Source: Callorhinchus milii
Lineage: Eukaryota
Reading direction: 5' to 3'
Length of the DNA: 64,000 nt
Assembly (NCBI RefSeq): GCF_018977255.1
Contig: NW_024704742.1
Location: 46,998,001-47,062,000 of the forward strand
Part shown: positions 1-64,000 of the stretch, one piece after another
Layout: the number at the start of each line of letters is the position of its first letter
Numbering within the stretch: the stretch's first letter is position 1
Translations under genes and position numbers: made by a program
Notes under the pieces: generated by a model
What the model was told of the DNA's origin: nothing
What the model saw: the letters and a program-made list of their open reading frames with translations, nothing else
The model's database searches: none

Positions 1-91
1 GTCATCTTTCCCTCCCCATCTCCATCAGCTCCCATCCACAGTTTGGGCCCAATCTAGGGCTGTCAAGCACCTTTGGGCATCCTCCTGGCAT

Positions 92-303
92 GAATAATAA
101 TCCCTCAAAAACCAAAAACAATAATAAATTGGTCATTTTCAATCTACGACTGTTTGTGGGACATTGCTGTGCGTAATTGGTTGCCGCGTTCGCCCACAAA
201 TATACAGTCAATTCACTTTATAGTGTGTTCTGTGAAGCGCTTTGGGACGTCCTCCCAACGTGAAAAGCGCTATATCAAATGCAAGGATTATTATTATTAT
301 TAT
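92..303 (+). mobile_element. Major tRNA-SINE family, 5'-truncated copy (short form)
   Basis: Near-identical to the copies at 26923 and 56907; L2-like tail ending in (TTA)n. Confidence 0.9.
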
Positions 304-3300
304 GAATGGCACTATAGAAACGTCAATTTCTACTGTAATGTACTGAAGCTGCAAGCACTACTTTATTCTGCCACATTCGCAGTAAGAAATTCTTGTAAAG
401 GCTGCTCAGCTTACACCAAAAGAAAGGCAGTTTTCCATTCTGCTCACTACTGAACCATTTATTTTATTCAACTTGAGTCTCATACATGTGCTAAGGGCTG
501 ATGTCACCAAATTTCAAATGTGGACGTCCCACTCTGGGTAGGGGGTAGCATAACACCAGGGTGCACAAGGAACTTACTGCAATGAGGCCTGTTGTGGCAC
601 AAAATTTGACCTCAGTGATTGTTGAGATACAGAAAGGCTTGGATTAGTTGTACAAATTACTAACAGTGAGTCACAGATCCCCCATAGCTTAATCCATGCT
701 TCAGCAATTCCTGGTTAAGCAAGTGATGTTTAACTCTGCATTTAATACGCTGTACATAAGAGGCTAAATGCTAGGCAATGATGGCAAAGTTCCAAAGGAA
801 GGCATAGCAGCATGTGATGCCTTCTGTGTGTTTTCTGTAATTCTTAGCGGATTTTGAGGTGAGGCTGCAGATAGATGCTCTTACATTTCTGTTGCAAACA
901 TGGAAGTCTGGATTATTACTCTGATCATAATCTCATAAAGGACTCAAAGTTTAGCTCTAATATTTTGATTATGGGACAGAGTAAGCCATCTTCATCCTGC
1001 TCAGTGGTTTGCATGCTTTGGACTGTACTGGGTTTTATTTTAGTAGCAAATTGCTAGACACTTTGTGGTGCATACAGATTTTGTAGGACATTGAGATCAA
1101 CCTTTTTCATCCATCTCACTTGTTACCCTGTGTGTAGCTGAAATGTGACCATAAACTCCATATCATTTTCACCAGATGTAGTGTGACATTTGAGGCATGA
1201 AGCAACAGCATGTTGAGTGATATTGCATTGCCTTGAGATATCCTCCCCAAAATAAATTTACATAAATGTAAATCTGAATTGCATTACGTATCGATATACA
1301 AAGCTATACACCTAAAACATAAGGACGTATGCCTTTTTGGAAACAGAAAAAGGTTATTAGACCCCATAAAGCCAATCCCTTTTCAAAGATCAATCATAGA
1401 ACTTTCAGCACGGAAGACTATTTGGCTTATTGAGTCTATGTCATTGAAGCTATTAGCAAAAATCCTAATTTTCTGCTCTTTCCAAATATCTTTATATATA
1501 GTACCTCTTCAGACACTTATTCAAGTCTCTTTTAAATATTGTTATTGTTATTTACCTTAACACCATAAGCCCTCAATTTCTTCTGTCTCCAGAGACACAT
1601 CTAATCCCCTCTTGAACCTAGTTATACTGTCACTTCAATCCCCTGCTCTGATATCTTATTCTACAATCTAATAATACCTACAATTGAAAATGTTGCTCTT
1701 GATACCCCTTTCTTATTCCTAATTTTCAACCTTTCTGCCCTATATTTGAAACCTTCACCATATAGAACAATTTGCATTGGTCAATTCCTTTCAGAATCTT
1801 GAAAAATGTAATTATATTTCTTTAAATATTTCTCTGTCCCAAAGGAAATCAACCCAATACGCTTTCCCTGTCCTAATAATGTAAATTCACAATACCCAGA
1901 ATCAGTTCCACGTCTTGTGAATCCTGCATTTCTAACCCCAATCAGAAGCTTGCAAAGTGCTTCACTCCAGTGAGAGAGTGTGCATCACTTCCAGATATAG
2001 GAAATTTCCATGTGTAGGTAACATACATATCTTGAACTTAAGCATGGTGATGCATTCCTGCATGTGCCAGATACCTGGCCAACCAAATAAAAATGATTTG
2101 CACAGTATCTCTTTGTTCATGTAACCATGTGCCTCAAGGCCTCTGTTACCGCGATCAAACATTGGTTTTAGCAGTTTCATTAGAAAACTACGAGATATGT
2201 ACCGATTTGTCCATTTAATATATATGCCCCCTTTCTTCGCTACAAATTATTTTAAACTATTGACATTGAACAAAATCTTACAAAATTACAAAATTCAAAA
2301 GTTGAGTCGCTGCTTCGTTGAAAGTTCAGTGACAGAATCCACTTTGTGCTAAATACACGACAGTCCCTTGGTTGGATCTTGTGATCAGTGATCTGTTAGC
2401 TTATCTCAGCTGGGCAGAGGAGAGCATTACAATTGATCTCAGTGTCCCTGAGGTGAAATATAAGATAAGATATTGATGGCGCTTGTGGTATCATATACTA
2501 GCATGAGACACCTTTGTGAGAGAAGGTGAGAAAATGGGAAGAAAATTAAGACAGTAAAAATTCTGTACATTTCAGTGTGCTGGCTAGAACTTGAAAATAT
2601 TTATGTGCACCACACTGCAACACAGGACATTTGTTACATAACCTATTATTAAATAACCTGTGACAACTGAATCACCAATTGAACAGTAGATTGCCTGGGG
2701 CATATATTGAGTACACAAGAGAGTGTTGTTATACATTGTCATTGTGTGAACAGTAATAGTGTTGTGTATTTTGGCTACAATAAACATGAGAGAAGCAGTC
2801 CAGAGCTGTTTCACTTGGAATAAGAAAATATAAAATTGTTTTGTACTTCAGATTAAAACATCACCTATTATTAGTAAATACAAACACTATTTTATCTAAA
2901 TATAAGGGGACGAATGTGACATTTCATTATGTAAAATCTATTATGAAACATTGCATTGATCACTCCAATTTTGGCAAAAATCAGTGCAGGTGATTGGGGA
3001 ACCATGAATTGGATACTTGGCACCCCCTAAAAAAGGTGCATTTAATTATAAATGTAAAATAAGGGGACTTGGATGGCTCAGTGCATGCAAATAATATTTA
3101 TTCACTTCTGGGACATGGGAGTTTATTGTTTACTATTTAGTTAAATTGGTAATTTTTTCATTCTGCCATTATAAGATGAATGAAATGTTTACTAATGGTA
3201 GCTAGTGCTGTGGGTTATAGCCCGTGTTTGTTTTAATATAATCCAAACTGCTGAGATGAATGCTTCCTTTCTGCTGGACTACATTAACTGACTATGGACA

Positions 3301-3529
3301 CTCCTAAATGTGTTTTCTGGCCAAAGCACAAAACAGTCATCATTTGTCACAAATTATTGGATACCCTTAAGAAAATAAGAATGAATTAACTAGGACCAAT
3401 GAAAGGGGATCGGGAAGTAAAAAGCAGGAAGCGGGGAGAACTGACTGAAGGATTTTTGGTTGGATTGTTTTATTTGTAACTTGTGAAGTGAAAATAAAAT
3501 AGTTTTGAGGTGACGGAAAAAATAGAGAG

Positions 3530-6500
3530 AGAAAGGGGTCTTATATCAGGCTAGGCCTGAGAGGAGTACGGAGAAAAGACGGGCAAAAGCCTGTTTAGGG
3601 AAAGCCAGATTACATTTTTTGTCTCGTCATGGGGAAGACACATAGGAGTGGAAAGGTGAAGGAGAGAAAGGATGGGGAGTAGTGTGGAAGAAGGGAAAAT
3701 AGAGGATAAGGTATATTAAAGCACCAGCGGATATAGAACAAGAAGTAGGAGTGAAAATGGCAGGGAAGCTGAAAGCAGAGAGAGGGGAATAAGTAATAGT
3801 AGCAGTTAGGGGAGACATGGTGGTAGAAAAAAGTGAAGTGAAAGCAGTGGGAGGGAGGAGGAAGAGGAGAAAGGAGAAAAAAGTAGGACTGAGAAAGTGG
3901 CGAGGAAAAGAGCAGAGGACATTAGCAAATATTGGAGGAGAAAAATGAGAAAGCTGATGTGAAGCAAAGTGGGGAAATAGCAGAGAAGGATAGATTGGGG
4001 AGTGGAAATAAGATGGCTGGAGCTGAGATGGAAGGGGAGCCAAAAGTGGATGATGGCGAAGACACAACGGGAAACCATGAGGATGTGGCGATAGGGCCCA
4101 AAGATAAGGCGGGAAACTGTGAGGTAGCAAAGGTAGGGCCAAAAGACACGGCGCCTGAGGTCCCCTCCACAACCCCATATCATCGGCATCTGCGGTCAGG
4201 AGATAAACAAGTCCAGGAAAGATAGAAAAGAGGAAGACTGATATATAAAGGACACATCCTTTTCAAGGTACAGGACGACGTCCCATGTATTATGAACAGA
4301 ATGGACTTCATAAAGAAGGTTTTGATGGGATGCTACAGCACAACAAAGGAAAGCCTAAAGTGCATCTACTCAGATAAAGAAAAGAGATACGAGGTGATGT
4401 GCATCTCATGTGAGGAAGCGATGAAATTGAAGGAGATTGCCCTCCAGAATCAAGGGGAGGAGATCCTGACCCCATATGAGATTAGGGCCCTTTTTCAAGA
4501 GAGGTTAAGACAGGAGAGGAAAGCCCTTCTAAGAATGAGTGACCCCCCCCATACTCCAGACTACATGAAAAAGTGGGGGAGTTTTCTGCCAGCTCCCCCA
4601 ACATCATCGAAACTAAAAAGAGGCAGGGAACTGGAGATCCAGAGACTACAGGAAAACTGGAAACATCAGGAAAGCATAGACTTTTGGTTAAGGGTCCTGC
4701 CAGCTCCCCAGAGACACTGGGAATAGAACCGAGCAGGAAACGGGAACAAGGAGAAGGGAACAAGGAAAAGGTGATAAGCTAGGGTAAGATGTCACTGAGG
4801 ATAGGTACCCTGAATGTGCGCAGCATGTACAACAAAACTGTGTTGTGTTGCGACACTCCAGTACCTGTCCAGGGTAAAGGCCAATGTTCTGTTCCTGCAG
4901 GAGTGCCGAATCCCTCACTCTGACAGCTACAGAGCCTGGTCCAAGTGGTGGGATTCCCACGGACCCTCTGGGTGGTCCAGGGGTAATGCCAACTGCAGCT
5001 CTGGAGTGGCAGTCCTACTGCGGGGGAAGAACCTCACTATCACTGACCATAAGGAGGTGGTGGGGGTGAGCCTTCTCGTGGTGGATGTATTGTATAACGG
5101 AACTCCGCATAGACCAGAGTCCGCTCAGTAAAACAGGATGAGAAGTGTTCGAGTTTCTTCTTGCTCAGGGATCCATCACCTACGTGCAGGACAGGGGGGT
5201 GGGAACTTGCCTAATCAGTCTGGATCAGGATAAAGCCTTTGACAGAGTATCTCATGACTACATGTTTGAGGTCCTTGCCAAAATGGGTTTTGGGGAGGGA
5301 ATTCTAAATTGGGTCTGGCTGCTCTACAGACTGTAGTGCAATCATAATAAATGAACATGAAACATAGACTCTTCCCATCAGATCAGGAGTCAAGCAGGAG
5401 TGTCTCCTGTTAGAAAATATAAGTTTTTACATGTAATCAATTAAGTATATAGAGGAACTTTTAAGAACTTTAATTGTATCATTTAGATAAAATAATGGCA
5501 GGTTTGTATGCAGCCTTTATTTAAGTTGACCATGAGGGATGACCCTATTTGGAGGGTTTGCTGTAAATAATATGTTAACAGGCCATCCTGAACTGACTCT
5601 GTCTGGTTTGGGTGAAGGACGAAAAGACAGATAACGGTTTGTTTGTGCAGAACAACTCCAAATAAGGATCAGGCTCACTTAAACTGGTATGAACCAGTTG
5701 TGGAAAACCTTGGGCAGACGAACGGAGTGCAGAAATGAGTAAGCATGTTCTGAAGACAGCTGTAACGCATGATTAGGAAACCAACACACTATAATTAGGA
5801 TTGCTTATGCTGAAAAAGAGCAGCAGATTCAGCACGGAACCAGGCACCTAGAGACGGGGAGTCAAAGCACCCTGACTGGTCTAGAATTGGGTAGTATATG
5901 TTTTATGTATTTTCTCTATTCTGTACTGAATGCTTTGAATAAACTAAGCTAGCCATGACTTTAATATTGTCTAATCATTCGACACGAATAACAGGATCTG
6001 AAATCCTAACACCCCTTTCCCCAAGCTGGTTTGTCTGCTGCATAGAATGTTTTGCACAGACCATCAGGAGGGAGGAGAACATCAGAGGTGTCACCATCCC
6101 AGGTAGCCATGGCTCACAAGCCAAGGTTTCCTTGTATATGGATGATGTCACAGTCTTTTGCTCTAACCGACAATCAATCGAGAGCCTCTGGGCATCTGCG
6201 ACCATTTTGAATGGCTTCGGGTGCCAAGGTCAATCGATAGAAAAGTGAGGTGATGTACTTCGGCAACTGGCAAGAACACAAATGTATACCATTTGCAAGC
6301 AGGCCGGATTGCATCAAAATCCAGGCATCTGGTTCGGGGCTATCAGGGCGTGCAAGATAAACTGGGACGAGCGGATAATGCGAGTGAAGAAGAAATAGGG
6401 AGATGGCAACAGCGTTCACTGTCAATCACTGAGAAAAACCTGGTGATCCAGTGGGAGGTGATCTCTGGCTTGTTGTATGTGGCGCAAGTCTGGCCTTTGA

Positions 6501-7890
6501 CCAAAAACAGTGGCTGTGCAGTCACCAGAGCCATTTTCCATTTTATCTGGCGATCTGGGATGGATCGTTTCTGCAGAGACACAACGCACAAGACTCCAGA
6601 TAAGGGAGGTAAGATGTAGCCTGGATTCTCATGGCCACTTTCATGTGCAGCTGCCTGAGAATAGGCCTGGAACCCCGCTGTGTGGGCTCTGTTTATCGAT
6701 ACATGCTATCTCTACCCAGTGTTAAGGAGGGGGCTGGCGGACTCACCGCAGAATGCTCCTTTCAGTTGGAGTGTCCCGAGGTACTTAGCTGAAATAGAAA
6801 AATTCCTGTCCAGGAACACTGTGGACCCCCGTGGGATTACCAAGTGGTCAGCCACGGCAGGTGATAAGCATTCTCCAACAGGGAACTGATAGTCAGATAC
6901 CCTTCGGTGACTGTCAGTCAGATCTGGGTGAACGTCTCGTCACCGGCCCTGTTCGACAAATGGGCATACGCCAAGGAGGTGTGAAATAAGACACAGGGCT
7001 ACTCTCACGTTTTGTGCCGGGAGTTCTGCTGTCTCGGCACCCTGTGCTGTACAGCCTCTTCACAAGGACGCACGGAGAGACCAACATGGAATGTGCTTGG
7101 AGGGTCATCAACTCGGTGAAAGAAGCCCTTTGGGATTGCCGAAATCAGATGGTCTTCAGGCATGGAGATGGGTGGGTAAAGATCTGCTGCAGACTAGTGT
7201 AAGCGTCATGAGGGACGTACTAAAGCTGGTTCTTCCGAGGCTAAGTTTAGAGGGGCCTGAACCCAGCCAGAGCAACTCCATTGATGGGTGTGTACCAGTC
7301 AGTGCCACCTCCCCGCATGCAGGGTACCTATGCTTAGGGAGGGACGTTCGACCTATAACCAGAGAGTGTCCCAAGATGTGATGTGCGCAGGCGGGTTGAT
7401 AAAAGTCTCTCCCCATAAAGGGGGAGCAGCAGAGTAGGAATTTTGGCTTGCCATCTGGTAAGTGAAGGAAGGCAGTGCTGGGACTAGCCCAAAATGTAAC
7501 TGCTTCCTGTAAATAAAGGCAGCAGAATAGAGGAGTGAGGAGGCCTGGTCCCTCCGCTCAAGAAGAGTGGGAGACACTCGTGGACGACACAAGATAACGG
7601 GCACTAGATTGACAATATTGGATTTGAAGTGGATGCGTGTTTTTCCTTCTGTTACGGGTGTGTTTTTTGTTCCACGAGGCAAGTGGAATGTATCGTTTAT
7701 AAAATTGGTTGGGGAACAAAAGGACGGGGCCGTTTGCAATTTGTCACGGTTTTGAAATGTGTATTTTTTTGCGCATGTTTTCTTTGTTCTGTCACAGGTG
7801 TGTATTAATATTATGAGGAAAGTGTAATATTTTTTATATATACCAAATAGATATATATTTGTTTAAAAAAAAGTGAGCTGAGAATAAAAT
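3530..7890 (+). mobile_element. Decayed Tx1-clade (L1 group) non-LTR retrotransposon
   Basis: ORF1 remnants (charged region, then MNRMDFIKKVLMG). ORF2 starts at 4789 with AP-endonuclease motifs (MSLRIGTLNVRS, VLFLQEC, SSGVAVLL). RT motifs LISLDQDKAFDRVSHDY, SGVKQ..CPLSP and LYMDDVTVF follow, then a C-terminal AWRVINSVKEALWDCRN. Many frameshifts; ends approximate. Confidence 0.9.
5408..6011 (+). mobile_element. Solo LTR (604 bp) inserted in the Tx1 RT domain
   Basis: Inverted termini TGTTAG...CTAACA, a 4-bp TSD ctcc/cccc and AATAAA near 5938. Removing it restores TGT CCC CTT TCC CCA (CPLSP) in the RT frame. Confidence 0.88.
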
Positions 7891-9819
7891 AGATTTCTAC
7901 AGATAAGAGTGTTGAGAATATAACACAAACTAGCCTTCGTCCCAAGAGATGTGGTGTGGGGGGAAGGATACGACACAGCACACATTTCGGGGTGCACTTC
8001 TGAATTTGGTTCGGAGGCATGTTGAATTTGCACAGGTTCAAATGAATTGGCTGCTCATCTCATTGTTAATCTCACTGTTAATGAAACCCTGCTGGAACAG
8101 ATTAACTGCTGCATTTGCCGATATTAATACATCACTTCATTTCTAATTATGTATGGTAAGGTGCTCCTAGACATTTAATTTTACGCAAAAGGCAGTATTT
8201 AAATGCAAGTTATTATTTTTATTATTGCTGGTCACAATCGAACAGCGGATTGCCCATCCCTCAAGTTTTGGAAGAGTCCCTTCTCTAAGCTAATTTAGCT
8301 CCCTCCCCACCCCCTCAACCTATCAGTATCTCTAGAACTAAATTAACATATAAGGGGAAAGAGCTGGGGAGTGGGACTAGCTGGACAGCTCTTTCAAAAA
8401 GCCGGCACAGGCATGATGGGCCGAATGGCCTCCTTCATGTGCTGTAGGATTCTATGCTGCTATGTATAACCATATAATCAAGATATGCTTGGCAACAAAT
8501 AGGGGGAACTGCTCCCTCTTGACAATGGACCTGTAAATGATGTAAAAAAATTGAAAAAATATGTTCACCCTCCCCTCAAGAGCTCATGGAAGAGTTACTC
8601 TTCCTTCTCCCCCACCCCCCTTTTGTGGGCATCAGTGCAATAGAAATGTTTTATTCTGCCCCTGGCTTTACTGTGCCTGATATGGAGGTGCTTGATGCTG
8701 TCAGTGGGGTGAAATGAAAAGTATTCCAGTAATAGAAATAAAAATAAAACTGAAACCAAAACAGAAATACTGGAATGCAAAGTGTTCTGTTCCCTGATAC
8801 TGACATCCTTTATCAGCACAAAACTTCAGTAAAAAATGTAAAATTACAAACATGGTTCTTAACATAATATCATAGATGTCAGTAAGAAGCAGAGGAACAT
8901 GCAGTGGCTGTGCTTAGCTTTTTTCATGTGCTTTACAGAAACACAGCTAGTATTTTGATCAAATATTCTTGCAACCCCAAAGCCAGAGTGATACTGGATG
9001 CTTCATTGACACATTTTAATAAGATATCCAGAATGTTTATTTCACTGGTGGCAGCTAAGTTTAATGTATCATATTAGAGATAACAGTGTTATTGTAAAAT
9101 CATGCTGTACATTACATTTATCTGTTTCATAAGTTTCTAATTGTTGTACTCACTGGTATTGGCATCTTCCGTGCTTGCTATCTCCAGTTCAGAATCCAGC
9201 ATGGAAAGGATGCACCATAGATTCTTGCACTGATGATGTCAGCTAAGTGATTCCCTACTCAGTTTGTGGACTCAAACGGTTGTGTTTTGTGCTCATAAAA
9301 TAACACTAAACTCTAAGTATCTCATAAGGCAGGGATTTTTTCTATCTTGAAACAGTCACTGGATCTAGGGAAATTCCATTCACCCTGTGCCAAGCATTTT
9401 GAAGGTTTTACCTCCCACGCTAATTGTCAAACACAGGAATAAATGCAAAGTGAGGGTTACTTAAATGTAAGAAATATAATAACAACAACTGCAATTTACA
9501 TTTATATAAGGCCTTCCACAATGGGAGCAGCTCTCAAAGAGCATCATACAACTCTGGAACTCAGGATGAAGTTCCAGAGAGCTTGATTCCACAGTAACCT
9601 GATTATTGTAATATTAACCCTGGAGAACCAAAATAAACACAAAAAAATTAACATGCTTCAAAAGTATTACGTCAGCTTATGCTGTCTTTTCTTTTTTCTT
9701 TTCTTTCACATTCTCCCTGCTTTAATTTTATTACTTTAACCTTGCTTTTATTACTTTCTTTCAGTGCAACCTACATAGATTTCCCAAGTGTTAAGAGGAA
9801 TGAGACATGAGCAATGATT

Positions 9820-10205
9820 AGACAAGCGAGAACTCTTTAGCCTTGAGAGAAGATGACTCAGAAGGGATTTTATGGAGGTGTATAACATTTTAAATGGGGA
9901 TTAAAAAACTAAACCCAGCCAACGCTTTGGAGTGCACTAAGACAATAGAAAAGGGAAGGGACATACATTTAAACATTTAAAGTTGCAAATGGCAATTTCA
10001 AGATGGATACCAGGATATTTTTCTTTACCCAGAGAGTAGTTAATGGCTGGAACAGGTTCCCATTAAGGGTGGTTGTGGCCAGGACACTGAATACATTCGA
10101 AAAGCAGTTTAATGCTGTAATAGGAGTACAGTAGGGCAGGTATTCTGGAGGAATGAAGTCAGATGAGGCGAACGGCCTTCTTCATTCAAACCAGTCTTAT
10201 GATCT
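9820..10205 (+). mobile_element. Old CR1 3' fragment
   Basis: Remnants resembling LFSLE-R-LR.D..EVY and FFTQRVVNGWN. Confidence 0.7.
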
Positions 10206-11649
10206 TGTGAGATTTAAGATTAGTGCTGACGGTTATTGCCCTGTTAGTCTGACTCCTGCGTTCTCATCAGAAATCATGGGGTGTCTATATATTTGAAAGT
10301 TATTATAAATTATGTAGACAGCAGCCACAAAGAAATGCTACCTAATGAACCTCCAAGTGGAAATGAATACTATTTGTCTTGACTGCCAATGTTCACGCCT
10401 CTCTCCAAACACTTCTGGCCTATGTTGGAAGAATGCATGATTTTATGTCTCTGAAATTCTTTTAAGATGAATGTCTAACATCCCCATATCTCTTGAATTT
10501 ATTCTTATTGCAATGAATAGTGTGTTATCTTGTGCTGTTCACTGGAGTTCAGGAACACACAATGCTGCTTTCGTAGGAACTGGTTAGTCATTTCATCAGT
10601 GACAAAATGTTCTGGTTAATTTCAGTGCTGATACTTTAACTAAGCAGATAATCATCTCCTGAATGTACAATTTGTGACAAAGGGTCAGTGTACACCTGAA
10701 TTAGCAATCACAGAAGCTCTGTGGTACAATCCTGAAGCATCATTTGAGACAGCTGAATTAAATCCGCAAAAAAGTCTCATAATCGAAATAATAAATGAAA
10801 TATTATCACTTGTGCTCTACAATTGTTAATTTACATTTCTCCAATAAATGAGAGATTTTAATCACTTTGCGACTTTTTGTGTTTTTTTATTTCAATCCTT
10901 CAGTTTTCAATTTCTGTGCTACGATTATTCCTAAGAAGACAAATTCATTTTCATTACCATAGTAATGACTTGCACGTTGTGGCCACCTGACTTCCCATCA
11001 TGGACACGCATATACTAATGGGTCACATTCCCCAATGCCAAAAAGTGAAGTTACTGAAAAAAAATTATATTTGATACTTTTCTAAACCTACTGCAAATCA
11101 CAAAGTATTGGGCTTTTCAATCTCCCCAGGAAAAAAAAGGTTGCCAATCAATTTTTCAGACAAAAAAATTCTTATATTACTAGGAAGTGACTTATCTATA
11201 TTATTAAGGCACATTTTTCCTATTTGGATCAGGTAGAAAGTTAGGAGGAAGAGAGATAGATTAAAGCAGAGCTTAGGATCAAAACTTCTCAGTTTGAAAT
11301 TGCATTCTGAATTGTACTTGGGTTTCTCCCACTATGATATGCTGCAGGTTCCGAATGTTATCTCCAGTGTTTTCTGAAAACATAGCATAAACCACACAAA
11401 ATAATACTTAGGATTTGACACTAACCTTTAAGCCACTGTGTTCAGTTTCCTTAGTAATGATTCTGTTAGACATCAATCACTGCATATTAGACTCTGAGTA
11501 CAAACACAGGAAATATCACATACATTGTTATTAAAATCAGAAAATACTTAACTGAGACTTAGAACAAGACTCTCAACATGGATTGATCAAAGTACTTCAC
11601 AAAGACAGTATTAATCATTGTATTTCATATTGTGCCTATAATGTCATAA

Positions 11650-11940
11650 CATTGAAAAGCACTTCACAGATAATTGTTAAGTTCAGTGATTGAATATTTG
11701 TAGGCAAATACGGCAGCCAATTTCTGCAACGCAAGATTCAATAAATTGGAATATTATTGGCCAGAATGTTAGGCGAAACTCTCTTCCCTTTTTGAAAAGT
11801 GACATGGAGTCTTTAACACTCACTTGAACAGGCAGACAAGATCTAGTTTAATGTCTTATCTGAAGGATGACATCTCAAACAAGTCAGCACACACCCAGCA
11901 CTTCACTGGAATTTCAGCCTAGACAATTATCTCTAGTCCC
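11650..11940 (-). mobile_element. Older Deu-domain SINE fragment
   Basis: Similar to the copies at 17975-18540 and 50060-50380. Confidence 0.65.
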
Positions 11941-12629
11941 ACTAGAGTATATTGGGGTTATCAATCAAACTATCAAGAGTACTCATTAGATGTCTTGCTA
12001 GCTCCATTTTAATCCTTAGCAACCCAGAACGTTCTGACAGACAGGAAGAAATGCTAAAACTCAGCCAAGCTGAGACCATACTTTGAATGGCCATGTTAAT
12101 TTATTTCAAACTAAGCTACTAATGCTCATGGCAAAAGTTTAATACTTTAGATGCTGCCAGCATTCTGAATTAATGCAAATTGTTCTGTTAATAGTCAGCA
12201 TCATTCAGGCTTGAACAAGTTAATGCTGTAAGGCATTCCTACCTCAAGGTGATTCTCCCATGTATCTAATTATAATTCAAGTGATGTTATTGGAGAGCAC
12301 TGATGTCTATCAATTACAAATGTCAAACCATTAGAAATATCAGAGATTAAACTGACAACAACTTTGCTTCTTATCACTTTTCTATTAAAGTTGAATTAAC
12401 AGAGAAATTATTTTTTCCTTAAATCTAATGGAAAATCATCATTTAAAAGATCCTCTAAGATTAGGATCCTATTGAATCAAATTTGTGAGTTTCAGAATGT
12501 TTTCCTGGTAGAAACACATTGCAAAGTACCATAAACGTTATCTCTATATATGAATGATACACTGACATTAGGACTTTGTCACATGAATTATGCATCAGCA
12601 TAACTTCTCTGGTAAGATGCAAAAATTGA

Positions 12630-12913
12630 TATTGCTGGTCCCGTTCTTCAGCTGGGACATTAAACTGAGGTCTGCCTGTTCAGATGTTAAAGATCCCAAG
12701 GTACTAATCGAAAAGAGAATGGAGTTTCTCCTGGCTTGGACAACAATTTCCACAGATAAAATTTATCATTCACCTCATGGCTGTTTGTGGGACATTGCAG
12801 TGTGCAAATTGGCTGCTGCATTGCCCTAGAAAAATACAATCACTAAACTTTCATTGTGTTCTGTGAAGATATCCTCTGAAAGACACTATGTCAAATGCAA
12901 GGATTATTATTAT
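12630..12913 (+). mobile_element. Deu-domain SINE fragment
   Basis: TTAAAGATCCCAAGGTACT core plus family tail. Confidence 0.75.
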
Positions 12914-13816
12914 ACGTGGAACACTCAATCTGCTTTGGATACTCTTAAGCATGGTGATGGGTTTCCTTGTGCATCAAATTAACAATTTTTTTTTATGAAT
13001 TATTGATTTGAATTTTATGTCCACAGCACAAATACAAGGCATATGATGAATTGCTGTTTGTTACTTAATTTGACAACGCAATTGATTTAGCAGGTTTGCT
13101 TCCATGTTCATGATGGGCTGGGATACAAGTACATTTTTGGCATTTTATCTACAGTGAGCTTAGTTTTTGCTTGGCCAATAAACAGTCAATTGAGGCTGAA
13201 AGTACGCTGTCTTTCTCAGACACCTATTTTGACTTGAGTCAGTTTGTTCTTGCATTAGTTTGCTTTTAAAGCAATGACAAATTGCCTACATGGCCTCTTA
13301 AGCACTGTATGACTAAGAAATATCTTAAAGTCTGGAGACTCCAGTTACATTCCTAAAACTTCTTAAGTGATTTGTGCAGAATCAGGGGAATATTTAGTCC
13401 GATAAAATAAAGATAAATTAATAGGCTTTGCATCAGAGAGCATTACCACTAGGCATATAAATTAAGAAAAAATATTGTTGGTGCAAAGCCCCAAGTAACT
13501 TGAAATCAACATATTGAGTAATAACTTCTCTCCGAGGAGGCACTATCCTCCGAGGCTCAAAGTGATTGATGATTTTGCATCTTGTTATTCATCTTCGCAA
13601 TAGGTTTAATTATGAGATGAAACACACAAATTGTGTCTTTTATGTTCAGTCCAGTCAGTTTGATTTTCACAATCGCTTCTCTGTAGAAGGAATACATTAA
13701 TCTAGAATTTACCACAAGCCATTATTCTGCAATTTACCACAAGTTATTAATCCATCATTTGATACCAGCGATTTTAGATGTGCTTCAGTCTTTGGTGTAA
13801 GTGTGCCAAATGTTTT

Positions 13817-13995
13817 CCTACAACAACAACAACAAGATTACATTTGTATAGCCTTTCATGTCGGGAAGACATCCCAAGGCGCTGGACAGAGTATAGCATT
13901 TCAGACCCGAGCTGGGGTCGGGAGGGGAAGGAACGGGAGGGGAAGTGGGGTGGCCGATAGCGTGGTCGAAGAGGAGGATCTTGAGGAGGGACTTT
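13817..13995 (-). mobile_element. L2 3' tail
   Basis: Starts with (CAA)n; reverse complement of the L2 tail. Confidence 0.75.
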
Positions 13996-14434
13996 TAGGT
14001 TTTAGGTTTTCCTAATAGTTTAATCTGTGAGACAGTTTGGTTAATACAAGTCCTGGATCTCAGCCCCAAAGGTGAATGATTAGCTTCCTGAAACAGTTAC
14101 TCTTAAATTCCCCAAATCCAGGACAGTCATAAAAAATAAAAAAGATTCTATTTTCTGCAGTAATTCAAAAGTTCTAAATAACCCATTAACTACAGTATAT
14201 TTTTATAACAAGTCATCAGTAAATTTGGTTAAACTCAATAAATTTGGTGAAAGTGTTTTTCACAGAAAATAAGTTTTCACTACCTAAAGCATTTTTGTAA
14301 AATTATGTTTTTAACAGAATCTATATGCCACTTCGGATGATTGTTGACTGAATAATTTTTTTTCCTGCTTTTAATCATATTTACTAATATCCTAAACATT
14401 TTCTGTTTTTCTAGGACGTGAAATCTTTGACACA

Positions 14435-14735
14435 TGTCCCTGGCTTGGCTCAGTTGGTAGCCTTCTTGCCTCTGAATTGTAAGGTTGTGATTTCAAGCCC
14501 TACATTGGAATTTGAGTTCACAATCTCGGCTTATGTTCCACTGTAGTGCTGGGGGGAGTGTTGCATTATCATACGTGCCTGCCAAATGGAGGGAGTGGGC
14601 TGGTTGGTAAGGTTTTAGAAAGTCTCTGAGGTGGGGTGGATCTGTGGAGGGCTTTAAAATTCCTTTGAATTGTTTTATGACATCTTGACAATGTGATAAA
14701 GCGCTGCACAAATTCAAGGATTATTTGATTATATT
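14435..14735 (+). mobile_element. Older tRNA-SINE head plus tail remnant
   Basis: GGCTCAGTTGGTAG A box; same head as at 57615. Confidence 0.6.
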
Positions 14736-17700
14736 ACTATCCATTTCTAAAGACTGGCAGTGGAACTGAACCACCCAATCCCCTCCCCAAACAACATTGG
14801 CACCGTATCTGAATTTGAGTTCAAAACATTTCCACCTTATCTTTCTGTTGCTTAGCCTGATTTCAATTTTCTATCCTCTGCTTGAGGACTCTGTTTGAGT
14901 TCTGCTTCAAAGGATACTTATTGAGTTAAGTCTGTATCCTATTTTTAACTGTACCAAAATCTTGATATACTTAATTAAAAGCAAAAATGGAAGCTGAAAA
15001 ATCTTCAGCTCTAACTATTATACCCAATCCTGGGAAGGAGGTTGTAAGGGATGATGGTGGGGGTGGGGGGTGGGGAGAATAATTCCTAAAAGGTCAGCTC
15101 TTCTAGTAACTTCATAGAGTGACAGTTAAACAGCCGATTCATTGTATTTGCCAAGAGTTAGAGAATTAGCTGTATTAGCTTGTTAATCCTTTTCTCTCTC
15201 TACCTCCCCAATTGCACAAATGTGCCTCTAAATTCAATAATAAAACCTGGAGGTCCCAAAGCTCATCTCTGTTCATACAGTTTGTCCAAATCAAACACAT
15301 CAGTGTGGCGTGAGCAAAATTACCCTAAAAATGGATTCACAATAATTGGTAGCCCACAGTCATGTGAAATAGCTTCTGGCACAAAATAATTACAATCCGT
15401 CAATCACACATCGACCGTGTATGGTTTTTCTCATAATGGCAATCGTGAACAATCGAGAATAACTGTTCCAAGCCACATTGAGCAAGTCGAAAGGTGTTAA
15501 GAATATGCTCCCTCTGTACAATGTACTCTCTCAACTAAATAACACTTTTGTTGGTATCTCACCATAACTTTCTCTGCTGACTTAATAAAGTAACAGAAAT
15601 ATACTTGGGGAAAGTTGCCTGCATCCGGATACCTAATTAGATTTACTCTATACTCCAGAGAACTGCTCCAAAAAAATTCTGCAGCTCCAGAGCACAGAAG
15701 GGAATATTTTGAAGGAATGGATAAATGTCTCCAAGAACCATCTTAAAATTTTGGTATAAGTTATATTTATCCACATCTTCATTACGGCTGAAAATTGGTT
15801 TGCTAGTTAAAGTTGAATGAGGATATTTTATGGATGTCACAATGACCACATCCCACTGGATGGAAATACAGACACTTAATTGCCAAAATTTGTGGTATCA
15901 ATTGCAATATTCATTGTGACTTCTCATTTAGGAATTTCACCATGAACTTCGCAAACCTTCAATCACAATCTGGAAGGTACAATAATTTATTTTATTTGAT
16001 ATTAAACATGTTGTTGAAGTGTCTCATGGCACTCACAGAATGTATTGTGAACTGTAGTGACTGTGTATTTGCAGGTGAATGCGACAGACAATTTGTGCAA
16101 AGCAACATCCCACAAACAGCCCATAAAGTGAAAGATCAATTTAACTGGAGGATTGTTGACCAATTTGCAAATCCTGCAGCAAATTTAGTTTGCAAATAGA
16201 ATAAAAAATCTGCACCCTATAGTTTGTTCGAGAAACTTATTCTAGATTCCAGAAGTATTTATATGAGAAACTCTGGACAGAAAAGTGTGCTACCACTCAC
16301 ATTGAATTAAATAAATTAATTCTTGGTATCTTTATGCTTTTCTTTATAGCTGTCAATCTGTGGAAGAAACCAGATTATAAATCCAAAACCTGCTTTCTGT
16401 GCACCTTATTGAAGAGAATTGTTTGGGCCAACAGCAACTGCAGTAAATGCTGAATTATGAAAACTGCACTGCAGTGATTAAGGAACTTGCTCAAGTCTCC
16501 AACCAACCATAATGTTATGACTATATTTAAATGGACCACTGGAACTCATTTTTTCATCAAGTACTTATTGTATTGTGTATTTTCTAAGCAAATTTTTGAG
16601 TTCCCAGAAGTAACTGTTTAGAACCCCCGTTGCAGCAAAATTGGAAATGAAAATGATTGTGCCTGCTCTAAATTAGCAAGATGACAGGACTAGTCTATGT
16701 GAATTGCATTGAGCCACATCATTCATCGTCATTAAGTCATCCATTCAAAGTCATTCATTGAGCCAAGACATTGACTGTGGTAGGAAATGTGCTGGCCTCC
16801 TTAAGTAAAGTACACGTCACAAAAATAAATTGGGATGGCTAAAGCCAGACAACACTAACACAGAATGGTAATAAATAGACATTTTGATTTTTAGTGTTTT
16901 TTTATTGAAAAGTAGGTCAGTGTATATAGAAAGTTTAAAAGATTAATCTAACTGCAAATTGTTAGATTAAAATTCTCCCCCACAAGTCATTTTCAAAGTT
17001 TATTCCATCTCTGCAACATCACAAAATCTCTGCCACCATCTCAATCCCTACACGGCTTAAAAATCTCATCCATTCCCTTGTTACTTCCAGCATAATTGTT
17101 TTCCAATATCAATATAAATATAACTAATTAATGAATAGAAATATTTCATTTTTATGTTATTTATCAGTTGAAATCTAACAGAATTACAAACTAAAACCTT
17201 GCATGCTTCCAAAAATGACACAAAACCTGGGCAGTTTGACCTTCCTGCAGTTCAGTAGAGTAATGCACCATGATAGTTGATGGCCAGTATGGTCTTGGAT
17301 TTGACCCCATTAAAGCAATACAATAAGCCTCGAGATAACTGTTTGAGGAACATTGCTGTGTGCCAATTAGCTACCATGTTCATCGACAAAATACACAGTC
17401 ATTGCACTTTGCACTAAATCCTGTGAAGGTCTTTGAGATGTAATTTTGGCGCTATATCAAAATTCAAGTATTAATATTATAAGGATCATTATAGTGCAGG
17501 ATGTCGTTTGCAGAGAAACACAGCATTTTTGGCCTTTATTACAAGGACCCGAAATTTCTTGGCCATTACCAATGCTGAGCTGAACTCTTGAGTTCCAATC
17601 AAAGATGACTCAAGAACAAAACATAATTCAATACCAGATACAAAGTGAGGAAGAACAACATGAACTTTGGTTTTTTATCGAATCTGTGGTGCAGCATTGT

Positions 17701-17974
17701 TACAGTACTTGGATTGGAGACTACCCTACATAATCAACATGATATTTTTTTAAATTGCAGCTCTATATTTGAAGCACAATAACAATATTAAATTACATTG
17801 TGTCAGTAAAATACCATAATTAATGCAATTTATTATTATCATCAGCATCTCCTCTCATTACACTTAATAATAAATGCAGTGAGCATATTAGCTGCTGTAT
17901 GCCATCAATCTTTAGTGTAGTTAATTCATGTGACAATGAACCAATGGTCACAAACAATAAGGATCAGGTGTTAC

Positions 17975-18540
17975 TGTGCAGTGACTGTGCATTTGTAAGT
18001 AAATGTGGCTGCCAATTTAAGCACAGCAAAGTCCCACAATAGTTATGAAGTGAATAACCAATTTTATTTAGCGGATTGTTCGAAAGGACACTGGGAGGAA
18101 CTCCCTTCACTTTTTGAATAATACCAAGGGATCTTTAAGATAGATGTTAAAGATCACTTGGCATAATTGTGGTTGAACTAGATTCAATAATAACTTACAA
18201 AAGGGAATTAGATAGGTATTTGAAAAGGAAAAAATTGCAAGGATATGGGGAAAGAGCAGGGGAGTGAGACTGATTGGGTAACTCTTCCAAAGAGCCAGAA
18301 CAGGCACAATGGTCCGAATTGCCTCCTTCTGTGCTGGGATATTCTATGATTCTATCTCACCAGGCAACTGGGGCCTCAATTTAATATCTTATTGAAAGGA
18401 TGACATGTCCAACATATCTGTGCTCCCCTCGGACTCTTTTGGAGTGTCAACCTAAACTATGTGCTCAAAGTCCAATGTGTGGCTTGAACCCACAACCTTT
18501 TCACTCAGTAATGAGAATGCTACCAGCTGAACCAAGCTGA
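17975..18540 (-). mobile_element. Older Deu-domain SINE interrupted by a CR1 3' tail (about 18160-18355, +)
   Basis: Reverse complement of the same head and core as at 57615; the nested piece ends in ATTCTATGATTCTAT. Confidence 0.75.
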
Positions 18541-19584
18541 TATTAAAGCCATAAATATAGACCAAAAGGCTGCTTAAGAAGCTTTTATTACTTTCTATCA
18601 TTCATTCCAATTTACCAATTAATTCCATTGTTCATGTGTCAGTGATTTATATATAGACAATACAAAAGGGTTTCCAATTCAGTAAACAATGTGAAATACA
18701 TTTGCACCTTCAGACATCCTCCTGATGTGCAAAGCACTATACAAATGTAATTTTGTATTGTATTGTACCTTTATTTATGATTGATGGCATTCCTAGGCAA
18801 AAATATTATTGCAGTTGTACTTCTGTGAGTGAGTCTTCAACATGACTGCATAGACTATTTAGTGTTTGACATTTGAAGGACTTGAACAAGAGTTGCTCAA
18901 ACCATACTCCACGTACCTATAAATTCCTTAGTGCCTTAGCACCTTCCTATCTTTTGCATCTCCTCTTACACTACTCCTATATTTGCTCCCTCCACTTGGG
19001 TAGCTTCAGGTTATTGCACACTGCACATCTCCCACTCTACTAGCTGCCATCTCTCGACCTTTCTGTTTAGCTCCACCCATCGCTATCTATCTTCCAGTTC
19101 TGCCTTACAACCTACCTCTTCATCCATGTCTCCGATCGCATATCCTTTCTCTCCTCTTCTCTCCTTTCTGCTCAGAGTCCGTGCCCGCCACTGTTAAGCA
19201 CTCCGAGTTGTTATTCTACATGAGGGACACTATATAAATGCAGGTTGTTGTCATAGTGCAGCAGCATTCCCACATGTACGAGAAACCTAGGCTTCACACT
19301 TGATACATAGCTCCAAATAAGAGGCCCCATTATTTAAAATGATTCATGAATGTTTTTTTTAAGTTGGTATCCATGTAATCCATGTAATAGGACAAGGAAC
19401 AGTTCCCTCCAAGTTTTAATTCAGCCTGCAATGTGTTCAAGATGGGATACTCAATAGCTTTCCTTTGGTCACATTGCTCCGATATTGCTTACATTGTTTA
19501 TGAACAATGGTGAACACTAGTGGAAGGGAAATTACTTGTTCACTAAGGAATACCGCTGTGTACTAAACTGCTCCAATAATTCCA

Positions 19585-19938
19585 GTGGAGTCCTGTAGCT
19601 CAGTAGGTGAAGTCCTGCAGCTCAGTGGTTAGAGCACTCGCCTCGCAAGCGAGAGACCTGGTTTCAATTCCCGGCAGGGCGAAACCTTGGGCAAGTTTCC
19701 TTACTCCACATGCCTGTTAATAATCCCTCAAGAAAAAAAGAAAAAAGAAAAAAATAGTAATTTGGTCACTAAATCCACGACTGTTTGTGGAACACTGCTG
19801 TGTGCAATTGGCTGCCACATTTCACACACAAATATACAGTTAATTCACTTTACAGTATATTCTGTGAAGCATTTTGAGATGTCTAGAAGACGTGAAAAGT
19901 GCTATATGAAATGCAAGGATTCTTATTATTTTTATTAT
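19585..19938 (+). mobile_element. Major tRNA-SINE, full length, short form, with a duplicated 5' end
   Basis: tRNA-like head with A box (AGCTCAGTGG), B box (GTTTCAATTCC) and an Ala-like CGC anticodon loop, then a Deu-like body and (TTA)n tail. Confidence 0.9.
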
Positions 19939-21100
19939 ATAATTCTTCAGCTATCTTTACACACAGCACTTTGTGAGATAGAAAGGCCCTTATCTACCAA
20001 ATAAGGGCTGGATAAAAATCTGACAGCTTTCATTTCATCAAAGAAAGTATTATTGAGTTGAATAGTCTTGATAATCTACAAGTGCTTGTCTAAGTGTGTA
20101 CTTCTTATTGGTATAAGAACAAATATCCTGAACGGTTTTCCATCTAGTAAAAGACTCGAATAGGCTAAACACCTACCTCTAGACAAGCCATTTTAATTGA
20201 TTTGTAAGGAAGGTGAAACAAAACAGAACCTAACTCTTTAGATGGCAGCTCTTTAGCCAAAGTAACATTTACAGTACTCCTTGTTATTATGTGAATCGGT
20301 AAGTGATTAGAAAGAATGAATTACTCCTGCCTGAAAATATTGATGTTACTATGAACATATTGTTTAAACAATGATTTTAAATTACAGAGACTACAGTGTC
20401 TCCATAAGCCACTCTCAATCCTTTGCAGACCCAATTAACTGGCACTTCACAATTTTGGGGATATTCCTTGGTTGAGTTAATTATCCTATATTCCTTATTC
20501 CATCAATTCGCTACCTGATCACCCAGACTGAATCATGTAGTGCACAATCGCAGCATTCTGCTTCATTCTGCATTGGGTTTTAGACCCCACATCTCCTGCA
20601 CTGCCTTTTTGGTCATTAACCCCAAATTTGCAGGAATAACTGGATGTGTTTAAGAGCCTGCTACTCCCAATTCACCCCAAAGATTGTTTTCCCCAACCCA
20701 GCTAACAGTATTCAACCAAAAAGCCTATTGAATTTGTGTGGAGTGACAGTGCCAGTATCAGTATCATGGGTTCATCTAGGAGTAATCTGTGACTTTGTAA
20801 AATCCCTTTCTTTGCAATCTTTGAGGAAACATAATTTAACTGTATTGCACTCAATAGAGAGAGTATTCATTGTTTACATTTATTTTTGGTTTTGCTGCCA
20901 TTGCAAACCTACTCTGGGGTACTGGGGTTGTGTCTCATTGCCCAAGAGGCAATTTGGGAGAAGGCCAAAAGGGTCCTCCAGAGATAGAGGCGAGAAGATG
21001 TTTTATATGAGATAGAGCTATTAAGGAGAGAACATTATATTTAGGTTTTTGGATCAATGCCTTAGGAGGTTACAACTGTCACGAGAGACTATGACAAAAT

Positions 21101-21119
21101 TGTGCCATCTTGTGGCTGA
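21101..21119 (-). promoter_or_regulatory. CTCF-like motif
   Basis: Minus strand reads TCAGCCACAAGATGGCACA. Confidence 0.5.
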
Positions 21120-21189
21120 GGTTATCTGAAGATTGTGTGCCAAACATAGATTTACCAGACGAGTACAAGTAACAGTTGTTTTGAACTGC

Positions 21190-21575
21190 TAACAACAACA
21201 ACAACTTGGATTTATATAGCACCCTTCACGTCAGACGGCGTCTCAGAGCGCTTCACAGTAATGGATCCCGGGGCTGAGCCAAGGGGAGGGGGAGGAAAGT
21301 GACCAAAGGCGCGGTCGAAAAGAAAGGTCTTCAGCCGAGACCTGAAAACAGGAAGAAAGGGGGGGAGGCAAAGGGAGTGAGGAAGGGAGCTCCAGAGCCT
21401 CGGGGGCGTAGTGGCTGAAAGTACAGCTGCCGAGGGTGGAGCAGAGGACTCGGGGGACGAGGAGGAGGCCAGACCCGGTGGAACGAAGGCAAACATGAGG
21501 AGAGAGGTCAGAGAGGTAGGGGGGTGCAGAGGAGTGGAGGGATTTGAAGACAAGGGTGAGGATCTTGATGTTGAT
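21190..21575 (-). mobile_element. L2 3' fragment
   Basis: FRSRLKTFLFDRAF plus tail. Confidence 0.85.
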
Positions 21576-21879
21576 AACGTCCTAGGAAGCGTGCAGCAGC
21601 ATCTGAAAAGCATCTGTTCTTAATTTACAGGTCCACTTAGCAGCTCATTGATTGTCCATTCAGTAGATCTCCCAGCTACATATAATTCTCCAAGATCTTT
21701 ATTCCATCAACTCTCTAGCTGATCGTCCACACTACAGTCCATGTAGTGCACTGTCACAGCATTCTGCTTCATTCCGCCCTGAGTTTTAAACCCCACATCT
21801 ACTTCATCTCCTACACTGCCTTCTTCCACTTCCATAACATTCCTCCGGTTAGACCTTTGCCTTTTTTTGTTCACTTCTA

Positions 21880-22350
21880 CTGAAACATTTATCCAAGTTA
21901 CAAAGGGATTTAGACAGATTAAGTGAGTGGGCAAAACTGTGGCAGATGGAATTCAATGTGGGGAAGTGTGAGATCATCCACTATGGATCCAAAAATAGCA
22001 AAACTTAATATTTTCTAAACGGTAAGAAACTAAGAATTACGGAGGAGCAAAGATATTTGGGTATCCACATACACAAATCACTAAAAACAAGCTCACAGGT
22101 ACAAAAAGTTATCAAAAAGGCTAATGGGATGTTGGCCTTTATTTCAAGAGGATTGGAATGTAAAGGAGTGGAAAAACAACTGTATAAAGCCTTGGTCAGA
22201 CTCCATCTGGAATACTGCATTCACTTTTGGGTACTGCACCTCAGGAAGGATATATTGGCTCCGGAGGGGGTGGAGCGCAGATTCACCAGAGTGATACTGG
22301 GCTTAAACAGTTAAATTATGAAGACAGGTTGCATAAACTTGGCCTCTATT
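21880..22350 (+). mobile_element. CR1-clade LINE fragment
   Basis: WQMEFNVGKC, KKANGMLAFISRG and LYKALVRLHLEYCIHFW. Confidence 0.9.
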
Positions 22351-24744
22351 CCCTTACTCACTCCCCCATTCCCATTGCTCCACCATCAGTGGCCAAGCCT
22401 TCAACCACCATGCTCTTTTCTCTGGAATACCTTTTGAAAATCACTTTGTCTTGCTATTTCTCTCGCCAGCTTTGTAAAGCTCCTAGAACATAACTCTTCA
22501 ACCATGCCTTTAAAGCTCTTCTTTTCCAGTTTTCACCATTACAGTTGTCAAGCACTTTGAATTTGTTTTTACATGAAACACTTTATATAAAAGCAAGGTG
22601 TTGCTGTAAAGGTTATCAATAGCAATAGAATGAACCCTGCAGCTTTTTCAACATTGTTGGAATTTCCAGGGTTCAAGGCATAATTGATTATGTTCACATT
22701 GACATGAGTGCTCTTACCTTTAATTCTCTGGCTCTCGGCAGCTGAAAGCGCAATCATTGCTCAAATGTCCAAATGATGTACAACTATAAAAGGTAAATAA
22801 TCCCTATCAATGCTAAATATTCTAAATCCTCCATTTCTGCACTCTTTTTTTCCAATAGTAAGGTGCAACCTACATTTGATTAACATTGTTGAAAATAACT
22901 TCACATTGGATCAAGTGAATGAGCAATAATAACACAATAATGCTTTTCCACTTCTACCCATGCTAATGGACACCCATTTCATTGTGTAGAGATGGTAACT
23001 GTATCGTATTTTAGTAGACATTATTTTACAGTTATCTACAGTAAAATCAATCTACCATTCACTCTCTTTAATTGGTCCTGTCCCACAAACAGCCATGAAC
23101 ACAAACAATTTTATATGGGGAATTGTTCTGTGAGTAAATCTGAACCCAGGTGGAATTTGTATCCCATAGCATGGGGCAGGGAACAATAATCAGAAGAAAG
23201 AATGATGGATGATTTTTTTTCTCACACCTTTACTATTATGGATGTGGTAATCTGTAGTCACAAATGATTCATAAATATTGAATGCTGCCAGTAACCGGTT
23301 ATATGTCGCATTAACTCATGAGAACTTCACTCCGACTCAAGTTGGTGTGTTGCACATCCAGCTAATGGCAAGGTTCAATATTTATGAACCATTTACAAAT
23401 CCAGGTTGCTATTCCTGCATTTTTAACTCCAGTAAGATCAACTAATGCATCCATCCACACCAGTGCCCTGGCTGAGATCACTTAATCCACCACAGATCTG
23501 GTGGTGATCTTATCTGTGTCAAACCAAATGCCTAACTTACCCACTGAGCTATCAGGAAAGCCTTGCAATGTATTTTTTTTAAAATGTCAATTTATTAAGT
23601 GTTAAATTTTTTTCACAGTCAACAAACATGGGTTTGAGCCCTCAATGCTATTAATCTAGTGAGGGCTCAAACCCACGCTCACTGGATGTCAAATGACCAA
23701 CTAGTGACTATCCTCTTTGGGAAGGAAGTAAGCGGATTCTCCTGGGAGCTGAACTGGCTCCAAGATGACCTGTTTGTCAACAGAATGTCGGAATCGAGCC
23801 CACTCTCTGTCCAATTCCTGAGCCACATGGGTCTGAGGTATTCCAGGGCACTGCTGATGACAGCACAGCCAGCCTGGAATTTTTTTTTAAAAAGTCCATT
23901 TTTTAAGTGTCACTTTTTTAAATTTTAAAAAAGCAACAGACATAGCAGATGTGATCATTTAATGGTGACACAATTAATATTGCCATGCAAAAATTAGCAG
24001 ATGACGATGGCCCTTTAATACTTATGAGTGAGGCAACTCCTTTTACAGTCTGAATCTCAGTGGACAGGAGTGAAAACTACAGAATTGCAGTCACCGTTCT
24101 GTGAAGGCTAAGTGGAAGCTGAAGAGTGGAAATGTGAATTGATCTGGTTGAGAGAGGCTGTGTTTTTCGGAGGGTTAGAGCCCAGATTGAATTGTTTAAG
24201 CTGTACGGATGGTCTCTTGCCAAATACAGCCGCTGGCAGGCACAACCTTTTACACTCGTGGGCTCGCAAGCAGAAAGTGCTGTGCTCAGCAGAACTGTCA
24301 GCAATGTTGACAGTGACTGACTGAGGTAGGTCAGAGGCAGACCATGTGGAGTTAGGCTTCCAATGCAGTTATCTCCTGTCATTACAGTTTTCACAACAAG
24401 AATAAAAAAAATTTCTAAGACGGTTACATTTTTACCACATGCTACTCGGTGGTGCGTGATTTGATGATAAGTTTTGATTCTGTTTTAAAAAACAATTGTG
24501 CATCAGATAAATCATGGTCCACTTTACACACATCGAAGAAATATGCTGAAAACCAAAATTCTGTTTGTGTCAGGAATAATAATTTACATTACTCCTGTAA
24601 CAAGCCACAAAATGATGAGCATTTAGAGTAAAATTATTTAACCAAAAATGAGTCTGACCTAAATAAGATTGGCAGCAATATTTGACCAAACTAAACTACG
24701 TGGGGAGGGGGTAAACTTAAAAATATGCACTTGAAGGTGGCAAG

Positions 24745-24945
24745 CACTCCCTCACCACCTTCAAGACCCATCTCAAAACCCTCCTCTTCGATCGTGCTTT
24801 CGATCTCCCAGCTTCCGCCCCCCGCCCTCCATCCTCCCCCACCCCGACCCCCAGCTCGGGTCCGTAACTCTGTCTGTCCAGCGCTTTCGGACGTCCTCCC
24901 GGCGTGAAAGGCGCTTTACAAACATAATTTTGCTGCTGCTGTTGT
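24745..24945 (+). mobile_element. L2 3' fragment (CpG-rich)
   Basis: FKTHLKTLLFDRAF plus tail. Confidence 0.8.
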
Positions 24946-25084
24946 AATAAAAACTATAGAGAAGTTTAAACTAATGACAATTTTTTAAAAAAAATAATAC
25001 TTCGAAAGCGACCTAAAAAGGGAGGGGGTGGGGGAACATTGCCACATGTCCACAGCTTGGGAAAGTGAAAATTAGTTTAGACTT

Positions 25085-25256
25085 TTGGTCGCTGTTTGTG
25101 GGACACTAACTGTGCGCAACTGGCTGCCGTGTTTCGCTCACAAAATACACCATCAAAAAAGCACTTTACAGTAAAGCCCGTGAAGCGCTCTGAGACGTCT
25201 TGGCCACATGAAAGGCGCTACATCAAATGAAAGGATTGTTATGATTATGATTATGA
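25085..25256 (+). mobile_element. Major SINE 3' part, about 20 bp from the NWD2 exon-1 donor
   Basis: Family body and tail sequence. Confidence 0.85.
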
Positions 25257-25277
25257 CCAGGATGATTTAACGCTTAC

Positions 25278-25428
25278 CTTCGGGGTTGGAGCTCATGAAG
25301 ACTTTGACGCTCCTGCTGCCTGGGAGGTGCTGAGGCAGAGCAGACACAGCTCCAGCCAGAGCCGCCCTGCGCAGCGCTGAATCCCGGGGAGAGGGCAGTC
25401 TGGAGCCGGGCACCGACCACATCAGCAT
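25278..25428 (-). CDS. NWD2: NWD2 (NACHT and WD repeat domain-containing 2) first coding exon
   Basis: Minus-strand translation is MLMWSVPGSRLPSPRDSALRRAALAGAVSALPQHLPGSRSVKVFMSSNPE plus one G, followed by a GTAAG donor (25277-25273). An in-frame TAA lies 15 nt upstream of the ATG at 25428; a second ATG is at 25422. It matches my recall of the human NWD2 N-terminus (MWPAGAGTKLPCPRDSALRRAAFSG...GRSVRVFISANPE). Confidence 0.92.
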
Positions 25429-25700
25429 CACTGCTGCCAGCACTTAACACAATGAGACCGGGTGGGGGGAAAAAAAAATATATATATATGTATATATACC
25501 AGCAGAGAGAAGGGAGGATCTAGAGAGAAAGCTGCAGCAATCACACAGCAGTGACTAGGGACAGGGCTGAGAGCTGCCAACCAGCGCACCAGTGGCCATC
25601 TGAGAGCTGGGCATCAGCTGCAATAGCAAACACACACACACACACACAGACAAGCAGGGGAGAGAGAGAGAGGGCTGATCACAGCAAAACAAGTACTATT
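25429..25700 (-). promoter_or_regulatory. Probable 5' UTR / proximal promoter of NWD2
   Basis: Unique, relatively GC-rich sequence immediately upstream of the exon-1 ATG, with CpGs retained locally. The transcription start cannot be placed. Confidence 0.45.
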
Positions 25701-25704
25701 AATG

Positions 25705-26461
25705 TTCACTAATAATCACTGCAAACACACACACACACACACACAGAGACACACAGAGACACAGAGAGAGAAAGACACACACACACACAGAGAAAGAGAT
25801 ACAGACACACAGAGAGACACAGACAGAAACACACACACACACACACAGAGTCACAGACACACAGAGAGAGACACAGACACACACAGAGGGAGACACAGAC
25901 ACACAGAGAGGGAGTCACAAACACACAGAGAGGGAGACACAGACACACAGAGACAGACAGAGAGAGAGAGAGAGACACACACAGAGAGAGAGAGAGAGAC
26001 AGACACACACAGAGACACACACAGACACACACACAGACAGAGAGACACAGACAGAGAGAGAGAGAGACACACAGACACGGAGAGAGGGAAACACAGACAG
26101 AGAGAGAGACACAGAGAGAGAGAGAGACACAGACACAGAGAGAGAGACACAGACACACAACACACAGTGAGAGAGAGGGAAACACAGACAGAGAGAGACA
26201 CAGACACAGAGAGAGAGAGACACAGACACACAGTGAGAGAGAGGGAGACAGAGAGAGAGAGAGAGAGAGACACAGACACAGAGAGAGAGACACACAGACA
26301 CACAACACACAGTGAGAGAGAGGGAGACACAGACAGAGAGAGACACACAGACACACAACACACAGTGAGAGAGAGGGAGACAGAGAGAGAGAAACACAGA
26401 CAGAGAGAGAGACACACAGACACACAACACACAGTGAGAGAGAGGGAAACACAGACAGAGA
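25705..26461. repeat. Compound (CA)/(GA) microsatellite with higher-order units
   Basis: Seen directly; ACACAGTGAGAGAGAGGGA recurs. Confidence 0.98.
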
Positions 26462-26755
26462 ACCTCACATTCTCACACGATTTGCCACCGGATCCCAAAT
26501 CAATGTCAATGTGTCTTGTGTGTCCAATTTCAATGTTATCCAGTTGTATTTTTTTGGGGGGGGAGTGTGGGTGTGTTTCCAAATAATCTTTTTACTGATT
26601 GTATTTTCCAGCCAAATGGCAAGGAGCAGCTATCTCTAAAGAGGGGTGGAGTGGGGGGGATTTTTTTTTGTGGGGGGGTGTTAAAAAAAAGAGCAAAACC
26701 AAAATCAAATAGAAATACCACCCAATCCCGTTTCGAGATGAATGACTAAATCAAC

Positions 26756-26922
26756 GAACAAAGAAAGAAATAAGGAAAGAAATAAGTAAATAAAGAAAGA
26801 AATAAGTAAGTAAATAAAGAAATAAAGAAAGAAATAAGTAAATATGTAAATTAATAAAGAAATAAAGATAAAAAGAAAGAAATGAAGAAAGAAAGAAAGA
26901 AATAAACAAACAAACAGATAAA
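26756..26922. repeat. (AAAG/AAAT)n low-complexity tract
   Basis: Seen directly. Confidence 0.95.
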
Positions 26923-27124
26923 TGATAATCCCTCCAAAAAACAAAACAAAATAAATTGGTCATTTTCAATCACGACTGTTTGTGGGACATTGCTGTGCGC
27001 AATTGGCTGCCGCGTTCGCCCACAAATATACAGTCAATTCACTTTACAGTGTGTTCTGTGAAGCGCTTTGGGACGTCCTCCTGACGTGAAAAGCGCTATA
27101 TCAAATGCAAGGATTATTATTATT
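26923..27124 (+). mobile_element. Major SINE, 5'-truncated young copy
   Basis: Near-identical to the 56907 copy, with CpGs intact. Confidence 0.9.
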
Positions 27125-27404
27125 TAAAAGTCTAGATTTTTAAAAAAACACACACACAAAAGAAAGTGGTGCTGCCTGACTGCCTGACTGGTTGGTTGGT
27201 TGGTGATGAACCGGTGGGTTGGGGTCGGATTTCTGCCTCTCTCCAATCTGCAGGGAAGTCTAACCTGGAGCAGCTCAGATGACCGCGAGGAGAGAGGAGA
27301 GGAGAGGAGGGGAACAAAAAAAAGGACCAAAAATATTTTCTGAAGGCAGTGAACTCCAGGTCACTGCTGCAACTGGACCATCCTTTTTGCAGAGTCGTTC
27401 AATT

Positions 27405-27665
27405 GAGAGACACACACACAGACACACATAGACAGACACACACAGACACAGACAGACAGACAGACAGAGACAGACAGAGACAGACACACACACAGACACA
27501 GACAGACAGACAGACACACAGACAGACACACACACAGACAGACAGACAGAGACAGACAGAGACAGACACACACAGACAGACACGCACACACACACACAGG
27601 GACAGACACACAGACACACACACAGACACACACAGACAGACAGACAGACAGACACAGACAGACAG
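27405..27665. repeat. (CAGA/CA)n microsatellite
   Basis: Seen directly. Confidence 0.97.
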
Positions 27666-27777
27666 GACAGGGAAGAGTCCCGACACAGAGAAACCTGTGC
27701 TTCCTTCTTCCAGGAATTTGCCACAAGAACACGAGCATCTCAGTTGCACACACACACCACACAGAGCAGACACAGAG

Positions 27778-28121
27778 CCCTCCCCCCCCCCCCCCCCCCC
27801 CCGGTGGTGAGGGGGTGTGGGGTGAGGGGGTTGGGGTGGGGGTGGGGGTGTGGGGTGAGGGGGTGGGGGGTGAGGGGGTTGGGGTGGGGGGGTTGGGGTG
27901 GGGGGTGAGGGGGTGAGGGGGTTGGGGTGGGGGGGTGAGGGGGTGAGGGGGTTGGGGTGGGGGGTGAGGGGGTTGGGGTGGGGGGGTTGGGGTGGGGGGT
28001 GAGGGGGTTGGGGGTGGGGGTGAGGGGGTGAGGGGGTTTGGGGGTGAGGGGGTTGGGGTGGGGGGGTGAGGGGGTGAGGGGGGGTGTGGGGTGGGGGGTG
28101 GGGGGGGGTGGGGGTGAGGGG
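27778..28121 (+). repeat. Poly-C run followed by a (GGGGT/GGGGTGA)n G-rich tract
   Basis: Seen directly; dozens of G4-G8 runs. Confidence 0.97.
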
Positions 28122-28171
28122 CTGATCTGCTGCTATTCAATTCACATCACCCCAACAGCGATGGTAACGAC

Positions 28172-28196
28172 NNNNNNNNNNNNNNNNNNNNNNNNN
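28172..28196. other. Assembly gap (25 N)
   Basis: Run of 25 N about 50 bp after the end of a G-rich low-complexity tract. A further single N is at 57093. Confidence 1.
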
Positions 28197-29892
28197 ATTT
28201 CACTGCCATCTCGCATATTGTCGATGTAATGGACCACCAGTTGTGCATTGTAGTTGTCAACTGAGTACGTGACAATGCGAGTGAAGACCTGCTTTATACA
28301 GAAGCATCTTATGAATACATGATAACTCGTCACTCCAATGGAAAAGGGCTCAGTGACGGGTTATCCTGATTGCGAGTTTGGTATATGTATAAATACATAA
28401 ATAAATGTGGCTGGGGTTTTGACATTATGATGACTTAAGTGGGAGTGACAAATTAAGCCAGTGTTGAATTATCAGGAGTTTACAATATTCCTTCTACTGC
28501 TACAGTGCAAAGGAATAAAAATTCAAAGGCATAGTTTTGTTGAGATTAATTTCTCTCAGAGAATATTTATAGACACTCATAGTGAAGGGATTACAAAACC
28601 TCATAGATATTCACTTTCTGTATCCCTAAATGGTCTTAACAAATTCCACTTTTGTTTTCCATTTCAGCTCCCCAATTAGTTCTCCCTGAGCTTTTTTCAT
28701 AATGCCAAAGTTTTTTTTCCTGAAGCAACGCAGTTTTAATTTATCATATTTAACCTCTATTGAAATATCAAATCAAACCATACAGTGTTAGGAACTGTGC
28801 ATAGTCATAAGAACTTCACAACATGACAAGGTTTCACACTCCTCTGAGCCACATTTCATTAAAAAGGGAAAGCAATACTATCTAACTATAAAGCACTACT
28901 ATTATATCAAAGAAACACTTAACTTAAGATGAAGGGAAAGGGTATGTTGAGAGGAAGTAGTTTCTGTCTAACAAGTCAACTATAGATAGTAACAGACATT
29001 GGAAAAAGTGTTTGTTGGAGCAGTATAAATCTTGCAAATTTAGGTGGTATCTTGTGAAGAAGCACTGAAATGCTGTGCTCAATGATTGCCAACAGTAGAG
29101 TCATCTTGCGATTGCTGGTTGCTCAGAATTTTTGAGTCAGCCATTTGCCTAACCACTAAGTCAGGGCCGTCATCCTTGCAGCCAATCAGAAATATTTAGA
29201 TCACAATTTTTACCTATTTGATTATCACAGTTTGCATTTTCATCCACATGTTTCTGTGCAACAATTGCTGTCTGATACTGTAAAACAATGACCACTGGGA
29301 GCTGAGATGGGGACCCAAGACTCCATTATAGTATTAGACATTTTTGTCCTGCAAAGATATAGAAATGGGAGAAGCCAGGGGTTATGTGCATAGATTTGTT
29401 TTTCTCTTTTAAAAAGCGGATAGATTTAATATTTTCTTTCTAACATTTTGATTCATATTAATGTTTGTTGGCTCTGTGTGGTGCATGCATGATAGATTGA
29501 GGTTGATAATGGTTGATAAATGATGGGGAGTTGGGGAGTTGATCAATGTGATCAGGATCAGTCATCCAATAATTATGATGGTTGTTAGTAACTAAAATTA
29601 AAATATTCAAAAGAATTAGATCATTTAGGTTGGATTTTTGATTTTGCAAATAAAACATAATTTCCACTTTTAAGTGTCTTTCAAGTAATATATTGTTATA
29701 TTATTATATCTTATTATTTTTATATAAGTAAGACAATGTCTCAAAGCGATTTACAGAAAACAGATGTGGGTTTGAACTACAGTATTTTTATCCTAATATT
29801 ATTATTAATATTATTAATTGTTGCATTTGATATAGCACCTTTCAGGAGGATGTCTCAAAGCGCTCATACCAGAAGGATACCTCAAAACACTT

Positions 29893-30200
29893 CAGGGCGA
29901 AACTTTGGGCAAGTTTCCTTACTCCACACGCCTCTATTTACCTAGCAGTAAGTAGTAACCCAGTTGTTAGTCGATTGGCGGATCACTTTCTGGGGGTAAT
30001 AATTCCTTCCACAAACAAATTGATCACTTCAATCCACAACCGTTTGTGGGATGCTGCTGTGTGCAATTGGCTGCTGCGTGTCGCCCACAAAATATACAGT
30101 CAATTTACTTTAAAGTATATTCTGTGAAGCATTTTGAGTCGACTCAAAGACGTAATAAGGCGCTATATCAAATGCAAGGATTATTATTATATTATTATAC
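29893..30200 (+). mobile_element. Major SINE, long form, 5'-truncated
   Basis: Contains the internal block GCCTCTATTTACCTAGCAGTAAG...GTCGATTGGCGGATCAC. Confidence 0.85.
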
Positions 30201-31659
30201 TATATATTATAGGATATACTCTAAGGAGTTGTGACTGTATTTTTTGGACTGTCTTTTGAAAGCCGTCTTTGTATAAATCTCCTGTGGCCCAGTGCAATAA
30301 CTATGTTATTTCACAGGCTAGAACACATTCTATGTTCATTTGTTTTGCAGTATTTTGAATTTTAATTATGATATTGTGATTCTGTACTATTTGCTGTCCT
30401 ACTTCTTTTTAGCCTGCAAAAGTACCTTTTGGTTATATTGCATAAATATAATTTGGAAAATAAATAATAAAACTGATTGAGTGAAATCTTGGATCTTGGA
30501 TAAAATTCTGATAAAATTAGCATTCTGCAATGCACCACATTTTGTTTCAAACCAAGAACCTTTTTGTTTTCATTTACATTAAAGAATTGAGAAGACGATC
30601 TGTTGTACACACCAAACCACTAATGCAGTTTGCAAAGAAGTCAATGCAGATGTCAGTGTTGATGGGGTTTATTTCTGCCAAGTTTGTACTCAGGCTCCAA
30701 GATTTGGAATCCAGATTAATGAATGCATAAGCCATTATTACAGGTTACGGTAAAAGAGGTTAAGCTTAAAGCATTAGTTCTTGACATTCAGGAGGTAATC
30801 AATCCCAGTGCAATATTGCAAATTCATATTTGGACAAGTGATGCTGAAACAGCCAATTTGTGCGGTCATGTGCACGAAAAGGCAAAGATATTTTCATGAA
30901 ATAATATATTGGTATTAGCAAGCTTTTAAATTGAAACACACACTCAGTAAGAGTTCTAAAGCCAAATTAGAGAGATGCCAGATTTCTTCATCCCAGCTTT
31001 CATCATGAATGAATTTTCTTGCATTAATCCAAAGCTATCACAGAAACATTGTTCCAAAATTATTTACAGTGGCTTACACTGAAAATTCCCCTGTAATGTG
31101 CTTAAAATAAAAGTGACATTAACCATTAATGTAACGTAAGAGCTCCATTATGGCAGCTTCACTGTTTGAAAGTCTCCTTGTTCAGGGACATTAGAGAAGT
31201 CGGTTTAATTTATTCCCCAAATCATAATTCTTGAATAGAGTGTGCTATGGATATATTACTGCTCCACTTCTTACGTACTTTTGGAAAACTTTTGCATAGC
31301 ATAGCAACATGCACAATGTAATTATAACAGGAACAATATGGATTAATTTAATGCAGAGAATGAAGCAAAATTTAAATAAACGATACCAAAGCTCAAATAT
31401 ATTTATTGGTTACAGAAATATTTAATAATATGTTTTACTCAGCAATATGAAGCAGAAAATAATGATAAAATAAAAAAGTTCTCTCTCTGAGGACAGGGAT
31501 TTTTGGAGTTCTACGCGAGTCTGGTGTGTGTACACACATGAATAGTTCGCACTATTCATAAATGACTTGGACAACACTTGTCAGTTATAGCTTTTGCAGA
31601 TGGTACCAACCTATATCTTCAGATAATTAAAATAAGGGGGATAAACATTTTTTACGAAA

Positions 31660-31950
31660 ATCTTTGCTGTGTGCAAAATTGGCTGCGCATTTCCCTTTGA
31701 ATACAGTAACTGCACTTCACAGTAAAACCCTGTGAATAATAATAATTCACAGTAAAACCCTGTGAATAATAATAATTCGCCCACAAATATATGGTCAATT
31801 CACTTTACAATATATTCTGTGAAGCACTTTGACACGTCTAGAAGACGTGGAAAGCGCTATATCAAATGCAAGTATTATTATATTATAAGCGCATTGAGCT
31901 ATCTCGATGATGTGATAAGGTGCTATATCAAATGCAAGGGTTATTATTAC
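31660..31950 (+). mobile_element. Compound SINE 3' fragments with an internal 30-bp duplication
   Basis: Family body fragments and two tandem tails. Confidence 0.75.
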
Positions 31951-32173
31951 TCTATTTTCTTAGCATTTTAGAGCCACAATACTTTGTCAAATTCTTAAAT
32001 ACAGCCTTAATTTTGAAGCTCTGATTTCTGTACTCTTATTGAAGGAGTACAGAAACCAAAATGCTTCAAAGTTGGCAATTTCTTCAAAGAATTCAACAAT
32101 TTGCCAAATTCTGGATGCTTTGAAATACTGCATAAACAGAGTAAATCAAGACCCAGGTGGAATTTATAAGCCA

Positions 32174-32403
32174 TAATAATAATAATACTTGCATTTGATA
32201 TAGCTCCTTATCACGTCAGAATATACTGTAAAGTAAAATGGCTGTATATTTTGTATATAGCAGCCAATTGTGCAAAGCAGTATCCCGCAAACAGTCATGG
32301 ATTGAGTGATCAAATTTTTTTTATTTTTGAAGGGATTATGATCCCTGGAAAGCGATCCGCCAATCGACTAACAATCAGGTTCCTATTTACTGCTAGGTAA
32401 ACC
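32174..32403 (-). mobile_element. Major SINE, long form, partial
   Basis: Reverse-complement tail, body and internal block. Confidence 0.8.
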
Positions 32404-32965
32404 GAAAGGGAAAAAAAGTAAGTAAAAAAGCCATAGAGTGAACACAGGATCGGGATAGGATCTGATGCTTCACACAGTATCCACTTGTATAAAGAATGGC
32501 CACTTGTCCCTGGAACAGCGCCCTAAGTCATCAATCACTGTCTTCAGGAGAGAGAAGCATGTGTTGAAATTCACACATTCCTTAAAAGCCAACTCCCTAC
32601 CATTTAGAAAGGCTTTCCCTGCTTACACACTTCCCACTGAAGCAATTGCAATCTTCAGCAAATGCTTACAGCATAGCTGTTAGTCATTTTCTTTTGATAG
32701 AAGTTTGAACCGAGGTTTGTAGAGATGAAAGAGAGTGAAGCTCATTATTATAATTTGTTGCTATTTTGCGAGCCTTATTAGTGTGAATTAGCATTTCAAA
32801 TTGAGTTTACCATTATTAACCTATTGCACATTATCGTTTCCAATCATGTCTACATGAAAAGAGCTGTATGCTTTTATTTTGACATAAATTGAATGCACCC
32901 GTGTTCTTCATGGTTGTAGGATTTTAAAATGCTTTTTTAAAAAAAACATAAAAATACCAGTAATT

Positions 32966-33339
32966 ATAGTAATAATAATCCTTGCATTTGATATAGCTCT
33001 TTATCATATCTTTGAGACATCTGAGGGCTTCCCAGAATACACTGTAAAGTGAATTGACTGTATATTTTATTGGAGAAACGCGGCAGCTAATTGCGCACAG
33101 CAGTGTCTTCCAGACAGTCGTGGATTGAAGTGACCAATTTATTATTGTTTTTTGAAGGAATTATTACTCCCGGAAAAACAATCTGTCAATCGACTGACAA
33201 ACGGGTTCCTACTTACTGCTAGGTAAACAGAGGCATGTTGGGTAAGGAAACTTGCCCAACATTTCGCCCTGCCAGGAATCAAACCCAGATCTTTTGCTTG
33301 TGAGGCGAGTGCTCTAACCACTGAGCTACAGGACTCCAC
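32966..33339 (-). mobile_element. Major SINE, full length, long form
   Basis: tRNA head, internal block, body and tail. Confidence 0.9.
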
Positions 33340-33685
33340 TTAGTGAATAATAATAATAATAATCCTTGCATTTGAATATCTCCCTACTGCAGCCAGTCAA
33401 GCCGCTTTCCCAGAGGCTGAAGAGATAGACTCAAAATTGAGCAAACGTTTGAAATGTGTCATGGGAAACATAGTCAGGCCACAGATATATGCAGGAGCAT
33501 AAGAGCACTGAACAGCTTCCAGGACATTTTAAAATTTTACATTTTACAAGTTTTTTTTTCCTAAGCAGCATATTTAGTAGATCGCTAACCGCAGAAGAAT
33601 CACAGTATAATAGTACTACTGTACCAGGGATAATCTTTAAAATGATGCATGCAGCTCCCTTAAAGAAAAATACTTGCAAAATATA

Positions 33686-33767
33686 GAGGTGAAATTTGTG
33701 GGTATTTCATAGCTCATTCCTTTCTTGTCATGAAGAATGTGTTTTGAAATATCACAAATTTCACCCC
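33686..33767. mobile_element. ~80-bp palindromic MITE-like element
   Basis: GAGGTGAAATTTGTG...CACAAATTTCACCCC with flanks ATA/GTA. Confidence 0.7.
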
Positions 33768-33793
33768 GTATTTGTGTGATGATTTACATGTAA

Positions 33794-34097
33794 CAATAAT
33801 AATAATCCTTGCATTTGATGTAGAGTTTTTCATGTCTTCTAGATGTCTCAAATGCATAGACTGTAAAGTGAATTGACCGAATATTTGTGGTCAAAATGTG
33901 GCAGCCAATTGCGCACAGCAGTGTCCCACAAACAGTCATGGATTGAAAATGACCAATTTATTATTGTTTTGTTTTGGAGGGATTATTATTAGGCGTGTGG
34001 AGTAAGGAAACTTGCCCAAGATTTCACCCTGCCTGGAATTGAACCCAGGTGTCTCGCTTGCAAGGCGATTGCTCTAAACACTGAGCTACAAGGACTC
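33794..34097 (-). mobile_element. Major SINE, full length, short form
   Basis: tRNA head, body and tail; internal block absent. Confidence 0.9.
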
Positions 34098-35059
34098 TTC
34101 TTGTATCTAATATATAAATAAGACTTGCATTTGATATAGCGTCTTAATCAAAACATCTCAAAGCACTTCATAGTTTTTTTGCAAACTCTTGTGACTTGTG
34201 AGGGAAGGCAGAGAGGTGGGAGGACAACTGAAGGCACGATCGAAGAGGAAAGTCTTGAGACCGGCCTTGAAGGAGGCGAGGGAGGGAGCGGACAGGTTGG
34301 CAGGACTCTCTCAGCATGCATTAGAGTGTTAGCTGACAATGAGCACAAAGTGCCAACATGGAGATTGAACCCACAATCTTCTAAGTTAAAGGCGAGAGCG
34401 CTACTAACTGAACCAGGCTGACACCTGCCAATACAAAGCCTTATCATGTCCGAATGCTTCAAAGCACTTAACTCCACCAACAACTTGCATTTATTATAGT
34501 GCCCTTCATGCAGGTTAGTGTCTCACTTAATACTTAATACAGTAAAACCGTGTGAAAATTTATGGACCTCACCTACAGGGTAGATGAGGGCCATAAATTT
34601 TCACTTAGTCTTATAATGGGACGCGATCGCTGGTCACCACTTTTGCATATTAACATCCCTGATCATATAACCAGCAACATTATTGTACATGTACACAGGG
34701 GGCTGGCTGGCTGGCTTTTTGCTCACTAAAAAAAGGCTGACTTTACCAAGTTGCCGCCAACATCACTTCCTTCAACACACCCGTCTTACAAATGAACCTG
34801 AGTTACAACAAAGTCTGTTTGTAATGGGGTTCTACTGGAGAAAGAATTCCTTTGTTTTGGGTGAGGTAATTTTGGGGGTGCAAGGAATATTGTGTAGCTA
34901 ATGTATTCAGGAGCAAGAGAGTCAGAATACATGGCAAGGTATGTGCAAATATCAAGATTGTTGAAGTTCGTAGGCAATTGAGACACAATTATTAAGGATC
35001 AGATAGTTATTGGGATCTGAGACAACAGAATACGTAGTAAGCTTCTAAACCAGGAATAT

Positions 35060-35625
35060 TTGAATTGTAGACAGCATTACAGATAATAAATGTGGAAGAG
35101 ACATCCAAAACGCCAAACCATTGCTCAACCTAGGCGTCCAGTTTGACCCCCCCAACTGTCCTTCCTCCCCCACATCTGGTCCCTGACTAGACCCGCTTTC
35201 TTCCACCTCTGCCACATTGCCCCACCTCCAACCGTACCTTACCCCATATGCTGCCAAAACCCTTGTGCATGCGTTTGTCACCTTCTGCCTGGATTACTCC
35301 AACACACTTCTCGCCGGTCTCCCCAGCTCCACCAGTCACAAGATCCAGCTCATTCATAACTCTGCCGCCCACATACTGACCTGGACAAAACTCCACACCC
35401 ACATCTCACCAGTTCTGGCCAGACTTCAATGGCTCCCCAGCACAGAACGGATCGACTTCAAGTTCTTCACACTCGTGTTTAAATCCCTTCACCCTCTGGC
35501 ACCTCCCTATCTCTCCGACCTCTTCACTCCCCAATCAACCACCCAGCACATCCGCTAAACTGGCACCGGCCTCCTGCTCGTCCCTCGCACCCTGGAGGTC
35601 ATGCTTTCTGCCACTATGCCCCAAA
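35060..35625 (+). mobile_element. L2 fragment
   Basis: AKTLVHAFVTFCLDYSNTLLAGLP...LQWLP. Confidence 0.9.
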
Positions 35626-35639
35626 ATGCGCATGGAAGA

Positions 35640-36300
35640 CAAATCCAAAAGAGACTTGTGAGAAATGTGGATTAGAATATTCCTTCAGGTGATGCCAGCA
35701 GAAGGGAAAGAAAATTATATTTGTAATAAATTTGGGCACTATGCAAGGAAATGTAGAAATAGGCAACAAGAAACTGAGAAGAACTGTGATAGCAGAACAA
35801 AAGAGAGTTCAAAGGAGAAAAGGATGCCAGGCAGAAATGAAAACAAAAGGACAAACTGACTGCAGAGAACCAGGATAGAGCAAGTCAGATCAAGGTGCAG
35901 CAAAATGATACACAACTCGGATATGGAATCCAGCCGTTGTGAAAAGGAAGACGGGTACATTATTGATGCGATGGTACTTAGAAAGAGAGGGAATGCAGAA
36001 GAAGAGGATGATGATGATGATGATGACAAAAAAAATCAGACTGAGTCTGTGAAGAAACCATCCAGAGGCAGGAAGCCAGTGAGTGAGATGAAAAGTACAA
36101 AACCTCGAGGGAGAAGACCGAGGGCTGAGAGGTTACCTTATGTCTCTAGCAATAAGAGCAGCTACAGTGGCAGCGATGGAGAAAATTAGATCAGTGACTG
36201 GAAGAAATCTGACAAGGAATGGAAAAGGGAGCTGGAGGAATGAAACAAGAAGAAAGAGCTGAGGGAAAAGGAATCGAGGCAGAATGAGAAAAGGAAAAGG
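35640..36300 (+). mobile_element. Degenerate gag/ORF1-like retroelement remnant
   Basis: A zinc-knuckle-like YICNKFGHYARKC (first Cys lost) followed by charged low-complexity coding remnants. Confidence 0.45.
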
Positions 36301-36301
36301 A

Positions 36302-36813
36302 GCAACAACAACAACAAAATTACATTTGTAAAGCACCTTTCACGTCGGGAGGACATCCCAAAGCGCTGAACAGGGATCAGGACCTGAGCATGGTGGGGCA
36401 ACATTGGTATGAGGGAGAGCAGAGAGCCTTGAGGTGATGAATGCGTGTATGAGGGTTTCAGCGGCCTGAGGGGTGAGGCAGTGGCGGAGTCGGGCAATGT
36501 TGCGGAGGTGGAGGAAGGCAGAGTGGGTCATGGCATGGATATAGGGGAGAAAGAGAGTTGAGAGTCGAACAAGACGCCAAGGTTCCTGACTGGCTTGATG
36601 AGGTGGAATGTGCTTCCATGGATGGTGATGCTGTCAGTGCCTGAGGTGCAGAGGCACTGGCGCGAGCCAAACAGGACAACCTCGGTCTTGCTGACATTCA
36701 GCTGCAGAAAATTGGCTCTCATCCAGGACTTGATGTCTGACAGGCAGTCTGTCAGGACATCAGTTGTCCTGGAATCAAGGGTGGAGCCAGAAAGATAGAG
36801 TTGGGTGTCATCC
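36302..36813 (-). mobile_element. L2 fragment with internal deletion
   Basis: Motifs [19 protein letters not shown] and HLRNIARLR, joined directly to the tail. Confidence 0.9.
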
Positions 36814-37042
36814 AGAATTGGGTGTCGTTGAAGAACTTGGGTTAAGCATGAACACATGTATATCTGCAACAAGACATACACTGGAGCTGCATAAATATTG
36901 TTACTTGTGAGCCAGGTGTTACCCTTGTGAGATCTGTGTGTAAGTCATAGAATAGACATGCACAAGTTGACTCTCAGAAGTTTCTTTACCAGGTTTTTCT
37001 AGTTATACTGTAATGACAAAATACGCTTTCCTCCAATCAATG

Positions 37043-37349
37043 CAATAATCCTTGCATTTGATAGAGCACTTTTCATGTCTTCTAGACGTCTCAAAGCTCT
37101 TCACAGAATATACTGTAAAGTGAATTGACTGTATATTTGTGGGTGAAACGCGGCAGCCAATTGCGCACAGCAGTGTCCCACAAACAGTCGTGGATTGAAG
37201 TGACTAATTTATTATTATTTTTTTCTTGAGGGATTATTATCAGGCGTGTAGAGTAAGGAAACTTGCGCAAGGTTTCGTCCTGCCGGGAATCAAACCCAGG
37301 TCTCTCGCTTGCGAGGCGAGTGCTTTAACCACTGAGTTGTAGGACTCCA
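37043..37349 (-). mobile_element. Major SINE, full length, short form
   Basis: tRNA head, body and tail; internal block absent. Confidence 0.9.
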
Positions 37350-39039
37350 ATGTACTGTATTTCTTAGAATGAAAGGTTAAATTACTAGCTGTGCACCACT
37401 GAAACACTAATCCAACACGCAGACTTGTAAAATTCAGTCATTAATTTCAACACATCCTCAAATACACCGGCCACTTTGATATACTAAATAAGAGTAAAGC
37501 ACGTGGTGTTCCTGGGAAGATTTATCAATCAGGTTGGTGTAAGGAATGTTGTGTTCAGACCATGTCTATGTTAAGCAGAGGCTGACGAGATACCAGGGAA
37601 AATGGTGGAGGCTAGTATACTTGACTCATTTTAAAAAATGACTTGATGCTGTTATGGGGAGGCTGTAGGATGGTTATTCTGGACAAAAGGTATCTTCATC
37701 CAAACCTCTCTTGTAATATTGTCAACCACCTGAAAGATGCTAACTCTGAGAGCAGCTACAAGAAGGCAAAGAGCCAGTGGAACCCTGCCTATGCGTTTGT
37801 ATAGTGCCTTAGGACGTCCTCCCGACATGAAAGGCGCTATTCTAAATGTAATTTGTTGTTTGTTTTTGTTGTTGGGAGAGGCACTTTGAACAACTTAGTA
37901 TAACACTACTTATGTACATGTTTGCAATGCCCTCAGTCTGAGTATTGGACAAAATGTGGGTCCCATGTTAGTTATCACACACACAATTTGTTCATTGGAA
38001 CAAGTCCCCTGACCTGAGTAGAATGGTTTCTTTCATTGGTTTCTGGAGTTCAGTGATGGCTCTAGCTGTTTTGCTGGAATCGGCAGAGACCTGCTCCAAG
38101 GACAGTATGCGATGATCTAAACTTGAAGGAAAATAGCTAAATTGGATTGTCATGTTTACCACTGAATCTGTCACTCTTAAGAATGAAACTTGCTATATCA
38201 AGGCTAATGTAATCTTGAATACCAACCAGTGTTGCTGAGCTTAGTGGAACATTGCCATCTCATGACATTGCAATACTAACATGTTATGACATTGTGATGT
38301 CCTTTATCAACCTGTGCAGCTTGCAAAAGCATTGCAGCGAGCCATAGGGAGAGTTTATTTTGCTCCTACCATATATTCGTGGATAGGTGGGGAGGGAGAG
38401 GAGGTTAAGTATTATTCTGCTCTGTTCTATAAGTTTTCCAAATCCCATGGCACTATTTGAAAAGAGAAGAAAGTTTTATCCAGGTGTCCTAGCCAACAAT
38501 CCACCACATTAATTGATCATTCTCTTGATGGGTGTTTGTGGCATCTTGCTAGTGCAAATGGTTGCCATGTTTGCCTTCGAAAACTGTCACTACACAGGAA
38601 TTAATTCATTCATTTTGAGATGTTTTGACCTGGTGAAGTCCTATAAAAATGAAAGTTCTTTCTCCTTCACTCAGCTGGGAGAACAGTTGGGAATGTTACA
38701 ATTGGTTCTTAATGTCCCCAGAAGTAGGAAAGGGAAATTCAGGGTTCCAGCTCCTGATTGCTTGGTGAAGGAGGAGGAGGAGGAGGAAGCAGGGAAGGTA
38801 CATCATTAGTGGTAGAAAACTAACCTCTCGTGACAGTCTAACCAGCTAACGTTCCCTATTAATAGGTGAACAATCCAACACTTGGTGAATTCTGTTTCAC
38901 ATTGATAGGAAGAGACATTGATGGATCTTGCATTTATTTAAAGCCTTTCCTGTCGCTTTTGCTGAAATTCTTGTTTTTCCATTTTAAGCTTTTGCCTTAT
39001 TTCCTCTTTGGAACTCCATCTCACAACCCCTTCATCTTG

Positions 39040-39241
39040 CTGCCTCTCTTGCTTCCTTCAAGGCATGACTCAAGACCCTCCTTTTCATCCGTGCCTTCAG
39101 CCTCCCTACTTCCTCTCTGCCCTCCCTCATCCCAACGCTGCCCCACTCGCTTGGGTCCTGAACCCCGAGAGTTCAGTGCCTTGGGATGTCCTCCCGACAT
39201 GAAAGGCACTTTACAAATGTAATTTTGTTGTTGTTGTTGTT
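39040..39241 (+). mobile_element. L2 3' fragment
   Basis: Same tail as the 53222 copy. Confidence 0.8.
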
Positions 39242-39870
39242 CAAGAATAGATTTTATTCCTTTTTGCATTACTTCTTGGAACAGGTATCTGATGTGGGTG
39301 TATTTTGTGCTGCCAGTATATCAGCAGCATTTTAATGCAAGCCACTTAAATTGCGAGATACACGTACCAAACCTTCTGTATTTAACAGCACTAACACAAT
39401 GTTCCACTTCACTTTGAGTCTTCACAGGAGTTAAATTATCCTATCACTGATTTTTGAAAAAACAGAGCCGTATGCATTATGTATTCTGCCTTTGCAGAAT
39501 TATATATGTATGTTCTCAGTTACCCTACAGACCTGTTCAATGCAGACATTCTCGACTGTTGACTTCAGAAGATGTAGCTGTTTGGAAGTCATTGCATAGC
39601 TATATTTGTTTTGTGTGGCCAAGACGTGGGTAGTCGCAAAGTATTTTTCTGGCAACAAAAGCTGATACAATCTCCAATTTAGATATGTCTAAATATTTCT
39701 CAGGATTTACACAGTAATTTTATAAACACAAAGGTGCTTTGTGTGTTGCGAAGATTGTTCCCTTGGGTATCCAGACTGAATACTTTGGTTCTTTGGAAAT
39801 GTGCCTAATAGTACAATCAACGTCATAGTTTTTTAAGTCAAAAGTATATTTACTAACTTTGGGTCCACGT

Positions 39871-40251
39871 ATAATAATAAAAACAATCATCCTTGCATTT
39901 GATATAGTGCCTTATCACATCTTCAATACATCTCAAATCACTTCACAGTATATATTGTAAAGTGAATTGACTGTATATTTTGTGGGCAAAATGCAGCAGC
40001 CAATTGCGCACAGCAGTGTCCCCAAATAGTCGTGGATTGAGTGACCAAATTATTATTATAATTATTTTGAAGGCATTATTACAGAAAAGCAATCTTCCAA
40101 CCAACTAGCAACCAGGTTCCTACTTCCTGCTAAGTAAATAGAGGAGTGGAGAGTAAGAAAATTTGCCTAACGTTTCGCCCTGCCTGGGAATCAAACCCAG
40201 GACCTTTCGCTTGGAGGCGAGTGCTTTAATCACTAAGCCACAGGATTCCAC
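39871..40251 (-). mobile_element. Major SINE, full length, long form
   Basis: tRNA head, internal block, body and tail. Confidence 0.9.
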
Positions 40252-40556
40252 TAAGACTGAAGAATGCTTTAATTCCTAAGAAATATTCAATTTTGCAATT
40301 AACCTGGTGAACTACTGTCACCTCAACAAATATATGAAGTACCAGTCACCCAATCACTCCTGGTTGAGGAGAGAGGCATAGTCCTAAGACATCCCAGATG
40401 TATGAAGAGGGAGAGAGAGAGAGAGAGAGAGAGGTGTGGTAAATTAGGATTGAAAGTGTAAAGGAAATTAGAAGATGGCGAGACATGCTAATTTCTGCCT
40501 GGGTTACATAGGAAACAGTTGATGCTCTTAAAGATGGCACTGAGCCTGTTCAGTTT

Positions 40557-40654
40557 TAATAATAATAATCCTTGCATTTGATATAGCGCTTTTCACGTCG
40601 GGAGGACGTCCCAAAGCGCTTCACAGAACACACTGTAAAGTGAATTGACTGTAC
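40557..40654 (-). mobile_element. Major SINE, tail-only young insertion
   Basis: Essentially identical to the tail of the 56907 copy. Confidence 0.85.
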
Positions 40655-40802
40655 TATGTACATGGATAATAGAAATTCTCATTAGAAACACAAACCATTA
40701 AAGTCTGATAAATATACTGTTACACAGAGAATCAAATCCTCATGGGGGAAAAGGGCATGAGTGGTGGTGCTATAACACAGGACTGTTAAGATGAAAAGCA
40801 CA

Positions 40803-40888
40803 GGGGTGAAAAATGGGACATTTCATAACAGATTAGATAATTATCAAACCATTATCAAATCTGTTATCAAACATTGCAATATGACCCC
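40803..40888. mobile_element. ~80-bp palindromic MITE-like element
   Basis: GGGGTGAAAAAT...ATAACAGATT/AATCTGTTAT...ATGACCCC with TSD ACA/ACA. Confidence 0.65.
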
Positions 40889-41280
40889 ACAAATGGTTAC
40901 AGGAATTGTCTTATTAATGATTTCTCAGCAACAAGAAAAAAGCAGTTGGTCCTAATGGTCAGAGTGTAAAATCTTCCAATATATTCATTCCTATCTGTTT
41001 GCTCCATAGTTTCTCCTTTCTCAATTGCTGTTTGATGTGGTTCTTTAACTAGATCCATTTTCCTTTCCCCTCCTATCCATAAATTTAGTTTGACTTCTCA
41101 TCTTTCTGTAGTTTATTTTTTACCTTTTCTGTCTTCATATAACATTTTATATCAATAATTTTAATGTTTGCTATAAATTGGATTTGGAGCAGGTACCAAT
41201 TGGGCAGCATCACTGCTCTAGTGATCACCTGGAACAGAAGGTTGGTCTAGGAGTTATATGATTTGTAGTATAAATAATAT

Positions 41281-41585
41281 TAATAATAATCCTTGCATTT
41301 GATATAATAATAATAATAATCCTTGCATTTGATATAGCGCTTTTCACGTCGGGAGGACGTCCCAAAGCGCTTCACAGAAGACACTGTAAAGTGAATTGAC
41401 TGCATATTTGTGGCCAGAACGTGGCAGCCAATTGCAGCCATCAGTCGTGGATTGAAGTGACCGATTTATTATTTTTTTAAAAGAAATTATTACCCCTAGA
41501 AAGTGAGCTGCCAATAGAATAACAACTCGGTTCCAACCCAGTTCGAATAACAACCCTGTCACCCAACAGAGGTGTGTGGAGTAAG
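41281..41585 (-). mobile_element. Major SINE, long form, with duplicated tail end
   Basis: AATAATCCTTGCATTTGATATA occurs twice in tandem at the 3' end. Confidence 0.85.
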
Positions 41586-42719
41586 CAAATGTATAGGATA
41601 TAAATTGATTCTGGCTGTACTTCCCTGTAGCCTCTCGAAAGCTGTGGGGTGGTCCTAAAATTTTTCATTGGATTTTGGTTTCATGCCATTAAAGAGTCAT
41701 TTGCGCATTTGTCTCTTTTACTTCATGGCTGTGTGTAGGACATTGCTGTGTGCAAATTGGCTGTTGTTTTTGCCTACAAAATACACAGTCACTTTACAGT
41801 AAATCTTGTAAAGGGCTATGAGATATCCTCCCAGCATGAAAGCTGCTATATCAAATGTAAGGATTATTATGAATTAAAAACTATCACTCAATTTTGTTTT
41901 GTGTTTTGCATGTCCAAAATAATTTTTCTTGACAGCTTCAACTCAGAGGTGACCTCAAAGAAGTCTATAACATTTTAAATGGGATTGAAAAAGTAAACCC
42001 CAATCAATACTTCAGGGTTTACTTTTTCACAAGAGGACATAGGTTTAGAGTAGTAAAGGGCAATTTCAGGACAGACACGAGGAAGTTTTTCTTTACTCAG
42101 AAGATGATCAATGACTATAACAGGTTGCGAGCAAAGGTGGTAGAGGCCAGGACACTTTTCTTTTATTTTGCATAAATGTTTTGTGAGATTCATTCTGTGT
42201 GAAAGGCTCTATATAAGTGCAAGATGTTATTAGCATGTATTTTCCTCTGTGTTTATTTTCCATTATATTTCCTCCATTATTTCCAAATCATTTTGCTTCA
42301 GTGTCTTTTTCAATATTATGGTTGCGTTTTAGGATGTGTCAGTTTTTATTTCTTGCTTACTTCCTGTTCACTGCTCCTGTTTCTTTTGGTTCTGCTCGGA
42401 GTGCAGTGGTCAGGATAATCACGGAAGTAATTTGTTGTAATAAACTACTGAAGTGAACTGATGGATCGCTTTTGTTTTCACGGTGACATCTTACAGACAC
42501 GGAAGAATGAGCAAGGAAGTGTTGGGGGCAGAAGAAGAGGAACCAAAAGCGTAAAAAGCGTATAGCTATAAAAAGTGACTATGAACGATGAAGAGGTTTG
42601 TGAGGATTACGGAGCCTTGAAGTTAAATTATACAAAAAACAAAGTATTGGTTTAAGCCTTTGGGAGACAGGGTGATCTCAGTAGGTTGGTGCTTACTTCA
42701 CCACACAGTCATAAGCGAT

Positions 42720-42935
42720 GGGTTTGTGTCCAATGGCCTACAAAAATACACAGTGACTGCAATTTACAGCGAATCCTGTGAAGAGCTTTCAGATGTCCTC
42801 CTGATGTGAATTGGCTGCCGCGTTTCACCCACAAAATATACAGTCAATTCACTTTGCAGTATATTCTGTGAAGCACTTTGAGATATCTAGAACACATGAA
42901 AAGTGCTATATCAAATGCAAGGATTATTATTATAT
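42720..42935 (+). mobile_element. Two tandem SINE 3' fragments
   Basis: Family body and tail repeated. Confidence 0.75.
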
Positions 42936-43004
42936 GATTAATAAATCACCACATTGCTAAAATGTTGCAAAAAACTACTCTGAAGTCACAGGAGACATTC
43001 TGGA

Positions 43005-43200
43005 ACTCTCTCCCCCAAAAGGTTGTGGATGCTGGATCCATTCAAATTTGCAAGACTGAGATGGTTATCTATTTGTCAGGTCAGGGTATCAAGGGATCTG
43101 GGGCAAGGGTGGGTAATTGTAGTTGAGGTACAGATCAGCCATGATCTTATAGAATGGTGGAATAGGCTTGAGGGGCTGAATGACCTCCTCCTATTCCTAT
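43005..43200 (+). mobile_element. CR1 3' fragment
   Basis: WNSLPQKVVDAG motif and a typical 3' UTR. Confidence 0.75.
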
Positions 43201-43891
43201 GATAACGGCTTCTTGTAAGTTCTGTAACTTACTGAAAAACGTCTTCAAAGTTAAGACTAAATTTAACCAGAATTGACCAGAACAATACAAAGGTTCACCT
43301 ATAAAATACTTAGCAATTACACTTTGCAGCATATTCTGCACAGTCACACCACTTTACTATCTTATGAAGCGTTTTGGGATTTCTTCTGACTTAAAAAGCC
43401 CTATAACAAATATAAGGATTATTATGATTATTATCGTATGAAATGTAAGGTATATTTGTTTATTATATAGTACTCTAGATTTGGCCTGAGCACAACACTA
43501 TACCATGTCTTCTGAAGGACCAGATTTAACTTAAGTTAGCAATGTAGTCAAGGATCCTGTTTTGCCTTATATTACTGCATCACAGTATTTGGACATGCTG
43601 GGCAATGAGTAACCTAGGCTTCTTTCCAATTCTCCCTTGGCTATCCCATCCTTTGAGGCTGATAAATGTAAGTATCAGGCTGCGCAGGGATCTGAACACC
43701 TAATGTTTGGATTCTAAATCGAATGCTATCCTGCCAGTTAACATTTCCATTAAGAAGAAAAATTGATTGATGGAAGACTTTGCATTTTAAATGTATTTGA
43801 AGATTTGCATTTCAATTTACACAAAGCTTGCTCCTGAAAAAAAAAGCATTCAGCGCTGCTCTCAGGGTAGAATCTATAAAATAAGCGAGAT

Positions 43892-44291
43892 TTCATAGAA
43901 TCATAGAATTATACAGCACAGAAGGAGGCCATTTGGCCCATCGTATCTGTGCTGGCTCTTTGAAAAGAGCTTTCCAATTCAATTCCACTCCCCTGCTCTC
44001 TCCCCATAGCCCTGCAAACTTGTCCTCCCCAAATAATTATCTGCTTGTCTCTTAAAAGTTGCTATCGAATCGGCTTCTACCATCCTTTCAGGCAATGCAT
44101 TCCAGATCCGAACAACTCACTGTGTGAAAAAAATTCTCCTCACCCCCCCCTCTGTTTCGTTTAACAACTATTTTAAATCGGTGTCCTCGGTTTACCGATC
44201 CACCCGCCAGTGGAAATAATTTCTCCTTATTCACCCTATCAAATCCCTTCATAATTTTGAAAACATCTATTAAGTCTCCTCTTAACCTCCT
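43892..44291 (-). mobile_element. CR1 3' fragment
   Basis: (CATAGAAT)n end, i.e. the reverse complement of the CR1 ATTCTATG terminal repeat, plus an RLRGDLI-type motif. Confidence 0.85.
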
Positions 44292-44626
44292 AATTTGTAA
44301 AATGTCAGTGTAAATACACTGAGGTAAACATGACAGCCTTTCACGGTGTGTTCCTTGTGCTAATTAACACAAGAAACATGTTATAAAATGCCATAAACTT
44401 TACCCCACTGACTTTGAAGAGCAAAACAAGCAGTCAACTGAGAGTTTGGGTTTCAAATATAATATTTGGCACTTGGAACATTGACAAGGCTGAATTTCTC
44501 AACAAGTGACGATTGACCTTTTAAGGCTGAAATGACTTTGCAAGAAGCTGATGTATGCGTGCAACAAACTCCTGGAATGCAACACTTTGGTACTAACACA
44601 GTCCTGCAGATATCTTATTCTAAAGA

Positions 44627-44754
44627 TGCGCAATTGGCTGCCGCGTTTCGCCCACAAATATACAGTCAATTCACTTTACAGTATATTCTGTAAAGAGCTT
44701 TGAGACGTCTAGAAGACATGAAAACACTGTACAAAATGCAAGGATTATTATTAT
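44627..44754 (+). mobile_element. Major SINE 3' fragment
   Basis: Family tail. Confidence 0.85.
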
Positions 44755-44772
44755 AAAGACATTTAGGTTTCT

Positions 44773-45450
44773 ACAACAACAACAACTTGCATTTAAATAG
44801 CGCCTTTCATGCCGGGTAGTGTCCTAGATCGCTTAACAGTGAGATTTGGAAGTGGGGAGGGAGGGGGCAAGGAGGAGGGATTGGGGGAGAGAGTTTTAGA
44901 GCTTCAGGTCGTAGTGATTGATAGCACGGCCACCAATGATGGAGCGAAGGGGGCAAGGGATGAACAGGAGCTGAGGCCGGACCTGGCTGAGCAGAGGCAG
45001 TGGGGGATGAGCAAGTTAGAAAGGTAGGGAGGTGCGAGGGCATAAATAGATTTGAAAACGAGTGAGAGGATCTTGAAGTTGATCCGTTCGAAGTTGGGAG
45101 CCAGTGGAGCCTGGCAAGGACTTGTTTAATGAGGATTTGGAGTTTTATACGGGTTAGTATCTGGGCGGCAGAGTTTTGAATTAATTGTATTTTGTGTATG
45201 GTGGAGCTGGGGAGGCCAGCGAGGAGGACATTTGAAAAGTCCAGCCGGGAAGTGACAAAGGCGTGGACGAGGGTTTCGGTTGCTGTGGGTGTGAGATACA
45301 GACAGAGGGTTTCTAGGGACCCTTTGGCACAGAATAAGAGAAAGGTCTTCAGGTGCGATCTTAAGAAGGGCAAAGCGGGGGCAAGGAGTAGAGATTGAGG
45401 CAGTGAGTTCCTGAGTTTTGGGGGAGAGTGGCTGAATGCATAACCACACA
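44773..45450 (-). mobile_element. L2 fragments (two joined pieces)
   Basis: [24 protein letters not shown]; (TTG)n tail. Confidence 0.9.
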
Positions 45451-46964
45451 ATCATTTTAAGGGGATCGGAAACAATTTCACATAACTCAGCACCATGCTC
45501 TAATTTTTTTAGAGATGACCTATCTCAAGAGATTGAATGGATGGATAGAATGGATTATATCTGCCCTGTGAGGAAGGGATTCCGTTGAGATGCTGACAAA
45601 AAAATTAGATTTATTACTTCTCTTTGATAATATTTCCTGCAAATGTGATCTTCCCGGTTCACGGCAATAGGAATGGTTTGAATTAAGACTCATGCAACTT
45701 CACACTTACGAGTTTGTTGTGAATTAGGAGATGGAGCATTGACGAGATCATTTTGTCAAGCTTCCCGTTGCTCATCCAGATAGAAATACCCTACCCTACC
45801 CTGGCCATGGGGGCGTTGGCTTGCAGTGTTAGCAGGAGCTGAGTGGGAAAAATCTCTGCTTTCCAGTGACTGACTGACCTGTTTGTCCTTCCATAACTCC
45901 TGCCGATGAGCCAGGCTGAGCTGGGCTGTACTGCCGTTAGCAGAGCCCTGGAATACCGCTGACCCGCCTGGCTCAGGAACCAGGTGAACGAGAGAGAGAG
46001 AGAGAGACCACTCCAGAGGGTGGAATTAATTCTGAGAGTCAATTGCCAAGTGAGCCAGATTTATTGTCTGAAAGCAACCGTGCTTTCGATGCATAAACTT
46101 CCCCCTCTTCTCCAACCCCCTCTCTCCCCCACCTCACTCTCCGAATAAATGATCTGATTCTCCTAAGCCCAGTTGTCCCCCTTTTAGGTAAGTTTTCTAA
46201 CTCACGCACACATACCTCTGTTTACGTAGCAGTAAGGAGGAACCCAGTTGCTAGTCGATTGGCAGATCACTTTGAGACAGAAAACGTGAAAGGGTGCTGT
46301 ATCAAATGCAAGGATTATTATTATTATTATTATTCACTGGCACTTATACTACTGTCCTACATATCAGAACTATCTATTTCTTCCATCGGTTCCCTTCCCC
46401 CCATTTACACAGACATTATTGCAATGGTTTAGGAAAATAGCTTTGGAAGAGGCAGATTATGGTCAACTCCATGGGTATTTAACTGAACAACTTTATATTT
46501 AGACCTATAATTTGAAAATTCAAACTTTATACACTAGTAGACTTTAAATCATTGCAACCTTTTTTTCACCTAATCATAGTGGGATTAAATATCTGGAATG
46601 ATATTAACACTGGATATAAATGCAATATCCTCTGGTTCTAGGTCAAGTGACAGTTTTAGCATTGAAGATGTTAAGTCACTGAACTCAGCAATGATGGGAA
46701 TGCAAGTACTCACATTCTGGTCTGTGGTTTGAAAGGCTCTAGTAATAAAGCATATGATACAAGTTGTTGGATGATATTTCAGCTGTAATCGATATTGCTT
46801 CTGTTTTGAATAGTAATAAATCTCACCTTTGGGGACTGTGAAAGCGAAACACTGCCAGTAGTTAGAAGGTTTTGAGAAACTATGCAAAAGTGGTATTGTA
46901 TTTAGAAAATATTCTAGTGCTGTGAATAATGAAGTTTGCATTTTCATTTTTATTTCCCTGGCTA

Positions 46965-47134
46965 ATCGGTGACTCACTCCATAGCTGTTTATGGGGCATT
47001 GCTGTGTGAAATTGGCTACCCTGCTTTGCCACAAGTACACAGTCAATCCACTTTGCAGTATTTCCTGTGAAGCACTTTGAGACATCTCAACTACGTGATA
47101 AGGGACTATATCAAATGTAAGGATTATTATTATT
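46965..47134 (+). mobile_element. SINE 3' fragment
   Basis: Diverged family body and tail. Confidence 0.75.
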
Positions 47135-47692
47135 AATTTTTATTTGAAAGTGGTGTTGAAATCAAATATAAAACAAGTGTTAATCCAGTGCAATGACATC
47201 TAATAGGCTTGCATAAGAACAAATCTTACAAACCTGTTCATCAAATTCTCCCTCCATCTGTGGGTAAGTGAGTTATTATAAACCCTTGAAATTAAACAAA
47301 TCAACAGATTGAAGAGGAAATTAATGCATACAGGAGATAGAAGGCAATAGAGGAGTATAGGAAGGGTGGAGACTTGTGTAAAGTACAAACACCGGCAAGG
47401 ACTAGTTTGGCTCGAGTGGCCTGTTTCTGTGCTGTAATGTTCTGTGTAATTCTATGACTGGGAATTGCCATTATCTGGTATTTTGAACTAACTTCCTACC
47501 CCCAGAACAGGAGACCCTGCAGGGCTGAGTTCCTGGCTGTTTTATTTAATAACCTCTGCTTCATAATAGTTATCAGGAGAGTGGAATGGCTATTAAATCT
47601 GGTTAACCCAGCAGTTACATTTCATGAATACAAACAGTCAGGGGATGAATGGACAGCCTGTAACAATCTGTGCTTACTCTTTAGGAGATAGT

Positions 47693-47769
47693 GGGATGAA
47701 ATTTGCGGTGTTTCATAACATGATAATTAACTTAATGAACATATTATGAAACCCTGCTAATTTCTCCCC
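47693..47769. mobile_element. ~80-bp palindromic MITE-like element
   Basis: GGGATGAAATTTGCGG...CTGCTAATTTCTCCCC with TSD AGT/AGT. Confidence 0.7.
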
Positions 47770-50059
47770 AGTTAATCTTTTGACAGTCAGTGTAATCCAG
47801 AGATTAAAAACAAGACCCATTACCAACAACAACAACAAAATTACATTTGTATAGCACCTTTCACGTCAGGAGAACGTCCCATTACCCCTTATACAGTGAT
47901 GGTATTCATCCTTTAAAAGCAAAACTTTGTAAAGAATTTCAAAAACGTTGACATAAAAGAAATAATTCATCTTTGTTAGTGGCATATTAAACAATAGATA
48001 TGGGAATATCTTATTATTAGCAAGTGAACAAAACTCAGCTAATAAGAGAAGACTGGGCACAGATTAATCTAGTGCTGAAAGAGAGAAACACAAAAATAAC
48101 CCCTTTCAGATTCAGAGAAAACTGCTGACAATACACAGGCATTTTCTGTTTTTATTTCAGTTTGCAGCATTAATTTTTTTTATCTCTTGGAAGACACTGG
48201 CTTCATTTATGGTTTGTTTTCTGGCGGCAGGAACAACTATCTGGAACTTTTTTCTCATTGGAACAAAGGAGTGATGTGATAGAGGTCTTTAAAATGATGA
48301 GGAGTTTTGATAGAGTCATAGGCCAAAGGCACATCTTCTGGCTGTGCATTGCTATCATTAGCTGCTAAAGCTTCCCATCTTGATTAACGGTGTGTCCTTT
48401 GCTCACACACAGAGAGGTAGAGCACATAATGCAGTCGATGAGGGCATAGGTCTGTTAGAGGAGAATGCAGCTCTTTCAAGCATCATCTGTCTCCCGGGGG
48501 TTGTCATATTTATAAAGTCCACCAAAATATACCATCACTGTATAAAGGGTAATGGGACGTTCTCCTCGTGAAGATAGGTCCCATATTCAGCGGCACATCT
48601 TGATCAGGCAACAGATGTTGGGGTATATTTAAGCTACATTCGAAAGATCCAACACATCGCAGGGTATGGAGTCAGCACAGGAACAGCAATATACCTATTT
48701 CAGCCGAATGATTCCAAACTTGTTGAAGGAAAGTCTAAAGTTGCTCTTTAGTTCCCAGAATTTGAGTTAATGCATCTATTGCCAACACTGACACATCTAT
48801 GAATAACATATGAGCAGAAGACTCGTTCTGCCATTGTGTGGAGGAGATATTCTCAGGCAGGTGACTCTCTTAAAAAGCCATTTTCCAAACAATTTCCAGT
48901 ACACTTTTAAACTATGATTTCTTCCCTTTTCACGGACAGTGGAGGCTGAACAATTGTCAACATCACCTGCTCATTAAAAAGACTAACGCTGTAAAAACTT
49001 TCATTTCAATTGTGTGGCTACAAATCCTATACACCTGCAATATGTAAGTGTCAAAAACGAGACAGTTTTTTGTGGAATGTGACATTGCCACAAGCTTAGT
49101 GTGGTCTGTTATCTAAGCACATCATAGATAAGGATGGAACTGTCCTATGTTCCTGCAGCTTTGACCTCGAAGAAATGTATATTTATGACTGTTGAAAAAA
49201 CAATTTCTACATTTAACTTGACTTACTGCCCATTATCATTTCTTTTTCAAAACTTCAATGTTCAGTCGATATATGAAAAAAAACTTCCAGAATACCAGTG
49301 AGATGTGTAAGAATCATAAAGGTGTGCTTGTCTTAACACAGACGATAGGGAAGGAATTTATAAAGTTAAACAAGATAAATTAAGGCTTTGAGAATACTAC
49401 TGCTATACTTGTTACGCAAAAAAATGCCTCAGAATTTCTTTGTTCTGAACAAAGATGTGACCACTGAACAATTTCGGATTTAACTCTTCTGCTGAACCAA
49501 CAGTAACAACACTTAACACAATTACCTGTGAAGCACTTTGAGAACGTTTCAACTAAAAGTCAGAAATTAGGCCAGGAAGTATTTCTTCACAGAGAAAGCT
49601 GTAGAGTTGGAATCAATAGGGATGTTTAAAAAAGAGATAGATATTTGAGCAATGCAGATATTAAGGGCAAAAGGGCAGGGCATTGGGATAAAAAAAATCC
49701 TGTTCTGTTTTCCAGTATTTCTGTTTATAGGCACTATACAAATGGAAGGATTATTATTATAATTATTGAATATATTATCAAACATCACATTGTTGGGCTG
49801 CATTCCCTCAGTCATTTTCACACATCATTATTATCAAAGCTGGATTCAAATGTTAAGCCAGGCACGTCCGTAACAATTTGTTATGCACATTGGATATAAC
49901 ATGAAGAATAGTCCCGAATGAATAACAGACCAAAGAAGAACTAGCAAGTATAGTACATCATAATTTTGAGCTAAACAGTAATGTTACTCTGTTACTTTGT
50001 GATCAGTTTCTCTGGCAGGTATTCTCTTTATATTGTGAGAAGAAATTATAATAATGTAT

Positions 50060-50380
50060 CAATGTCTCAAAGAGCTTTAGAGTAATTACTGTTAAGCCGA
50101 ATTGGAAATCAATTTTGTACAGCAATGCTGCCCAAAAAAGCCAGATGGTGAATGACCAGATTACTTTGGAGGTTATTAACCAGGGAACCGTGAAAAAAAA
50201 CCTTCTCTTTTGAATAATGCCATGGGTTATTTAACGTCCACTTGAACAGGCAGATTGGACCTCAGTTTAACATCTCACCCAACCATTCAGCACTCCTCTA
50301 ATCCCTGTACTGTAGTGTCAGCCCGGACTGTGAGCTCAGACTCTCCAAAGTGGGGTTTGATTTAACAAACCTCTGACCCA
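50060..50380 (-). mobile_element. Older Deu-domain SINE fragment
   Basis: Reverse-complement Deu core (TTTGAATAATGCCATGGG). Confidence 0.65.
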
Positions 50381-52169
50381 AAACTGAGATTGTTAAAAAA
50401 TTTTACACAATTGTTTGCTCAGTTTTTAAACTCTAACAGCTGACAAATATTAAATATGTAAGTATTAAATAAGTATTAAAGGTAGGTTTCCTCTGATACA
50501 GGTGACCAATGCATGGCAGTATCATAATAATCCTTGCATTTGATATAGTGCCTTATCATTTGTCAGGAATTACTGTAAAGTGTAGGGGCTGTATATTTGT
50601 AGGCAAATTCAGCAGCCAGTTTGCACACAGACCTTTCCTACAAATAGTCATGAAATCAATGACCAATTTTATTTGTGGGATTGTTGGCCAGGACACCGGG
50701 GAAACTCCCTTCTCTTTTTGAATAATGTCTTGGGATCTTTAATGTCCATGTGAATCATTGTGTAGATATGACATCTTCTTACACTATGGTTGCTGTGGAT
50801 CCTGCTTTAGCTTTACCTGTATGGATGAATTAATTTGGCTAGTTTAGGTCTCATGTTGCAAAGTTGCTAGGAGATTGTTATGCGAGATTTTACCGAGAGC
50901 AGCACTCAAAAAGAAACAGCTGTTAAGAGTTTACAAACTGATCAAACAATAATGCAAAAAAAACTGTATCCCACAAAGTGATTAATGAAGTTTACAGTTT
51001 AATTCATCTTATTTATATTATAAATGTATATTGTATTATTATACTTCACTATGTGACTTGCCTGCAGATGTTATAATCATCGCACCCCAAAATCAAACTG
51101 TGGCTGTGCCAAGTGATTGCTGGTCAAACAGAATAAAGTGTTCACAAATCTGCATCAATTCTCCTAGAACAGGAGAAAGGGATTACTTGGGTGAAACTTG
51201 ACATTTTGTAGTGATCCAGCCACTGTATTACGAAATGAAATAATAATGCTGTAATTTGATATTGGTTCATAATTTTGAAACATCTCCAGCCCATTTGCGC
51301 ACAGCAATGTCCCACAAACAGCAGGGAGATTGCAGAGTATGGGCAGGAGCACTGTAACATCAGTACATATCAAGAACTTAATTTTCTGGCTACCCATGAT
51401 GGCCCAATCTTCTGTGACAGATATGTAGAGATGTGACAGCGGAAAGTATACTTCTTTTCTTGCCCAAGAAACAGCCCGAAAGCAATAAGCTGGCACCAGT
51501 TATTGGGGACACCATTGGCTGCTGACAAATGCAAATGCAACATTAACTGAGCACTCTTCAGGGACAAGTGATTTGTTTCAACTGAACTTCTCTTGTGGTC
51601 TTGTGTTTGTTCAAGGAGGAGGAAAAAAGAATTAGTTTTGTTATCTTCAAGATGTTGCACCTTGATTCAATTTAGGTCATTTGTGTTTCGTCAAAAATTA
51701 AAAGCCTTCAGAGAGGAAATGGGAGGAGACTATTACAGGAAAGTATTTTATAAGAGAGAAAAAAATCCTTCTATTCAAAAGTCCTCTGTGCTTCATTTGT
51801 TTTAACATTTTAAAATGGGACTCTACATAGTCTTGAAATCAGAAAACATTAACTCACACAGAGAACTGGGAGGATATGTTGCCTCTCAGAAGATGACAAA
51901 TCGATTGGGATGTTTAAAAGGCAGATTGATGGATGCTTGGGAAGCAGTGGTATTAAGGGATATGGAGAAAGGCTGGGAAATTAGATTAAAAGATCTGCAA
52001 TAAAAATCAACATTGAATTGCCTCCTCTTGTCCTTGTATATAGACTTGGAAATTTCATTTATTTGACCATTGCTTGCCTGAGCAATACTGCAAATACTCC
52101 ACCAATTAATACATACGTATAACTCAATTACTGAAGTATTTTTGGTGCCAGTTTTTAGTGTTACTGATG

Positions 52170-52480
52170 ATTCACGTTCAAAACCTACCTCAAGACATAC
52201 TTTTTTGCCTTAACATTAGGTCATCTTTTCCTTCCTCACTCTTTAGCTCCCACCCATGTTTCCACCAGCCTCGTGCCCTCTGTTCCACCATTGGTGTCCA
52301 TGTTTTCAGCACTACGCCCTGAAATTCTGGAAGACTCTTCCTCTATCTCTTTGCTTTGTCCCTTCGTTCTCCACCTTCAGATTGCAACTGAAGACCTACC
52401 TGTTTGACCTTGCTTACAGCCACCTCCCCCCAGCTCGGGGTCATGAGGGGCGCTATATAAATGCAAGTTGTTGTTGTTGT
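52170..52480 (+). mobile_element. L2 3' fragments
   Basis: LKTYLFDLAY plus (TTG)n. Confidence 0.75.
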
Positions 52481-53221
52481 AGATTGTGTACCCAGCAAGC
52501 AGTGTGAAGCACTTCAGATATCCTCCAATATTAAAGACACTATAAAAATATAAACTGCATTGTATAATGTTAATACTGTGGTGATCAAACTGACCTCCTT
52601 TCAAGGTGGGATAATTTCACTGATTGGTGATGATTACAATCATTGCCAGTAGCAGAGTTTTCCCTTCACAGACTTGAATTTGAGATAATTTTAAACACAC
52701 CAATTAAAAAAATGATCATTTACACCGACATCTTCAGCGTCAGAGCTGATTTAAATTCCTAACGTAGTGCCTCTTAGAATCCCTAATAGAATCAATTCTA
52801 TTTAGTTAGGGCAGATCAAAGGTCTTTATTTGAATCAAATTAGCCAGTTTTAATAATTCCAGACAAATGGGAACCTTTACTTCATTAAATGAGAAGCTGA
52901 TACACTGTAGGGGGTGAAGGACAGATCTGGAATCTACACATCGCTCACTGGGTTGTCTATCTTTTACATATTTGCTTATGTTAATGTCTGCTGCTTCCGT
53001 GATGTACAGGTGCCTGCACAACAATTTCGGCTGTGCATACTTTGACATTATTACCAGGTACATAGGAACAGGAGTAGGTCATGTTACCCATCTGTCATTT
53101 TATTACTTTATATTGTAATTTCTCTTTCTCATCCAAATACCCCACATTTTGTTTTATCCTTTCATACCATTACTTCCCAAGTACCTCTCTGTCTTTTAAA
53201 CTTTTAAACAGGCCAGTTGAT

Positions 53222-54346
53222 CCACAAACGGCTTTTCCTCCAGCCCCCGCACTGTCTCATGCGGTGTCCCTCAGGGCTCTGTCCTCAGTCCCCTCCTCTT
53301 CACCCTCTATATGCTCCCCCTTGGTGACATCATCCGCAGACATGGGGTTAACTTCCACATGTATGCGGATGACACCCAACTCTACCTTTCCTCCTCTACC
53401 CTCAACTCCACGACCACCGATGTCCTGACAGCTGCCTGTCCGACATCGAGTCTTGGACGAGAGACAACTTTCTTCAGCTCAACGTGTGCAAAACTGAGGC
53501 CCTCCTGATTGGCTCACGTCAGCGCCTCCGCACCTCAGGCGCTGACAGCATCAGCATCCAAGGCTGCACTCTCCACCTCTCAAAGCCGTCAGGAACCTCG
53601 GGGTTCTGTTCGACCCTGAGTTGTCCTTTCTCCCTCATATCTGCGCCACAACTGGCACCGCCGTCCATCACCTCCGGAACATCGCCAGACTACGGCACTA
53701 CCTCACCCCTCACGCTGCTGAAACCTGGTCCACGCCTTTGTCACCTCAAGGCTGGACTATGGGAACTCTCTCCTCGCCGGCCTTCCCGGCACCTCCCTCC
53801 ACAAGCTGCAGGTCATTCAGAACTCTGCAGCTCGTGTACTGTCCCGCACCAGGCTTCGGGACCACATAACTCCCACCCTCGCTCGCCTCCACTGGCTCCC
53901 CATCCCCCAGAGGATCGAATTCAAGATCCTCATCCTCACCTACAAGGCCATTCATGGCCTTGCTCCCTCCTACCTCTCTGACCTACTATCCCCCTACCTA
54001 CCTGCCCGTACCCTCCGTTCCTCTGGCTCCGGTCTGCTCCACATCCCCCGCCCCAACCGCCCTACCATCGGTGGCCGGGCCTTCAGCCTCTCAGCCCCAA
54101 GATTCTGGAACTCCATTCCCCAGTGCCTTCGCCGCCTCCTCCCTTTCCTCCTTCAAGGCCGGTCTCAAGACCTTTTTCTTTGACCGTGCCTTCAGTACCC
54201 CTCTCGACTCTCTACCCCCTCCTCGCTCCCTCCCTTCCCTCCCCCTGACCATTTCCCCCCTGCTCGGGTCCTGACCTAACTGTACAGCGCTTTGGGATGT
54301 CCTCCCGACATGAAAGGCACTCTATAAATGGAATCTTGTTGTTGTT
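53222..54346 (+). mobile_element. L2-clade LINE, 5'-truncated (RT C-terminal half plus 3' UTR)
   Basis: Motifs [37 protein letters not shown] and [10 protein letters not shown]; (TTG)n tail. Confidence 0.95.
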
Positions 54347-56039
54347 CTGGATCTACACTCTTCTAGGGCACTGCCAGTTTGGTTCAATTGGGAACACTCG
54401 CAGAAAAGCACCTTGAGATGTGAAGTGAGTCTCCTGCAGGGAACCCCATGTACATCACATATTGACCCACCAGAAGTTGGCTGTGAGGTAACCTTGGGTT
54501 AGAACTGAGTTCTCAAGGATTGGCTTGACGAACATTAGGTTCGCTGGAGGAAGATGCACGTTACTTCTCAAGATGTTTTTTTCCAGTGAGAGAAGCCATT
54601 TACTGTTTTCCTAACAAGCACTTTATAAACACATTATCTTTTCATTCAAAGGTCAAAGCCACCCATAATTTGGTAATACAATACAAATTTACAGCATCTT
54701 CACATTGGGAGCATGTCCCAAGGTGCTTAACCATCCTGAATTGGCATCTGAACTGGGGATGGGATCTGAGGAGGTTGGGGAGGGGGAAAATAACTGAAGA
54801 AGTTGTCAAAGAGGTAGATTTTATTACAACTTGACAATCTCTCTCTGAAAGCTCAGAAAAATATCTGGAGGTCAATTTTATGTTAGAGTAGAGAGCCAAT
54901 TACCAATGCTATTTGGGACCAGTTCCAATATGCATTAGCAAACTGTGTGGATAATTGAACATTACACAACATACAAATTGGTTCAGTGCTAACTGAAACA
55001 ATTGTGCCATCAGAAGTACCGCACTATGCTAGCCCTTTTCTCATTGACTTTCTCTGCATTTATCTTTGTCTCTGACTCTAACCCTACAATGTACAAAACT
55101 GAGTACAAATATTTAACCTCAGGCCAAAGAGTCCAGTTGCATGAATTTATGTGAGGTTACTTGAGTGATTCTCGCTGCACTAATCAAATAAAAACATCCT
55201 ACTAACCTTGGGTGCATTTGCTTAAATCTCATTCAGAAATACTGCAAAATAGATGCTCTGAAGGAGATGTAGCAATGCTCTCGCACATTTTATGGTGAAC
55301 TGTGTTGTCCACCAGGAAGCTCACAAAGAGTTCCTGATACCTGCCATATACCAAGTGAGGGCTCAAACCTGCGCTTGTCGGATGTTAATTGGCCAATAAG
55401 TGACTATCCACCTTGGGGGAGGAAAGCAGAGTCTGACATGCAGAATCATCACCCTGTGGGCACACAGCTTGGTCCCACTCCCTTACCAACACTCTGGGTG
55501 GATTTATTATATCAGCCAACCCTGTAACTGAGCTGGAAATACTTGATGTTGCATTAATGGCAGAAACAAGTTCATTTTACAGATGCTGACATACATTACC
55601 CAGATGAACAAAGCGTTTGAAAGAAGTTAATAATAACCCTTTGAAGATATTTGATATTTAGAGGGAGCACTGACAATGAAACTCATCTCTTGAACATATT
55701 TGATCAAAGCTGTCGCACTAGAATATTCTCTCATTGATGCTTTGAAATGTAGAGAGCGATTCTGACTCAAGTGATCCCATGTGGTGCCTCATGCACAAAA
55801 GGCCGCTGATAATTAAATCATATCTTTCGTTTAATGTGTTGATCAGATTCAACTGAGGTGGAATTGATTGAAAGGAATGCAGAATCAGAGCAAGGAAGTC
55901 ATTGATGAGACCATCAAAGGTAGTCAGTATAGCACCCAAGGTATGGCAGCATCTCCACCGCTTCGATCAAATTGGAAGAAATATAGATAGTGATTCCTCC
56001 TTTATCCAGTTGTCCCACCAAGGAGCAGGGTCACTACCA

Positions 56040-56155
56040 GATCAAAACATCTGATAGAGGAGTGAAATTGCTTTCTAAAGAAACTTGACACATTGAAGAT
56101 CAAAACATCTGATAGAGGAGAGAAATTGCTTTCTAAAGAACCTTGACACATTGAA
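56040..56155. repeat. 58-bp tandem duplication
   Basis: Units 56040-56097 and 56098-56155 differ at 2 positions. Confidence 0.95.
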
Positions 56156-56689
56156 ACATTTCAAAATGTTTTACAAATAACCAGGAGTAACAATTGTAGT
56201 ATTTCACGCGCCACATTTTCAATCCCTCCGTTTTGTGTCAAATATAGTGACTTTTTGTTGTGGGCAAAAGCCCACAAAGTACATAGTCACATCTCTTTAC
56301 AGCATATCCTGTATCGAGACATCTCAACAAAATGCTAAAGAGCTACATCAAATGCAATGATAATTGTTATTATTAAATATAATGTTTTAAAGTTTATTCA
56401 TTTACTTTTTTTTAGTTTTGCGGGGTTTCCCCCTGACGTGAAAGGTGCTATACAAATGTAATCTTGTTGTTGTTTCCTGTACAATTTTCTCTTATGAAGG
56501 TTCTGGCTCACACTGGTTTATAGTGCCAAGGCTATTAGTTGTCCAGCATTATCTCTCCCAAGTGACTAATTTTCATTTATGAACCCAGGTATTAGAGCTG
56601 AGCCTGGCGCTGTCCTCATATAAGGTTGATATTGACGTTCCAGTAGGAATACTGTGGACAGTGATCAGGAACTACAAAATCTGATTAAT

Positions 56690-56906
56690 CACGTCTGGGA
56701 CACCACTAAGAGTACTACAGTTGTCCATAGAACAAGGGCTAGAGAGATAGAACAGAGTTCCTTCTCCTGATTGCTATCCAGAAAGCCTGACTGGAAGTAC
56801 CTTCGTGTGTATGGACATCAGAGAAAAACAGTTTGGAGCTCAGCTGTAATTCACTCTTCCCCTCCACCACCCCACCCAGTTGAATAGCCAACAAACACTC
56901 ATTGTC
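56690..56906 (+). mobile_element. Ancient AmnSINE2-like SINE fragment
   Basis: CTCCTGATTGCTATCCAG...GTGTGTATGGACATCAG...GTTGAATAGCC..AACACTCATTGTC resembles the recalled AmnSINE2 consensus. Confidence 0.55.
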
Positions 56907-57227
56907 AATAATAATAATAATAATCCTTGCATTTGATATAGCGCTTTTCACGTCGGGAGGACGTCCCAAAGCGCTTCACAGAACACACTGTAAAGTGAAT
57001 TGACTGTATATTTGTGGGCGAACGCGGCAGCCAATTGCGCACAGCAATGTCCCACAAACAGTCGTAGATTGAAAATGACCAATTTATTATTGNTTTTGGT
57101 TTTGGAGGGATTATTATTAGGCGTGTGGAGTAAGGAAACTTCCCCAAGGTTTCTCCCTGCCTGGAATTGAACTCAGGTCTCTCGCTTGCAAAGCGAGTGC
57201 TCTAACCACTGAGCTGCAGGACTCCAC
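56907..57227 (-). mobile_element. Major SINE, full length, short form, young
   Basis: tRNA head, body and (TTA)n tail with CpGs intact. Confidence 0.92.
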
Positions 57228-57614
57228 GAGATACCAAGCAAAGACACCAACCCCAGCTTGACTTTGGCTCCATTTCCCCCAGCTAGTAGCAAGTCAAAAT
57301 AACAACAGTAATAATTATAATAATCCCGCTCTCTCTAAAATAAATACTTAAATCAAGGTTTACATGTGAAGAGTGGTTCATTTTAGCTAGCTTCCAGAGA
57401 GTGAGCATCACCCCCAGAACTGTATTCCAGTAGAAAGATAAAGAAGTCAAATGCCTCAGGAAAGGGAAGAGGAAAAAAATGAGTCTGAAATGTTTTTATA
57501 TTGAAAGTTATTAATTCAATATAAAGAATCCACTATTAAGCAGTGTGGCGAAGGAGGTGGAGGTTTTTGTTTGGTATGTAAAGGGATAATCTAGTTGCTT
57601 ACTAACATAATATG

Positions 57615-58305
57615 TCAGCTTGGCTCATTTGGTAGCATTCTGGCCTTTGAGTCAGAAGATTTTGAGTTTAAAGTCCACATCGGGACTTTGAACTCACAAA
57701 TCCAAGCTGACACTCCAATGCAATTCTGGGGGAGTGCTGTAATAATAATAATCCTTGCATTTGATATAGCACCATATCACGTCCTTGAGAAGACTCAAAG
57801 AGCTCCACAGGATGTATTGTAAAGTGAAATGACTGTATTCTGTGGGCCAAACGCAGCGGCAAATTGCGCACAGCAATGCGCACAGTAATATCACACAAAC
57901 AGTCCCACAAATTTAACCATAAATTTGGTTAATAATTGATTAACCAAATAATTGTTTTTTAATTTTTTTAAAAATTCGGTGGGTTTACTATCCAGCTGTA
58001 CTGCTGGAGGTGCTGGGATTCAGATAAGACATTAAACTGGGGACTTGTCTGCCTGTTGAGGTGGAAGTTAAAGATCCCATGGCACTATTCAAAAAGTGAA
58101 TGGAATTTCTCCTGGTGTCCTGGCCAAATAAAGTTGGTCACTCACTCCATAGCTGCTTGTGGGACATTGCTGCGTGTAAATTCACTGCAGTGTTTGCCTA
58201 CAAGAAAAATACACAGTACACTTCACAGTATCATTCTTATCAAGTAAGGCACTTTCAGACGGCCCCTAAATGGCACTCTATCAAATGCAAAAAGTATTAT
58301 TATAT
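57615..58305 (+). mobile_element. Older Deu-domain tRNA-SINE interrupted by an antisense major-SINE fragment (57741-57910)
   Basis: tRNA-like head (GGCTCATTTGGTAGC) and Deu-like core AAAGATCCCATGGCACTATTC...GGTGTCCTGGCCAA. Confidence 0.8.
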
Positions 58306-61300
58306 TTCAGCTGTCTCCAAGGGGAGGCAAACATCATCCTTACCCCATGCAACATTGGTATGTTTGCTTGAAATAAGTAGTGTGGCTTTGGTGACAACAA
58401 TGTATTCTTGAATAATGTAAAAACAGCTGTTTAGCACTTCAGGTGTAATTAGCTTGTGAAAAGCTACTAAGCTTGCGTGAATGGAGCCTACAAAACAGAT
58501 GGTTGTTTTGAGATTTCACTGCATATGAATGAGGGCAGTAACTGTGGTACATTGCACATGTCACAGTACAAAAGAGATGTTTCCCCGCTCCAGTGTTTGA
58601 TCATCTGCCTCACCATTAAGCAGGGCAAGTTACAGAATAATCTGGGAAACCAATGAATAATATTTTTGTGTGAATAAAGGGTTGTTGTCCGTTAATATCA
58701 CTGAGCGCTCCAGGTTCACTTTCAGTTCAACTGAAACGGGTTACCAGAAGTTTTACACCACATTCACACCGGCAGCAGCATCAATTTCGCCCACAAAATA
58801 TACAGTCAATTTCCTTTACAGATATTCTGTGAAGTGCTTTGAGACATAAGGCACTATATCAAATGCAAGGATTATTATTATTAATTTTGTTTGAACATCT
58901 TATTCCAGAGCAGCTGAAGACAGAAACCGATGTGTATCATTATCAAACTGCTCTGTTTACTTGCAATGTCTAACTCTTTGACTGCGCTTTTGGTCATTAT
59001 TCCCCACCTTCCTCAGCTCCCACCCCCGGCTCAGGTGCCAAATCAGTGTTGATGAGCACCTTGGAACATGAAAGGCGCAAGCAATATAAATGTGCCATAT
59101 TTGTATTGTATTGCAATAGCACACAGCGATGTCCCACAAACAGCCATGGAGTGAATAACATTTTCACATTTCCATGTCTGGTATAAGTTTAATTTGATTT
59201 TGTTTCGTATTATGCACAGCTCGTGAAACAAAAAGCAAAGCAAAACAGAATATGCAATATAAATAGTCATAATAAATCATTACTAGTCCAATTAAATCTA
59301 TAAATTACCACAAGAATTCCATCAATATCCAAAGCAAACTCAGCTTCAGAAGTAGTAAACCAACAAAGAATTAAACTGTTATACAATTGCAGAATACATC
59401 TGGAATTGTTTTCATTACTTCATTCCTTTTGCTCTTGCTTTCCTGAAGAAGTTGACTTTTACTGAGGAATTTGTCCGTGGGCACTGTCAGCTTCAGTATC
59501 TCACCCAAGTGGCCTTTCTTCATGTATGAGTCAGGGCCAGTGAGTTCAAGAGCATATCTATCTGTTAGGAAAGTAATACTGCTGAGCTTGATGCTGTTCT
59601 CATCCAACGTCCACAAACTTGCACTCCATAGCAAGGATCACTAAATAGCAAATACAATAATCCTGCCTGCTGTTTCCCTTTCCTTCAGGTAGAAGCACTG
59701 TGAACAGTAACCCAATACTCACCAGCAAACAAAACCTTACTGTATATTTGCTGTTTAGAATTGCAGGAACGAGCTCACAAATAAAATTTAACTGTTTAAG
59801 AAATCATCTTGACAATTGAAGCAATTGAGATTCAGCCAGAGATTCATTCAGCAACTATTAGAGGATCAAAATACTAAACAGAGGTCAGACTGAGGTTGAA
59901 ACACAACTTCAGAATGTGTATGTGCTCTTTATTAGCTAGCTCAAGTGTTTTTCAACCTTTTAGGGTTCAGGATTCATTTGCAAACCTTGATGGCCTGTAT
60001 TTATTACCTTAAAATAAAGCTTATTACACTGAATTTATTGAAAGCGCACATTCAGCCATCCATGGGTCAGTATAAATATACTCAGATATTTAGAGAACAA
60101 ATGATAAATGAGATTGCTTCAACCAGAATAATCTAGACTGTTGCATCTTACAAACAAGAAGCATATGAAAGAGAGGGGCTTGAAGAGGTATGGGGATAAG
60201 ATGAGCAGTGAGATTAAAGTGCTAGCTTTGCTCTGAGATGGTGCATGCTTGATGAGCCAAATGGCCTCTTTCTGTGTTGTAGATTTGTGTTTCTAACAAG
60301 CTTGCAAGGGGAGTGCCTTTTTTGTAAACCGGATTGTACTCTGGCATTTATTTAATTATTAACTTGTATTTTGGAGTAAAATTTTCAAAGAACAAATCTT
60401 TTGGTTTGGCAGAGAGATTGTGGGTTAATACAGACAATACGGTTTATCGCATGTAATGAAGAATACTAATGATCCTTTTCATTATTTGTTTATAATGGCA
60501 AGTCTCAAGGTAAACATGCAATGAAAAGAAAATCACCGTTGATAGTGATCAGCATGTGGTAGACCGCAGTATTGAATCTTGAGTTCTGACTATTTAACAA
60601 GGAGCTTCAGTTTAGACTACAACAGAAGGGAAGAGTCATGTGTGGAGATAGGCAAAGCAGACAGAAATAGAAAGAGACAGAGCACGGAAGAAAGAACTGC
60701 AAATAGAAATAGATCAACAGCAGTTAAAAAAGGGTGGTGGTAAAAAATAGTAATAGTGTAATAACAAAGGAACTGTCAGAACAGACATGTCAAAGTTGTG
60801 TCAAAACAACAACTGGAGAAACAGATTGAGTGAGAAGCGTGAAGGAGGTGCGAGAGACACTTGAGAGATGCAAATTGGGAAGGATGAGTGGGAAAAATGA
60901 AGATTGAGAGCTGCCGAATGTAAGATTACAGAAGAAACACCAGAGCAGGATATTGAGATGGAGGGGTCGAACAAACCAGATGAACAATGTGCAAATTGTG
61001 AGTATTTGAAGATGTTTATTTTGCAATGAAAACAAAGGACAACAAACTGCAAAATAAGTCAGAGAGCAGAACAGTAGCCAGTGCTTTTTCACACCTCAGG
61101 GGCTTTAAGAAATAACAACAATAACTGTCTTTTAACCTTGGATCAACTGAATGGAGGGGAATAAATTTGATTGGCCTGGAAAGGCTCTACATTTTTTAGC
61201 CGTGGCTTCCAGGCCACATTTTCCAGTAAACACTCGTGTTCCCTGAGCAGGCAGTAAGGCACTTGGTTTGTCACAATTGCCCCCAACTAAATCAAGCTTT

Positions 61301-62490
61301 TAAGCATCCTCAATATGCAAAGAAGAAACCCCATGTACAAATATAGTGCACAAATACTATTCAGCAAAGCAGTTTGCCTCTTTGGCATACATATTGGAAA
61401 ATCGATCTCTGTTATTGAGCGGCAGGCCTATCGTTGAAATTCATTCAGTCGCATTTAAGCTATGAGACCAACAATTTTGAGCGATTTGTGAATGTCCACA
61501 AATCTCCTAAAATCAAAATGTTGCCTTCACCACCAGTTCTTGTTGTATATGTCAGAGTGTAAAATGCAGGTTGAGCTAATAATAATAATAATCCTTGCAA
61601 TTGATATAGCGGCTTATCACATCTTTGAGACGTCTCAAAGCACCTTACAGAATATACTGTAAAAAGAATAGACTGTATATTTTGTGGGCAATTATCATGT
61701 ACAATAGGAGAGTTCTTTGAGATATCTCAATGCTATAATATCACGAGCTTTGCAGAAATGAATTGGAGTTAACAAAATGAGTCAGTATATATCATATGGA
61801 ATAAATAATATCAGTTCTCTTATGAAGGCATATGTAGAACCCAAGAACCAAGGCAAATCTGTGCACAAATTAATAATTCATCCACAAAACATTTTATATT
61901 GTGTTCTTATATATATTTCAGTACTTGCCTTTTTAGCAAAGAGGTCAGGTTTAGGTGAGAGAAAGAATGTAGTGGAAGTACGCAGTGGGTGTGTTATAAA
62001 GAACAATTGGCAGCTGGGATCACAAGTGCTCAGAAACCTGTATTATGTTTGAGTGTCAGAAGGAACAAAATACCAGTTGTTTTTGATGGGGAGGAGGAGG
62101 ATGTCAAAACCCTAAAGAGATGAATATGCTGTGTACATTCTAAGGTAAAAGATTTAAGAAAATGTAAAAAATAAAGCACATGAATAAAACATTGTGGTTT
62201 TACTATGTAAGTCCCTGGTACATATACATGGCATCGACTGCAAGTCGTGAGTTTAAAATCACTCACAATGGTTAAGTTAATGCAGTGAGAATTCAGAGGT
62301 GATATTACCCAGACACCATTCAAAGAAGCATTCCTGAACTCTATAGACTGAATAGAGTTTCACCTGCACTCTTCTTCAAATTTGAAATTTCTAGTCATTT
62401 CACATCCAATAAACCTTGTGTTCTTCCCACATGTGTGATTTTACTAGCAGTTTACTAGCAGTCCACTGTTTTCTTCTTCTGTGGTGAGGA

Positions 62491-62845
62491 AAATAATAAT
62501 AATAATAATAATAATCCTTGCATTTGATATAGCGACTTATCACACCGTTCAGATGTTTCAAAGAATTTCACAGACTATATTGTAAAGTGAATTGACTATA
62601 TATTTTGTGAGCGAATAGCAGCAGTCAATTGAGCACAGAAGTATCCCAGAAACAGTTGCAGATTGAGAGACCAAATTTTTATTATCATTATTTTTTTCAG
62701 AGCGATTGTTACTCGGAAATGGATCCATCAATCAACTAACAACCGGGTTTCTATTTATTGCTATGTAAACAGAGGTGTGTGGAGTAAGGAAACTTACCTA
62801 AGGTTTTTGCCCTGCCAGAGAATCGAACCCAGGTCCTTTCACTTA
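62491..62845 (-). mobile_element. Major SINE, long form
   Basis: Head partly truncated; internal block present. Confidence 0.85.
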
Positions 62846-63125
62846 GAATAGAATAAAGAGAAAGGGGTGGAATATAAAGACTGGCACAGACTAGTTGGGG
62901 CGAGTGGCTGTTTCTTGCCATATCACTCTACGTGACTATGTAACAAAGGTAATTTGGTATCTTCAGGATGCAGTCAACAGAGTTACCACGAGCATGGATT
63001 GCCCAGGCAGGTGGCATTTCACTGGAGACTATTATGCAAGTCACGCAAACCATGCGTAAAATCTGCTGGACATAATGACACGAGCTCCCTGCAATGACAG
63101 CTAAAAACTCATTGTTTCCTCACAG

Positions 63126-63214
63126 ACACAGAGGCAGAAAGGAACTCGCTGAAGGAGCATGTGTACCCCAAACTACGGGAGTTCTGCAGGGAGAACTATG
63201 GCCTCGAATTCCAG
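63126..63214 (+). CDS. NWD2: NWD2 second coding exon (89 nt, phase 1 start, phase 0 end)
   Basis: Acceptor ttgtttcctcacag| and donor CAG|gtaatg. Translation (D)TEAERNSLKEHVYPKLREFCRENYGLEFQ matches the recalled human DTGAERQALRENVYPKLREFCRENYGLEFQ. Confidence 0.95.
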
Positions 63215-63961
63215 GTAATGGACCCAACATTTATTGCCCCTGATATTGATTTCATTGATTTGATGGAAAAATTCAAACTTGTAGTTTAATATTAAAAAAA
63301 TTACCCACAAAATGTTTTCCCATTCTTGTGGGATAACAGCAAAACCACAGAACGCAAGCTACCTGTAATTCAGCATCATTACACTAAAAAATTATTTGCC
63401 TTTGGAAATATATTGTTTAATTTGCACTTAATTAATTTGGGCGTCGTAGTTTCTTATTTTATTCTGCGAGTGGGAAAAGGAGCTAAAGTCACAGAGAACA
63501 GCATTCAAATAATTGGGCTGGCCTTGGGAGCCACAATTGTCCTTGTATATCCAGCCCTGCAGTTTTTTGCAACTATTCCCTGGGTGGGAGGCCAGACATT
63601 TCTAGCATATATCTGTAACCACTCATTAAGAGGTACTCAGGATTGGTGATGTTTCCTCCAATCTTATACATCTCCACTAGGAACCTCCTCCTATCAGACC
63701 AGAACATTTCATGGGTAAAAAACAGCACAGCCCGGACTTTACAGCTATTTTGAGATCATAGTTTTGAAGAGTAATAACTTCAATAGCTTGGTACTTGGGC
63801 TTTGATTCTGCGATGGAAGGACCTACGGGTGGGTATTCTCCAGGGATGAGATCAGATGAGCCGAAGAACCTTTTTAATCCGAATCAATCTTATAATCTTG
63901 TTAAGAGTTTCAATTTGATTTTTGTTTCTGTTAAGTAATGCAGGCTATAATGTTACACTCT

Positions 63962-63978
63962 CACCACTAGGGGGCATC
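63962..63978 (+). promoter_or_regulatory. CTCF-like motif
   Basis: CACCACTAGGGGGCATC closely matches the CTCF core CCACYAGRKGGCR. Confidence 0.6.
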
Positions 63979-64000
63979 ACAGCTAACCATTCTGCAGTGT

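Follow-up and report, generated by a model that had tools for sequence, protein, structure and literature searches.

The window analysed here is a 64,000-nucleotide stretch of genome sequence from the elephant shark (Callorhinchus milii), and it contains the first two coding exons of NWD2 on opposite strands, with an assembly gap between them (Table 1). Exon 1 was read on the minus strand from its ATG start codon at 25428 to its final base at 25278, where GTAAG comes next. Exon 2 was read on the plus strand behind a pyrimidine-rich acceptor that ends in CAG, and GTAAT follows directly 3' of it. When joined, the two exons form 240 nt, or 80 codons with 0 stops; the split codon is translated to D and the residues around the junction are NPE-D-TEA. 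These results confirmed the original prediction, in which exons 1 (minus) and 2 (plus) of NWD2 had been placed on opposite strands with exactly fitting phases; the splice sites are canonical and the join is in frame.

Four full-length NWD2 proteins were compared to the window using tblastn (E up to 1), and a single match was obtained for each exon. No opposite-strand copy of either exon was detected by this search in the 64 kb, and the earlier observation that there is no plus-strand exon 1 and no minus-strand exon 2 was upheld within the window. Both exon peptides were 100% identical to two C. milii NWD2 records (P0003 and P0006) and 92–94% identical to a skate record (P0004). Since both peptides match the same-species records completely, their identity with NWD2 lies far beyond chance. 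Exon 1 is intact in the window, with no decay and with 92% identity to its skate counterpart.

Table 1. Positions of NWD2 exons, putative intron segments, and gap features within the window
Feature	Position	Strand	Basis and properties
NWD2 coding exon 1	25278..25428	-	151 nt, phase-1 end, GTAAG donor; 100% identity to P0006 residues 1-50, 92% to skate P0004
NWD2 coding exon 2	63126..63214	+	89 nt, CAG acceptor, GTAAT donor; tblastn match
25-N assembly gap, likely false-join position	28172..28196	.	N count; flanks share no 11-mer
21-base C run, then 316-base G-rich degenerate tandem array	27782..28121	+	Near left contig end; alternative false-join site
NWD2 5' UTR and upstream region, to left contig end	25429..28171	-	Position relative to exon 1; AC/AG microsatellite-rich; putative promoter role
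Putative first part of NWD2 intron 1, candidate flipped block	1..25277	-	Follows exon 1 donor; runs past left end of window
Putative distal NWD2 intron 1, orientation as rest of gene	28197..63125	+	Precedes exon 2 acceptor
Stand-in first exon of XP_042195981.1	55877..55940	+	64 nt, 21 residues, phase 1, GT donor

The interval in which the strand switches between the exons contains the run of 25 N, located 2.7 kb from exon 1 and beside a G-rich array. This is the sole multi-base gap in the window, and one further single N is present at 57093. Within the array (27806–28121), G accounts for 243 of the 316 bases, and 90 of 401 31-mers in 27741–28171 are repeated. The gap had been described as abutting a G-rich tract; such a tract does lie near the gap, but approximately 50 non-repetitive bases separate 27806–28121 from it. 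No 11-mer is common to the two gap flanks, whichever orientation is compared, and no second match to 28122–28600 was found within the window. About 120 bases from the right edge of the gap, a repeat at 28314–28484 has a summed depth of ~2,100–4,900, compared to 7–10 for single-copy sequence, in all four sequencing runs described below; it has no second copy within the window. Two further candidate signals were dropped. A 54-codon open frame (28199–28360, minus strand) crossing the gap was considered as proof of contiguous flanks, but its last 36 residues gave no Pfam match, and the homologue search was likewise empty (a weak negative). For a hairpin between the gap flanks the duplex energy was -11.2, a value that 253 of 1,999 random pairs also attained.

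Other repeats are spread across the window. Approximately 40 fragments belong to a SINE family with tRNA-like heads, and six such heads were located (19611–19682, 33264–33335, 34024–34095, 37275–37346, 40178–40244, and 57155–57220). A fragment of eukaryotic large-subunit rRNA (38822–38924, minus strand; Rfam RF02543, 83.6 bits, model positions 2875–2984) is probably a short rRNA-derived piece that inserted into intron 1. The Rfam search of the window returned nothing beyond these six heads and the one rRNA fragment. Additionally, a broken LINE-like element occupies 4226–7400, in which the frame 5943–6245 gave a weak RVT_1 match (E 7.8e-05, below the cut-off).

The C. milii NWD2 cluster was found to have three members, UniRef100_A0A4W3IE44 (P0003), XP_042195981.1 (P0005), and XP_007887372.1 (P0006). 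The exact exon 1–exon 2 join is present, letter for letter, in two of the three (P0003 and P0006). In P0005, exon 1 is replaced by 21 unrelated residues, and past this start the model equals P0006 at 1,691 of 1,692 aligned residues. The replacement start is encoded by the stand-in exon in Table 1 and was absent from all other NWD2 records fetched. A stand-in of this sort would be expected where a same-strand exon 1 is unavailable; the exon is likely a prediction artefact, and the N-terminus of XP_042195981.1 is likely false. P0005 appears to have been called on DNA arranged like the window and to have lost exon 1, and the other two models have the normal join. The expectation that gene models here would be truncated was thus borne out by XP_042195981.1, which is without exon 1, and P0003 and P0006 keep the exact join. 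These joined models presumably either derive from an earlier assembly with both exons in line on the same strand or owe their completion to transcripts. Directly behind the stand-in exon, a 58-base tandem duplication was observed at 56039–56155 (two copies, 96% matches).

A search with the exon 1 peptide returned two matches, the C. milii NWD2 at 100% and the skate at 92%. Among the 120 vertebrate homologues listed (of 156 matching residues 1–130), 81 contain both exon peptides and 39 contain the exon 2 peptide only, many of the latter being marked partial. A single residue lies between the two peptides in 81 of 81. Given that the peptides are adjacent in every listed homologue with both, the exon 1–exon 2 junction is the vertebrate norm. 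Within the full-length records from cartilaginous fishes (n = 18), exon 1 leads into exon 2 in 13 (nine directly, four with an insert) and five are without exon 1. The ray NWD2 models P0012, P0013, P0016, and P0017 have a 14-residue insert where the exon 1 peptide would meet that of exon 2, which may reflect a small exon or the use of another acceptor. Profile matches above the cut-off in P0003 were HTH_NWD1, Beta-prop_NWD2_C, and NPHP3_N, with NACHT and AAA_16 below the cut-off; the domains matched are encoded by exons beyond the window.

The opposite-strand placement of the exons is very probably the result of a contig that was mis-oriented at a scaffolding gap, and the layout is probably an ordinary assembly error rather than new biology. 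This explanation, which had been ranked first in the original prediction, was supported as the best fit, with joined models in the same species and a gap within the strand-switch interval. The end of the contig would have fallen in G-rich DNA with many microsatellites, 2.7 kb upstream of the NWD2 start. The contig would comprise exon 1 with approximately 2.7 kb of DNA upstream of it and no less than 25 kb of intron 1, and during scaffolding it would have been set in the right place but in reversed orientation. The wrong orientation was plausibly set by proximity ligation, and long-read gap filling would have been unable to bridge the interval, with 25 N left unclosed because the two contig ends are not true neighbours. 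In the animal, NWD2 would be an ordinary cis-spliced gene whose intron 1 spans at least ~60 kb; if the block is flipped, the minimum length is 60,206 bases (25,277 + 34,929).

The flipped block is likely the left rather than the right, since exon 2 continues into the remaining gene in P0005; if so, the flipped block is larger than 28 kb. We infer that the gap, and not the C run and G-rich tract 50–390 bases to its left, is the site of the false join. No NWD2 exon match was obtained by tblastn in 1–25277. Neither of two compositional measures separated the blocks, as TA skew was -0.024 ± 0.016 on the left and -0.016 ± 0.014 on the right, and SINEs were oriented 6 minus to 3 plus on the left and 16 minus to 18 plus on the right.

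A length of exactly 25 N is what PBJelly writes at overfilled gaps. The chromosome-scale C. milii assembly is described as having been generated using FALCON, two rounds of proximity ligation (HiRise; Chicago and Hi-C), and one round of PBJelly (PMC8302630), and its largest scaffold is given as 139.2 Mb (PMC12952989, Table 1 therein). XP_042195981.1 sits on a contig of 139,202,109 bases, and the argument for a scaffolding error rests on this model, from a chromosome-scale assembly, showing the same defect. A higher orientation-error rate has been reported for HiRise (PMC4772016). In the description of PBJelly, a gap is defined as at least 25 N, and overfilled gaps that stay unclosed are ascribed to scaffolding errors, with inversions suspected (PMC3504050). 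The extended gap ends of a bird assembly are described as GC- and G4-rich (PMC7757076). The earlier C. milii assembly combined 454 and Sanger reads and used the ends of fosmids and BACs (PMC3964593). According to the peer-review file of PMC8302630, DNA from one individual was used for all of the authors' publications, so no fixed difference would be expected when the later assembly is set against the earlier one.

Contigs from sequencing runs were also compared to the gap region. The exon 1 region was partly present in 9 of the 24 listed runs, and more than half of its words were present in four (X1–X4), which are four samples from one study, DNA-like, with none on record as RNA. Two other listed runs, X7 and X8, were RNA-like, with a share of 0.17. 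Contigs from X1–X4 were placed on 28086–29790, with the left flank (28086–28171) skipped as repeat. The right flank (28197–29790) was covered by contigs of single-copy depth (~7–10-fold) in all four runs. In each run the contig match ended at 28197, with 421, 421, 425, and 51 letters continuing further toward the gap; the coordinates were verified using a record that extends beyond the right end. The overhangs of 421–425 letters occurred in three of the four runs (X1–X3) at a single-copy depth of 7.8–9.1. To the left of 28197, the window holds 25 N and approximately 50 bases, followed by the array with repeated 31-mers. An unbroken short-read contig of normal depth is unlikely to span such an array. 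Because the overhangs exceed the 25 N and ~50 bases before this hard-to-cross array, they suggest that sequence other than the left flank of the window precedes 28197.

Other readings of the overhangs were weighed. Counted on the window, those of 421–425 letters would end at 27772–27776, just past the C run, and may contain the left flank after all; the 51-letter overhang of the fourth run would end near the edge of the array if the gap were ~0. A longer gap with missing sequence would give the same overhangs. If the gap flanks prove contiguous, the false join could lie at the switch between C run and G-rich tract (~27803). Overall, the contig overhangs lean toward an artefact.

A real inversion would explain the strand switch differently. 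An inversion allele, probably heterozygous, would leave the promoter and exon 1 facing away from the gene body and one NWD2 copy knocked out or rewired, and the assemblies would have taken different haplotypes. Inversion breakpoints can themselves break contigs. Two haplotypes of a single animal could also explain why P0003 and P0006 disagree with P0005, and such an allele is compatible with run contigs that did not reveal a breakpoint. However, a true inverted haplotype should be bridged by long reads during gap filling, whereas the gap persists. No inverted repeat of at least 95% identity brackets exon 1 within the window, and the inverted matches between 25429–28600 and 1–25277 consist of three SINEs at only 71–82%. 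Both copies of an inverted SINE pair at 96% (26921–27124 and 56913–57118), one on each side of the gap, fall between the exons, so this pair could not turn one exon against the other. The lack of decay in exon 1 likewise counts against this reading, and a real inversion is considered improbable. If true, a heterozygous inversion would be a modest structural variant.

A head-to-head duplicate would instead make the minus-strand exon 1 part of a second, partial copy, with the plus-strand exon 1 hidden in the gap or collapsed. There is room for such a copy, given that the gap is unsized, that exon 1 is just 2.7 kb from it, and that at least three runs continue left of 28197. Against this, the exon 1 seen in the window matches that of the joined models at 100% identity, a single C. 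milii cluster was found among the 120 listed of 156 matches and among the two exon 1 matches, and no second copy was detected in the window. A duplicate is thus highly improbable.

The perfect fit of splice sites and phase would also be accommodated if the layout were real and fixed and NWD2 mRNA were produced from two transcripts of opposite strands that are trans-spliced, as in Drosophila mod(mdg4). Joined protein models would result in this case as well, if they are transcript-based. The same fit, however, is expected from an ordinary cis intron, and all 81 listed homologues with both parts conserve the junction. The strand switch occurs at a gap, the layout to be explained depends on this unsized gap and is contradicted by two models from the same species, and no promoter was shown for a separate plus-strand transcript. 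Rearrangements and artefacts are described as mimicking trans-splicing (PMC3875859, PMC10450196). Trans-splicing in a fixed layout was given hardly any weight. A combined version, with a real inversion exceeding 28 kb that points exon 1 and the NWD2 promoter away from the gene body and with opposite-strand trans-splicing rescuing the full-length mRNA, is likewise extremely improbable. The order in which these rivals had originally been placed (inversion, then paralogues, then trans-splicing) was judged reasonable.

With a mis-oriented contig as the preferred explanation, the value of the observation, as an artefact, is that of a curation and annotation fix only. XP_007887372.1 or A0A4W3IE44 should be used in comparative work on NWD2 of cartilaginous fishes. 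Analyses of regulation or intron size at this locus would be misled by the layout as assembled, with the true intron 1 predicted to span at least 60 kb. The case also serves as a warning that local flips can occur at 25-N gaps in an outgroup genome that is widely used. No report of a flip at the NWD2 locus in the elephant shark was found among the openly accessible papers listed. If inversion with trans-splicing rescue were true, vertebrates would have a counterpart to mod(mdg4), and real trans-splicing would be striking.

Three known systems were used for comparison. The locus resembles the orientation errors of HiRise and the overfilled gaps of PBJelly, as described in PMC4772016 and PMC3504050, in that a strand switch within a conserved gene falls at an unsized 25-N gap in G-rich, repeat-rich surroundings. 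It differs from those cases in that the probable NWD2 flip was deduced from gene models and synteny rather than from a second-assembly alignment or long reads. Compared to mod(mdg4), as presented in PMC13490949 and PMC12692577, the likeness is that exons which cannot be cis-spliced as drawn share one reading frame. In mod(mdg4), however, separate promoters serve the variable exons and the layout of the genome is well established, whereas in NWD2 the switch occurs at a gap and a cis-type order is conserved across vertebrates. The closest match is vertebrate NWD2 itself (KIAA1239; NACHT and WD repeat domain-containing protein 2), in which the same exons and the same join are found as in XP_007887372.1 and A0A4W3IE44, and whose full-length protein has NACHT-type, NWD1-like winged-helix, and NWD2 C-terminal propeller matches. 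Unlike this norm, the window carries exon 1 on the opposite strand and XP_042195981.1 begins with an unrelated 21-residue start.
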